Shown here in pieces: positions 1 to 51,156 of a DNA stretch of 51,156 nt. The stretch spans positions 667 through 51,822 of the forward strand of contig CAYFGW010000001.1 in the NCBI GenBank assembly GCA_964342365.1, given 5' to 3'. Within the stretch, counting starts at the first letter, position 1, and each line of letters begins with the position of its first letter. The notes beneath the pieces were generated by a model, which saw only the letters and a list, made by a program, of their open reading frames with translations, was not told where the DNA came from and searched no databases. Both the position numbers and the translations under genes were made by a program. Source of the stretch: an uncultured Candidatus Sericytochromatia bacterium (GTDB taxonomy: Bacteria; Cyanobacteriota; Sericytochromatia; UBA7694).

Positions 1-411
1 GACGGGTCTGGGCGTAAACGATTGTGAATCGAGTCGGTGGAGTGCTGACAATAATGTCGCAGCCTGTTGTCTGAGTGGGGACACGGTGCTATTCAGATGT
101 GTGCCCACGACTCTGGGAAACACGGTCACCCGATAACCTCGCCAGAGAAAAAAACTGTCGTCTCCATGGTGTGGATGTAGAGGTGCCACCGCTTCGGGAA
201 TATGTTGCTTGACCTGTTGAGCCACCTGATGGCACCAGCTCAGTTCTTCAGGAGTGCGCCAGGACGGGCTCAAATGCAGAACCCAATGGCCACAATTGAG
301 CACCTGTGCTTCGTCTCCGCCCGATAACCAGCCTTCAGGCATCAGGTTTTTTCCGCTCCAGCGTTGGGCAATCTGGCAGAGTTCGTTGAGGTGTTGCGTA
401 TTAAAATCCAT
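1..411 (-). CDS. Phosphotransferase (APH / type II homoserine kinase-like), N-terminal part, runs off the window
   Basis: Hand translation from ATG 411 is open to base 1: MDFNTQHLNELCQ...LSGGDEAQV...WVLHLSPSWRTPEELSWCHQVAQ...IPEAVAP...RVTVFPRVVG...AATLLSALH, which resembles an APH-kinase N-lobe. Not in the ORF track. Confidence 0.65.
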   Translation of the reverse strand, partial: MDFNTQHLNELCQIAQRWSGKNLMPEGWLSGGDEAQVLNCGHWVLHLSPSWRTPEELSWCHQVAQQVKQHIPEAVAPLHPHHGDDSFFLWRGYRVTVFPRVVGTHLNSTVSPLRQQAATLLSALHRLDSQSFTPRPV

Positions 412-518
412 ACCTTTTTTTAGGGGCAAATTAACCCCATCATGCGTGCGTCACTCACATCATCTTCTGATTTGCTTTGCTATGCTAATCAGGTAAAAAA
501 ATGAAATAAAGGTGACAC

Positions 519-923
519 ATGAATAAGCTCTGGGATCGCGTAAAATCCTTATTTACTTATGAAGAAGAAGAGCTGGAAACGCTGAGTGTCCCCGTGCGCG
601 GGGAAAACGGCAACGGCCTTGCCCCTTTTAGCTTACAGGGGGCTTCCAGCCATGAGATAGTGGTCATGCAACCCACCTCTTTTCAGGAAACCCTTTTGGC
701 GGTACGCTGCTTGAAAAACCGCTCCACGCTGGTGGTGAATGTAAGCGAAATGAATGAGGAAGAGTCACAGCGTTTTATTGACTTTATTTCGGGATCTGCC
801 TATGCCCTGGACGGTTTTCAGGAGCGGGTAGGAGAAGGCATTTACGTGCTGACCCCCAGCAATATTGGCATTCGTTCCAATCAGGCGCTCGTAACCGCTG
901 ACGGACTTGTTGCCAGAAACTAA
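519..923 (+). CDS. sepF: Cell division protein SepF
   Basis: EIVVMQPTSFQE...LVVNV...SQRFIDFISGSAYALDGFQERVGEGIYVLTPSNI signature. Confidence 0.92.
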   Translation: MNKLWDRVKSLFTYEEEELETLSVPVRGENGNGLAPFSLQGASSHEIVVMQPTSFQETLLAVRCLKNRSTLVVNVSEMNEEESQRFIDFISGSAYALDGFQERVGEGIYVLTPSNIGIRSNQALVTADGLVARN

Positions 924-1666
924 TGCCTAATCTCGGTTTCCTGCGGGCCAGCGTAGCCACCCTGTTTATTACGCTGTACTGTGGTGTGTATGCGCTCGTG
1001 GGAACGTTTTTAAAAAAAGACCGTGAAACCTTAGACCGCAATTCTCGCCGCTGGGCCGCCGGTATTTTGAGAGCCTGTCGTATTTCTGTAGACCTTGTGG
1101 GCGCAGAACATTTGCCCAAAGGCGCCGCCATCCTGGTGGGCAATCATCAGGGCATGTTAGACATCCTGGCTCTCATGGCCACCTTGCCAGAACCCCCCGT
1201 TTTTGCGGCTAAAGCAGAACTCTTTAAAATCCCCATTTTTGGTCAGGCCATGCGGGTTCTGGGACACATTCCCATTCACCGGGGCAATCGCCAAAAGGCC
1301 ATTGCCAGCATCAATAAAGGAGCCAAAAAACTTCAGAAAACTGGTCATCAACTGGCTTTTTTCCCTGAGGGAACCCGTTCCCGTGACGGCGAAATTCACG
1401 CTTTTAAAAAGGGGGCTTTTATGTTCGCCCTTGAAAGTCAGTTGCCGCTGATACCCTTTGCCATTAACGGCAGCTTTCAATGCTGCCCGCCCGCCAAAAA
1501 CAAGGTGTACGCCGGGGTGATTCAGCTGCGGATTCTGCCGCCGGTGGATCTGTCTCCCTACAACCGGGACAACCGGGATGAACTCATTGATAGTGTGCGC
1601 TCAGATATTGTGTCCGCCGTGCGTTTACAAAACCACCGGCGCGCTCAGTTGAAAACCCGCCGATAA
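923..1666 (+). CDS. plsC: 1-acyl-sn-glycerol-3-phosphate acyltransferase
   Basis: NHQGMLD, AKAELF, FFPEGTRS, FKKGAF motifs. Confidence 0.9.
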   Translation: MPNLGFLRASVATLFITLYCGVYALVGTFLKKDRETLDRNSRRWAAGILRACRISVDLVGAEHLPKGAAILVGNHQGMLDILALMATLPEPPVFAAKAELFKIPIFGQAMRVLGHIPIHRGNRQKAIASINKGAKKLQKTGHQLAFFPEGTRSRDGEIHAFKKGAFMFALESQLPLIPFAINGSFQCCPPAKNKVYAGVIQLRILPPVDLSPYNRDNRDELIDSVRSDIVSAVRLQNHRRAQLKTRR

Positions 1667-3001
1667 ATGCCGCACGATCACAGCCATCATTTAGTCCCTG
1701 CTCACGAACTGGCGGATGCCGTTGAGGATATTATGCCCGTGGATTTCTGGGAACCGGTGGCCCCCACACCTTCCGATCTCTCCGATCACGCAGTGCCGCA
1801 GCAGGGAGATCTTTTGCAAGATCGCCAGATTGCACTGCTGGTGTGTGGGGGCATTGCCGCCATGAAAGCCCCGTTGATTGCGCGTCATTTACGCAAAAAC
1901 GGTGCCACGGTAACGGCTTTTGTGTCTGAAGAAGCCTTACGCTATGTCACCGAAGATGCCCTGGCCTGGAGCACAGATCGCCCGGTCATTAAAAATTTGA
2001 GCGCCCGGGCAGAACATCTGGGAGACGGCACCTCCTTTGACGCTTATTTGCTAGCTCCCGCCACGTACAATACCCTGAACAAATTTGCGCTGGGCATTGC
2101 CGATAATGTACTCACTACGGTTCTGGCCTCGGCACTGGGAAAATTAGAGCAGGGTAAGACCCGGCTTCTGGTGGCACCCACCATGCATGGCAGCATGCAC
2201 ACCACCCTTCTGGCAGAGCATTTAAAACGTTTGCAAAATCTGGGGGTTCACGTGATTCCGCCGCGGGATGCCTATGGCAAACACAACCTGCCTCACGAGG
2301 ACGTGCTCTTATATCATCTGGCCCGGGAACTCAGTGGCCGACCGCTGGCCGGTACACCGGTGCTTATCACCGGTGGCCCAACGCCGGTTCCTCTGGACGA
2401 TATTCGCAGGTTGACGAATCGTTTTACCGGACGCCTAAGTTATGCCATTGCCCGTGCTTTTTACGTAGCGGGTGCCGAAGTGCACTGGGTGCTGGGAGAA
2501 AGCGCCTTTTCGCCGCCGGAGTGGTTAAACCACTATCCGGTTCAGAGTTTTCAGGAATACCTGGATACCGTCCAGTTTTTAGCGGCCCAGCATCAGTGTC
2601 AGGTGGGCGTGTTCTCCGCTGCGGTGGCGGACTATGCGCCTGCAGAAGCGCAAACGGGCAAAATTCCCAGCGGGCAAACTCTCAAGCTCAGTTTAAATCC
2701 CACCCCTAAAGTGATTCAACGGATGCAGGAGCAGTTTCCCCACATGTATCAGGTGAGTTTTAAACTGGAAGCCGGTGCAGATCACGAAACCCTGCTCCAT
2801 ATTGCCCGTTCTCGATTGCGAACTCCTGAAAAGGCAGGATCGGATCTTGTGGTGGCCAACGGATTGCAAACAGAACAGCCCCAGCAGGCGTGGCTGGTGA
2901 ACGCAGAAAGTGCGCGCGGATTTACGGGCAAAAGTGAGATTGCCAGAGGAATTGTGGAGCACGTGATTCGTGCGCTGGTGCCGGAGCCTTTTTCGTACTA
3001 A
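1667..3001 (+). CDS. coaBC: CoaBC-like flavoprotein (phosphopantothenoylcysteine decarboxylase/ligase), divergent
   Basis: GGIAAMKA, LLAPATYNTLNKFALGIADN, VLITGGPT..PLDDIRRLTNRFTG, SAAVADY, VSFKLE, DLVVAN. Confidence 0.8.
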   Translation: MPHDHSHHLVPAHELADAVEDIMPVDFWEPVAPTPSDLSDHAVPQQGDLLQDRQIALLVCGGIAAMKAPLIARHLRKNGATVTAFVSEEALRYVTEDALAWSTDRPVIKNLSARAEHLGDGTSFDAYLLAPATYNTLNKFALGIADNVLTTVLASALGKLEQGKTRLLVAPTMHGSMHTTLLAEHLKRLQNLGVHVIPPRDAYGKHNLPHEDVLLYHLARELSGRPLAGTPVLITGGPTPVPLDDIRRLTNRFTGRLSYAIARAFYVAGAEVHWVLGESAFSPPEWLNHYPVQSFQEYLDTVQFLAAQHQCQVGVFSAAVADYAPAEAQTGKIPSGQTLKLSLNPTPKVIQRMQEQFPHMYQVSFKLEAGADHETLLHIARSRLRTPEKAGSDLVVANGLQTEQPQQAWLVNAESARGFTGKSEIARGIVEHVIRALVPEPFSY

Positions 3002-3019
3002 GTTTTGTATACTAAAACC

Positions 3020-4660
3020 ATGAAACTTTTTGAACAGTCTACTCCCGTCCTACATAATGCCTATACTCAGGATCCCTATTTAAAGCCCTGGCTTCAGTGC
3101 TATGCCCCTGACCATGTGGAAACCTGGCAGGAACCGCTCCACTATATGGGGGATCTCAGTGCCAATGAACTCTACGTCTTACAACAGGCAGATCGGCTGA
3201 ATGAACCTGAACTTACCCAGTGGAGTCCCTGGGGGCAACGCATCGACCATATTGAACTCACACCGCTCTGGAAGCGAGCGGAAGTGATTGCCGCTGAAAC
3301 CGGCCTGGTAGCGATCCCTTATGAAAACAACTATGGTGACAATTCTCGTTTGCTTCAGTTTTCGCTGGTGTACTTATTTACGCCTTCTTCAGACATTTAC
3401 AGCTGCCCTCTGGCCATGACGGACGGCGCTGCTACCGCCCTCAAACAGAGCGGCAATCAGGAGTTGATAGAGCGTGCTTTGCCTCACCTTACCAGCCGCG
3501 ACCCGCAGCGCTTCTGGACCAGCGGCCAGTGGATGACGGAACTCCCCGGGGGATCAGATGTGTCCCGTACCGAAACCCTGGCGTACCCGCCTGCTCCTGA
3601 AACCGCTGAGACCCCCGAAAAAACTGCTCCCTGGACGCTTCAGGGCCGCAAATGGTTCACTTCGGCCACCACCTCACAAATGGCACTGGCGTTGGCCCGG
3701 CCCGTACACAATCAGCATATTAAGGGCAGCAAGGGACTGGCCCTGTTTTATCTGGAACCCCGTGATCGGGAGGGCCGACTCCAAAATATTTCTGTGAATC
3801 GCTTAAAAGACAAAATGGGCACCCGCAAGGTTCCCACCGCCGAACTTCTGTTGACAGGAGCTCCTGCCCACCTGGTGGCCGGTGAAACGGTTGGCGTCAA
3901 GCACATTGCGCCCATGCTAAACATTACCCGCACCTGGAATGCGGTATCTTCCATTGCGCTCATGCGCAGGGGACTGAATCTGGCCTGGGATTATGCCGCC
4001 AAACGGGAGGCTTTTGGCAAACCACTTATTCAAAAGCCTCTGCATCGGGAGACCCTGCTGCAATTGGAAGCAGAATTTGCCGGCGCCTTTGCTTTCACCA
4101 TGTACTGTGTGCAATTGCTGGGCAAATGGGAAAACAAAACGGCTTCAGCAGAAGAAGAGCGCTGGCTCAGACTCTATATTCCGCTTTTAAAGCTCATAAC
4201 GGCAAAGCAGTCGGTGCGCGTTTTAAGTGAAGTCATAGAGAGTTTTGGTGGAGCAGGTTATGTGGAAGACACCGGCTTGCCTCAGTTATTAAGAGATGCA
4301 CAGGTATTTCCCATCTGGGAAGGCACCACCAACGTGCTGTCTCTGGATGCACTTCACGTACTTATCAAATCTCAGCAATTTGCGGCCGCTGACTGGATTG
4401 ACGGCGCGTACTTTGGCGCGGATGCCAAACAGCATCTGGATAACGCCTTTGCGCTATTGCGGGAGCATCTGTCAAATCCCGACATGTTAGAGTCTCAGGC
4501 GCGAACTATTGCTTTAAAACTATCGCGGGGTCTAGAAACGGTGTGCTTACAACATTTTGCGCAGCGCCAGCCCACGGTTACGCTGGCTGCTATGAGCGGA
4601 GCAGACTTTGAGGTCGCTTTGCAAGATTTAATCACACGGCTCACGGCCTATAACACTTAA
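3020..4660 (+). CDS. Acyl-CoA dehydrogenase (AidB-like)
   Basis: [52 protein letters not shown]; ATG 3020 preferred to TTG 3005. Confidence 0.9.
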
Positions 4661-4675
4661 AACAACGATTAAAGC

Positions 4676-5392
4676 GTGCGTCATCTAAAACAAATTCCTT
4701 TATCTAACCCCGTGCCAGAGGCGGTCGCTGCCACCTTTGATTTGAGCATGGCGCCTGCTTATCTTAGCCATTTTGGGGTGCTGCTTTTGCGTCAGTGCAT
4801 TCCTCTGGAGCTGATTGAACACTGGCTTCCCCGCTTTGAAGCGGGCTTTGCGGCGGCTGATGCTGCTGTGCATACAGGCACCATGTCCGTGAACGCATTT
4901 AAGAATATTTATAGCTACGGTCACGCGCATCCGGAGTATATTCCAGGCTACAGGCAGTGGCCTCTGGCCTTGCTTGAGCATACTGCGTTTCGACAATTGT
5001 TGGGTCACTGTCTGGGAGATGCCTTTGCGCTCATGTGGCAAAACGCCTATCCTCGCCGTCAGGGTCAATACCGGGAACACGCCATTGACTGGCATCGGGA
5101 TACGGATTTTCTGGGGCCTGTGAAGGGAGTCGTCAATACCTGGATTCCAATGACGCAGGCAGGTGGTGATTTTCCAGGGTTGGAATTTGTATGTTTTGAC
5201 GGTCAGCACTGGTCCCCGCAGATGCAGCCGGGGGACCTTTTGCTCTTTCACTGCACCGTCAGGCACCGTACTCAAATTAACGCTGCCCCTCACAGACAGT
5301 CCCCCGTGCGCCTGAGCAGTGAATTGCGTTGGATTCCCGAAACGGAATATTCTTTGACCCGTTCCTGGCTTTATCACGTTCCGCCCCTTTGA
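4676..5392 (+). CDS. Phytanoyl-CoA dioxygenase (PhyH)-like Fe(II)/2OG oxygenase
   Basis: WHRD...VNTWIP...GLEFV...PGDLLLFH..VRHRT...RLSSELR: HxD..H..RxS pattern. Confidence 0.7.
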   Translation: MRHLKQIPLSNPVPEAVAATFDLSMAPAYLSHFGVLLLRQCIPLELIEHWLPRFEAGFAAADAAVHTGTMSVNAFKNIYSYGHAHPEYIPGYRQWPLALLEHTAFRQLLGHCLGDAFALMWQNAYPRRQGQYREHAIDWHRDTDFLGPVKGVVNTWIPMTQAGGDFPGLEFVCFDGQHWSPQMQPGDLLLFHCTVRHRTQINAAPHRQSPVRLSSELRWIPETEYSLTRSWLYHVPPL

Positions 5393-5466
5393 ACCCGCTT
5401 ATAAATCGGTATATAATTAAGAAAGATACAGCACAACATTACATCACCCTCAAGGAGTATCGCATT

Positions 5467-5730
5467 TTGGATGTTCTTAAAGTCTCCTCACGCTCTAAAC
5501 CTACTGCCGTTGCGGGCGCACTGGCGGGCGTGATTCGTGAACAGGGTTATGTGGAAATTCAGGCCATCGGCGCTGGTGCTGTGAATCAGGCCATTAAAGC
5601 CGTGGCGATTGCCCGCGGATATGTGGCGCCCGGCGGACTGGATCTCGTTTTTACCCCTTCTTTTGTGGATATTGAAATCAACGGCGAGGAACGGACGGCT
5701 ATCAAACTACTCGTGGAAGTTCGCAAATGA
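5467..5730 (+). CDS. spoVS: Stage V sporulation protein S family (Alba-like fold)
   Basis: LKVSSRSKPTAVAGALAGVIRE..EIQAIGAGAVNQAIKAVAIARG..EERTAIKL; TTG 5467 with AAGGAG at 5452-5457. Confidence 0.93.
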   Translation: MDVLKVSSRSKPTAVAGALAGVIREQGYVEIQAIGAGAVNQAIKAVAIARGYVAPGGLDLVFTPSFVDIEINGEERTAIKLLVEVRK

Positions 5731-6491
5731 TTATTTCAATTGTCGCCGTGATTCTCGGCATTCTTATGGCTATCGGTGGATTGGCTCCTAATATCGCCAA
5801 CGGCCTGGCCCAGAGCAAGCTGGATGAGGTGTTGAATCACCCTGAAACCCTTCAGGTGCAAATTCATCCCAAAGCGCCCAGCGTTTCTCTGCTCAACGGT
5901 GCCGTAGATTATACCGAGGTGTATGCAGAACGCTTTACCCTCTCCGATCTTCCTATTGATAAAATGCGCCTCCAAATCTATAATCTGGATCTTGACACCA
6001 ACGCCGAAAAACTTACTCTGCGTCAGAAGGCCCAGGGAGCCGTTCAGGTTCAGCTTACAGAAGCCGATGTCAACACCTTTTTGGCTTCCGAAACCTTTAA
6101 AAACCTGATCAACAATGTCAAGTCGAAACAAAGTTTGCTCAATAGCCTCGATGCTGACATTGAAAACGTCAGTATTCAACTGCGTAACGATGGCGTACGT
6201 ATCAAAGGCACCGCCGCTACCCTGGGTGGATTTTTTACCGTACCCTTTACCATTGACGGGCAATTGCGTTTAAAAAGTGAGCGGGAGCTGGTGGTTCAAA
6301 ATGTCACGGGCACCACGATGGGTCGTCCTCTTCCCGGAGATCTTTTAACCACTGTGTTAGCACGGATTAACCCTATTATTGACCTCAATACGCTGGGCAA
6401 TAAAGACATGCAGCTGTACTTCAGACGCTTAAAGGTCACCAATAATCAAATTGAGCTTTTGGGAGAAGCCCATATCCGCAAACTCCCCTGA
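5727..6491 (+). CDS. DUF2993 / LmeA-like membrane-anchored protein
   Basis: N-terminal hydrophobic anchor; VQLTEADVNTFL, INPIIDL, IELLGEA resemble DUF2993. Confidence 0.65.
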   Translation: MIISIVAVILGILMAIGGLAPNIANGLAQSKLDEVLNHPETLQVQIHPKAPSVSLLNGAVDYTEVYAERFTLSDLPIDKMRLQIYNLDLDTNAEKLTLRQKAQGAVQVQLTEADVNTFLASETFKNLINNVKSKQSLLNSLDADIENVSIQLRNDGVRIKGTAATLGGFFTVPFTIDGQLRLKSERELVVQNVTGTTMGRPLPGDLLTTVLARINPIIDLNTLGNKDMQLYFRRLKVTNNQIELLGEAHIRKLP

Positions 6492-7470
6492 GTTTCCTCA
6501 TATCTCTTATGCGTCTGTCCCTCCGCTGACGGTAGTTGTACCCGTCTACTGCAACTCTGCTCAGACCTATGCCCTGTTGAAAAGTTGTCTCTACAGCTTG
6601 AAACAGCAGTATTGTGGAGACTTCGGTGTGATTGTGGTGGACGATGGTTCTCCAGAAGTTTTCCGAGCCAGCCAGCTGAGCTCTTTTGCTCCCCGTAACA
6701 CTCACTTTTTACGTCACGATACCAATCGTGGCCGTGCTTACAGTCGGAATCGTGGCTGGCGTGAGGCCACCTCGCCGCTGACTCTCTTTTTGGATGCGGA
6801 CATGTATCTCACACCAGAGAGTGTGAAAGCCCACCTCAATTTTCACCAGCAGTATCCCGGAGGTATTGCCCAGGGGCATATTATAGGTCAATCTCTGGGG
6901 TCTTTAAAAGACTTTTTTGATAATACCTACGATGACACGCGTCGTTTACGAGAGAGCGCTTTACAAGAAAGTGTTTGGACAGACGCTTCTCAGGCGTTTT
7001 TTGCCACGGGCCATGTGTCCTTAGCACGGCATCTTCTGGAACAAACTCAGGGCTTTGATGAGGCCTTCTCGGACTATGGCTGGGAAGACCTGGAATTGGG
7101 GCTGCGGCTTCAAGCTCTTGGTGTTATGCAGCAGAAAATAAAAACCGCAGTGGCCTATCATTATGAGCCTCTGTTTGCGGTAAACCACTGGCTAACAGAT
7201 CTTGAAAAAGAACGGCAGCGTGCCAGTGGGGCGCAACAACTGATGCAAAAACATCCCCAAAAGGGTCGCTGGCTCTGTCAGGGAACGGTGTTTGACCGTG
7301 GGGTGTCCGGGGTTCTGCGGTGGGTGTTTCCCCCTGAAAAAAGTCTGCCCCGACTTGAGCAGCTTCAGAAAAAACATCCCAAAATGGCGCTGGCCCTTTA
7401 TCGGGGGCTTTTACACCAGTATTACGTAAAATCTCTGTACGCGTCGCAGGCTACATCAGAATATCGTTGA
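6451..7470 (+). CDS. Glycosyltransferase family 2 (start uncertain)
   Basis: VVVPVY, VIVVDDGS, NRGRAYSRNRG, LFLDAD, GFDEAFSDYGWEDLELGLRL. Confidence 0.88.
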   Translation: MSFWEKPISANSPEFPHISYASVPPLTVVVPVYCNSAQTYALLKSCLYSLKQQYCGDFGVIVVDDGSPEVFRASQLSSFAPRNTHFLRHDTNRGRAYSRNRGWREATSPLTLFLDADMYLTPESVKAHLNFHQQYPGGIAQGHIIGQSLGSLKDFFDNTYDDTRRLRESALQESVWTDASQAFFATGHVSLARHLLEQTQGFDEAFSDYGWEDLELGLRLQALGVMQQKIKTAVAYHYEPLFAVNHWLTDLEKERQRASGAQQLMQKHPQKGRWLCQGTVFDRGVSGVLRWVFPPEKSLPRLEQLQKKHPKMALALYRGLLHQYYVKSLYASQATSEYR

Positions 7471-8447
7471 CGGGCAGAATGCGTGGCGGCAGATCTTTTT
7501 CCCCTAACATTTCTCTGAGATCAATTTCAATGGTGCGGCACAGGGCGGTCATGGGGGTGTCGTTTACATAATTCTCAAAGGGGTCTTCGCTATTGTCTCC
7601 CACCACTTCAATGGTGACAAAAATCCAGGAAATGAGCGTGGAGAAAGGCACCGTTAGCCAGATCGCCTGCTCATAACCCAGCCGCGAAAATTCAGAAATC
7701 AGGCCCAGCGGCAGCAATACCACAAAAATCCACACAAAAACGGTACTAAAGTAGGCGTACTGCCGAGGAAAAGGGAAATTTTTAATGCGTTCACACTGCC
7801 CCTGATAGGTATAGGCTTTCTCAATAAGTTTGAGCAGCTCCCGGTGTTCAAAGTCGTTGATGTAATGCTGCGCTTTTAAGGCCGCCAGATCCCGCCCCTG
7901 AGCGGCGAGAAGTTGAGTGGCAGGATTGGCTGTCTTTAAAACTTCGTTATATTCTGTCTCCGATAAAAAAGGTTTCAAAGAGGCTTCGCATTGTAAATTG
8001 TCGTTTAAATGAAAGTCCGGGGTGAAACTGAGGTTTTTACGATCCAGCATGGTGGTTCTGCGCAATTGCAAACGCAGAGCGTTGACCCATGCCAGGTGGC
8101 GATAGATCAGTATCCGGGGCATGTTGTGGGCGTCATTTTCGGGAGCGGTCTTCACCACGCTGAGCACTGTGTGACTCCAGGTGCGGCTGACGTTGACAAT
8201 GGCACCCCAGATTTTGCGGGCCTCCCAGAGTCGATCGTAGGACTTGACTGTTCTTAAATCCCATATAAAAGGCCACCGCAATACCGATGGTGCTCAAAGG
8301 GGCAAAGGGAATACCCAGATGAAACCCCATTTCTTCAGCCCGACCGTGAAGGAGCGTCACCAACACCGACCAACCCACAAAAAAGAGCAGGTTACGCCAG
8401 GCGAAGCGTAGAATAATAGGCAAAGCAATGTTGCGACGGGTATACAT
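7451..8447 (-). pseudogene. Bestrophin-family ion channel split by a 1-nt insertion near 8243-8246
   Basis: ORF 8133..8447 (..GIAVAFYMGFKNSQ) continues in ORF 7451..8281 (SYDRLWEARKIWG...CERIKNFPFP...EDPFEN..ND.PM..LCRTIEIDL). Confidence 0.85.
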
Positions 8448-8478
8448 GGTATTTCAGTTTAGCGCAAAAAGTTTTCAT

Positions 8479-8507
8479 AAAAAAACCGCCCTTCTGAGGC
8501 GGTTTTT
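8479..8507 (-). terminator. Intrinsic terminator of the 8519..9685 gene
   Basis: AAAAACCGCC-N7-GGCGGTTTTT. Confidence 0.85.
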
Positions 8508-8518
8508 AAAATCTTGTT

Positions 8519-9685
8519 TTAGTTGCCGTAAGCGGGAGCCGCTGCAGGGGCCTGAGGCTGAGGCTTGAGGCCGTCCATTAAAGCGATGGTTTTGCTCTTT
8601 ACCCAGTCTTTGGCACCGGTGCTGGTGAACAGTTTGTCGGTGAGCCAGCCACCCAACATGCCCGCGCCACCTACGAGTAAGGTGAGGCCGATGCCGCTAA
8701 CGGCGGTTCCTGCCAGAGCAGCCATGGCTGCACCACCGGCGATAGTGGCGCCGATGCCGGTAACACCACCGCTTACGGTGTCTGTTACTACATTAGAAAC
8801 CGCCTGGGTTTTCGTTTTTTCACCGCGCATATAGGCAATGCCGTTGGTGACTGCAGAGAATCCGCCGCTCACCAGAGCGGAGATGCCGGCACTCTTCAGC
8901 GTGGCTTTACCGATGCCTTTTAAAGCACCTACTACAGAACCGCTACCGTTTTTGATAGCACCCACGAGTTTGCTCACTTCGCTGGCGACGACTTTACCGT
9001 AGCGTACCTGACCCACGTTAGCGCCCACCCAGGGAGACTGAGCGGCCAGAGAATCGAGGAAGGTCATTTTAATTTCTGAGTTATTTTTGAAGCGACCCAG
9101 AACGTTCTGGTAGCGGGCTTCTTCTTCAGGGCTGGGCTTATAGCCATACTTCTGTACTTTTTCTTCTACAATCAGGGCCCACTCAATTTCAGACATGGTC
9201 ACTTGCTGACCCGCAGGAGGCATATTGGGGCCGAAAGGGTTGGGGCCCTGAGAACCCTGAGGAGCTTGCTGTACGGGAGCAGGTGCCGCGGTGGGCATCT
9301 GAATTTGAGGAAGTGCGGGAGCCTGACTCATGGGCTTGATGTTGTTTTTGAGCAGCATCAGCTGGGCACCCAGTGCGTCGTAGTATTCACGCTCCTGAGC
9401 GGTGGGCTGATAACCGTTTTGAATTTTGGCTTCCAATTCGGTGGCCCATTGTAAATCGGTGCGAGAAATATTCAGGGTGGTCAGGGTAGGTACAGAAGAG
9501 GTGGTAGGAGCGCTGAACTGTACTGCAGATACATTAGGAAGAGTGGTGGTAGGTTGGCTAACGCGAAGACTGTCAGGAGCAGAAACAGTGTTCGCAGAAA
9601 CCACTTGAGGGATGTTCAGTTGCGCAGGTGCTGGCAACTGAGGGGAAAACTGAGGGGTGGTGGCGGCAACAGCGTTTAAATTCAT
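8519..9685 (-). CDS. Hypothetical protein: P/Q/T/S-rich N-terminus, two ~37-aa repeats, Gly/Ala-zipper (MamC-like) C-terminal domain
   Basis: AAGGAG SD, own terminator, C-terminus paralogous to the genes at 49386-51156. Confidence 0.85.
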   Translation of the reverse strand: MNLNAVAATTPQFSPQLPAPAQLNIPQVVSANTVSAPDSLRVSQPTTTLPNVSAVQFSAPTTSSVPTLTTLNISRTDLQWATELEAKIQNGYQPTAQEREYYDALGAQLMLLKNNIKPMSQAPALPQIQMPTAAPAPVQQAPQGSQGPNPFGPNMPPAGQQVTMSEIEWALIVEEKVQKYGYKPSPEEEARYQNVLGRFKNNSEIKMTFLDSLAAQSPWVGANVGQVRYGKVVASEVSKLVGAIKNGSGSVVGALKGIGKATLKSAGISALVSGGFSAVTNGIAYMRGEKTKTQAVSNVVTDTVSGGVTGIGATIAGGAAMAALAGTAVSGIGLTLLVGGAGMLGGWLTDKLFTSTGAKDWVKSKTIALMDGLKPQPQAPAAAPAYGN

Positions 9686-9792
9686 TTTGTTTATGCTCCT
9701 TCTTCTGCATCAACCGTTTGTTGATATTACTATTATGCCCCACGGACTTTAAGAACTGACGTGTATGAGCATAAGGATTAAATAACAAATGT

Positions 9793-9846
9793 ATAAGCTT
9801 TGGTTAAGGGGTAGAGAGAGCGTTTTGTTTGTTAATTTTTGATTAA
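9793..9846. promoter_or_regulatory. Two TTAA-N7-TTAA-type boxes in a divergent promoter region
   Basis: ATAA-GCTTTGG-TTAA (9793-9807) and TTAA-TTTTTGA-TTAA (9832-9846). Confidence 0.45.
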
Positions 9847-9968
9847 ATGAACCCTTGTTTTTTTGTGAATTGTTTTTTTTATATTAAAGTAACTTGAGCA
9901 TTTTGCTAATTCGGGTCATAATATATAAGAACTAAAAAGAGTCAATAGATCACTTACGGAGGCAACCC

Positions 9969-10799
9969 ATGGGTCGCGGAGATTTTGGATTTGATGGATT
10001 ATATTCACTACAGGCAGTAAACCAATGGATTGGTGTAATCAATGCCAACCTGAATGCCGCTAACCGAACCGGGTACAAAGCCACCAAGGTGAAATTCAGA
10101 GGCGGTGTGGCCACTGTTGAACGTCGGCCTTTTGGGCCCCTGCTCGGGATTCAATCTCCTGAAACCACCCTGCAAATTGATGAAACCCAGTTAGATTTTT
10201 CGCAGGGTTCCATTGTAGCCTCTACCGAACCTACCCACCTGGCCATTCAGGGCGAAAACGTTTTCTTCAGACTGTCTACCACCATTGATGGTAACGGCGC
10301 TCCTGTGAACAACCCTGTTGATGCGGCATACTATACCCGTGACGGTGAATTTCACGTGATTAACGATGCGGGGAACCTGAGACTCGTACACAGTACCGGC
10401 ATGTATCTGGTGGCCAACGTGGGCGGTACGTTAGAGGGTGTAGAATTTGATGCCCAGAACGACCTGGTGATTATTGACGATAATGCTGCAGGTATTGCAG
10501 GCGCAGGCGTTGTGTTCAATGAAGAGCACCTGGAGGGTTTCAATGCCCCCAACTTCTTGCGCTTCAGCCGCTTTGGTTCCACGGTTTTTGAACAAGTAGG
10601 CGATCTGAACGATGCAGGGCCGTTTGCAGTACAGGCCGGTGCCGCACGGGTTGTGGCTCAGTCTCTGGAAAGTTCCAACAGTTCCCTGTCTCAGGCTTTA
10701 CCAGAACTTTCTCTGGCTCAGAAATTCTTTTCTTCTGTATCCAAAGTGATTTCTGTACACCAGACCAATCTGGATACCGTGATCAACCTGATTCGTTAA
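9969..10799 (+). CDS. Flagellar hook/basal-body rod family protein (FlgF/FlgG-sized), orphan
   Basis: INANLNAANRTGYK, DFSQGSI..HLAIQG, YTRDGEF, LESSN..AQKFFSSVSKVI..VINLIR. Confidence 0.85.
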   Translation: MGRGDFGFDGLYSLQAVNQWIGVINANLNAANRTGYKATKVKFRGGVATVERRPFGPLLGIQSPETTLQIDETQLDFSQGSIVASTEPTHLAIQGENVFFRLSTTIDGNGAPVNNPVDAAYYTRDGEFHVINDAGNLRLVHSTGMYLVANVGGTLEGVEFDAQNDLVIIDDNAAGIAGAGVVFNEEHLEGFNAPNFLRFSRFGSTVFEQVGDLNDAGPFAVQAGAARVVAQSLESSNSSLSQALPELSLAQKFFSSVSKVISVHQTNLDTVINLIR

Positions 10800-12880
10800 G
10801 TCTCCAAGGACACTTTCTTGCAAAACGCCAGCAGGGCTTCAGACCAGGTGGGATTATCAAAAAGTATTCCATTATGTTGCTGAATCTGCTGGCGTAGCTG
10901 TTTATTCCATGCTGTATCGTTGGCCAATCTTACGGCAATGGATACATACTCCTCTTTAGAAGCCGCTACCAGTCCCTTGATGTTCATGAGTTTATACATG
11001 GCCTGGGTCCAGCGGCTTTTATTATAGGGTAAATCCAGGGTCACAATGGGACATCCCAACCCCAACGCCTGATAAGCGGTATTTCCGCCACCAAAGTAGA
11101 AGCTGTCCAGTAACACATCCACGTTCTGAAGCCGTTGATAAAAAATATCCCGTTGAGACCAGTTTAAAAAGTGAATCCGATGATCGTCTTTGACGGTCTG
11201 TGTGAAACGCTTTTGAAGGGCCAGATGAATATCTGCTTTGTTTTTCAGGAACAAAACCTGAGCCGCCGGATCTTTTTCTAAAATACCGTTAACCACCTGA
11301 TCAAATAAAGGGTGTATTTTAAACAAAGTCATGGGACAAAAGTACAATTTTCCCTCAGGTAACCCCAGCTCCTGACGAGGCGCTTGTTTTTGCGGGGGGG
11401 CCGGTTTTTCGTAATCGGGCAAACCCGCCAGCGTGATCAGTTGTTCTGAATAATAGTCGGGGCCTTTTTCAGTTTCCAGCACGTTTGAAGATATAAAATA
11501 ATCCATGGTGTCCATTCCGGTAGTTACCGGATGGCCTGACATGGTCAACTGCACCTTTGCGGTTCGCTGTAGTGCCAGTTCATAGGTGACAATATCCATG
11601 CCCACATCGGTATACATTAAAATATCCAGATTATCGTTGGTCAGTTGTTGGAGAGCCAGAGGGTAAGAAAAAGGCAGTATACGAAAATGATTGGCCGCCG
11701 CTTTAAGCTCCTCAGGAATATCTTCCTCAGCAAAATCGGAAGTGTGGATGGCGTAAAGATAGGTTTCCAGTTCTGGATCTTGCAATACATGTATTAATGC
11801 CCTTTGCAGTAAATGCATGACCGAATGATTGCGCAAATGTCTGGAAACAATACCCACCCGACGCCGTGAGTTGGGTCTTAGCTGCGCGTTTAAATCAGGA
11901 ATGCCGAGACGATAAAAGCGGGACAGTTTTTTTTGCAGGGGCAAATCTTCCTGGTTTTGATAGCTGTGATAAAAGTTGATTTGCCGTGAAAAAGAGACGG
12001 ACTCCAGAGCAAGCTCCGGATGAGGTTTGCTAATTTCTTTGTCCAGAAAGTGATGAAGTTCTATCTGTAACCGCTCTAAATTCTCAAGAGACAGCGGAAC
12101 AGCTTCTTGTAAGCTAGACAACAGCGTTTTTACGGTGTCTCTTCCCTGGTCTCTTTCGTATAAAAGCAGCGCCCATTCAAGGGCCTTGGCGTAATGCTTA
12201 TGAGTCTGAAAAATATCAATCAGATAATCAAAGGTACGTAAATAAGATTTGTTATGAGAAAGTGCTTCTTTAAAATAATTGACCGCCATCTGATCGTTGT
12301 TGGTCAGGCTAAAATATAACCCCATGGCCGTCAGATAAAAAGGCGAGTCAGCAAACTCCTGCACTCGCTGACGCAGTAAAAGAGGGGTAGATTCGCTGTA
12401 CATGTGTTCTTGCAGCAATAAAAGTAAATGGTTCTGAATATTTCGGCGGGTGGGATCCAAATGGGCGGCCCGGGCCAGCATATCCAGCGCCTCTTCAAAT
12501 AAATGAAGAGCGGCGTAGGCCAGAGATACATTATAAAAACTGTCTGCGTCAGGTTTAAGACGTAACAATTGCTCAAACTGTGTTTTTGCGGCTTCTTTTT
12601 TACCCTGATAAAACAGGCTCATCGCCAGATTATTCACGTACTCGGCATGATCGGGAACCAGGGTGTGGGCCTGACGATAGCAGTCTTCGGCGGCGGTGAG
12701 TTGGTTCAAATTTTCCCGGGCAAAACCCAGAAAGTTTAAATAGGCAGCGCGGTGGGTTACGGGAGGTTCTTCATTGAGTAAATGATTCAGATAATCGGCG
12801 GCTGCTTGATACGCCTGCTGTTGAAAAAGAGCCTTAATGCGGGTTTGAACAGGTTCAGGAATCTTCTTCTGCTGCGGCAT
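10796..12880 (-). CDS. TPR + GT41 (OGT/SPINDLY-like) protein glycosyltransferase
   Basis: N-terminal TPRs; VGIVSRHLRNHSV, LDILMYTDVGMD, GHPVTTGM..MDYFIS, LFKIHP, DVLLDSFYFGGGNT..ALGLGCPIVT. Confidence 0.88.
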   Translation of the reverse strand: MPQQKKIPEPVQTRIKALFQQQAYQAAADYLNHLLNEEPPVTHRAAYLNFLGFARENLNQLTAAEDCYRQAHTLVPDHAEYVNNLAMSLFYQGKKEAAKTQFEQLLRLKPDADSFYNVSLAYAALHLFEEALDMLARAAHLDPTRRNIQNHLLLLLQEHMYSESTPLLLRQRVQEFADSPFYLTAMGLYFSLTNNDQMAVNYFKEALSHNKSYLRTFDYLIDIFQTHKHYAKALEWALLLYERDQGRDTVKTLLSSLQEAVPLSLENLERLQIELHHFLDKEISKPHPELALESVSFSRQINFYHSYQNQEDLPLQKKLSRFYRLGIPDLNAQLRPNSRRRVGIVSRHLRNHSVMHLLQRALIHVLQDPELETYLYAIHTSDFAEEDIPEELKAAANHFRILPFSYPLALQQLTNDNLDILMYTDVGMDIVTYELALQRTAKVQLTMSGHPVTTGMDTMDYFISSNVLETEKGPDYYSEQLITLAGLPDYEKPAPPQKQAPRQELGLPEGKLYFCPMTLFKIHPLFDQVVNGILEKDPAAQVLFLKNKADIHLALQKRFTQTVKDDHRIHFLNWSQRDIFYQRLQNVDVLLDSFYFGGGNTAYQALGLGCPIVTLDLPYNKSRWTQAMYKLMNIKGLVAASKEEYVSIAVRLANDTAWNKQLRQQIQQHNGILFDNPTWSEALLAFCKKVSLET

Positions 12881-13853
12881 GAAGGGCTTCGAGTCGTGCT
12901 TTCATATAGTTTAGAGCACCCTGAATATCTTTGTTTTCCGGCTCCACCAGCAGGGCTTGTTCTGCCAGAGTAATGCCTTTTTCAAATTCTCCCGTGTTGC
13001 TATACAAACCAATCAAAAGCTCATGGGCTTCTACCACATTGGGTTTGAGTTCAATCACTTTTTCAAAATAGGGAATCGCTTCGTCGAAGCGTTCCAATTC
13101 CATTAAGATCATGCCCCGGTGCAAATAGGTGGTGTCCTCATCGGGAATAAACTCCTGAAGTGATTCAAGCTCTCGCATGGAAATTAAATATTTGCCCTGA
13201 TGGTGATACGCGTCTGCTAAAGTGAGGCGAGCTTCCACAAATCCTGGCTCAAGCCGCAGAGCGTGTTGCAAATTAGAGATGCAGGGGTAGTAGGCGCGTA
13301 ATTCGCTGTAGGCCATGCCCAGCATGAAAAAGGCGTTGACATTCTGAGGATCTGCCAGAATGAGCGCTTCAAAAAGTTCTACCGCTTCCGTGTATTTCTT
13401 TTGCCCCACGTATACAAATCCCAGGCGAAAGCGGGCGTCAATATTATCGGGGTTTAAGTGAATGGCCTTCTGAAAAGACTCAGCAGCTTCGTCCAGTTGG
13501 CCCTGTTCCATCAGGGCGATGCCATCGCGCACGAACTCGTTCATGAATTCGGGGTCTGTGGTCAGAGCGTTATACACCGACTGTTTGAGGGTATTGATAG
13601 CCCGTCGGGCAATTTTGAGTAAACCAAATACGTTGTACAGGGGAGATAGCGGAGGGTGTAACTCAATAGCGCGCACCATCTCACCTTCTGCCTCCGCCAT
13701 GCGCTGTTGGCGAAACATCAGCATGCTCTGCCGCATGTGTTCGTAGGCAGCAACAGAAATCACGTCATTGTTTTTATCCCGACGAATACTTTCGTCGGGA
13801 ATATCCAGAGACAGTTCGGTTTCTATTTCGGGCAAAGAATTTTCTGTGGTCAT
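12855..13853 (-). CDS. Tetratricopeptide repeat protein
   Basis: Several tandem 34-aa TPRs; overlaps the GT41 start. Confidence 0.85.
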   Translation of the reverse strand: MTTENSLPEIETELSLDIPDESIRRDKNNDVISVAAYEHMRQSMLMFRQQRMAEAEGEMVRAIELHPPLSPLYNVFGLLKIARRAINTLKQSVYNALTTDPEFMNEFVRDGIALMEQGQLDEAAESFQKAIHLNPDNIDARFRLGFVYVGQKKYTEAVELFEALILADPQNVNAFFMLGMAYSELRAYYPCISNLQHALRLEPGFVEARLTLADAYHHQGKYLISMRELESLQEFIPDEDTTYLHRGMILMELERFDEAIPYFEKVIELKPNVVEAHELLIGLYSNTGEFEKGITLAEQALLVEPENKDIQGALNYMKARLEALHAAAEEDS

Positions 13854-13914
13854 TGACTCGTACTTGAAAAATTAGACTTGAAAAAAAAATGGGTATTCTT
13901 TATCATAGCATCAA

Positions 13915-14229
13915 ATGCAAAATAGTATGACCCCCGAAGCCTACCAGCGTTACCTCGATCGCATTCGTTACTGCAAAACCCTGGACGCGCTCCAGGAAAT
14001 TGTCTCAGCGGTTATAAAACCCACGGGATTTGGTGACAATCGTGTAGAAGGAGTGGACGTGGGGTTAAACTATTACGAAATGGCGATTTGTCTCAAAGAA
14101 ACCGACCAGATTTTCTTTCAAAAGTCTATTGAGCTGTTAATCTTTGCCCATCAGCAAATCGACATAATAGAAAGGGGACAGGTTCCCGAACCGCCGGAAA
14201 CTGTCCCCACCTGGCAAATGTTTACGTAA
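13915..14229 (+). CDS. Hypothetical protein
   Basis: Fills the gap; TTGAAA-17nt-TATCAT directly upstream (13878-13906). Confidence 0.65.
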   Translation: MQNSMTPEAYQRYLDRIRYCKTLDALQEIVSAVIKPTGFGDNRVEGVDVGLNYYEMAICLKETDQIFFQKSIELLIFAHQQIDIIERGQVPEPPETVPTWQMFT

Positions 14230-14232
14230 ATC

Positions 14233-15282
14233 CTAGAGCTTGAACTTACTGTCAGAAATAGACGCGGGGAACGCCATTTTCTTCAGAATCATACGGAAGT
14301 AAGGGTCTTTTTCTCCGTTATACATCTCCCAGAGACGAACCGAGTAGGTATCGGGTTCAAAGCCGAGGTATTCGTGCTGAACACGGGCATCAAGCGTGTT
14401 AGTACCTGAAGTCGTAACCTTGAGAATATGTACCTTGGTGCCTTCTACATTGGTGGCTCCGATCAATTCCGCATCGTAGCCGTTAGACAGACGGGTAATC
14501 AGTCCCACCATGTCGATATCGTCTGCTAAATAGCCGTTAGCAGAGGTAACGCGATCGTCGGTTTTGTCAAGGTCCAGTTTGAAAATGCTTTTCTTGATTT
14601 TTACTTTATCACCTACACCGGAAGTGTAAGTGGCGCTGACACCATCAGAACCGGTGGTGGATTGAACAATGTCAATTCTTACGTTATTGGGCGCTTTCGA
14701 CCACATATTAATAACGTTGGAGGACACTTTGCCTGTTTCCAGGTTTTTCTCGATTTTTTCTGCGGTGAGCTCTACAAACTGGGCGTTTTTATACTTTTCA
14801 ACGATTTCTTGTAAAGCTGCAGCACCTTTGTCTTTGTTGCTGAGTTTGGGTTTTGCGGCGGGTTTTGGTGTAGCTTTGGGGGTGGGTTTTTTGCTTGTAG
14901 ATTTAGAGGATGAAGTACGACTTTTACTGCTGGTGCGGCTGCTAGAGCTGCTTCGACTGCTGGAAGAACTGCTGGTGCGACTGCTAGAGCTGCTTCTGCT
15001 TCGACTTGAGCTTTCGGTGGCGGGCTGAATGTCTAATGCACGAATCTCTTTTCGTAGATCTTCAATACCGGCCAGAATTTTGGGTATGGCTGCGGCAATT
15101 TCGCTGTCTACGTTATTAGAAGACGCTCCTGCGGGACTGGGCAGTGCCGAATCCGTGTTCAGGGAAGAATTTAGACTGGTGGACAGGGATGCTCCCGTGG
15201 GGGCCAGATCGCTTCCTCCACCACAGGCGGTTAAAAACATCGAGCTGGTAAGGGCGAAGGCCGCAAACTTTTTGAAAGACAT
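14233..15282 (-). CDS. Lipoprotein with Ser-rich linker and LolA-like C-terminal domain
   Basis: MSFKKFAAFALTSSMFLTA-C lipobox; GAGGAG SD; beta-rich C-terminus (MWSKAPNNVRIDI..KVHILKV..YLGFEPDTY). Confidence 0.75.
   Translation of the reverse strand: MSFKKFAAFALTSSMFLTACGGGSDLAPTGASLSTSLNSSLNTDSALPSPAGASSNNVDSEIAAAIPKILAGIEDLRKEIRALDIQPATESSSRSRSSSSSRTSSSSSSRSSSSSRTSSKSRTSSSKSTSKKPTPKATPKPAAKPKLSNKDKGAAALQEIVEKYKNAQFVELTAEKIEKNLETGKVSSNVINMWSKAPNNVRIDIVQSTTGSDGVSATYTSGVGDKVKIKKSIFKLDLDKTDDRVTSANGYLADDIDMVGLITRLSNGYDAELIGATNVEGTKVHILKVTTSGTNTLDARVQHEYLGFEPDTYSVRLWEMYNGEKDPYFRMILKKMAFPASISDSKFKL
14926..14996. repeat. 29-nt direct repeat, 42-nt period, encoding the Ser/Arg linker
   Basis: ACTGCTGGTGCG(G/A)CTGCTAGAGCTGCTTC at 14926 and 14968. 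Confidence 0.8.
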
Positions 15283-15442
15283 AAAATCATACTCCTCTAC
15301 TACGCATGGCAACAAAAATCATTGCTATTAAACTTATTATAAGCTAAAAATAGACTTTTCTTACGTCAAAAGGTTAATTTTAGTTTATATATCCCCTAAA
15401 AAGTATTTAATTTTTCCTAAAAAAGAGGGGTGTCTAAGGCGT

Positions 15443-15469
15443 TTGTCAGCCTGTAAGCTATGATATACT
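15443..15469 (+). promoter_or_regulatory. Putative sigma70-type promoter of nuoJ-N
   Basis: TTGTCA ... TG-A-TATACT (extended -10). Confidence 0.5.
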
Positions 15470-15552
15470 GTCTCATGCTCACAGGTGAACCTGCGTCTTT
15501 TTGCGCCCCTGTCGGCATCAATAAAGCACACAAAACACAATTGAAATAAATC

Positions 15553-16056
15553 ATGGAAACCAACATTTACTTTATTATTCTTGCGGCGGTGGCCCTGGCG
15601 GGAGCCTTAACCACCATTACAAGATCTCACCCACTTTCAGCGACTCTTTCTCTGGTGGTCACTCTGATCGCTCTGGCGGGGCTTTATGCACTGCTGGTGG
15701 CTGATTTTCTTTTCGTTATCCAAATTCTTGTTTATGCGGGGGCGATTATGGCCCTCATGGTGTTTGTGATCATGCTTTTGAATGTTAAAGAAGAACAACT
15801 GCCCGTGGAAAAGGCTATGAAACGCAAGGTGGGTTTAACTCTCCTTTTTATGGCTCCTTTGTTTTATCTGGTGGAGCGTTCTCTTTATTCTCAATTCGGC
15901 ACAACGCCTTTTGTTCCGGCAGGCCCTGGTTTTGGCACCATCAAATCCGTTGGTCAGCTTTTGTATAACCAGTACTATATTTCCTTTGAAATCGTTTCTA
16001 TTCTCTTACTGGTGGCCCTCATAGGCGTCGTGGCCCTGGCAAAAAGGAGAGCATAA
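15553..16056 (+). CDS. nuoJ: NADH-quinone oxidoreductase subunit J
   Basis: QILVYAGAIMALMVFVIMLLN; FEIVSILLLVALIG. Confidence 0.95.
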   Translation: METNIYFIILAAVALAGALTTITRSHPLSATLSLVVTLIALAGLYALLVADFLFVIQILVYAGAIMALMVFVIMLLNVKEEQLPVEKAMKRKVGLTLLFMAPLFYLVERSLYSQFGTTPFVPAGPGFGTIKSVGQLLYNQYYISFEIVSILLLVALIGVVALAKRRA

Positions 16057-16358
16057 TGCTCACTGTTTTTCATTACCTCACGGTCAGTGCTTTACTCTTT
16101 TTTATTGGTATGGCCGGTTTTATTGCCCGCAAAAACATGTTCATTATGTTTTTGTCCCTAGAGCTGATGCTCAACGGCATTAACCTGAGCTTTGTCACTT
16201 TTTCCCGACACTTTCAGGAAATGAGCGGTCACGTTTTTGTTTTTTTCGTGATTGCGGTGGCTGCCTCTGAGGCCGCGATCAGTCTGGCCCTCGTTATTCT
16301 TATTTACAAAAATCGTCAAACCATTGATATTGACGCTATTAATCAGTTGAAAGGATAA
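16056..16358 (+). CDS. nuoK: NADH-quinone oxidoreductase subunit K
   Basis: SLELMLNGINL; AVAASEAAISLA. Confidence 0.95.
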   Translation: MLTVFHYLTVSALLFFIGMAGFIARKNMFIMFLSLELMLNGINLSFVTFSRHFQEMSGHVFVFFVIAVAASEAAISLALVILIYKNRQTIDIDAINQLKG

Positions 16359-16361
16359 GCC

Positions 16362-18287
16362 ATGCAAACCTCCACTCTTCTTCCGCTTATTCTTCTTTTC
16401 CCTTTCCTGGGCGCCCTTATTTTAGGCGTTTTGTCGCTTACCCACCACGATAAACCCGACGGTCCCTCAGAATCTATGGTGGGAACACTGGCCGTGGCAG
16501 GCCCCCTCTTATCGGCGCTATGTGCCCTGACTCTTTTTGCACAGCAGGTCATCAATCCCGAATTGCTCTGGTCTTTTGTACTGGGGACGTGGATTGATGT
16601 GCCCGCTTTTAAGCTCACCCTGGGCTTACAAATGGATCATCTTTCCGGCATGATGGCCGCTATGATTACCTTTATTGGCACCCTGATTCACTTATTCTCG
16701 GTGTCTTATATGCAAAAAGATCGCGGGTTTGCGCGCTACTTTGCCTATCTCAATCTGTTTTTTACGGCCATGTTGCTGTTAATTCTTTCGGACAATGTGG
16801 TGGGACTCTTTATGGGCTGGGAAGGTGTGGGCGTTTGCTCTTATCTTCTGATTGGTTTCTGGTTCAAGGATCTGGCCAAAGCACAGGCGGGTACAAAAGC
16901 CTTTGTGGCTAACCGCGTGGGTGATTTTGGTTTTCTGTTGGGCATTTTCTTTTTGTTTATGCAGACCGGCGCTTTTGACTTTATGTCTATTCAGGGTGTT
17001 TTTGACAGAGGGGCCGTGGCCCCGGCTATGATTAGTATTATTGGCTTTTTGCTGTTTATCGGAGCCATGGGTAAATCTGCTCAGATTCCCTTACACGTGT
17101 GGTTACCCGACGCGATGGCGGGCCCCACGCCCGTTTCTGCTCTGATTCACGCGGCCACCATGGTGACCGCGGGGGTTTATATGGTGGCCCGCATGAATTT
17201 TCTCTATACTCAGACGCCCAGCGTTTCCTTCTTTATTATGCTGACAGGTACGCTCACTGCTTTTGTGGCCGCCACCATTGCACTGGTGCAAACGGACATC
17301 AAGAAAGTGCTGGCTTATTCTACCGTTAGTCAACTGGGCTATATGTTTATGGGGGTTGGAGCTGGTGCCTATGCCGCGGGCATGTTTCACGTATTTACCC
17401 ACGCCTTTTTCAAAGCTGCTCTCTTTCTGGGAGCAGGTGCCGTCATTTACTGTCTGCACCATGAACAGGATATGCGCAAAATGGGCGGACTGCGCAAAGC
17501 GCTGCCTGTGACCCATCTCGCCATGCTTATTTCCTGTCTGGCCATTGCGGGTATTCCTCCCTTTGCCGGCTTCTTTAGTAAAGACGAAATTCTCTTTTCG
17601 CTCTGGGATAAAGGCCACTACGCTTTCTGGGCGGTGGGCCTTGTGACCGCGGGTCTAACGGCATTTTATATGTTTAGACTTTATTTTATGACCTTTGCCT
17701 CAGACTATCGCGGCAGTCACGACATAACGCCTGAGCCCACGCTCATGAAAATTCCTTTGTTATTGCTGGCATTAGGTGCCACGGTAACCGGCTTTCTGGG
17801 CTTACCCGCAGCGCTGGGACTTCCCAACTGGTTTGAACACTTTTTAGCACCTGTGGTAGGTGCACATCACCCTGAGGCAAGTACCGCTCTGGTGATGGGG
17901 CTCATGGCCGCTTCTGTAGTGGCTGGTGTCATTGGCATTGTGGTGGCCCGTCAACGTTATGGCAATATTACGACCCTTCCAGAGGCACAAGAAAACCCAC
18001 GTCCGCTGGTGAAGGTGTTGGAGCACAAATACGGTTTTGACATGCTCTATACCGAAGGCATCGTGAACCCGCTCAAAAAACTGGGCTACTACGGCTGGCA
18101 AATCGGTGACAATATTCTCATCGGTGGTGTTGTCGCTCTGATTCAGTGGGTATACAAGGTGGTGGGGCTTTTTGCCCGACAGTTCCACTTTGGCAACGTC
18201 CGTGCCTACGGACACTATCTGGTGGTAGGGCTTTTTATTCTCTTTTACCTTTATTTTGCCCTGCACTTCCCTGAGGTTTTCTCATGA
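16362..18287 (+). CDS. nuoL: NADH-quinone oxidoreductase subunit L
   Basis: GWEGVGVCSYLLIGFW; GKSAQIPLHVWLPDAMAGPTPVSALIHAATMVTAG. Confidence 0.96.
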   Translation: MQTSTLLPLILLFPFLGALILGVLSLTHHDKPDGPSESMVGTLAVAGPLLSALCALTLFAQQVINPELLWSFVLGTWIDVPAFKLTLGLQMDHLSGMMAAMITFIGTLIHLFSVSYMQKDRGFARYFAYLNLFFTAMLLLILSDNVVGLFMGWEGVGVCSYLLIGFWFKDLAKAQAGTKAFVANRVGDFGFLLGIFFLFMQTGAFDFMSIQGVFDRGAVAPAMISIIGFLLFIGAMGKSAQIPLHVWLPDAMAGPTPVSALIHAATMVTAGVYMVARMNFLYTQTPSVSFFIMLTGTLTAFVAATIALVQTDIKKVLAYSTVSQLGYMFMGVGAGAYAAGMFHVFTHAFFKAALFLGAGAVIYCLHHEQDMRKMGGLRKALPVTHLAMLISCLAIAGIPPFAGFFSKDEILFSLWDKGHYAFWAVGLVTAGLTAFYMFRLYFMTFASDYRGSHDITPEPTLMKIPLLLLALGATVTGFLGLPAALGLPNWFEHFLAPVVGAHHPEASTALVMGLMAASVVAGVIGIVVARQRYGNITTLPEAQENPRPLVKVLEHKYGFDMLYTEGIVNPLKKLGYYGWQIGDNILIGGVVALIQWVYKVVGLFARQFHFGNVRAYGHYLVVGLFILFYLYFALHFPEVFS

Positions 18288-19810
18288 TGTTATCTGTTCT
18301 TATCTTTCTTCCGCTCATTGTGGGCTTTATTTTACTGGCTCTGCCTGAGCGCCTGAATAAAATTTCCCAAACCCTCGCGTTGGGCACCGCTGCTGTTAAC
18401 CTGGGACTTTCGCTCTTTGTGTGGTCTCAAATGGCCACCGCAGGTGGACTGCAGATGGTGCAAAAGCTCAGTTGGATTCCCCAATGGGGCATTGCTTACC
18501 ATATTGGTATTGACGGCATCAGTATTTTTCTGGTGTTATTGACCACTTTGTTTACCCTATTGGCCGGGGCTTATGCCTATCACAACGGACCCGAGCGCAG
18601 CGCTGGCAAGTTTTACGCCCTGACCCTGATTTTGTCTTCGGGCATGATTGGCACGGTGCTGTCCGTGAATTTAATCTTGTTCTATCTGTTCTGGGAACTC
18701 ATGCTGATTCCCATGTATTTTTTAATTGGTATCTGGGGCGGCAGCCAGCGCACCCGTGCGGTGACTCACTTTGTGATTTACACCATGCTGGGTTCTCTGG
18801 TGCTTTTGTTCAGCTTTTTGTATCTGGCGGTACAGGTAGAGGCTCGCACAGGAACTCTGTCCTTTGACTTGACTTATTTAATGGGAACGCTGGCTCAGAT
18901 GTCTTCTGAAGGTGGTGTTACCGCCGTGCAACACGCCCTCTTCTTTGGTCTGGCGCTGGCCTTTTTAATCAAGCTTCCCGTGTTCCCTTTTCACACCTGG
19001 TTGCCCAATACCTATACAGAAGCCCCTGCGGTGGTCACTTTTTTACTTTCGGGTGTCATGGCAAAAATGGGGGTTTACGGACTGATTCGTATTGCCGTTC
19101 CGCTGTTTCCAGACAGCATGCGCTATCTTGGACCCACACTGTCGGGAATGGCGATTATTGGCATTGTGTATGGTGCTGTTCTGGCGTTGGGTCAGACGGA
19201 CCTTAAACGCCTGATTGCCTATTCATCCTTTTCACACATGGGCCTGATTGCCCTGGGTGTATTTAGCTGGAACGCCATTAGTCTGAACGGTGTCACCTAT
19301 CATATTATGAATCACGCGGTGGCTACAGGTTGCCTCTTCTTGCTGGTGGGGCTGATTGAAAAACACCATGGCACCACTGAAATTTCAAAACTCGGCGGCC
19401 TGGCAGAAAAAATGCCCGTGTTTGCTTTTTTGTTTTTGCTCAGCAGTTTTGCTTCCATAGGCGTCCCCTTACTGAACGGTTTTGTGGGCGAATTTATGAT
19501 TTTGCTGGGCGTTGCTACCTACAGCCCCTTGTTCACGTTCCTGGCGGCCCTGACGCTTATTCTTTCAGCAGGCTATATGCTGAACCTGATCCAGCGTTTC
19601 CTGTTTGGGCCACTCACATTGCCCGGTGACGCTTTCAAGTTGCGCTCCACAGACTGGTTGGCCATTGGCCCGCTGTGCGTGCTGATGGTGCTCATGGGTA
19701 TTTATACCCAACCCTTCACACGCTATATTGCGCCTGCTGTGAAGCATACCTTAACTCATTATCAGACGCAGCTGCACGTGCAGCAGCCTGCCGGAGATAC
19801 TCATGGATAA
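18284..19810 (+). CDS. nuoM: NADH-quinone oxidoreductase subunit M
   Basis: FWELMLIPMYFLIGIWG; IKLPVFPFHTWLP; KRLIAYSS. Confidence 0.95.
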   Translation: MMLSVLIFLPLIVGFILLALPERLNKISQTLALGTAAVNLGLSLFVWSQMATAGGLQMVQKLSWIPQWGIAYHIGIDGISIFLVLLTTLFTLLAGAYAYHNGPERSAGKFYALTLILSSGMIGTVLSVNLILFYLFWELMLIPMYFLIGIWGGSQRTRAVTHFVIYTMLGSLVLLFSFLYLAVQVEARTGTLSFDLTYLMGTLAQMSSEGGVTAVQHALFFGLALAFLIKLPVFPFHTWLPNTYTEAPAVVTFLLSGVMAKMGVYGLIRIAVPLFPDSMRYLGPTLSGMAIIGIVYGAVLALGQTDLKRLIAYSSFSHMGLIALGVFSWNAISLNGVTYHIMNHAVATGCLFLLVGLIEKHHGTTEISKLGGLAEKMPVFAFLFLLSSFASIGVPLLNGFVGEFMILLGVATYSPLFTFLAALTLILSAGYMLNLIQRFLFGPLTLPGDAFKLRSTDWLAIGPLCVLMVLMGIYTQPFTRYIAPAVKHTLTHYQTQLHVQQPAGDTHG

Positions 19811-21341
19811 TTTTTATTTTCTTTTGCCCTATGCACCCCTTTCTGTATGTGTCCTGATGGGCATTATCCTGCTTTTGATGCAGGTATTTACCAAACACGC
19901 TCAGCGCTTTAGCCTGAATTATGTGTCGCTTCTGGGCATGAGTCTGGTGGGACTCACCACCATCTGGGCCATGAAGGCCATGGGTGATATGGTGAATAAA
20001 GTCAGTACGCTGCCGGAGGATGTGCGCCAGCAGGTGCTCAGTCACGCCTCTTTTTTAGATAATTTTGCACTCTTTTTCTATCTGGTGCTCATTATTGGCT
20101 CTTTCTTAACCCTGTTGGTTTCGGCCCATTATCTGGAGCGAGAAAAACTGGTGCGTGGAGAATTTTATGCCCTGATCTTTTTTGCCCTGGCGGGCATGAT
20201 GGTGTTGGTCTCTGCCAACAGTCTGATGACGCTGTTTATTGGTCTGGAAATTATGTCCATGGCGGTCTACGTACTGGTGGGTTATCAACGCAAAAGCGCA
20301 TTTTCTAATGAGGGTGCTTTTAAGTACTTTTTGCTGGGGGCTATGGCCTCTGCCATTCTGCTTTACGGTATTGCCTTGACCTATGGTGCCGTGGGTTCTG
20401 TAGAGCTTTCTGACATTCGTTTACACTATATGACCGGTAATGCGCTTCAGCCGGTGGGTGCTATTGGTATGTTGCTGCTGATTAGCGGACTGGCCTTTAA
20501 AGTGGCCGCCGTCCCTTTTCACACCTGGGCTGCCGATGCCTATCAGGGAGCCCCCCTGCCGGTAACGGGCTTTATGGCTACATTGGTAAAAACGGCGGCT
20601 TTTGCTCTCTTTTTAAAGGTGCTTGGTGAAGCGTTCTTGCCCCTGCGCGTGCAGTGGGTAGAAGTCATTGCTCTGCTGTCTGCCATGACCATGTTGGTGG
20701 GCAATATTATGGCCTTTACTCAGAAAAACTTCAAACGTATGCTGGCCTACTCCAGTATTGTTCACACCGGCTATTTGCTCATGGGCCTGGCCGCACTCAA
20801 TTTGCAAGAAAGCAATCAGGTGCGTGCAGCGCTAGGCTATTATTTGTTGATTTATGTGTTTAGTTCTCTGGGTGTATTTACGCTGTTGAGCTATTTAAGT
20901 GGTCGAGATGAAAGTCGTCAAAACATTTCAGACTACGCCGGACTGCATCGACAACATCCTTTTCTGGCGGCAGCCATGGCCCTGTTTATGTTCTCCTTTA
21001 TTGGGGTGCCCCCGCTGGGCGGATTTTTTGCCAAGTACTACCTGTTTACCGAAACCCTGCGTCAAACCGCCGGAGAAGGTTTTATGGTAGCTCTCGTGGG
21101 CTTTGCGATCTTCAACAGTATTTTGTCTATTGCCTATTATTTGCGCGTGGTTACCACCATTTACATGCATCCACCTGGCGACGAGTTGCCTGCCCAGGGC
21201 TTACGCTCTCTGTCCTTGAACGGGGTTTTGACCATCACTTTGCTGGTTACCTTCTGGACCGGATTTGCGCCCGTGAATTTGTTCTGGATGATTCCCGGTC
21301 TCACGCCCCTTGTGGACTGGTTGCAAAAGGCCATGGTGTAA
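19803..21341 (+). CDS. nuoN: NADH-quinone oxidoreductase subunit N
   Basis: EGAFKYFLLGA; FKVAAVPFHTWAADAYQGAP; KRMLAYSSI. Confidence 0.95.
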   Translation: MDNFYFLLPYAPLSVCVLMGIILLLMQVFTKHAQRFSLNYVSLLGMSLVGLTTIWAMKAMGDMVNKVSTLPEDVRQQVLSHASFLDNFALFFYLVLIIGSFLTLLVSAHYLEREKLVRGEFYALIFFALAGMMVLVSANSLMTLFIGLEIMSMAVYVLVGYQRKSAFSNEGAFKYFLLGAMASAILLYGIALTYGAVGSVELSDIRLHYMTGNALQPVGAIGMLLLISGLAFKVAAVPFHTWAADAYQGAPLPVTGFMATLVKTAAFALFLKVLGEAFLPLRVQWVEVIALLSAMTMLVGNIMAFTQKNFKRMLAYSSIVHTGYLLMGLAALNLQESNQVRAALGYYLLIYVFSSLGVFTLLSYLSGRDESRQNISDYAGLHRQHPFLAAAMALFMFSFIGVPPLGGFFAKYYLFTETLRQTAGEGFMVALVGFAIFNSILSIAYYLRVVTTIYMHPPGDELPAQGLRSLSLNGVLTITLLVTFWTGFAPVNLFWMIPGLTPLVDWLQKAMV

Positions 21342-21347
21342 ACACAT

Positions 21348-23402
21348 ATGGAGTCACCCAAGGTTGGCGAAATTCTGGTTAAAGAGGGTTATCTCAAACC
21401 CGACATGCTGGACAAGGTGCTGCGGGTGCATCAAAAACACAAATCAGAGCACCCGGATTTATTCAAACCCTTTGGTCAGATTTGTGTTGAGCTGAACATT
21501 ATCAGCGCTGAAGAACTTCAGCGGGTGCTGCGTAAATACAATAAACGCATGCCGCTGGGGCAAATGCTTTTGAATCAGGAACTCATTACCGCAGAGGCGC
21601 TGGCGAGGGCGCTGCAAACCCAGCAAACCGTTAAAAAACGTCTGGGTGAAATCCTGGTGGAGCAGGGCGCATTATCTTCAGCCCAGTTGCTGGACGTGCT
21701 CAGTGAACAATTGGATATTGCGCGCATTATTCCTTCGTTGGAATTGGTGGATGAAGAACTGCTCCAGAAGTTAGACGTGCGCTTTTTCAAAGAGAATATG
21801 TGTTTGCCCCTGCACCAGCACGGTCAACTGCTCACGGTGGTGATGAAAGACCCACTGCGCACGGATATCATTGAAAAACTGGCGGCCCATTATCAGGCTC
21901 AGATCGTACCGGCACTGGCTTCTCCAGAATCTATTCTGGCCACACTTAAGGAATATCAGCATCTGATGAGTTTGCCCTCCCTCGGGCCCCTCTCCGATAA
22001 TTTTAACGCCCTTCAGGTAAAACCCCCCGTGGAGAAAATGCCCAAGTTGCCTTTTGCCACGGGCTTAAATGCGCTGTCAGAAGCCTTTGAGAACCAGAAT
22101 GCCGCCACTTCTGAGACCGAAGAGAAGGCCACAGGCCAGTCCCAGCGCAATCTTAAGCAGGAAGAGCAAATTGTGAGCTTCCTGGTGAAAAGTGCTCTCA
22201 AAGATCGTGCTGAAAGTATCCATATTGAACCCCAGGAAAAACATTTGCGGATTCGCTATCGCATTGATGGCGTGCTTTACCATAAAACCGATTTGCCCAC
22301 AGACATGGGACCGGCACTCGTCCTGCGTTTAAAAGAACTCTGTCAACTGGATCTTCAGCGCGTGTCTCATCAGCGCGGGCGGGTAGAAACCAGCATCAAT
22401 GAGCAGGACCTAGAGCTCAATATGGCCACCTACGATACTCTCTGGGGCGAGAGCATGACCATTGAACTCAAGCCCCGCACCTCATCGCACAGAGAAATGC
22501 TGCTCAATATTGAGCGCACCGGTTTTTCTCCGCTGAATTTAATGCGCTACCAAAATATTTTAAATCAACCGGGGGGACTCATTATTCTCACAGGCCCCTC
22601 ACGGGCGGGAAAAACCGCCACGGCCTACGCCTCGGTGAATTATTTAAATGCCCAAAACCGCTCCATTGTCACCGCTGAGCACCCCATTGAAATGCGTGTG
22701 CCGGGTGTCGTGCAGGGGCAATACAGCGAAGAACTTCACCATCGATTCGCAGATAAAGTCAACGCCATGCTTTATTTGAACCCCGATATTTTAATGGTCA
22801 GCGAAATTGAAGACGTAGACGTCATGCATGAAGTGGTGAATATCGCTCTGACAGGTGCAAAGATTATCACGTCTTACCCCGCTTTTGACGCCACGGGCGC
22901 GCTGTTGCGTCTGAATCGTATGGGCTTAGAAAATTATTTGATTGCGGCCAGTAATATTACGGTGTTGTCTCAACGTCTCATTCGTAAGCTCTGTCCGCTC
23001 TGTAAAGTGCCCCATGAGCCCCGTCAGGATACCTTTAACCGCCTTGGGTTGGTGGATGTTACTCCCGAAAGCGCCACTTTTTATAAGCCGGTGGGTTGTG
23101 ACGCCTGTGGGCATCACGGTTATCAGGGGCAAACAGCCATTCACGAATTGCTCAAAATCAATGAAGCAATCAGAGAAGCCATTCTCAACAATAAGCCGGC
23201 AGCCACCGTACGGGCCATTGCTCGCACCGAGTGTAAATTGGTCTCCATGGCGGAAGACGGTCTGTACAAGGCCATGGAAGGCGAAACTTCTATTGAAGAA
23301 GTGCTCAGAGTGGCTTTTGTAAATGAATACGATGCCCAGACCCCCTGGAGTGCCGAAGAGATTCGCGACATTTGCAAGGGTCTGGATCCCGACTTTATTT
23401 AA
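21348..23402 (+). CDS. GspE/PilB-family protein with tandem MshEN-like motifs and degenerate ATPase motifs
   Basis: IHIEP..RYRIDGVL, GPSRAGKT, LSQRLIRKLCPLC..GCDAC..GYQGQTAIHELL. Confidence 0.85.
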   Translation: MESPKVGEILVKEGYLKPDMLDKVLRVHQKHKSEHPDLFKPFGQICVELNIISAEELQRVLRKYNKRMPLGQMLLNQELITAEALARALQTQQTVKKRLGEILVEQGALSSAQLLDVLSEQLDIARIIPSLELVDEELLQKLDVRFFKENMCLPLHQHGQLLTVVMKDPLRTDIIEKLAAHYQAQIVPALASPESILATLKEYQHLMSLPSLGPLSDNFNALQVKPPVEKMPKLPFATGLNALSEAFENQNAATSETEEKATGQSQRNLKQEEQIVSFLVKSALKDRAESIHIEPQEKHLRIRYRIDGVLYHKTDLPTDMGPALVLRLKELCQLDLQRVSHQRGRVETSINEQDLELNMATYDTLWGESMTIELKPRTSSHREMLLNIERTGFSPLNLMRYQNILNQPGGLIILTGPSRAGKTATAYASVNYLNAQNRSIVTAEHPIEMRVPGVVQGQYSEELHHRFADKVNAMLYLNPDILMVSEIEDVDVMHEVVNIALTGAKIITSYPAFDATGALLRLNRMGLENYLIAASNITVLSQRLIRKLCPLCKVPHEPRQDTFNRLGLVDVTPESATFYKPVGCDACGHHGYQGQTAIHELLKINEAIREAILNNKPAATVRAIARTECKLVSMAEDGLYKAMEGETSIEEVLRVAFVNEYDAQTPWSAEEIRDICKGLDPDFI

Positions 23403-23582
23403 GTTCCACAGTCCACTTTAGAATCAGTATGTCGCTGATTTGACGCTTCAAAGGGGTTAATATACCTGCCCGGCTTTTTCTGCGGGAGTTTTTGCCAAAA
23501 GTCCACGAGCAAACCCTTTCTCGAACCAGGACACTCAGTGTCAGTCTAATCTGTCAATGAATGAGATGAAGTTATTTCAACT

Positions 23583-24743
23583 TTACTCTAAATAATCTTT
23601 TAGGCGTTCAAAATTTTTTGTATTCACACTTTTTGACTGTAGAAAATTAATATCTTCTATTAAATTTTTCTTTTGTTCAGGAAAACGCTTTATGAATGAG
23701 TCAAGCAAGACCATTCCTTCTTTATCATTGCCATTTAGAACGAGTGCTAGAATCAAATTTGCCTCTATCCAATTCGAAGTAGGGTTTAAACTTAATCCTT
23801 TTCTTGAAAAGTTAACTGATTCACCATACTTTTTTTGCAAAATAGATATCCATCCCATATTTCCATACGCTTGAACATCTCTGGGATTTAATTTTACAAC
23901 TTGCTGATAATCACCTATAGCCTCTTTATATAGTTTCATACGATAATAAGCCTTGGCCCTGTTAAAATAAATTTTATCGTTTTCTGGACTGATAGAAATA
24001 GCCTTATCGTAGTCTAATAAAGCTTTTTTGTATTCCCTAAGATCTGTATAAACTGCAGCTCGATTATTGTAAGTTAGAGCAGATAAAGGCTCTAACTGAA
24101 TAGCTTTATCATAACTTGACAGAGCCAGGGTATATTTCTTTAGTTTGTGGTAAATGGCCCCTCTGACGTCATAATTATCAGCAGATTCAGGAGCCAGTTT
24201 AATGGCTTGTTCATAGTCTTTCAGAGCTTGCATATATTTTTCTAGAACATAAAAAAGCTTTCCTCTATTAGAATAAGCTAATGGAGAATTTGGATCTACT
24301 TCTATGGCCTTATTGTAATTAGAAAGAGCTTGTTCGTACTGACCCAAGTCTTGATACAGAATTCCTTTGCCAACATATGCTGTTGCAAATTTTGGACATA
24401 GTTCAATCACATGATTATAGTCAGAGAGAGCTTTTTTGTATTTACTTATTGTTTGATATAGGATTCCTCTATTAAGATGGGATTCTATTAATTTTTCATT
24501 CAACTGGATAGCTGAGCTGTATTCATCTATTGCCAATAAAACTTTATTGTTAACCTGGGCTTCAACTGCTTTATTGAAATGAATTTCGCCTTCTGTCTTT
24601 TTTGAGCTCTCAGAAGACACTGGTATTGCTACGTAAACTTGATCATCGCAATAATACTCCTGTGCTTTCACTAATTTACAGAAAAAAGAGTTAAACGAAA
24701 AAACTACTGTTATTGTGAATAAAAACCATAATATTTTCGGCAT
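23583..24743 (-). CDS. Exported TPR-repeat protein
   Basis: N-terminal hydrophobic signal; about 8 tandem TPRs. Confidence 0.88.
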   Translation of the reverse strand: MPKILWFLFTITVVFSFNSFFCKLVKAQEYYCDDQVYVAIPVSSESSKKTEGEIHFNKAVEAQVNNKVLLAIDEYSSAIQLNEKLIESHLNRGILYQTISKYKKALSDYNHVIELCPKFATAYVGKGILYQDLGQYEQALSNYNKAIEVDPNSPLAYSNRGKLFYVLEKYMQALKDYEQAIKLAPESADNYDVRGAIYHKLKKYTLALSSYDKAIQLEPLSALTYNNRAAVYTDLREYKKALLDYDKAISISPENDKIYFNRAKAYYRMKLYKEAIGDYQQVVKLNPRDVQAYGNMGWISILQKKYGESVNFSRKGLSLNPTSNWIEANLILALVLNGNDKEGMVLLDSFIKRFPEQKKNLIEDINFLQSKSVNTKNFERLKDYLE

Positions 24744-24978
24744 AATTTTCTAAAGATGTCGCTTCCTCAACTTTGAGTTACTTATCTTGATAATACTTGA
24801 TTGTTTTTCAATAGTAAAATAACAACGCCATAAATGACTTGTAAGCTGACCCGAAGGGGCATGATTTTGTTTGGGTTGATCTGCTGGTTGTGTGAATTAA
24901 AAGTTTTATACTACTGTAGTAACTGATTTATTTTGGGTGTTTTTATGAATTAATACGGCTTGTTTTGAGGTTAAAACG

Positions 24979-26229
24979 ATGTTTTTTAAAAAAATTGTGA
25001 TGATACCAATCCTTTTCACTGTTGTAGCCCTACCGTCTGTATCTGCTCTCTCAAATCCAATAAAGAAAGACCAAAGTGAAATCTTTAGCCTTGTCATAAA
25101 ACCGCCTGTGGAAGTGGGGAAAAATAATTTACAACCCAAAAGAACTCCCCCTCAAATAGCAATACTTCCGAATTTGATAAAAACAACGAAAATGAAAAGA
25201 CTCAACTCAACAGAGTTGGAAGAGATAGCTCAACTTTTAAAAGATGAAACTGCGCTTTCAAAGGGTATAAAAAGGAAAAACAATGTTAAACCTTTTGGGA
25301 GTAGTTCAAGATTACTTGTAGCTTCCTTTACGAGTGATAAAAATGAGATTGAAGGAGCTCATCATATTAGATTTGATGACGAAATTTTTGAAGTGTTTTT
25401 CAGAAAAGGCCCTGTTTATAGAGTATCAGGCCGTACGAATCACGATGATAAAGTAATAATTCAAATACCTTTTGATACCTTCAAAGTATATTTATTCTTT
25501 AAACCTAAGACTCTTGATGAAAAATTAGAAATAGAAGATTCCTTGTACCATGTATCGGATACATTAGGTAAAAACGATTTTTTCGTTTCTGACCAACATT
25601 TTCTCAATTTAGGTTTGCGCACCTTGCCTATTCCGAAAACGTGGAAGAATTCTAGTGGTAGCGATCTTAGAGTGGCATTTCGGTCTCGAAATGTATCTTC
25701 TTTTAAATTGCTTATTTTACGTGAAGAATCGAAACTTCCACTTCCGCCTCCGGGAATCAAAGAAATAGGGCCTGATGGTGGAACGCTAGAATTACCGGGT
25801 GTGGGCCGTGTTGAAATACCTGAGGGTGCTTTGGATAGAAAAGTAACTGTTCGCCTCAGTCAGAAAACTGTGTTCCTAAAAGTTATTGCTAGCGTAAGCG
25901 CTTTTGAAAGAATTCCAGCATATACTTATCACGACTATGTTAGCGCAATAATGAAAATCGAACCCATGGGTCAGAGACTGAAAAAAACTGCATTGGTGTA
26001 TCTTGATATAGACAAACAGCGGGTAGGTGCAAATAGTCCAGGTGTTGTTGATTGGGTTGTGTTCAATGAATATACTCCTTTAAACGAAATAGTTACTTCT
26101 GCCTACGCCAAACTTCCGAAAAAACACAGTGAGCCCCTGAAGATCACGAGTTTTTCTTATGTTACGAGAGTTATTGATGAAATGTATGGCCCTGACGATT
26201 CGTACGAAGTTGATCGTGTTGAGAGATAA
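24979..26229 (+). CDS. Exported hypothetical protein with C-terminal ZU5-like domain
   Basis: Signal peptide; IGPDGGTLELPGVGRVEIPEGALDRKVTVRL. Confidence 0.65.
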   Translation: MFFKKIVMIPILFTVVALPSVSALSNPIKKDQSEIFSLVIKPPVEVGKNNLQPKRTPPQIAILPNLIKTTKMKRLNSTELEEIAQLLKDETALSKGIKRKNNVKPFGSSSRLLVASFTSDKNEIEGAHHIRFDDEIFEVFFRKGPVYRVSGRTNHDDKVIIQIPFDTFKVYLFFKPKTLDEKLEIEDSLYHVSDTLGKNDFFVSDQHFLNLGLRTLPIPKTWKNSSGSDLRVAFRSRNVSSFKLLILREESKLPLPPPGIKEIGPDGGTLELPGVGRVEIPEGALDRKVTVRLSQKTVFLKVIASVSAFERIPAYTYHDYVSAIMKIEPMGQRLKKTALVYLDIDKQRVGANSPGVVDWVVFNEYTPLNEIVTSAYAKLPKKHSEPLKITSFSYVTRVIDEMYGPDDSYEVDRVER

Positions 26230-26456
26230 TAAACAAAGTTTGGTCTTGTCGGAACCAGAGAGATTTTGAGTTGTACCGGCAACATCCAACTAAACGATCG
26301 AATCAAACGTAGAGACGCAGACCGCAACAAACTACACCCAAATATATAGAAAGTGTTAAAAATACACTTTTATGGAGGTTGTGAGCGAGAAATTTGTCTT
26401 GCGTCAAATCCTCCACCTTTTTTTCGACATACAATGTCTGTATAAGGAGGGGAACC

Positions 26457-27791
26457 ATGCAAAAACAACCCCATATTGTAATTATTGGTGGCGGCTTTGG
26501 GGGATTGTACGCTGCACAACACCTCAAATACAGCGACGCTAAAATTACCCTCATTGACCGTCGTAACTTTCATTTATTTCAGCCTCTGCTCTATCAGGTG
26601 GCCACGGGCGGTCTTTCGGCCGCTAATATTGCCGCTCCTTTGCGAGCCATTTTAAAACGTCAAAAGAATACCGACGTGCTGCTTGCAGAAGTGAAAAACA
26701 TTGATCCCCGGCACCGACGAGTGCACTTTTCCGATGGTAAAACCCTGGATTATGATCAGCTGGTGGTAGCCACCGGAGCCACCCACAATTACTTCGGCAA
26801 CCCCCAGTGGGAAGAACACGCCCCCGGTTTAAAAACCATTGAAGATGCCACCGAAATTCGCCGCAAGGTCCTGATGGCTTTTGAAGCCGCCGAACGGGAG
26901 CCCGATCCTACTAAACGCGCGGCCTATTTGCGCTTTGTGGTGGTGGGAGCAGGTCCTACAGGTGTGGAACTGGCCGGAGCTCTGGGTGAAATTGCTCACC
27001 AGACCTTAAAAGATAACTTCAGACATATGAACCCCGATGCCGCAGAAATTTTGCTGGTGGAAGCGGGCAAAAGAGTACTCTCGCCCTACGCCCCCGAACT
27101 TTCCGAAAAAGCAGAGCATTCTCTTGAGGAGCTGGGCGTGACCGTAGAAACTAACGTCATGGTCACCGATATTCAGGCAGATCATGTCAAACTCAAATAC
27201 CCAGACGGTGAAAAACGGGTGGACACCCATACCGTGATCTGGGGCGCCGGGGTTCAGGCTTCTCCGCTGGGAAAAGTGTTATCTGATGCGACCGGTGTGG
27301 AACTAGATCGGGCCGGTCGAGTGAAAGTTAACCCCGATTTAAGTATCAATGACAGTATTTACGTGCTGGGCGATCTGGCCCATTGCGTGGACAAAGACGG
27401 CAGTCAATTGCCCGGCGTAGCGCCGGTGGCCATGCAACAGGGCAAATACATTGCTCGCCTGCTCAAGCGCAAAATTGCGGAGCCGAATATTCAGGCAGAA
27501 CCCTTCAGCTATTTTGATAAAGGCAGTATGGCCACCATTGGCCGTTCAAAAGCAGTGGCCGAAGTGGGCCCCCTCAAGTTTTCTGGTTTTATTGCCTGGA
27601 TGATGTGGCTCTTTATTCACGTGATCTTTCTGGTGGAATTTGAAAACCGCATACAGGTGATCTTGCAGTGGGCCTGGAACTACATCACGCGCAATCGCTC
27701 GGCACGCCTGATTACGGGCAAACCCGAAGAGCGACTGCCGGAGCCCACAGAGAGCAAGCCGGAACCCGCACAACAGGAGCTGAGCGTTTAA
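26457..27791 (+). CDS. ndh: Type II NADH dehydrogenase
   Basis: IIGGGFGG, HLFQPLLYQVATG, VVGAGPTGVELAG, IWGAGV, DKGSMATIGRSKAV; AAGGAGG SD. Confidence 0.93.
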   Translation: MQKQPHIVIIGGGFGGLYAAQHLKYSDAKITLIDRRNFHLFQPLLYQVATGGLSAANIAAPLRAILKRQKNTDVLLAEVKNIDPRHRRVHFSDGKTLDYDQLVVATGATHNYFGNPQWEEHAPGLKTIEDATEIRRKVLMAFEAAEREPDPTKRAAYLRFVVVGAGPTGVELAGALGEIAHQTLKDNFRHMNPDAAEILLVEAGKRVLSPYAPELSEKAEHSLEELGVTVETNVMVTDIQADHVKLKYPDGEKRVDTHTVIWGAGVQASPLGKVLSDATGVELDRAGRVKVNPDLSINDSIYVLGDLAHCVDKDGSQLPGVAPVAMQQGKYIARLLKRKIAEPNIQAEPFSYFDKGSMATIGRSKAVAEVGPLKFSGFIAWMMWLFIHVIFLVEFENRIQVILQWAWNYITRNRSARLITGKPEERLPEPTESKPEPAQQELSV

Positions 27792-27829
27792 ACGCCTCTC
27801 TTTTTTACAATTTTGCACAAATGCTGCAC

Positions 27830-27860
27830 AAAAAAAGCCTCCCGAAGGAGGCTCTTTTTT
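27830..27860. terminator. Bidirectional intrinsic terminator
   Basis: AAAAAAAGCCTCC-CGAA-GGAGGCTCTTTTTT between convergent genes. Confidence 0.88.
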
Positions 27861-27874
27861 ATGTGTCTAATTGC

Positions 27875-29974
27875 TTAGAAGCTGTAGCTGCTGATGATCG
27901 AAAGATCGTGAGCCACAGGGCGGAATTGCCATACGGCATCAGCCAACAGCATGCTGTATTCAGCACGTACATTCAGTGGAGAACCACCGATGTTCATGTA
28001 AGGCATAGAAACGGTTAAACCACCGTCTTTATACAGTTGGTTAGGCGCACCGTTGTCGGTGGACATACCCAGCTGATCGCCTAAAGACTGACGTGCAGAC
28101 AGTACCAGTTTGATATTGTCTTTGCCTTCGCCGAGGTTCAGGAAAGGAATACCGAGGGCTACACCAGCGTTAGCTGCTGCTACGTCGTTGAGGTTGAACA
28201 GACCGTTACGGGTGGCGATGTTGGTACCCAGTTGGATATCAAAGCCGCTGCCGCCGAGGTTGTTGAACAGTAAACCTACAGAGTGACGGTCAAATCCGAT
28301 AAAGGATTTGTTCACACCGACGGTAATACCGAAGTTTTCGTTCCAACCCATGTCCAGAACACCGGAGATTTCTTTACGGCTTCTGCCGGTGAAGTCCAGC
28401 ATAGAGTCGTTCAGGAAGCTCATGGCGTGTACACCCAGACGTACGGGGAAAGCATCTTCGAAGAACATCAGGTCCAGACCTGCAACACCGTAGCCGTCGC
28501 CGTACTGTGAAGGCAGCGCCAGGGTGTTACCCACTAATCCACCACCGCGGCGGTCGAGAGCGGGAAGTACAGAACCGGCAAATACAGCGCGGTCAGCACC
28601 ATTGGTTTGGAAAGCAGCGTCAGAACCGAGAACGGGAGCACCGTTGCTCAGGTTGCCGCTGGCGGCCAGACGACGGTTACCTTGTACAGAACCGTAGTTA
28701 GCACCTACGAAGAATTTACCCCAGCCCCAGCCAGCGTTGAAAGCAGCTGAAGGAGAAGTCACCTGGTTATAGTTGTGGCTGTCAGGGTCAACCATAGAAG
28801 CGTTTAAGCCACCGGCCCAGTAGCGAGAGGCACTATTCATGTAGTTGCCGTCACCGCTCAGAGCGATCTGGTCGCCGCCCCAACCTACTAAACCGTAGCC
28901 ACGACCGACCCAGTTGGGACGACCGAAGTGGTTGGTCAGACGGGTGTTGGGGTTAACTTTATCTCTAAAGTTCATTAAACCTACGCTGAACTCGGCACCT
29001 TTACCCAGGCCCATGTTCATTTCGTCGGCTTCTTCCATGGTGAGATCGGTGTTCATGGCACCCATCATCATGTTGTAGTTGTTGTTGCCAAGGCCCATGG
29101 CCAGGCCTTTTACGTTGCCCAGTTCCAGAGCGGCTTTACGGAAAACGAAGCCAGTGCTTTCGTTGATATTGTGTCCGCCGTTGCCGAAGCTCACGCCGTT
29201 GCTAATAGCGCCACCGAGTTCGAACATGTCGAAAGTGGTGCTCAGCATAGCATTGTCGGTAATCATGGCATCTACATTGATTTGACTGTGTACGCGGAAA
29301 GGTACCAGGTCATCAATGGTTACGTTTTGACGATCGGGCTTACTGAATACTTCAGGAAGGCCGTTGGCGTCACGCTTGAAGTCACCTTTGTTGTTGGTGA
29401 AGTCAGCACCGCTGGTAGAGGTGGTGTTGGCCTGGTCAAACAGGGGAGAATCTGCCTGAGTACCGTCGGTTACATCAATACGGTCGCGATAGCGAACGTT
29501 AACGTTACCGTGAACACGTACGCGCTCTAAAGCAGAAACGCGCTTTTCGAGATCCATCTGGCCTGCTTTGAGCATATCGAGTTCACGTTTGAACTCCATT
29601 TGCAATGCAGACAGTTGACGCAGATCTTCTTTGGTAGCAAAACGAGAGGTGTCTACGTCGCTACCTTTTTTCATGGCGTCCATTTTATCAACGTACTTCA
29701 TGACGTTGTAAAGGGCAGCAGCCATTTCGTAACGGGTCAACGTGCGCTGACCGCGGAATTTTTTGTCAGGATAACCAGCCATAACGCCATACTTGTCTAC
29801 CAGGCTACGAATAGCCTGAGCAGCCCAGTGAGAGCGCTGGAGGTCACCACCGTTTTCAACCAGCAGATCATCATAAGATACTGCAGCTTGTGCTGCGGTA
29901 TTGCTGAGAGCTGTCAGGCCAGAAACGCTAAAAGATGTTGCCAGTGCAAAAAGAGCAACTTTTTGAAGTTTCAT
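27875..29974 (-). CDS. SLH-domain outer-membrane porin (OmpM / cyanobacterial SomA-like architecture)
   Basis: Signal peptide; HWAAQAIRSLVDKYGVMAGYPDKKFRGQRTLTRYEMAAAL; coiled coil; beta-rich region ending in Phe. Confidence 0.85.
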   Translation of the reverse strand: MKLQKVALFALATSFSVSGLTALSNTAAQAAVSYDDLLVENGGDLQRSHWAAQAIRSLVDKYGVMAGYPDKKFRGQRTLTRYEMAAALYNVMKYVDKMDAMKKGSDVDTSRFATKEDLRQLSALQMEFKRELDMLKAGQMDLEKRVSALERVRVHGNVNVRYRDRIDVTDGTQADSPLFDQANTTSTSGADFTNNKGDFKRDANGLPEVFSKPDRQNVTIDDLVPFRVHSQINVDAMITDNAMLSTTFDMFELGGAISNGVSFGNGGHNINESTGFVFRKAALELGNVKGLAMGLGNNNYNMMMGAMNTDLTMEEADEMNMGLGKGAEFSVGLMNFRDKVNPNTRLTNHFGRPNWVGRGYGLVGWGGDQIALSGDGNYMNSASRYWAGGLNASMVDPDSHNYNQVTSPSAAFNAGWGWGKFFVGANYGSVQGNRRLAASGNLSNGAPVLGSDAAFQTNGADRAVFAGSVLPALDRRGGGLVGNTLALPSQYGDGYGVAGLDLMFFEDAFPVRLGVHAMSFLNDSMLDFTGRSRKEISGVLDMGWNENFGITVGVNKSFIGFDRHSVGLLFNNLGGSGFDIQLGTNIATRNGLFNLNDVAAANAGVALGIPFLNLGEGKDNIKLVLSARQSLGDQLGMSTDNGAPNQLYKDGGLTVSMPYMNIGGSPLNVRAEYSMLLADAVWQFRPVAHDLSIISSYSF

Positions 29975-30418
29975 CGCAATAATTCCTCCGAATTATTTAA
30001 ATCAGATAATTTTTGGTAAATATGTACTGGATGTCGTCTCGCAAGACATAAAAAAGTAAGCGTTTGCTGGAGTGTCCGTGTTTCCTCCACCTGATAACCT
30101 GCCATCAATGTTCTACAAAACGGGGCTACATTATTACTACCTAAACTTATAGGTGACGTAAAACAAAGTTCTATGTTCCCTATAAATTGCAATTTAAAGT
30201 ATAAATTTAGATTAAGATTAATTAAAAGCTTAATCCTATGTACACACTTTACAGCATTCCGCTAAGAGTGTCAAAACAACATCTTAAGCGGATTGCATTC
30301 TATTTTCAGGTGTAACGCTTTTCCTTAAGACTTTTCTGTGATGGGAGTCATAAGCCCCACGGGTTCTTTTGAAAAAGGCAGAGCATTTGTGGTATAGAGC
30401 ATAATTTTAACGGATCTT

Positions 30419-31087
30419 TTATGGGTTAAGTTCGCGGTAGCGAGTGGCAATAGCTTTCAGATCCTGCCAGGTGTGCCATTTGGGACTGCCCTTATCGCGG
30501 GAGTCATTTCTTAACAGGTAGGCCGGATGAAAAATGGGCATGCAGTCAATGCCGCGCCAACTTACCCAGGTGCCCCGGCTCCGACTGATGGGTTTTTTAA
30601 TGCCGGTAACTCCCTGAAGGGCCGTAGCGCCGGTCAGTACCAGAATACGCGGCTGAACCCATTCAATTTGTTGTTTTAAATAGTCAAAACAGGCCTGCAT
30701 TTCGGCCACGGTGGGTTTGCGGTTATCCGGTGGACGGCATTTCACCACGTTGGCGATATACACATCGCGCTCACGCTCCAGCTGTACCGCGGCCAGCATT
30801 TTATTTAACAATTGTCCCGAACGGCCCACAAAAGGAACCCCTGACTGGTCTTCATGGTAGCCGGGGCCTTCTCCCACGATCATGATGCGGGCCTCAGGAT
30901 TGCCATCGGAAAAGACGCTGTGGGTTCTTCCGGTGTGCAGCGGACAGGCGACACAGGTTTTACAGGCCTGATGCAAAGCCTTTAGCTTTTGTGTTTTTGC
31001 CTCAGAAGACAGGGTTTCCAGATCGGAAATGTGGGTGGCCGCAGTGGATGGGGTCGCGTCAGGAAATAGGGAAAGCTGATCGTGCAT
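30419..31087 (-). CDS. Uracil-DNA glycosylase, family 4
   Basis: CVACPLH, VGEGPG, PFVGRSG, NVVKCRPPDNR, FHPAYLLR. Confidence 0.93.
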   Translation of the reverse strand: MHDQLSLFPDATPSTAATHISDLETLSSEAKTQKLKALHQACKTCVACPLHTGRTHSVFSDGNPEARIMIVGEGPGYHEDQSGVPFVGRSGQLLNKMLAAVQLERERDVYIANVVKCRPPDNRKPTVAEMQACFDYLKQQIEWVQPRILVLTGATALQGVTGIKKPISRSRGTWVSWRGIDCMPIFHPAYLLRNDSRDKGSPKWHTWQDLKAIATRYRELNP

Positions 31088-31151
31088 AATAAAGGAGTCC
31101 TTTCGCTGAAATCGTAACAGAATACGCAGGGCAATTTGCTACACTAAAGTT

Positions 31152-32273
31152 ATGTCTTCACAAGATTTTAATGACCTGCTGACCGCGTTTTATGCTGATT
31201 TTGCCGAAGAACGCCACGCAGAAGTTTTGCAAAAGGCTAAACACCTTCTTACATATCCTGAAATGATGCTGGCTGAGCCTTTCTACTTTGATCTTCACTT
31301 GTTTTTAAAAACCGCCGTCTCCGCCACTGAAGATCTGACCTGGGCTCAGTCTCCCCGCTACGGAATCTGGCTCTGCTGTGCTCACAGTGCTCATGTTCTG
31401 GGAGACCTTACCTTAGCTATTGACTATTTAGAACAGCTCAAGGCCCAGCAGCGAAATCCCGTTTTATGGCATATTCACGGACGCTGGCTTTACGATGCCG
31501 GGGATCTCGAAGGAGCTTTGAAACTCTGGCAGCAGGCGTTACAAATAGACCCCACCTATCTGCCTGCTTATGAGGATGCCATTACACTGGCCAATGCGGC
31601 CCGGGCTCCTGAACAGGCCTTTCGTTTGATTCAGTGGGCCAGCGATTATCGGATGACGCCACGGCTATTAGAAGAAATGCTCCTGGCCAGTAGCAAGGCG
31701 GAGTACGTGAGTATGCGTTCTTTATTTGTGGAATTGTGTACCTCACACATTGATGAACCCACGCGCGCGCCGCTGGTGCAATTGTTGCAATCGCTCTATG
31801 GGCAAGAAGATTATCACCACAGTGCTTATCTGGGCTTTCATTTATTGCTGGTGTTTCCTGAGGATGAAACCATTCGCGCGCTGTACGTGTTTTCAGCGCT
31901 GTATCAAAAGCAATATGCTCAGTGTTTAAAACTGCTGCTAGACTTGCCAAAAACCGTGCACAACGCCGGTTATTTTTATCAACTGGCGCAGGTTTTTGAA
32001 CAATGGGATATGTCTCTGTTTGCCAGAGAGTTTTTTATTAAGGCCTTACAACACGCTGAGGACAGTCCCGAAACACAAGAGGCCATTAAAACCACGTATT
32101 ATCAAATTCGTTCTCAGGGATTGAGTGAAGGGGAAAAACTAAAGGCCTTTATTAAAAGAATGGGCGTGGACCAGGCCTTTAAACAGCGTTTTAGACGAGA
32201 CTTTGAAAAAACCTTGCAGCAGTATCATATTGTGCCCGGCCCTGCCTGGGAGCGCCTGCGTCAAATCATGTGA
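31152..32273 (+). CDS. TPR-like helical repeat protein
   Basis: WHIHGRWLYDAGDLEGALKLWQQALQIDP. Confidence 0.7.
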   Translation: MSSQDFNDLLTAFYADFAEERHAEVLQKAKHLLTYPEMMLAEPFYFDLHLFLKTAVSATEDLTWAQSPRYGIWLCCAHSAHVLGDLTLAIDYLEQLKAQQRNPVLWHIHGRWLYDAGDLEGALKLWQQALQIDPTYLPAYEDAITLANAARAPEQAFRLIQWASDYRMTPRLLEEMLLASSKAEYVSMRSLFVELCTSHIDEPTRAPLVQLLQSLYGQEDYHHSAYLGFHLLLVFPEDETIRALYVFSALYQKQYAQCLKLLLDLPKTVHNAGYFYQLAQVFEQWDMSLFAREFFIKALQHAEDSPETQEAIKTTYYQIRSQGLSEGEKLKAFIKRMGVDQAFKQRFRRDFEKTLQQYHIVPGPAWERLRQIM

Positions 32274-32323
32274 GAGCCCGTGTTATCATAAAGCAGTAGA
32301 AGTCCCCAAGGAGTCCGCCCACC

Positions 32324-32806
32324 GTGTTAAAAAAAGTCGTTCTTCTCTTTAGTTCTCTCCTGCTTTTTGTGAGCTGTGGAGGTGATCCCGAAACCAATGA
32401 TCTCAAACGCTATGTGACCTCAGATTTGTATAATATTCGTACCCATTTACGGGCTGCTACCCACCAGTACGAAAGCAGCATGAGCAAAAACGAAAAAGCC
32501 CGTGCCGATTTGATTCGCACCAAAGTGGTTTATCAGTACGATAAGTATTTGCAGGGATTAGCTGCCATTAAAACCGATACCGCCATGGTAGATGCCCTTA
32601 ATGAAGAGGGTATTGAGAGTGTGGAATCCACTATTTCTAATCTTGAAAAATACCGCAAAATTGCGCTTCGTGGTAATGCCCACCAGACGCTCAGAGCCCG
32701 TACCGACGCCGAAAACGCAATGAAGTCTGTGAAGCGCTGGCAAAAGCGTGTCTGGGAAGCGGCCCGCGCCAGAGATATTTCTGTGCCTGAAGACGTGAGT
32801 CGCTAA
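32324..32806 (+). CDS. Putative lipoprotein
   Basis: GTG start with AAGGAG; lipobox FVS-C. Confidence 0.75.
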   Translation: MLKKVVLLFSSLLLFVSCGGDPETNDLKRYVTSDLYNIRTHLRAATHQYESSMSKNEKARADLIRTKVVYQYDKYLQGLAAIKTDTAMVDALNEEGIESVESTISNLEKYRKIALRGNAHQTLRARTDAENAMKSVKRWQKRVWEAARARDISVPEDVSR

Positions 32807-32811
32807 ACTTT

Positions 32812-35019
32812 ATGACAGAGGAAGAGTTTGTTCCACCGGGCTTTATTTCCGAAGACGAGGAAATTATTGCCGACTTTATTGTGGAAGCCCGCGAATTCTT
32901 AGAACAGCTGGATCAGGACCTGGTGGATCTGGAGCAAGCTCCGGAAAATCTGGACTTGCTGGATAGTATTTTTCGCGCCGTGCACACCATCAAGGGCAAC
33001 TCTTCCTTTTTAGGCTTTGATAAGCTCACGCGCTTTACGCACCAGCTGGAAAATGTGCTGGATAAGTTGCGCAGCGGCCAGATGGCGGTGACCGCCGAAA
33101 TTATGGACCTGATTCTGGCGGGTACTGACAAAATTACCGAGCTGATTGACAATCTCAAAGATGAGTCGGTGGTAGACGTCAGTGCGGTGCTTGAAAAGCT
33201 AAACCACGTGCTGACGGCCTCTGAACAGCCCACGGTGGTGCACCATGACGATGATGATGACGAAATGGCTGAAATCATTGATGATTTTATTGTGGAATCC
33301 GGTGAGTTTTTAGAACAGCTGGACCAGGATTTGATCAATCTGGAACAATCCCCCGAAGATCTGGACTTGTTGAACGATATTTTCAGGCCCGTCCACACCA
33401 TTAAAGGCAATGCCTCTTTTCTGGGCTTTGAAAAACTGACCCACTTTACCCACCAGCTCGAAAATTTATTAGATAAATTGCGCAGCGGCGATATGCCTGT
33501 AGACACCCTGGTGATGGATCTGGTGCTGGACGGTGTGGATCGCATCAAGCTCTTACTTGAGAATTTGCGTCATGAAGACACCGTGGACACCAGCGATTTG
33601 CTCCTCCGCTTACAACAGCTGCTGGATCCCGATGCGGCTGTAACTGCCAGCGCTACTCCTGCAGCACCTTCTCCTTCTGCCTCTCCAGCGGTGGAGTCCG
33701 TAGCGGCTTCCGCTGAGCCCCCTTCAGAAACGCCGCCTCCGGTTGCTGCTCCCGTGCCCGTAAAAGCACCTGCTCCCCCCAAACCCAAACCCCCTCAAAA
33801 ATCGCGCCGCAAGGACAATGAAGAACAAACCATTCGCGTGGACGTAGAACGGTTGGATGCGTTAATGAATCTGGCGGGCGAACTGGTAATCGCCAAAAAC
33901 CGTTTGCAGCAGTTTAGCCAATTGTTTGACGAAATGCATGGCGATAGCGAACTCAACGAATCCCTGATGTTTACCCAGTCGCTGATTAGCTATATCACCG
34001 GACAATTCCAGGAAGCGGTCATGAAAACCCGCATGCTCCCCATTCGCAAGGTGTTCAGTAAAATACCGCGCCTGATTCGAGATTTGTCACGGGACACCAA
34101 AAAGCAGGTGGAGTTGACCGTTGAAGGGGAAGATACGGAACTGGATAAATCCGTGATTGAGTACATTGGCGATCCGCTGGTGCATATTATTCGTAACGCC
34201 GTGGATCACGGTCTTGAGTACCCCCATGAGCGGGAAGCCACGGGCAAAAATCCGCAGGGCCACGTATTGCTAAGGGCTTATTCTGAAGGCAACTATATTA
34301 TTATTGAAATCAAAGACGACGGCCGGGGCATGGACCCCATGAAAATTTTTAATAAGGCCGTGGAAAAAGGCCTGGTGCCCGCCGAAAAAGCCAACGTACT
34401 CAGCCCTGGCGAAATGCTCGACTTTATTTTTGCCCCCGGTTTTTCTACCGCTGAAAAAGTATCCAGCATTTCCGGGCGGGGCGTGGGCATGAATGTGGTC
34501 AAAGAAAACATCATGAAGCTCGACGGACTGATTGAAATCGACAGCGCCGTGGGACAGGGCACCGTATTCAAAATTCAGCTGCCGCTCACCATGGCCATTG
34601 TGCCCGCATTGATGGTGTCCGTGGCCAACGCCACCTACGCGATTCCTCTGAACAACGTGGGAGAAACTCTCGTGGTGGAGCCCAAAGATATTTACCATAT
34701 GGATCAGCGCCAGATGATTCATTTACGAGATCGCGTGGTCTCACTGGTGCACCTGAGCGAAATTCTGGGAGAACCCCCGGCCCCTGAACAGGACAAATAC
34801 TACGTGATTATTGTCGGTGTGGCTGAGCAGCGGGTGGGCCTGATCGTGGATCATTTGCAGGGCCAGGAAGAAGTGGTGATCAAAACCCTGGGCGAATTCT
34901 TTGAAGATATTCACCATATTGCCGGGGCGACCATTATGGGCGATGGTTCCGTCGTACTTATTTTGAACATTGGCAATGTCTTACAATACATCAATCGCAA
35001 ACCTGCCTTTACTGCCTGA
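32812..35019 (+). CDS. cheA: Chemotaxis kinase CheA with two HPt domains
   Basis: Two VHTIKG motifs; TIRVDVERLD; HIIRNAVDHG; DDGRG; GFSTA..SGRGVGM; C-terminal CheW-like domain. Confidence 0.94.
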   Translation: MTEEEFVPPGFISEDEEIIADFIVEAREFLEQLDQDLVDLEQAPENLDLLDSIFRAVHTIKGNSSFLGFDKLTRFTHQLENVLDKLRSGQMAVTAEIMDLILAGTDKITELIDNLKDESVVDVSAVLEKLNHVLTASEQPTVVHHDDDDDEMAEIIDDFIVESGEFLEQLDQDLINLEQSPEDLDLLNDIFRPVHTIKGNASFLGFEKLTHFTHQLENLLDKLRSGDMPVDTLVMDLVLDGVDRIKLLLENLRHEDTVDTSDLLLRLQQLLDPDAAVTASATPAAPSPSASPAVESVAASAEPPSETPPPVAAPVPVKAPAPPKPKPPQKSRRKDNEEQTIRVDVERLDALMNLAGELVIAKNRLQQFSQLFDEMHGDSELNESLMFTQSLISYITGQFQEAVMKTRMLPIRKVFSKIPRLIRDLSRDTKKQVELTVEGEDTELDKSVIEYIGDPLVHIIRNAVDHGLEYPHEREATGKNPQGHVLLRAYSEGNYIIIEIKDDGRGMDPMKIFNKAVEKGLVPAEKANVLSPGEMLDFIFAPGFSTAEKVSSISGRGVGMNVVKENIMKLDGLIEIDSAVGQGTVFKIQLPLTMAIVPALMVSVANATYAIPLNNVGETLVVEPKDIYHMDQRQMIHLRDRVVSLVHLSEILGEPPAPEQDKYYVIIVGVAEQRVGLIVDHLQGQEEVVIKTLGEFFEDIHHIAGATIMGDGSVVLILNIGNVLQYINRKPAFTA

Positions 35020-35059
35020 ACGCCGTAAGGGCGCACAGAAACAGAAGAGGAGAGATGTG

Positions 35060-35794
35060 ATGAGCCAACGTAAAGGAACAGCTCTGATAACGGGGGCTGC
35101 CAAACGCTTAGGACGTGCCATGGCCCTGAGTCTGGTGGCGGACGGTTATGATATTGCCCTGCATTACAATACGTCCAAAGAGGAGGCAGAAACCCTCAAA
35201 GACGTACTCGAAGACATGGGAGCACATGTCTATTTATTACAGGGGGATCTGACCGATACCAAAGTTATGGAAAAGCTGGTGTCCCGGGCGGTCAAAGCGG
35301 CCGAACACCCTTTGAATATTTTAATCAACAACGCTTCCGCTTTTTTTCCAAAACCCTTTGCAGACACAGACGCTGAGCTTTTGGACTTCTTTTTCAATAT
35401 TCATCTCAAAGCCCCTTTCTTACTGACTCAAAGCTTTGGAGAACACTGCAAAAATGAAAAAATTCAGGGCAACGTCATTAATTTCACGGACATCCACATT
35501 CAGAAAAACCCCACCAACTACATGGCGTATATCCTTTCTAAAAAATCACTCTCAGACTTCACCGCGTTGGCGGCCAAAGCCCTCGGTCCAGATGTGCGCG
35601 TCAACGCCATTGCCCCCGGACATATTTTGAAGCCCGTGGAAGGCAATGAAGATCAAACGGACAAGGCCCGTAAAAAGGCACCCATGCGTCGCATGGGCAA
35701 CGTGGAAGATATTACCGGCGCCATGTTGAGTTTGTTAAATAATAGCTATCTGACAGGACAAACCCTGTGGGTGGACGGTGGTCTGCGCCTCTGA
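35060..35794 (+). CDS. SDR oxidoreductase (pteridine reductase/FolM-like)
   Basis: TGAAKRLG, INNASAF, YILSK, VNAIAPG; ATG 35060 after GAGGAG. Confidence 0.85.
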   Translation: MSQRKGTALITGAAKRLGRAMALSLVADGYDIALHYNTSKEEAETLKDVLEDMGAHVYLLQGDLTDTKVMEKLVSRAVKAAEHPLNILINNASAFFPKPFADTDAELLDFFFNIHLKAPFLLTQSFGEHCKNEKIQGNVINFTDIHIQKNPTNYMAYILSKKSLSDFTALAAKALGPDVRVNAIAPGHILKPVEGNEDQTDKARKKAPMRRMGNVEDITGAMLSLLNNSYLTGQTLWVDGGLRL

Positions 35795-35851
35795 TAGAGG
35801 TTCCAACTGCGGTAAAATGCCATCAACACATATGTAAAAAAGGACACGACC

Positions 35852-37903
35852 ATGAGCGATTTTTCTCTCTCTGCTGCTCCTGTGGCAGAACCTCGCCCCC
35901 ATGAAACCACCATTCACGGTGAACAACGGGTGGACAATTATCACTGGCTGCGCGAGGACCAAAACCCCGAAGTCATTGCCTACTTAAACGCCGAAAACGA
36001 TTATACCGTCGCCTATATGCAGGACACCGAAGCCCTTCAGGAAGATATTTACAAGGAGCTGGTGACCTATCTGGTGGAAGACGATCAGTCTGTGCCCCGT
36101 AAAAAGGACGACTACTATTACTATACCCGTTCTGCAAAAGGCAAAAATTATCGTATTTACTGCCGCCGTCACGGCAGTCTGGAAGCCCCTGAAGAGATTC
36201 TGCTGGATTTGAATGCGCTGGCCGAAGGCCGCGATTATTTAAGTGTGGGTGTTTTTGAGGTCAGCCCCGATCATAAAATCCTGGCCTACTCGCTGGATTA
36301 CAACGGCAGCGAATCCTACACGGTATTTTTTAAAGACCTGGACAGCAGAGAACTTTTGCCGGATCAGCTGACGGACACCTATTACGATCTGGAATGGTCC
36401 GCCGATAGCAAGCAGGTGCTTTATTGTGTGATTGATGATGCCAATCGCCCTTATAAACTCTTTCGTCACGTGCTGGGCAACGATCCTCGACTGGCACAGG
36501 AAATTCACCATGAAGCAGACGAACGCTTTAATGTGGGCGTGTACAAAACCTCCAGTGAAGACTACTTTATTCTGAACTTGCACAGCAATACCACCACCGA
36601 AAACCATTATATTTCTACCCACGAACCCGAAAGTGCGCCCACGCTGGTGCAAGAGCGGATTCAGCACATGCAGTACAGTGTGGAGCATCACGGTGAAGAT
36701 TTTATTATTCACACCAATCTGGAGGCTCCTGATTTCAGAGTGATGCGCACTTCCATTGCCACCCCCGATAAAGATCACTGGCAACCCATGATTGCCGTAA
36801 AGCAAGATGCCAAGCTGGAGTCGGTGCAGGTGCTCCAGCGTTTTCTGGCGCTCTTGTACCGGACCGATGCCCGCATGCAGCTCATGGCTTATGATTTGCA
36901 AACAAAAGAGGCTGTGGAGGTGCAGTTTCCCGACGCCGTGGCCTCAGTATGGCCCGGGGCAGTGACTGATTTTAACAGCACCACCCTGCGCGTTTCTTAC
37001 GCTTCTCTGGTAACGCCCTGGTCGGTATTTGATGTGGCTCTGGACACCCATGAACTGACCTTGAAAAAGCAGGATAAAATCGAGGGTTATAATCCAGAAG
37101 ACTACACCATGAAGAGGGAATACGCCACTGCTGAAGACGGTACCAAAGTGCCCCTGACGCTGGTGTACCAAAACGGATTTGTACAGGACGGTAGCCAGCC
37201 CGGCTTTTTGTATAGCTATGGTTCTTATGGCATCAGTACCGATCCTGACTTTGATGCCAACGTGATTGCTTTGCTCAAGCGCGGCTTTGTGTACGCGGTG
37301 GCGCATATTCGCGGTGGACAGGAAATGGGACGACAGTGGTATGACAACGGCAAACTCATGAATAAACGCAATACCTTCACAGACTTTATTGCCTGTGCAG
37401 AACATCTGGTGCAGCAAAAGTACACGGCTGCTAAACATCTGGTGATTGAGGGCGGAAGCGCCGGGGGCTTACTCATGGGGGCGGTAACTAACTTGCGCCC
37501 CGATCTCTTCAAAAGCGTGATTGCTGATGTGCCTTTTGTAGACTGCGTTAACACCATGCTGGACGCCAGTTTGCCGCTGACGGTAACAGAGTATGAAGAG
37601 TGGGGCAATCCCAATGAAAAGGCAGCTTATGACTATATCAAGTCCTATTCTCCCTATGACAATGTATCGGCACAGGATTACCCCAATATGATGGTGCTGG
37701 GTGGACTGCACGATCCCCGCGTGAAGTACTGGGAGCCTGCCAAGCTTGTGGCTAAGCTGCGCACCCAAAACACCAGCAGCAACCCCATTTTGCTCAAAAC
37801 CAATATGAGCGCGGGTCACTCTGGTGCTTCAGGACGTTACGATGCCTTAAAAGAAGACGCCTTCAAATATGCCTTTATGCTCAAGAGTATGGATTTACTC
37901 TAG
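35852..37903 (+). CDS. ptrB: Oligopeptidase B (S9A)
   Basis: DNYHWLR, HIRGGQEMG, GGSAGG, DPRVKYWEPAK, GHSGASGR. Confidence 0.93.
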   Translation: MSDFSLSAAPVAEPRPHETTIHGEQRVDNYHWLREDQNPEVIAYLNAENDYTVAYMQDTEALQEDIYKELVTYLVEDDQSVPRKKDDYYYYTRSAKGKNYRIYCRRHGSLEAPEEILLDLNALAEGRDYLSVGVFEVSPDHKILAYSLDYNGSESYTVFFKDLDSRELLPDQLTDTYYDLEWSADSKQVLYCVIDDANRPYKLFRHVLGNDPRLAQEIHHEADERFNVGVYKTSSEDYFILNLHSNTTTENHYISTHEPESAPTLVQERIQHMQYSVEHHGEDFIIHTNLEAPDFRVMRTSIATPDKDHWQPMIAVKQDAKLESVQVLQRFLALLYRTDARMQLMAYDLQTKEAVEVQFPDAVASVWPGAVTDFNSTTLRVSYASLVTPWSVFDVALDTHELTLKKQDKIEGYNPEDYTMKREYATAEDGTKVPLTLVYQNGFVQDGSQPGFLYSYGSYGISTDPDFDANVIALLKRGFVYAVAHIRGGQEMGRQWYDNGKLMNKRNTFTDFIACAEHLVQQKYTAAKHLVIEGGSAGGLLMGAVTNLRPDLFKSVIADVPFVDCVNTMLDASLPLTVTEYEEWGNPNEKAAYDYIKSYSPYDNVSAQDYPNMMVLGGLHDPRVKYWEPAKLVAKLRTQNTSSNPILLKTNMSAGHSGASGRYDALKEDAFKYAFMLKSMDLL

Positions 37904-37912
37904 AACATAAAC

Positions 37913-38629
37913 TTACCAATCAATGGGATTGCGGTCTCTGAAGAATCCGCCGCTGGGACCGTCATCGGGCAGCATAGAAAGCCAGATGGCGGTGTCAGCG
38001 CCCTGATCCACGGTGCGGGTGGCATTTTCGCCGCCCATATCCGTTTGTACCCAGCCCGGGCACATGGCGTTGACTTTCACATTGCCTTCGGCTTCTGCAG
38101 CTACAATACGGGTTAAAGCATTCAATGCGGTTTTAGACACACGATAAGCGGTACTGCCGCCTCCCATGTCGTTCAACTGTCCCATTCCGCTGGAAACGTT
38201 AACAATGCGACCGTAGCCGTTTTTCTGCATCAGCGGCACAGCGGCCTGCATAAGTTGTAACGGACCGTAGACGTTGGTGTTTAGCGTGTCCTGAACAGTT
38301 TTCAATTGGACGTCCATCACGGAAGGGGTTTCCGCGTTGTTGTCCAGAAATACACCGGCATTATTGACCAGTACGTCTAAACGGCCGTATTTTTCTTTGA
38401 TATGCTCCATGGTTTGTTGAATAGAATCGGTGCTATTAACGTCCAGTTCCACCACTTCTACCGTGGGGTTTTCTTCTGAACCTTCAATTTCGGCGGCAGC
38501 GGCCTGACCACTTTCCCGGCTTCGGCTACCCAGGAGCACGTGGAGTCCTTTGGCTGCTAGCTGGCGACAGATTTCTTTACCAATGCCTCGGTTTCCTCCG
38601 GTGACCAGTGCAATACGTTGTTGTGTCAT
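37913..38629 (-). CDS. SDR oxidoreductase (carbonyl reductase-like)
   Basis: TGGNRGIG, NNAG, YRVSK, CPGWVQTDMGG. Confidence 0.9.
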   Translation of the reverse strand: MTQQRIALVTGGNRGIGKEICRQLAAKGLHVLLGSRSRESGQAAAAEIEGSEENPTVEVVELDVNSTDSIQQTMEHIKEKYGRLDVLVNNAGVFLDNNAETPSVMDVQLKTVQDTLNTNVYGPLQLMQAAVPLMQKNGYGRIVNVSSGMGQLNDMGGGSTAYRVSKTALNALTRIVAAEAEGNVKVNAMCPGWVQTDMGGENATRTVDQGADTAIWLSMLPDDGPSGGFFRDRNPIDW

Positions 38630-38710
38630 TTTTTAGCTTCCTTGATTTTTTGATTAGCTTAGCATTTGATCAAATACCCCGCGCGTTTTGCCGTGCTAAA
38701 CTGCTGGTTC

Positions 38711-39859
38711 ATGAGCGTTCATTTTTATACTGCTGAAAATATCCGGCCCCACAGTCTGTCCGCGTACCGACTGTCTGACGCAGAGCGCACTTTGCTCTAT
38801 GCTTTGCTAACGGAGCCTTTGACCCGCTTTGTGGCCAATACCGACGCCACCTTACAGGCGGTATGTATTGGCGATAGCGTACTCCCGCTGGTGATTGCCA
38901 ACCCCGAAGCCCATCAAAATTCTTATGTGTGTTCCCCTACCACCCATTATCTGGATTATGCCCGTGAAGAATTAGATATTGAGCTCCAGGATCACCCGAT
39001 GGTGCACAGACTTCTGGACTATTTGATTCGCGGAGCGCGGGGTGTTTTTGTGCCGCTACATTTTGAAAAAGTGGTCTTTGTCAACAACTGGCTGCTGTCC
39101 ACCAATCTCTATCCAGAATTGGCCTATGATCGTCTTGAAGAGGTAAAGCAGGAACTTGTTAAACGCTTTCCGGAACACGCCATTATTTTTCGCTCCATTA
39201 ACACCCGACTCAATCAGGAACTCTACGATGCCCTTTCTCAGCTGGGGTTTCAGGCCACCATCAGCCGTCAGGTGTATTTGTTAAACGCCCCGGAAAAAGT
39301 TCATCGCAAGCGGCATCCTTTTAAAGAAGATCTGCGCCTGAGCCGTCGCAGCACCTATCACTGGCGTTCTCATGAGGACCTGACCGTTCCGGATATTCCT
39401 CGCCTGAAGGCGCTATACGACGCTCTTTATCTCAAAAAATACTCCCTTTATAACCCGCAGTTCACCGCTTATTTTTTTCAACAAAGCCTGAAGCATCAGT
39501 GGTTACATTATCGGGCTTTAGAAAAGAACGGACGTATTGACGCTATGATTGCCTACACTTACCGCAACGGCATCATGACGACCCCCATGGTGGGGTATGA
39601 TTTGTCGCTTCCCCGCCGCACCAGCTTATACCCACAAATTACCGCTAAAATCTTCACCGAAGCCGAAAATCTAGGGTTCTGGTTGCACCATAGTTCCGGC
39701 GTATCCCGTTTTAAAATGAACAGAGGCTGCACGCCCGCCATGGAGTATAATCTCATTTATAGCGATCATCTCTCGCCCGCTCAGCAGGTGCCCTGGCGAC
39801 TTTTGCACAAGATATCAAAACATATCGCCGATCCTCTTTTTAGAAAACTGGAGCTGTAA
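38711..39859 (+). CDS. GNAT-fold protein
   Basis: SYVCSPTTHY, VNNWLLSTNLYP, LYLKKYS.YNPQFT, HSSGVSRFKMNRG. Confidence 0.7.
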   Translation: MSVHFYTAENIRPHSLSAYRLSDAERTLLYALLTEPLTRFVANTDATLQAVCIGDSVLPLVIANPEAHQNSYVCSPTTHYLDYAREELDIELQDHPMVHRLLDYLIRGARGVFVPLHFEKVVFVNNWLLSTNLYPELAYDRLEEVKQELVKRFPEHAIIFRSINTRLNQELYDALSQLGFQATISRQVYLLNAPEKVHRKRHPFKEDLRLSRRSTYHWRSHEDLTVPDIPRLKALYDALYLKKYSLYNPQFTAYFFQQSLKHQWLHYRALEKNGRIDAMIAYTYRNGIMTTPMVGYDLSLPRRTSLYPQITAKIFTEAENLGFWLHHSSGVSRFKMNRGCTPAMEYNLIYSDHLSPAQQVPWRLLHKISKHIADPLFRKLEL

Positions 39860-39861
39860 CG

Positions 39862-40761
39862 ATGACAAAACGAACTTTATGGGTGACAGGATGTTTTCTG
39901 GCATTACTTGCCGGACCTGTCCAGGCACAAAACACGTTGGACAATGCACAACAAAATACCGCAGTAGAAACCAACCCCGTAACGCTTACTGTCAGTCCCA
40001 CAAACATTGTCCAGGGACAACAGAGCTATATTTCACTATCCGCTCCCTACGGAAAAACCTACCGCATTGAGGTCATGGGAAAATCTATTCCTCTGAGCCC
40101 CGCAGATCAGGATCGTGTTGCTGCTTATATTGCCGTTCCAGCAGACCAGAAAGCGGGGGGCTATACCTTGAGAATTCTGGATGAGCAAAACACGGAAGTG
40201 GCCCGTCAAAAAATTGAAGTGCAGCGGGGACGCTTTGGTACACAGAATATCCGTTACCGTCGTCCTCCCGTGGATGCGACGCTCAAAAAAAAGTTAGATG
40301 CAGAGTACGCTCTCATTGACACAGCCCGCAATACCTATACGCCTGAACGTTACTTTGACAACCAGTTTAAACTCCCCGTGCCCCATCGTATCACTTCGGT
40401 ATACGGTACACGCCGCCGTCTAAACGGCAAGTACAACGGCTATCACGGGGGCGTGGACTTTGCGAGTCCCATGGGTTATCCGGTCAAAGCACCCGCTGCG
40501 GGGGTGGTCACGCTGGCGAACTATTTCTCTGCGGCCAACGCTAACGGCAACACTATTTTTCTGGATCACGGCATGGGCGTCACCAGCGGGTATATTCATT
40601 TGAGTAAGCTGAATGTGGAGGCAGGACAACGGGTAACACAGGGGCAGACCATTGGCTATATCGGTTCCACCGGACGTTCTACGGGTCCCCATTTACACTG
40701 GGGCGTGTATTTGCATGGCCAGAATACGGACGGCCTCGGATGGATTCGCTTCACCCGCTGA
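39862..40761 (+). CDS. M23 family metallopeptidase
   Basis: Signal peptide; HGGVD, YIHLS, GSTGRSTGPHLHW. Confidence 0.92.
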   Translation: MTKRTLWVTGCFLALLAGPVQAQNTLDNAQQNTAVETNPVTLTVSPTNIVQGQQSYISLSAPYGKTYRIEVMGKSIPLSPADQDRVAAYIAVPADQKAGGYTLRILDEQNTEVARQKIEVQRGRFGTQNIRYRRPPVDATLKKKLDAEYALIDTARNTYTPERYFDNQFKLPVPHRITSVYGTRRRLNGKYNGYHGGVDFASPMGYPVKAPAAGVVTLANYFSAANANGNTIFLDHGMGVTSGYIHLSKLNVEAGQRVTQGQTIGYIGSTGRSTGPHLHWGVYLHGQNTDGLGWIRFTR

Positions 40762-40925
40762 TTTTTCATTCGCTGATCTAGAAAATACATAGTCCGTAAA
40801 GACCATATAAAGCGCCTCTTAAGATTACGAGCAGGTGCTTGTATTTCGCTCTCATATATTCATATATTAATACTATTGACGGACAACAAACTCGTTAAAC
40901 ATATTAGAAAAAAGGGAGAATTTTT

Positions 40926-41702
40926 ATGGCCGATTTAAACAAAGCAGCCGCTATTTTTACACATCACATTCACTTAAAGGAAGCATTAGGTGCTTTAGAA
41001 TCCAACGGATTTAAAGACATTTCTGTTCTGATCAAATCAGAGGAAGATCGTGAAGAGGCGGGAACAGAAGTTAGAACTTACAGCACCACCACCTATCCAC
41101 CTACCACAAAGAAAACAGAAACTATTTCTCACGCTACCTCATATACGGGTTCGCGCTTCGAGGAACGCCAGATCAAAGAAGGAAACGTAGACGCACCTGT
41201 CACGGACGCCAGCTACCGGACGGGAGTTATGCCCGCGGATCATGTAGATACTTACGAAGATCGCGGTACAGAAGTACGTCGCGTAGACAAGCGCGTTCAC
41301 AACATTGAAGACTCTATCCAGGAACATCATGAAGATGTCAGTGTGAAAGATCCTAACGCTCTGACCAAAGGTAGTGTAACCGGGGGCGTCCTGGGAGCCG
41401 TAGCGGGAGCCGCAGCGCTTCTGATTCCTGGCGTAGGTCCAGTATTAGCAGCTGGACCCATTGCCAGTGCTATTGGTGCCGCTGCTGCTGGTGGTGCCGT
41501 GGGCATGACCGCAGGTGCTATTGGAGGCATTCTCAAAGATGAAGGGCTCCCCAGTGATCGCGTGAGTCTTTACCGCAAGGCCTTTGATCAGGGCAAAGGT
41601 ATCGTCATTGTGGATCCTTCAGGAGACTTACAAGAACAACGGGTTCTGGAAGCACGAGACATTCTGAACCGCTTCCGTCCTGAAACCGTAGACACGTTCT
41701 AA
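40926..41702 (+). CDS. General stress protein-like, Gly-zipper membrane protein
   Basis: GGVLGAVAG..IPGVGPVLAAGPI..GAIGGILKDEGLP; charged insert in the N-terminal half. Confidence 0.75.
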   Translation: MADLNKAAAIFTHHIHLKEALGALESNGFKDISVLIKSEEDREEAGTEVRTYSTTTYPPTTKKTETISHATSYTGSRFEERQIKEGNVDAPVTDASYRTGVMPADHVDTYEDRGTEVRRVDKRVHNIEDSIQEHHEDVSVKDPNALTKGSVTGGVLGAVAGAAALLIPGVGPVLAAGPIASAIGAAAAGGAVGMTAGAIGGILKDEGLPSDRVSLYRKAFDQGKGIVIVDPSGDLQEQRVLEARDILNRFRPETVDTF

Positions 41703-42637
41703 TAGCTATTGTAGTGGGCTCGGGCTTCGCCAGCGATGTAAGTATAAAGTGCATCTGGTGCAAGATCTGAGCCCAGTGCAACGGCGTTGGGAATCCAGCT
41801 GGCTTGTTTCTGCGCTGCCGCTATAGACAGTCCGGCCACCACGGATCGTTTGATTGCCTGACCCAGCTTATAATCATTGAGAGGGTCTTTGGCCACTTCT
41901 ATACCGGAAAGTACGGCTCTTCCCACGTCCAGGCCCGCAATAATCTGATTGGTAATTTGTGTGAGGGAAACACCCTCATTGGCCACCACAGGATGTTTGT
42001 CTGCCAACGCAGTTTCTAAACGCCCCACAAAGTCGGGGCCTTTTTTGCGGGCAAAAGCCACTAAAAACTTACCCAGTTCGTAAACGTCATCCACATTTTG
42101 AACCACCAATTTAGAATGGGCTACCAGACGATCAACGTTTTCGTGGCTGGGATTTTCCAGCGTTTTTAGCAGATAGTCATAGTATTTGTCTGCCACGGCA
42201 GCGGTAATAACCAGGTTCAATCCGTGAGTCACGCCCGCAGGCAGCGCTTTTTTGACCATGCGTGCGCCGTCTTTAATGGCCCTTGCGCTTTCTTTGCCCG
42301 CATCCAGATATTTGCCCTTCTGGTATTTTTCGTAGGCTCTGCCACTGTGGCCCACCACGCCGACACCGCGAGAAAAAGTCTTTAAGTGATTGCCCGCCTG
42401 TTTAAAACCGTTGGCCTTGATACCGTTGGCGACAGTTTTGAAAACATGCTTACTTTGCTTGATGGTGTTAAAGTCTACTTGCCAGCTTCGTGCTGCTGGA
42501 CTGAGCTTAACCTGATCCCCATGATCCGGGGCGGGCGGAGCAGAGGATTCAGTATGTGATACCTCTGCTAAATGATGAGCATTTAGACCCCGGGGGGTCA
42601 TCACAGTACAGCTGGTGTGCAAGGTGTTTAGCTTCAT
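41699..42637 (-). CDS. Hypothetical helical protein with FlgM-like DQVKLSPAAR motif
   Basis: 312-aa ORF filling the gap; TATAAT 6 nt before ATG. Confidence 0.7.
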   Translation of the reverse strand: MKLNTLHTSCTVMTPRGLNAHHLAEVSHTESSAPPAPDHGDQVKLSPAARSWQVDFNTIKQSKHVFKTVANGIKANGFKQAGNHLKTFSRGVGVVGHSGRAYEKYQKGKYLDAGKESARAIKDGARMVKKALPAGVTHGLNLVITAAVADKYYDYLLKTLENPSHENVDRLVAHSKLVVQNVDDVYELGKFLVAFARKKGPDFVGRLETALADKHPVVANEGVSLTQITNQIIAGLDVGRAVLSGIEVAKDPLNDYKLGQAIKRSVVAGLSIAAAQKQASWIPNAVALGSDLAPDALYTYIAGEARAHYNSY

Positions 42638-42710
42638 GTCCTTATTATAAGGTTCAAAAGCCTGTCAATCCCTTGTCTTTATTGTATTTTGACAAGAGCT
42701 TTGCCGGAGT

Positions 42711-42725
42711 TTAAAGTGAACTTAA
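42711..42725. promoter_or_regulatory. TTAA-N7-TTAA box
   Basis: TTAA-AGTGAAC-TTAA upstream of the 42637 gene. Confidence 0.45.
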
Positions 42726-42730
42726 TGACC

Positions 42731-44425
42731 TTATCTCAAAAAGAAGCCGTTACTGTTAAACCAGTCGCTGTACAGGGTAAAGTTGAGCGGCGCTGAGATG
42801 CGTAGCATGGCGGAAATGCCCACAAAATCGGGGTAAACCGGCAGTGCAAAATCCACGCCCACAATGGAACCGTTGGGCACAATCGCATTCAAGCCAATAC
42901 CTGCACTCAGTTGAGCACTTTCCCAGGCCCAACTGTCTCCCCAGTATCCACCCTGATCTAAAAAGGCGTTAACATCAAAAGCCCAGTTGTCCAGATAACC
43001 TAGTGTTCCCGTTTCTCCCGTTAACGGGAAAGCCGTTTTGTCCAACTGTATGGGGGTCGGGCGATAAATATAGTGGATTTCTTCTGACAAACGTAGGCTG
43101 TGTCGCTCCGTAATGGAAAATTGGGTAGCTCCTCGCACCAGCCAGCGTCCCGTATTCAAAAATCCCCGGTAAAAAGGGGGGCTGGGTCCCACGGTTGTGC
43201 CTGCTGCCGAACGGAGCAGGAGCGTCACCTGGGACTGATCTGTTTTATAAGGAGACCAGAAAGACAGGCCCGTCAGCGTGAGCTGAGAATAGGTGGCATC
43301 AATAAATCCCGTACTTAGACGACCCTGTAAAAAGTTTCCGTTGCCAGGAATGCGAAAATTGTCGATGTCAGAATAAGACAGGGTAAAAGAGGGCAGTAAT
43401 AAAACGTCTCCGGGCTTGCCGCTCTGGGTCTGTGTCTGAGGATAGGTGTCCGGCTCCAGACGGGAAAAAAAGCGATCTTCGAGTAGAGAAACGTTGACTA
43501 CACCTCGCAAAAAGCGATGGTTTTCGAGATCTTCCCACAGCTGAAAGCCGCTGTACAGATCCACGCCGCGAGAACGAATCCAGAGCAGTTGATCCGGGTC
43601 ATCGTTGTGACCCGGATAAATAAAATCAATTTTATTGTAGTGGTTAACGCCTACGCTCATGCCGGGAATAGCCTGTTGCGTACTGGATAGCGACAGAACA
43701 TATTCCCAGTCTTGCAGTTCACCACTAAATTCCTGGAAGGGAGTGGCAATATTATTGCGCTTGATAGAGGTGCGGGCCACCAGTCCTTTGCCCAGTGGGT
43801 TATCCACAATAAATCCACCGGTCAGTGACAGTCCCGTAATGCTATTTTGCGCCAGGTTTCCGGTAGGAATCCAGGCGGGCCCCAGCGGAATATGAATGTC
43901 TATATCTACCTGACCGTTCGCTCTTGTGAACTGAATTTGTAAGGGAAAAAAGTGGTTTTGTTTCACCCACTTCACGTTTTCTAAAAAACGCTGTCGCTCA
44001 AAGGTTTCACCCCTTTTGAGATTGAGGTTACGCAGGGTGATATAACGATCCTGAGGAGAGCCTCCGGTAATATGAATGTCTCCAATACGCACATCAGGGA
44101 GCTTGCGTACCGTCACCCAGCGGTGGGTATCATCAGAAAGTACCCGTGCTTCTAAATTCACATAACCACTCTGCAAAAAGAAGTCGTTGAGATAGTCCTG
44201 CAAACGGCCTTTTTCTGACCAGCGGGAAATGGCCTGTTCCACCTCAAGGTGGGTAGGAGCAGGGACCTGGTGTTCAATGACCAGTGTGTGTGTTTTAGCC
44301 TGACAGGGCCATACGCTTACGAACCCGGCCATAAGACCGGTCAGTAAGCCCTTAAATACGTTGACGTATCGCACGCTGCATCTGGCGCTGAGCATCTCTT
44401 TTGGCAATGGTTTCTCGTTTATCAT
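42731..44425 (-). CDS. Divergent Omp85-like (POTRA + beta-barrel) protein; true start probably near the smpB stop
   Basis: RIGDIHITGG..LNLKRGETF (POTRA-like), DNPLGKG, DNFRIPGNG, LVRGA, SAGIGL. Confidence 0.6.
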   Translation of the reverse strand: MINEKPLPKEMLSARCSVRYVNVFKGLLTGLMAGFVSVWPCQAKTHTLVIEHQVPAPTHLEVEQAISRWSEKGRLQDYLNDFFLQSGYVNLEARVLSDDTHRWVTVRKLPDVRIGDIHITGGSPQDRYITLRNLNLKRGETFERQRFLENVKWVKQNHFFPLQIQFTRANGQVDIDIHIPLGPAWIPTGNLAQNSITGLSLTGGFIVDNPLGKGLVARTSIKRNNIATPFQEFSGELQDWEYVLSLSSTQQAIPGMSVGVNHYNKIDFIYPGHNDDPDQLLWIRSRGVDLYSGFQLWEDLENHRFLRGVVNVSLLEDRFFSRLEPDTYPQTQTQSGKPGDVLLLPSFTLSYSDIDNFRIPGNGNFLQGRLSTGFIDATYSQLTLTGLSFWSPYKTDQSQVTLLLRSAAGTTVGPSPPFYRGFLNTGRWLVRGATQFSITERHSLRLSEEIHYIYRPTPIQLDKTAFPLTGETGTLGYLDNWAFDVNAFLDQGGYWGDSWAWESAQLSAGIGLNAIVPNGSIVGVDFALPVYPDFVGISAMLRISAPLNFTLYSDWFNSNGFFLR

Positions 44426-44816
44426 GTTGTTTTTTGCCCTGTACCAGGCCCAGTTCAGCTTTGAGCCAGTTGCGTTTCCAGTACAAAGACAGAACCACTA
44501 AAGTCAGGCCTTGTTGTTGCGTTTTGCCAATCAAACGGTTAATCTCTCGCTTGTGCAAGAGCAAGCGACGGGGGCGACGGGGTTCATGGTTCATAATATT
44601 GCCGTGTTTGTAGGGGCTAATATGCAGTTGATGCACCCATACCTCACCGTTTTTGATCTGAGCATAGTTGTCGCGTAGATTGGCATCACCGCCGCGAATG
44701 GATTTAACTTCTGTGCCCTGAAGTTCAATGCCTGCTTCAAATTTTTCGAGAATGTGATAGTCGTGATACGCTTTCCGGTTGCGAATGGAATCACGGGAAG
44801 AATCTTTTTTTGCCAT
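44352..44816 (-). CDS. smpB: SsrA-binding protein
   Basis: NRKAYHDY..EAGIELQGTEVKSIR..RRLLLHKREI..GKKQHDKRE. Confidence 0.97.
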   Translation of the reverse strand: MAKKDSSRDSIRNRKAYHDYHILEKFEAGIELQGTEVKSIRGGDANLRDNYAQIKNGEVWVHQLHISPYKHGNIMNHEPRRPRRLLLHKREINRLIGKTQQQGLTLVVLSLYWKRNWLKAELGLVQGKKQHDKRETIAKRDAQRQMQRAIRQRI

Positions 44817-44956
44817 GGTTTTGCTTCTGTATTTTGATTTGCTAATGTTAGCATAACCTTTGTTAAGAAATAAATAAATTTTTATTCAAAGGGCAAGATC
44901 TCTGGCGTTTTGGGGTATATAGAAAATAGATTAAAGTTTCAGGTAGGTATATATTC

Positions 44957-45580
44957 ATGGGCGGTATTAACAATCTTCAAAGCGGAAACAGCTTCAAAGT
45001 GATCAAAAACGTTGCCCGCCCGTCTGCCGAAAAAGGCCTGACCCTCGGCGGAACCAATAGCCAGGTGGCAAAAAACAAGGCGGCCGAAAGAGAAATTGCC
45101 AAGGTTAAAAACACCTTTGACAGCCGCTATGCAGAAAATGAAAAAGTCGAGATTCTCATGGAGAGCGCCGAAGGCGTGGCGGTGATTCAAAGCCGTACCG
45201 ACAAGGGGCTGGATCTTCAAGAAATGGCTCAGGCCGGCGGCGCACTGGCTTCTTATGCACTGGAACTTAAAGCTTTTGATGCTGACGGCAACGGTTTTGT
45301 GAATGAAGACGAACTGTTTGAATCCTGGGGCGAACAACTGGGAGAATCCGCCATGACCATTGGCGGTGCTGCGGTAGCAGGCGCCGGTACAGGTGCCACT
45401 ATTGGGGGTATTGGCGGTACTGTGGTGCTTCCTGGAATCGGTACCGTGGCCGGTGCTGGCGGTGTAGGTGCCGTTGTGGGTGTGGCCGCAGGTGCTGGAG
45501 CCACTATCTGGGAAGGCGTTCAACTTATTGGCAAAGCCTTTTCAGACACCAACTACGAAGGTCCCAGCTGGGCTCGTTAA
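44957..45580 (+). CDS. Hypothetical protein with EF-hand loop and glycine zipper
   Basis: DADGNGFVNEDE, then GAAVAGAGTGATIGGIGGTVVLPGIGTVAGAGGVG. Confidence 0.8.
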   Translation: MGGINNLQSGNSFKVIKNVARPSAEKGLTLGGTNSQVAKNKAAEREIAKVKNTFDSRYAENEKVEILMESAEGVAVIQSRTDKGLDLQEMAQAGGALASYALELKAFDADGNGFVNEDELFESWGEQLGESAMTIGGAAVAGAGTGATIGGIGGTVVLPGIGTVAGAGGVGAVVGVAAGAGATIWEGVQLIGKAFSDTNYEGPSWAR

Positions 45581-45603
45581 TTAAAGCTTTTAAAAAGAAT
45601 CAC

Positions 45604-45634
45604 AAAGCGCTGCGAAACCTGTCGCGGCGCTTTT
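45604..45634 (+). terminator. Intrinsic terminator
   Basis: AAAGCGCTGCGA-N6-TCGCGGCGCTTTT. Confidence 0.8.
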
Positions 45635-45656
45635 ATTATTTGTTACACTGCGCTGT

Positions 45657-48089
45657 ATGTTAGTGTGTGCAGACGTTCTCATTGAGGCCCTTCCGGCTCA
45701 TATAGAACGCAATATTTTCACCTATACCCTGCCTGAAGATTTGCAAGCCCGAACGCTCACCGGTATGGAGGTGGTGGTGCCTTTTGGGCGTCAACACCGT
45801 GTGGGCTATGTGCTACGCACCTATAAAAAGTACGATGCGGATCTTGAAGATGTAAAGCTCAAGCCCATTTTACGTATTACCGGCAAACAGGGCATGGATG
45901 CGGTTTACCTGGAATGGCTACAGTATATTTCTCGTTATTACCTCAGCTCTTTTAGCCAGGTGGTGACCACCGCCATTCCCCGTCGTCTGAGTACCCGCAT
46001 TAAAAAGATTGTGAAACCCACTCAGGACGCTGCTACTTTCTGGGAAACTTTACAAACAGAGCACGGCCGTCAGGCAGAATTTATGGACTTTGGTGCCTAT
46101 CTCATTTCTGCAGCGCCCCGTTGGAAAACCCTGCTGGGCATTAAGCGTAAATACGGAGAAAAGGGTAAGCAATGGCTGGCCTACTTTGAAAAACAGGGCT
46201 GGGTGAAGACCGTTGAAGATCTGACGCCTGCTGCACAGGCCAAGACCCAGCTGGCGGTGTATTACGTTAAAACCCCTGATGCCATGAGCGAAAGACAGTA
46301 CCAGCTTCTGGATGCCCTCAAAGCTCAGGACAGTTACAGTTTGCTGCAACCTTTTTTACAGTCCCATAAAACCACAGCTGCCACCTTGCGACGTATGGAA
46401 GAGATGGGGGCCGTCAAGATTGCCTCTGCACGGGTACTCCGAACGCCTGAAAGCAACAACGTGGGCAGAAAACCGCTGCAAACCCTCACACCCTTGCAGC
46501 AAGGGGTGCTGAATCAGTTGCTGCAAGCCATTGAACATCCTGACGGAAAGCCTGTGCTGATTCACGGAGTCACGGGCAGTGGCAAAACCGAAATTTATTT
46601 ACACGCTCTTCACCACGTACTGGCCGCGGGAGGAACCGGTATGTTCCTGGTGCCCGAAATTGGTTTGACCTCTCAGATGCTTCGTCGCTGTCGGGCGGTG
46701 TTTGGAAATCAGGTGGCCATTTTACATAGCGAATTGTCTACCGGAGAGTATTTAGACGAGTGGCAGCGGCTACAAAAGGGAGATGCTCGCATCGTGTTAG
46801 GAGCGCGGTCGGCTATTTTTGCGCCCATGCCCCGACTGCGTTTAATTATTCTCGATGAAGAGCACGAAAATGCTTATAAACAGGACAGTGGTCTGCGTTA
46901 TGATGCCCGTCTACTGGCACAAATGAGAATGCGCTTACACAAAGGCACGGTGGTTTTTGGGAGTGCTACCCCACGGGTAGAAGCTTATTATCAGTCACAA
47001 CGGCAGCGCTGGAAATACCTCAGTTTGCCAGAACGGGTTCATCAGCGTCCCATGCCTCCCGTACAGTTGGTGGATATGCGTCAGGAGCAGGCCCGTGAAA
47101 ATCACGGTGCGATTAGTTTGGCTCTAAAGCGTGCTTTAGAACATGTGTTGCAGCGTCATGAGCAGGCTATTTTGTTATTGAACCGCCGCGGGTACAGTAA
47201 CAGTTGGCTCTGTAGAGACTGCGGAGAAGCCGTGGGCTGTCCGCTGTGCTCTGTGGGGTTGACCTATCATCGTCACGAACGCCAGCTCAAATGTCATTAT
47301 TGCGATCATCGTCGATCGCCGCCTGAGGTGTGTCCCGGGTGCCACAGCGAAAAAATTAGTGGTTTTGGTCTGGGCACGCAAAAACTTGAAGAAATGTTAA
47401 AGCGTCTTTTTCCGGGGTGTCGCACCCTGCGCATGGACAGAGATACCACCACGGAAAAAAATGCGCACAGCCATCTTTTACAGCGCTTCGGACGGGGAGA
47501 AGCAGATATTTTAATTGGTACCCAGATGGTGGCCAAGGGACTAGACTTTCCCCGGGTGACATTGGTGGGCATTCTGGCAGCAGATATGGCCCTTAACCTG
47601 CCGGATTTTCGGGCGGGAGAGCGAACCTTTCAATTGTTAACCCAGGCCGCAGGCCGCGCCGGGCGGAGTGAATTAGAAGGTCGTATCGTTTTACAAACCT
47701 ATGCCCCGGAGCATCCCGCGATTCAATTTGCGCTGAAGCATGACTATGTGGGCTTTTATCATGAAGAAATTCTGGAGCGACGAGATCTGAGCTATCCGCC
47801 CTTTGGTCAGGTGGCGCGTCTTTTGTTTGCGGATCCCGACCATACTAAAACCCATCGGATTGCGGGTGCCTTTGTGGATGAACTTACCCGTCGCGGAGAC
47901 GACGATTTACGGATCTTGGGCCCTGTAGACGCCCCTCTGGAACAATTGCAGTCCTTATATCGGGTACACGCTTTGATTAAACATCCGCATATGAAAAGCA
48001 TTAAACCCCTGATGCGAACCCTTCTTTATAAGTATGGAAAACAGCTCCAGCGGCTCATTCTGGATATTGATCCCTATAGTATGCTGTGA
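45657..48089 (+). CDS. priA: Primosomal protein N'
   Basis: GVTGSGKTE, DEEHE, NRRGY, four CxxC pairs, GTQMVAKGLDFP. Confidence 0.96.
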   Translation: MLVCADVLIEALPAHIERNIFTYTLPEDLQARTLTGMEVVVPFGRQHRVGYVLRTYKKYDADLEDVKLKPILRITGKQGMDAVYLEWLQYISRYYLSSFSQVVTTAIPRRLSTRIKKIVKPTQDAATFWETLQTEHGRQAEFMDFGAYLISAAPRWKTLLGIKRKYGEKGKQWLAYFEKQGWVKTVEDLTPAAQAKTQLAVYYVKTPDAMSERQYQLLDALKAQDSYSLLQPFLQSHKTTAATLRRMEEMGAVKIASARVLRTPESNNVGRKPLQTLTPLQQGVLNQLLQAIEHPDGKPVLIHGVTGSGKTEIYLHALHHVLAAGGTGMFLVPEIGLTSQMLRRCRAVFGNQVAILHSELSTGEYLDEWQRLQKGDARIVLGARSAIFAPMPRLRLIILDEEHENAYKQDSGLRYDARLLAQMRMRLHKGTVVFGSATPRVEAYYQSQRQRWKYLSLPERVHQRPMPPVQLVDMRQEQARENHGAISLALKRALEHVLQRHEQAILLLNRRGYSNSWLCRDCGEAVGCPLCSVGLTYHRHERQLKCHYCDHRRSPPEVCPGCHSEKISGFGLGTQKLEEMLKRLFPGCRTLRMDRDTTTEKNAHSHLLQRFGRGEADILIGTQMVAKGLDFPRVTLVGILAADMALNLPDFRAGERTFQLLTQAAGRAGRSELEGRIVLQTYAPEHPAIQFALKHDYVGFYHEEILERRDLSYPPFGQVARLLFADPDHTKTHRIAGAFVDELTRRGDDDLRILGPVDAPLEQLQSLYRVHALIKHPHMKSIKPLMRTLLYKYGKQLQRLILDIDPYSML

Positions 48090-48202
48090 TTTTACTATTA
48101 TTTACCACGAACTTAACCTGAGCTAAAGAAAGTTTTAGGGTTTGCGTGCCATAATAATAGAGTAAGAGATTAAAGCGTTGAGAAAAAGAGGAGAAACAAA
48201 TT

Positions 48203-48835
48203 ATGCAAGTGAACAACAACCCCACTGCAAACCGCATCCAAAATGCACTGGCTCCCATTACCCAGGCAGCCAATAGCGTGAACACCGCCATGTACGGCGC
48301 TCCCCCTAGCAACCTGGGCACTGACAACTATGCCGCTACCACCGCTCGTGGTCCCGCAGCTCCTGCTCAAAAAGTACCCCTGTTTCAATTTTTTGACGAC
48401 ACCATGCGTCCTCCCCACCCCGTTAACTATAAAATTGCAAACCGCCTGAACATGGTCGGCATCAATGATTCTTCTGAATTCTTAAAAGTAGCCAACACCC
48501 CTTTCAAGCGTAAAATGGTTTCCTATCTGGCCGGGGGTCTGTTCCTCAATAAACAAGACCGTCAGTATGTGGATTATCAAATTGCCGCCTGGGCCGGTCA
48601 GGCTGACCTGATGCGTGCCGGTGCTGATTTACAAACCGCTCGCTTAGCACAGGTGAGTGGCGCTGGAGACGTTTCTATTATGTCTCGCTACCGTAACCCC
48701 GTAGACAAAGGCGTTCTTTACGCTGCTATGGCCGCTAACGCTCTGCAATACGGCTACCACATGCCTCCCTTTTCTCAGGTGTCTCAGCTGATTGACTCTG
48801 CTTCTCAGACCCCTCCCACCGTTCGCTGGAACTAA
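48203..48835 (+). CDS. DUF4332-like protein with low-complexity N-terminal extension
   Basis: ANRLNMVGI..FLKVANTPFKRK..WAGQADLMR..ARLAQVSG..RNP follows the DUF4332 pattern from memory. Confidence 0.6.
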   Translation: MQVNNNPTANRIQNALAPITQAANSVNTAMYGAPPSNLGTDNYAATTARGPAAPAQKVPLFQFFDDTMRPPHPVNYKIANRLNMVGINDSSEFLKVANTPFKRKMVSYLAGGLFLNKQDRQYVDYQIAAWAGQADLMRAGADLQTARLAQVSGAGDVSIMSRYRNPVDKGVLYAAMAANALQYGYHMPPFSQVSQLIDSASQTPPTVRWN

Positions 48836-48861
48836 AAATATATCTCTTATTCTCTCAACGC

Positions 48862-48885
48862 AACCCCGCAACATGCGGGGTTTTT
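48862..48885 (+). terminator. Intrinsic terminator
   Basis: AACCCCGCA-ACA-TGCGGGGTTTTT. Confidence 0.85.
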
Positions 48886-48982
48886 CTTCTGGGACATCCA
48901 GGTTTGCGAAAATTTTTGTATCGTCAAGTTCGTGAGATGGTATGATGCACACGCTGAATATTTTAAGTCATGGAGGAAAATA

Positions 48983-49312
48983 ATGGGATTTTTTAGTCGG
49001 TTATTTGGACAAGAAGAAGAAACCCCTCAGGAAGTACCTGCAGAGTATCAGGAAAAGGGGAGCACCATTCCTATTGAACGTCAGGGGCCAAATGGCGAAT
49101 ATGATCAGAGTGGTCTTGCTAAACGCGTGGCTATTGCCTTTGATAATCACCCCACGCTAGACGATGTAGAAACCCTCTGGGTGGCCCAGGCCGGAACAAA
49201 AATTGTGCTGAAGGGAACGGTGCCTGAAGAACTTATTTCGCGCATGATTTCTGTGGCGCGCCATGTAGAAGGTGTATCTGAAGTCGATAGCAGTGGTGTG
49301 ACAGCCGCATAA
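48983..49312 (+). CDS. BON-domain protein
   Basis: GGAGG SD; GEYDQSGLAKRV..LWVAQAGTKIVLKG..ARHVEGVSEVD. Confidence 0.8.
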   Translation: MGFFSRLFGQEEETPQEVPAEYQEKGSTIPIERQGPNGEYDQSGLAKRVAIAFDNHPTLDDVETLWVAQAGTKIVLKGTVPEELISRMISVARHVEGVSEVDSSGVTAA

Positions 49313-49338
49313 ATAAGACGTGTTTTGTTTCGTGCAAA

Positions 49339-49376
49339 ACGCCGCATAATCCTTATGTATTACGCGGCGTCTTTTT
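49339..49376. terminator. Hairpin terminator between convergent genes
   Basis: ACGCCGCATAAT-N8-ATTACGCGGCGT-CTTTTT. Confidence 0.7.
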
Positions 49377-49385
49377 ATATTTTAT

Positions 49386-49952
49386 TTAGAAGCCTTCGGT
49401 CATTTTGTTAGCGAGCATGCCGCCTGCCACACCGCCTGCTGCACCCGCAGCCGTAACAAGCACGGTGCCCATAACGCCCTTAACGGGGATAAAGCTGGCA
49501 ATGCCTGCTGCGCCCACGCCGGTCAGACCGCCCACGGCACCGCCGATACTGTCTTTAATAACGTTACTAACGGCTTCAGAACTGTCTACCTTACCGGTAG
49601 CAACACCCACACCGTTACCTACAGCAGATACACCCGCAGAAACCAGGGCGGAGAGTCCGGCACCTTTTAAGCCGGTGATGGCGGTGTTTTTAAGTCCGGT
49701 AACGCCGCCTTTGAGGCCGTTGCCGAAAATAGATTTCATATCAGCGTTCATTTTTGCGCCCAGTTTATAACCGGCGAAGCCCCCGCCAGCAGCATGAGAA
49801 GCCATGGAAGAAATAGAACTGAAGTCGGTAGAGAAACCGCTGCCTCCGGTATTTTGGTCATCAGCAACGACGAAGGAATTGCTGTAAGCAGAGTTGGAAG
49901 TGGCCTGTACAGGCATATAGGATTGAGTGGACTGAATAGCTAAGCTTGACAT
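49386..49952 (-). CDS. Gly/Ala-zipper (MamC-like) protein, S/T/Q-rich N-terminus
   Basis: LKGAGLSALVSAGVSAVGNG..GKVDSSEAVSNVIKDSIGG; AAGGA SD. Confidence 0.85.
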   Translation of the reverse strand: MSSLAIQSTQSYMPVQATSNSAYSNSFVVADDQNTGGSGFSTDFSSISSMASHAAGGGFAGYKLGAKMNADMKSIFGNGLKGGVTGLKNTAITGLKGAGLSALVSAGVSAVGNGVGVATGKVDSSEAVSNVIKDSIGGAVGGLTGVGAAGIASFIPVKGVMGTVLVTAAGAAGGVAGGMLANKMTEGF

Positions 49953-49975
49953 GATAATTTTTTCCTTCTTAATTT

Positions 49976-50716
49976 CTAGTAGCCGTAATACTGCTGAGGA
50001 GCATAGTAATTTTGTGTGGTGGCGTAATTATTATTGGTACCGCCCAGGGCATTGCTGACACCGGTGGCGACCTTATCTCTCAGGCCGCTGCCGTCAAAGA
50101 GAATATTGACGCCCGTTGCACCCAGAGCACCGGCTGCTGCTGCACCCACGGTGGAAATCAGATTGCCGCCGGGCAGAAGCATGGAAACGGCTCCAGCGGT
50201 TAAACCACCACCGGTACCTGCTAAAATACCGCCTACGGTATCGGCCGCCACGTTTCCGCCTGCGGCTGCATTGCTAATTTCACCACGCGAAGCGGCTGCA
50301 AAGTTTTTTACACCGGAAACCACACCCATGACACCGCCACCAATTAAGCCTGATTTCAGGCTGGCAGCGCCCAGGTTACGTAAACCAGCGCCAATGCCCT
50401 GTCCTTTGAAAGAACGAAGAGCGTCAGCGGTTTGTTGATGGGTAATGGCACCTGCGGCACCACCGGCCAGGAGAGATCCCACCAGACCGGCTTTGGGACC
50501 GCCCAGAGTGGCGGGCATGGGAGCCGGGTAGTAAGGAGCGGGTTGCTGCTGATAAGTATCGTCGGTGAAAACCGAGGCAATCTGGTTAGCAGCATGACCC
50601 ACAGCATCAATGGCTGGAATCATGGTTTCAGCGGCGCCTTGAACAGCTCCTAAATTTTGCTGCCAGGTGTTCATCGTATTAACGGCACCCTGTACGCCAT
50701 TTGCAAAGTTACCCAT
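49976..50716 (-). CDS. Gly/Ala-zipper (MamC-like) protein, Q/Y/P-rich termini
   Basis: AAGGAG SD; LKSGLIGG..SGVKN..RGEISNAAAGGNVAADTVGG. Confidence 0.85.
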   Translation of the reverse strand: MGNFANGVQGAVNTMNTWQQNLGAVQGAAETMIPAIDAVGHAANQIASVFTDDTYQQQPAPYYPAPMPATLGGPKAGLVGSLLAGGAAGAITHQQTADALRSFKGQGIGAGLRNLGAASLKSGLIGGGVMGVVSGVKNFAAASRGEISNAAAGGNVAADTVGGILAGTGGGLTAGAVSMLLPGGNLISTVGAAAAGALGATGVNILFDGSGLRDKVATGVSNALGGTNNNYATTQNYYAPQQYYGY

Positions 50717-50789
50717 TTTTTTTCTCCTTACGGTTCGGTGTCTTAATATATATATCGTTTGCACCTGTAAATAACTTACCTGATCAAAT

Positions 50790-50805
50790 TTAAGGCTGAA
50801 TTAAC
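50790..50805. promoter_or_regulatory. TTAA-N7-TTAAC box
   Basis: TTAA-GGCTGAA-TTAAC upstream of the 50716 gene. Confidence 0.45.
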
Positions 50806-50838
50806 TTATGAGAAAAAGCAGGTTAATTTTTAAAAGAG

Positions 50839-50868
50839 AAAAAACTCCACTCAATTGAGCGGAGTTTT
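50839..50868 (-). terminator. Intrinsic terminator of the partial 50945 gene
   Basis: Minus strand AAAACTCCGCTCA-AT-TGAGTGGAGTTTTTT. Confidence 0.75.
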
Positions 50869-50944
50869 GGAGTTATCGCCCGGCGAGGACAAAGCCAGCC
50901 GATAGCATATAATCTTGGGTCTAAGGGAGTTGGTCGAAGGGGAT

Positions 50945-51156
50945 TTAGAAGCCTTCGGTCATTTTGTTGGCGAGCATGCCGCCTGCTACACCGCCTGCTG
51001 CACCGGCAGCGGTCACGAGGATGGTGCCCATAACACCTTTAACAGGAATGAAGCTGGCGATACCGGCTGCAGTTACGCCGGTCAGACCGCCTACTGCACC
51101 ACCGATGGTGTCTTTTACTACATTGCTTACTGCTTCAGAGCTATCAACTTTACCGG
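50945..51156 (-). CDS. 3' end of a close paralogue of 49386..49952 (truncated by the window edge)
   Basis: Hand translation: GKVDSSEAVSNVVKDTIGGAVGGLTGVTAAGIASFIPVKGVMGTILVTAAGAAGGVAGGMLANKMTEGF*. Confidence 0.9.
   Translation of the reverse strand, partial: GKVDSSEAVSNVVKDTIGGAVGGLTGVTAAGIASFIPVKGVMGTILVTAAGAAGGVAGGMLANKMTEGF

Follow-up and report, generated by a model that had tools for sequence, protein, structure and literature searches.

A Gly/Ala-rich helical protein family with uncharged polar N-termini in the class Sericytochromatia

Results

A protein family found in every searched Sericytochromatia genome

Three open reading frames in a 51,156-nucleotide stretch of an uncultured Candidatus Sericytochromatia genome (the whole stretch is called the window below), together with a further copy cut by the window end, belong by sequence comparison to an undescribed protein family that is characteristic of the class Sericytochromatia. 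We see roughly an even chance that its members reside in the inner membrane as glycine-zipper proteins whose disordered tails lie in the cytoplasm, and that the six window genes considered here are neither a flagellar regulon nor exported. Sericytochromatia are an uncultured, non-photosynthetic sister class of the oxygenic cyanobacteria, and to our knowledge little has been learned of their cell biology.

The original prediction had grouped six window ORFs as one dispersed regulon of membrane-inserting proteins, lacking Sec signals and possibly exported by a flagellar or type III apparatus. All six ORFs proved genuine, with the coordinates and N-termini that had been quoted for them. As one family or one regulon they do not hold together; only P0001, P0005 and P0006 have a common domain. 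The family members in the window are:

P0001, 8519..9685, minus strand: 388 aa, polar uncharged N-terminus, C-terminal Gly/Ala helical domain (residues ~252-371)
P0005, 49386..49952, minus strand: 188 aa, short-form family member
P0006, 49976..50716, minus strand: 246 aa from ATG 50716, long-form family member
Third family member, 3' part, 50945..51156, minus strand: P0005-like copy cut by the window end

The common domain, whose paralogous copies were recognised with phmmer, jackhmmer and an alignment, comprises ~110 Gly/Ala-rich, helical residues and has no match in Pfam, NCBIfam or the PDB; a PDB sequence search with the family alignment (A2) likewise returned no relative. Five positions are invariant in the alignment (G120, D134, G138, G170 and G173), and the conserved inter-helix loop reads G-x-I/V-x4-A-x2-N-V-x2-D-T-V-G-G. 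In P0005, a disordered region (residues 1-43) is followed by a K-rich amphipathic region and then by three Gly/Ala hydrophobic helices. P0006 is located 23 nt upstream of P0005 on the same strand, and contig C106 has another such long-then-short pair. The ATG at 50716 (MGNF...) is taken as the best start of P0006 because the database copy is 246 aa long. The third copy runs into an N gap in the contig.

The host genome, a Candidatus Sericytochromatia MAG, holds 14 copies of the domain. Family members were found in all 47 Sericytochromatia genomes searched, with 1-18 matches each and often in tandem arrays; genomes of family f1 carry 9-18 copies each. Most copies lie among housekeeping genes. 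A search of 1.84 billion proteins yielded 336 representative clusters at E<=1e-3, and the named database matches are all "hypothetical protein", mostly from Sericytochromatia. In longer proteins of 467-735 aa with helical N-terminal parts, the domain is a C-terminal module that closes the protein; ten of ten such long forms match no Pfam family and lack toxin-delivery domains such as Rhs, PAAR or LXG. Cyanobacterial proteins of 336-361 aa, which differ in architecture, contain a distant homologue of the domain (hhalign probability 88.8%, E 2.5e-6, 85 columns); none of the five cyanobacterial genomes checked (99-100% complete) has a FHIPEP match. An HNH-like motif read by eye in these cyanobacterial homologues found no Pfam support and was set aside. 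Among the papers listed on Sericytochromatia and flagella, none deals with these proteins by title or abstract. A family that no searched genome of the class lacks, that reaches up to 18 copies and that lies outside Pfam, NCBIfam and the PDB is a lineage hallmark that merits a name and a function.

The other three flagged genes

The remaining flagged genes are:

P0002, 41699..42637, minus strand: 312 aa, helical, no known family, patchy accessory gene
P0003, 44957..45580, plus strand: 207 aa, polar N-terminus, weak EF-hand-like motif, Gly/Ala-rich hydrophobic tail
P0004, 48203..48835, plus strand: 210 aa, DUF4332-like domain after a polar N-terminus, no hydrophobic segment

Judged by sequence, P0002 is unrelated to the other five. 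It has no paralogue in the host genome and no PDB relative by sequence, and it is present in 4 of the 47 class genomes. P0003 and P0004 represent separate small families that sometimes adjoin members of the Gly/Ala family. P0003 is single-copy and occurs in 13 of the 47 genomes, all of family f1; its EF-hand_1 match scores 17.8 bits, under the cut-off of 25.4. P0004, present in 20 of the 47 genomes, scores 16.3 bits for DUF4332 (PF14229) against a cut-off of 23.2, and it matches its paralogue C227 at 1.9e-9. DUF4332 is called in its relatives, at 57.3 bits in C227 and 45.7 bits in a relative from genome G034. A PDB sequence search with P0004 gave chance-level matches only (E 0.11 or worse), and a literature search on DUF4332 returned nothing on these proteins. 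In G034, a protein of P0003-like design lies near a Gly/Ala family member and scores 20.1 bits for PF13441 (cut-off 28.9).

A rare and conserved N-terminal style

The polar N-termini on which the six genes had been grouped were assessed with a strict filter, in which residues 2-25 contain no D, E, K or R, at least 16 of these 24 residues are small or polar, and no hydrophobic stretch is present. Only 11 of 3936 crude ORF-called host proteins pass, and 5 of these 11 come from the flagged families. The proteins passing include P0001, P0005, the family member C77, a P0004 paralogue (C58), the WA-repeat protein C8 described below and FliK, which is a textbook flagellar export substrate. Among 247 family homologues, residues 2-20 are charge-free in 144, compared with 110 of 3936 proteins in the proteome, and the pattern M-x-[LIVMT]-x-[ASGTP]-[LIVMA] is found in 89 of the 247 homologues and in 140 of the 3936 proteins. 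By these counts the N-terminal style is genuine, rare and conserved. These N-termini are uncharged and polar, with no Sec or Tat signal and no hydrophobic stretch, a trait that is needed for a type III substrate and far from specific to one. The rod, hook and flagellin N-termini of the host genome are charged, unlike the flagged ones.

The claim that most of the six proteins end in Gly/Ala helices stands for P0001, P0003, P0005 and P0006. It fails for P0004, and P0002 is marginal: maximum Kyte-Doolittle means over 19 residues are 1.45-1.87 for the first four, 1.42 for P0002 and 0.48 for P0004. Pfam and NCBIfam searches with the six recovered no translocator, Rhs, PAAR or LXG domain.

A rod-like gene next to P0001

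One of the six genes had been said to have a promoter region in common with a rod-type gene, and this was borne out for P0001: the two genes are arranged head-to-head, 283 bp apart.

Intergenic region, 9686..9968, no strand assigned: 283 bp, AT-rich, between head-to-head P0001 and the rod-like gene
Rod-like gene, 9969..10799, plus strand: 276 aa, divergent FlgE/F/G-like (rod/hook-type) orphan

The intergenic region contains sigma-70-like sites on both strands. With hmmscan, the rod-like protein stays just under the cut-offs, reaching 24.5 of 27 bits for PF22692 (D1 domain) and 22.3 of 23 bits for PF06429 (C-terminal Flg_bbr_C); in the genome scan its PF06429 score is 25.8 bits, above the cut-off of 23. 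By eye it has an N-terminal 'INANLNAANRTGYK' segment, a type of motif that we take to be typical of the FlgE/F/G family. The pairing is kept at 9 loci in 4 genera, where the P0001 orthologues are 60-83% identical. This synteny was seen in a single taxonomic family, and no rod-like gene was found within 1.5 kb of the P0001-like genes of family f2. A second orphan rod-like gene in the host genome (C57) is partnered by what appears by eye to be a MurJ-like flippase and not by a Gly/Ala family member.

P0001 also contains two copies of a ~35-aa repeat, WA..LE.K...GYQPT..E..RY. In its WA-repeat paralogue C8, a protein of 765 aa without a signal peptide, PG_binding_1 is called at 25.3 bits against a cut-off of 23. 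This suggests that the WA repeats act outside the cytoplasm.

Terminators, promoters and upstream motifs

Three terminator-like hairpins lie close to flagged genes:

Hairpin after P0003, 45604..45633, plus strand: 12 pairs, then a T-rich tail
Hairpin after P0004, 48862..48882, plus strand: 9 pairs
Hairpin upstream of P0006 and after the third family copy, 50841..50868, minus strand: 12 pairs

Of the terminators attributed to several of the genes, those of P0003 and P0004 were recovered and a site was also seen upstream of P0006, but no such site was seen for either P0001 or P0005. The region contains 15 strong hairpin-plus-T sites, compared with 11.6 +/- 3.2 in shuffles.

Upstream motifs had also been described as common to the six genes. 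TTAACC is present in 6 of 11 family upstream regions and 209 of 3877 background regions, and TAAGCAA in 5 of 11 and 51 of 3877, respectively; the enrichment exists but is weak, and it is overstated because the background includes intra-operon upstream regions. The 7-mer GCAAGAT, considered as a common promoter element, was rejected, because it precedes 60 of 3936 genes and these are of every kind.

A sigma-28-like motif, AAGTTT-N13-CCGATAA, precedes the FlgM-like gene, flgB and others in the host genome. It is absent upstream of all six window genes (ranks 299-3165 of 3929) and of the other core family members (ranks 270-2791); their scores range from -1.2 to 7.6, with the 99th percentile at 13.2. 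Two WA-repeat genes, C214 and C253, lie behind the same promoter as the FlgM-like gene and flgB, and in C165 and C287, likewise part of the candidate sigma-28-like regulon, a polar N-terminus is combined with a Gly/Ala tail.

Flagellar-type export genes in the genome and the class

A flagellar-type export apparatus had been supposed to be encoded outside the window, and two complete sets are indeed present in the host genome. There are two copies each of FlhA, FliP and FliF, 12 rod/hook-type C-termini and 3 flagellin-N matches; because both sets are complete, export is not undone by a lack of export genes. As had been stated, the window itself holds no export gene; CheA is present at 32812-35019.

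Two full-length FlhA copies are found in most of the 47 class genomes. FlhA is present in 45 of them, the two FlhA-less genomes being 87% complete, and the Gly/Ala family is present in all 47. Co-occurrence cannot decide on export, since these counts leave no contrast within the class.

None of the loci examined has a Gly/Ala family member inside a flagellar operon. A cluster in G034 places a family member, a DUF4332-like gene and an EF-hand/Gly-zipper gene no more than 12 kb from FliF-FliG and FlhA. In the host genome, an unrelated Gly/Ala-repeat protein with a polar N-terminus directly follows flgF, flgG and a 126-aa gene that by eye is FlgJ-like (C139). Linkage of a family member to FlhA on a single contig, considered for G019 and G017, was discounted, with housekeeping genes (pseudouridine synthase, RNase E/G, histidine kinase) lying between.

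Membrane topology and the favored explanation

Across 121 sequences, the hydrophobic helices are nearly uncharged (mean K+R 0.17, 0.55 and 0.39; D+E about 0), while the segment before helix 1 contains 5.4 K+R (net +4.2), the N-terminal tail has a net charge of -2.2 and loop 1 of -0.7. The positive-inside rule predicts such a pattern for membrane proteins of N-in type, and the charges agree with a normal N-in topology in the inner membrane, an assignment based on that rule and not on a trained predictor. The AlphaFold2 model of P0005 has a disordered region (residues 1-43) and then four helices, and is poor (pLDDT 55.9). All matches in a structure search of the ESM Atlas were generic bundles of membrane helices, at TM-scores no higher than 0.50. 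Complex prediction for P0006 with P0005 (score 0.00, mark 0.32) speaks neither for nor against binding.

In the reading that we favor, a disordered, uncharged N-terminal tail rich in S/T/N/Q/P/Y would lead into a lysine-rich amphipathic segment and then into about three bundled, Gly/Ala-rich "glycine-zipper" transmembrane helices that the conserved loop connects. The internal hydrophobic helices would serve as signal anchors for ordinary SRP/YidC/Sec insertion, so that an N-terminal signal peptide would not be needed, and the tail and K-rich segment would stay in the cytoplasm. Small-residue helices may then pack into homo- or hetero-oligomers, as the conservation of long-plus-short gene pairs suggests, and these would build a channel-like or scaffolding assembly. 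The variable tails, with their recurrent YNPY and FSTDFxSISSM motifs, would recruit partners. If the proteins are inner-membrane glycine-zipper oligomers, they represent a new family of small membrane proteins. Helix hydrophobicity is marginal for this reading (1.45-1.87), and an inert cytoplasmic tail leaves unexplained why the N-terminal style is conserved in very divergent members.

The family, perhaps with P0003 and P0004, might instead comprise non-flagellar substrates of one of the two flagellar-type III export systems, the uncharged polar N-terminus acting as the signal and the marginally hydrophobic glycine-zipper helices inserting after export, with an outer, periplasm-facing or foreign membrane as the target. 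We consider this unlikely. It would account for several observations that also weigh against residence in the inner membrane: the rare N-terminal type is common to FliK and conserved over 247 homologues, the P0001/rod-like pairing recurs in 9 loci across 4 genera, the WA repeats of P0001 are common to a peptidoglycan-binding relative without a signal peptide, and two further WA-repeat proteins are encoded behind a sigma-28-like promoter. The two complete export sets, the dual FlhA of most class genomes and the presence of C165 and C287 in the candidate sigma-28-like regulon point the same way. There is also precedent: PMC5223770 and PMC2764114 document export of non-flagellar proteins by the flagellar T3SS of Campylobacter jejuni, and PMC7688988 proposes the same for a non-flagellated Lysobacter. 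However, neither the six window genes nor the core family members have a sigma-28-like promoter, the loci examined show no member inside a flagellar operon, no chaperone-like partner was found, and the rod, hook and flagellin N-termini are charged and look different. The charge pattern fits inner-membrane residence, the distant homologue occurs in cyanobacterial genomes without FHIPEP, and class-wide co-occurrence is uninformative. It is likewise doubtful that Sericytochromatia use at least one of their two class-wide flagellar-type machines as a general secretion route for proteins with charge-free polar N-termini, among which would be the glycine-zipper family, WA-repeat and peptidoglycan-binding proteins and a papain/C39-like protein of the sigma-28-like regulon. 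If export by one of the two conserved flagellar systems were true, this free-living lineage would have a large non-flagellar secretome, and a sequence-defined export signal would be available for testing.

Two further explanations leave type III export aside. The proteins could be accessory components of the flagellar or cell-envelope machinery that reside in the inner membrane, such as basal-body-associated scaffolds or ion-conducting partners, that are tied to motility and not exported. This fits the conserved head-to-head pair of P0001 and the FlgF/G-like gene, the G034 cluster near FliF-FliG and FlhA, the position of the Gly/Ala-repeat protein directly after flgF, flgG and the FlgJ-like gene, and the universality of both the family and dual flagellar sets in the class; it is made improbable by the missing flagellar promoter, the housekeeping surroundings of most copies, a copy number (9-18 in each f1 genome) that is uncommon for a structural part of the flagellum, and a synteny that was seen in one taxonomic family and not within 1.5 kb of the f2 genes. 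It is very unlikely that the proteins are bacteriocin-like or contact-dependent toxins that are released by another route and kill competitors or prey through glycine-zipper pores. Bacteriocins are commonly marked by a double-glycine leader, a nearby ABC exporter or C39 peptidase and a small immunity gene, and by eye the window shows no such leader, no adjacent ABC exporter or C39 peptidase and no small immunity-like gene. Like core genes, the orthologues stay in place across genera and are 60-83% identical, the family is present in every class genome searched, and the long forms have no toxin-delivery domain. Multi-copy genes, tandem arrays and diversified N-terminal parts would nevertheless suit a toxin, as would the use of glycine-zipper helices by membrane-active effectors of other secretion systems, described in PMC10240207 and PMC12955049.

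Comparison with known systems

The lack of a Sec signal and the disordered polar N-terminus are features in common with the Cia/Fed proteins of Campylobacter, type III translocators and EspZ; in translocators and EspZ, hydrophobic or glycine-zipper helices enter a membrane after export (PMC2764114, PMC5223770 and PMC13689184). Unlike in those systems, export here is putative; the window genes have no sequence relationship to them, and neither a flagellar promoter nor a chaperone gene was found for these genes. Glycine-zipper motifs also take part in the membrane interaction of the T6SS and T7SS effectors Tde1, in an N-terminal motif, and LXG-T2 (PMC10240207 and PMC12955049), but the present proteins have no delivery domains, and with 9.6 bits the NCBIfam model of the T6SS effector BTH_I2691 stays far under its cut-off of 150.

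Gly-rich multi-helix membrane segments are also known from Tim17/Tim22/Tim23 (PF02466). P0001 residues 250-325 align weakly with this family at 14.8 bits, which is far under the cut-off of 32.7 and probably compositional, and P0005 and P0006 do not match. Closer in general design are Gly-zipper_Omp (PF13488), Gly-zipper_YMGG (PF13441) and magnetosome MamC, which are small proteins with membrane helices built of Gly/Ala/Ser repeats. ESM Atlas feature-neighbour clusters contain MamC (17% of members, score 0.83) and Gly-zipper_Omp (19%, score 0.79), which we treat as leads only. At E<=1, P0001, P0005 and P0006 do not match PF13488, PF13441 or PF05433. Compared with the Pfam glycine-zipper families, the conserved loop motif and the long uncharged N-terminal tail are specific to the Sericytochromatia family.

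The six genes

All six ORFs named in the original prediction, which saw in them a candidate regulon of possibly flagellar/type III-exported membrane-inserting proteins, are present, and their translations match those quoted. In Pfam and NCBIfam, no match of the six proteins (P0001 to P0006, in order of position) scores above the curated cut-off. The set falls into four groups: P0001, P0005 and P0006 are paralogues sharing a C-terminal domain (hereafter the family), and P0002, P0003 and P0004 are each separate.

8519-9685: P0001, C-terminal Gly/Ala/Ser-rich helical domain of ~110 residues
49386-49952: P0005, same ~110-residue C-terminal domain
49976-50716: P0006, same ~110-residue C-terminal domain
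50945-51156: fourth family copy, cut, same C-terminal domain

P0006 and P0005 lie 23 nt apart in one orientation, and the same order of long and short gene is found again on contig C106. A run of N at ~51820-51922 of the host contig C1, just beyond the window end, breaks the third family copy of the right-end array; this tandem array is therefore incompletely assembled. P0004, which lacks a hydrophobic segment, is predicted to be a DUF4332-like protein (16.3 bits; 57.3 bits for its paralogue on C227). P0003 is a single-copy gene whose product combines an EF-hand motif below threshold with a Gly/Ala tail. P0002 has no relative elsewhere in the host genome, was found in only four class genomes out of 47 and is absent from a congener (G037, 92% complete).

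A class-wide family with a glycine-rich domain

The shared domain defines a genuine, unnamed, class-wide protein family. A word-indexed search with the domain profile recovered 125 proteins, all annotated 'hypothetical' and none with a Pfam domain; the named ones belong to Sericytochromatia, plus one labelled Obscuribacterales. An exhaustive search with the same profile gave 336 representative clusters at E<=1e-3. The domain is found in 47/47 class genomes, with 1-18 matches per genome (14 in the host) and as many as six copies side by side in an array. Across a phylum sample it was detected in 54 of 301 genomes, and outside the class in only 7 of 254, with a single weak match each. The out-of-class matches (five examined, three read) are 336-361-aa cyanobacterial proteins with the hairpin and loop motif mid-protein, and align to the family domain with an hhalign probability of 88.8% (E 2.5e-6). 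These homologues (L140-L144, in genomes G079, G159, G099, G233 and G065) are conserved and carry, by eye, an HNH-like motif (H-x-x-P-x-S-K-G-G...N) before the hairpin, where Pfam gives no match. Long forms of 467-735 aa have the domain at the C-terminus, behind helical, Ala/Lys-rich N-parts without a Pfam family.

A conserved loop connects the helices of the domain, and G120, D134, G138, G170 and G173 (P0005 numbering) are invariant in 11 paralogues. The hydrophobic helices are marginal by Kyte-Doolittle (1.45-1.87). Among 121 family sequences they are nearly charge-free (mean K+R 0.17, 0.55 and 0.39; D+E ~0), the ~57 residues preceding helix 1 hold 5.4 K+R (net +4.2), and the N-tail and loop 1 have net charges of -2.2 and -0.7. 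By the positive-inside rule, the family would consist of N-in membrane proteins with about three spans. For P0005, AlphaFold2 gave a low-confidence model (pLDDT 55.9) in which residues 1-43 are disordered and four helices follow, and the Atlas model resembled generic membrane helix bundles only.

Polar N-termini and the WA repeat

The unusual polar N-termini claimed for these proteins are indeed beyond chance. A strict filter (residues 2-25 without charge, 16 or more of these 24 small or polar, no hydrophobic stretch) was passed by 11 of 3936 ORF-called host proteins, five of them from the window-gene families and one a FliK (Flg_hook 30.8 bits, cut-off 29.8). Residues 2-20 are charge-free in 144 of 247 full-length public homologues vs 110/3936 host proteins, and M-x-[LIVMT]-x-[ASGTP]-[LIVMA] is matched by 89/247 vs 140/3936, the background figures being approximate because gene calls were crude longest-ORF calls.

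A ~35-residue repeat, 'WA..LE.K...GYQPT..E..RY..I', is present twice in P0001; it has no Pfam family and recurs in five other host proteins, on contigs C8 (765 aa), C214 (658 aa), C148, C88 and C253. The C8 protein matches PG_binding_1 (25.3 bits, cut-off 23); it is encoded at 6001-8298 (-) of locus L097 and has ~12 WA repeats and no signal peptide.

Flagellar export genes and neighbourhoods

The original prediction depends on flagellar/type III export genes in the genome, and these are present: FlhA, FliP and FliF each occur twice, both FlhA being full length (899.5 and 844 bits), together with 12 rod/hook-type C-termini and three flagellin-N matches. Most of the 47 class genomes have two full-length FlhA copies. 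FlhA was detected in 45 of the 47 (the other two are 87% complete) and the family in all, so co-occurrence within the class cannot discriminate. No FHIPEP match was obtained in the five cyanobacterial genomes with a distant homologue, which are 99-100% complete.

The two full host sets of export genes lie on contigs C96, C75, C78, C59 and C221. On C75 the order is FlgI, rod-binding protein, sigma-70-family factor (233 aa), unassigned 196-aa ORF, FlgC, FliE, FliF-FliG_M fusion, FlhA. Such apparent FliF-FliG fusions, FliF with a C-terminal FliG middle-domain match, are seen at L139 (4662-6617, +) and L135 (16878-18872, -), and FlhA directly follows one in the host and in G034. Class genomes also encode many shorter proteins whose match to FlhA is confined to its cytoplasmic C-terminal half, with as many as 12 FHIPEP matches in a single genome. 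In the host, a 367-aa protein at 1027-2130 (+) of L003 (contig C285) matches the cytoplasmic domain of FlhA, has a helix-turn-helix-like N-terminus by eye and adjoins a 314-aa ORF that looks tyrosine recombinase-like. At L151 (host contig C139, 8585-9511, +), directly downstream of flgF, flgG and a 126-aa gene FlgJ-like by eye, lies a gene whose 308-aa product combines a polar N-terminus with four Gly/Ala-rich repeats; this product had no Pfam match and was not recovered by the family profile.

P0001 lies head-to-head with a divergent FlgE/F/G-like gene (9969-10799), and this pair recurs in nine loci of four genera of the host's family, with 60-83% identity for P0001 and 65-83% for the rod-like gene. 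In the neighbouring taxonomic family f2, no rod-like gene was seen up to 1.5 kb away from P0001-like genes; by coordinate comparison, a DUF4332-like gene directly adjoins a family member in 6/6 f2 genomes. In G034 no more than 5 kb separates an EF-hand/Gly-zipper gene, a DUF4332 gene and a family member from one another, and FliF-FliG and FlhA are at most 12 kb away; in G019 housekeeping genes fill the interval between family member and FlhA. Thus P0004-type and P0003-type genes are loosely tied to the family, and P0001 is tied to one orphan axial-protein gene; none of these links puts the family inside a flagellar operon.

Convergent to the rod-like gene are genes for a TPR and glycosyltransferase-41 protein (694 aa) and a TPR protein (332 aa), at 10796-13853 (-). 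Flagellins are modified by TPR-glycosyltransferases in some bacteria.

Promoters

A sigma-28-like motif derived in the host genome, AAGTTT-N13-CCGATAA, stands in strict form 39-71 nt upstream of the start codon in 11 genes, among them FlgM-like (by eye) and FlgB genes, WA-repeat genes on C214 and C253, Gly/Ala-tailed genes on C165 and C287, and a weakly C39-like gene on C24. Counting both strands of the whole genome gives 51 sites of the strict pattern, of which 13 fall no more than 200 nt upstream of a gene. Contigs with motif-bearing genes are C225, C54, C214, C253, C165, C287, C24, C81 and C169, and most products have polar N-termini without a signal peptide. With a weight matrix from 10 sites, the six window genes rank 299-3165 among 3929 genes and other core family members 270-2791, with scores of -1.2 to 7.6 vs a 99th percentile of 13.2. 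The window genes therefore fall outside the candidate sigma-28-like flagellar regulon. The upstream motifs said to be shared are real, as TTAACC (6/11 family genes vs 209/3877 background) and TAAGCAA (5/11 vs 51/3877) are enriched, but they are weak and define no specific set.

Export or ordinary insertion

The observation behind the original prediction was largely right, and an export apparatus exists; the interpretation as an exported regulon has partial support only. The FliK-like N-termini and the rod-like neighbour of P0001 are circumstantial points for true flagellar export substrates, as is the WA-repeat relative that has a peptidoglycan-binding domain, lacks a signal peptide and has paralogues behind an FlgM-type promoter. 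However, the window genes have no flagellar promoter and lie outside flagellar operons, charges are distributed as in a resident inner-membrane protein, and a homologous hairpin occurs in FlhA-free genomes, so that we consider export unlikely. Because these four tests point away from it, we favour, at about even odds, insertion by the ordinary route as resident inner-membrane proteins. That the proteins are inner-membrane but flagellum-associated seems improbable, and that they are bacteriocin-like toxins very improbable. No published work on them was found in the literature on Sericytochromatia flagella and DUF4332.

Host genome and remaining genes

The host MAG comprises 4.79 Mb in 413 contigs (completeness 90%, contamination 3.3%), and the window spans 667-51822 of its contig C1. 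Host SmpB shares 89% and 75% identity with those of two Candidatus Sericytochromatia MAGs and at most 63% with others among the matches listed, which places the host in the non-photosynthetic cyanobacterial sister class. The remaining window genes are ordinary housekeeping: acyltransferase, CoaBC, acyl-CoA dehydrogenase, Mrp/Nuo-type antiporter subunit, NDH-2, SLH protein, UDG, CheA, two SDRs, prolyl oligopeptidase, M23 peptidase, SmpB and PriA. A 416-aa ORF without a Pfam family (24979-26229) lies in a low-GC region, with a GC content of 0.351 at 24001-26000 vs ~0.49 elsewhere.
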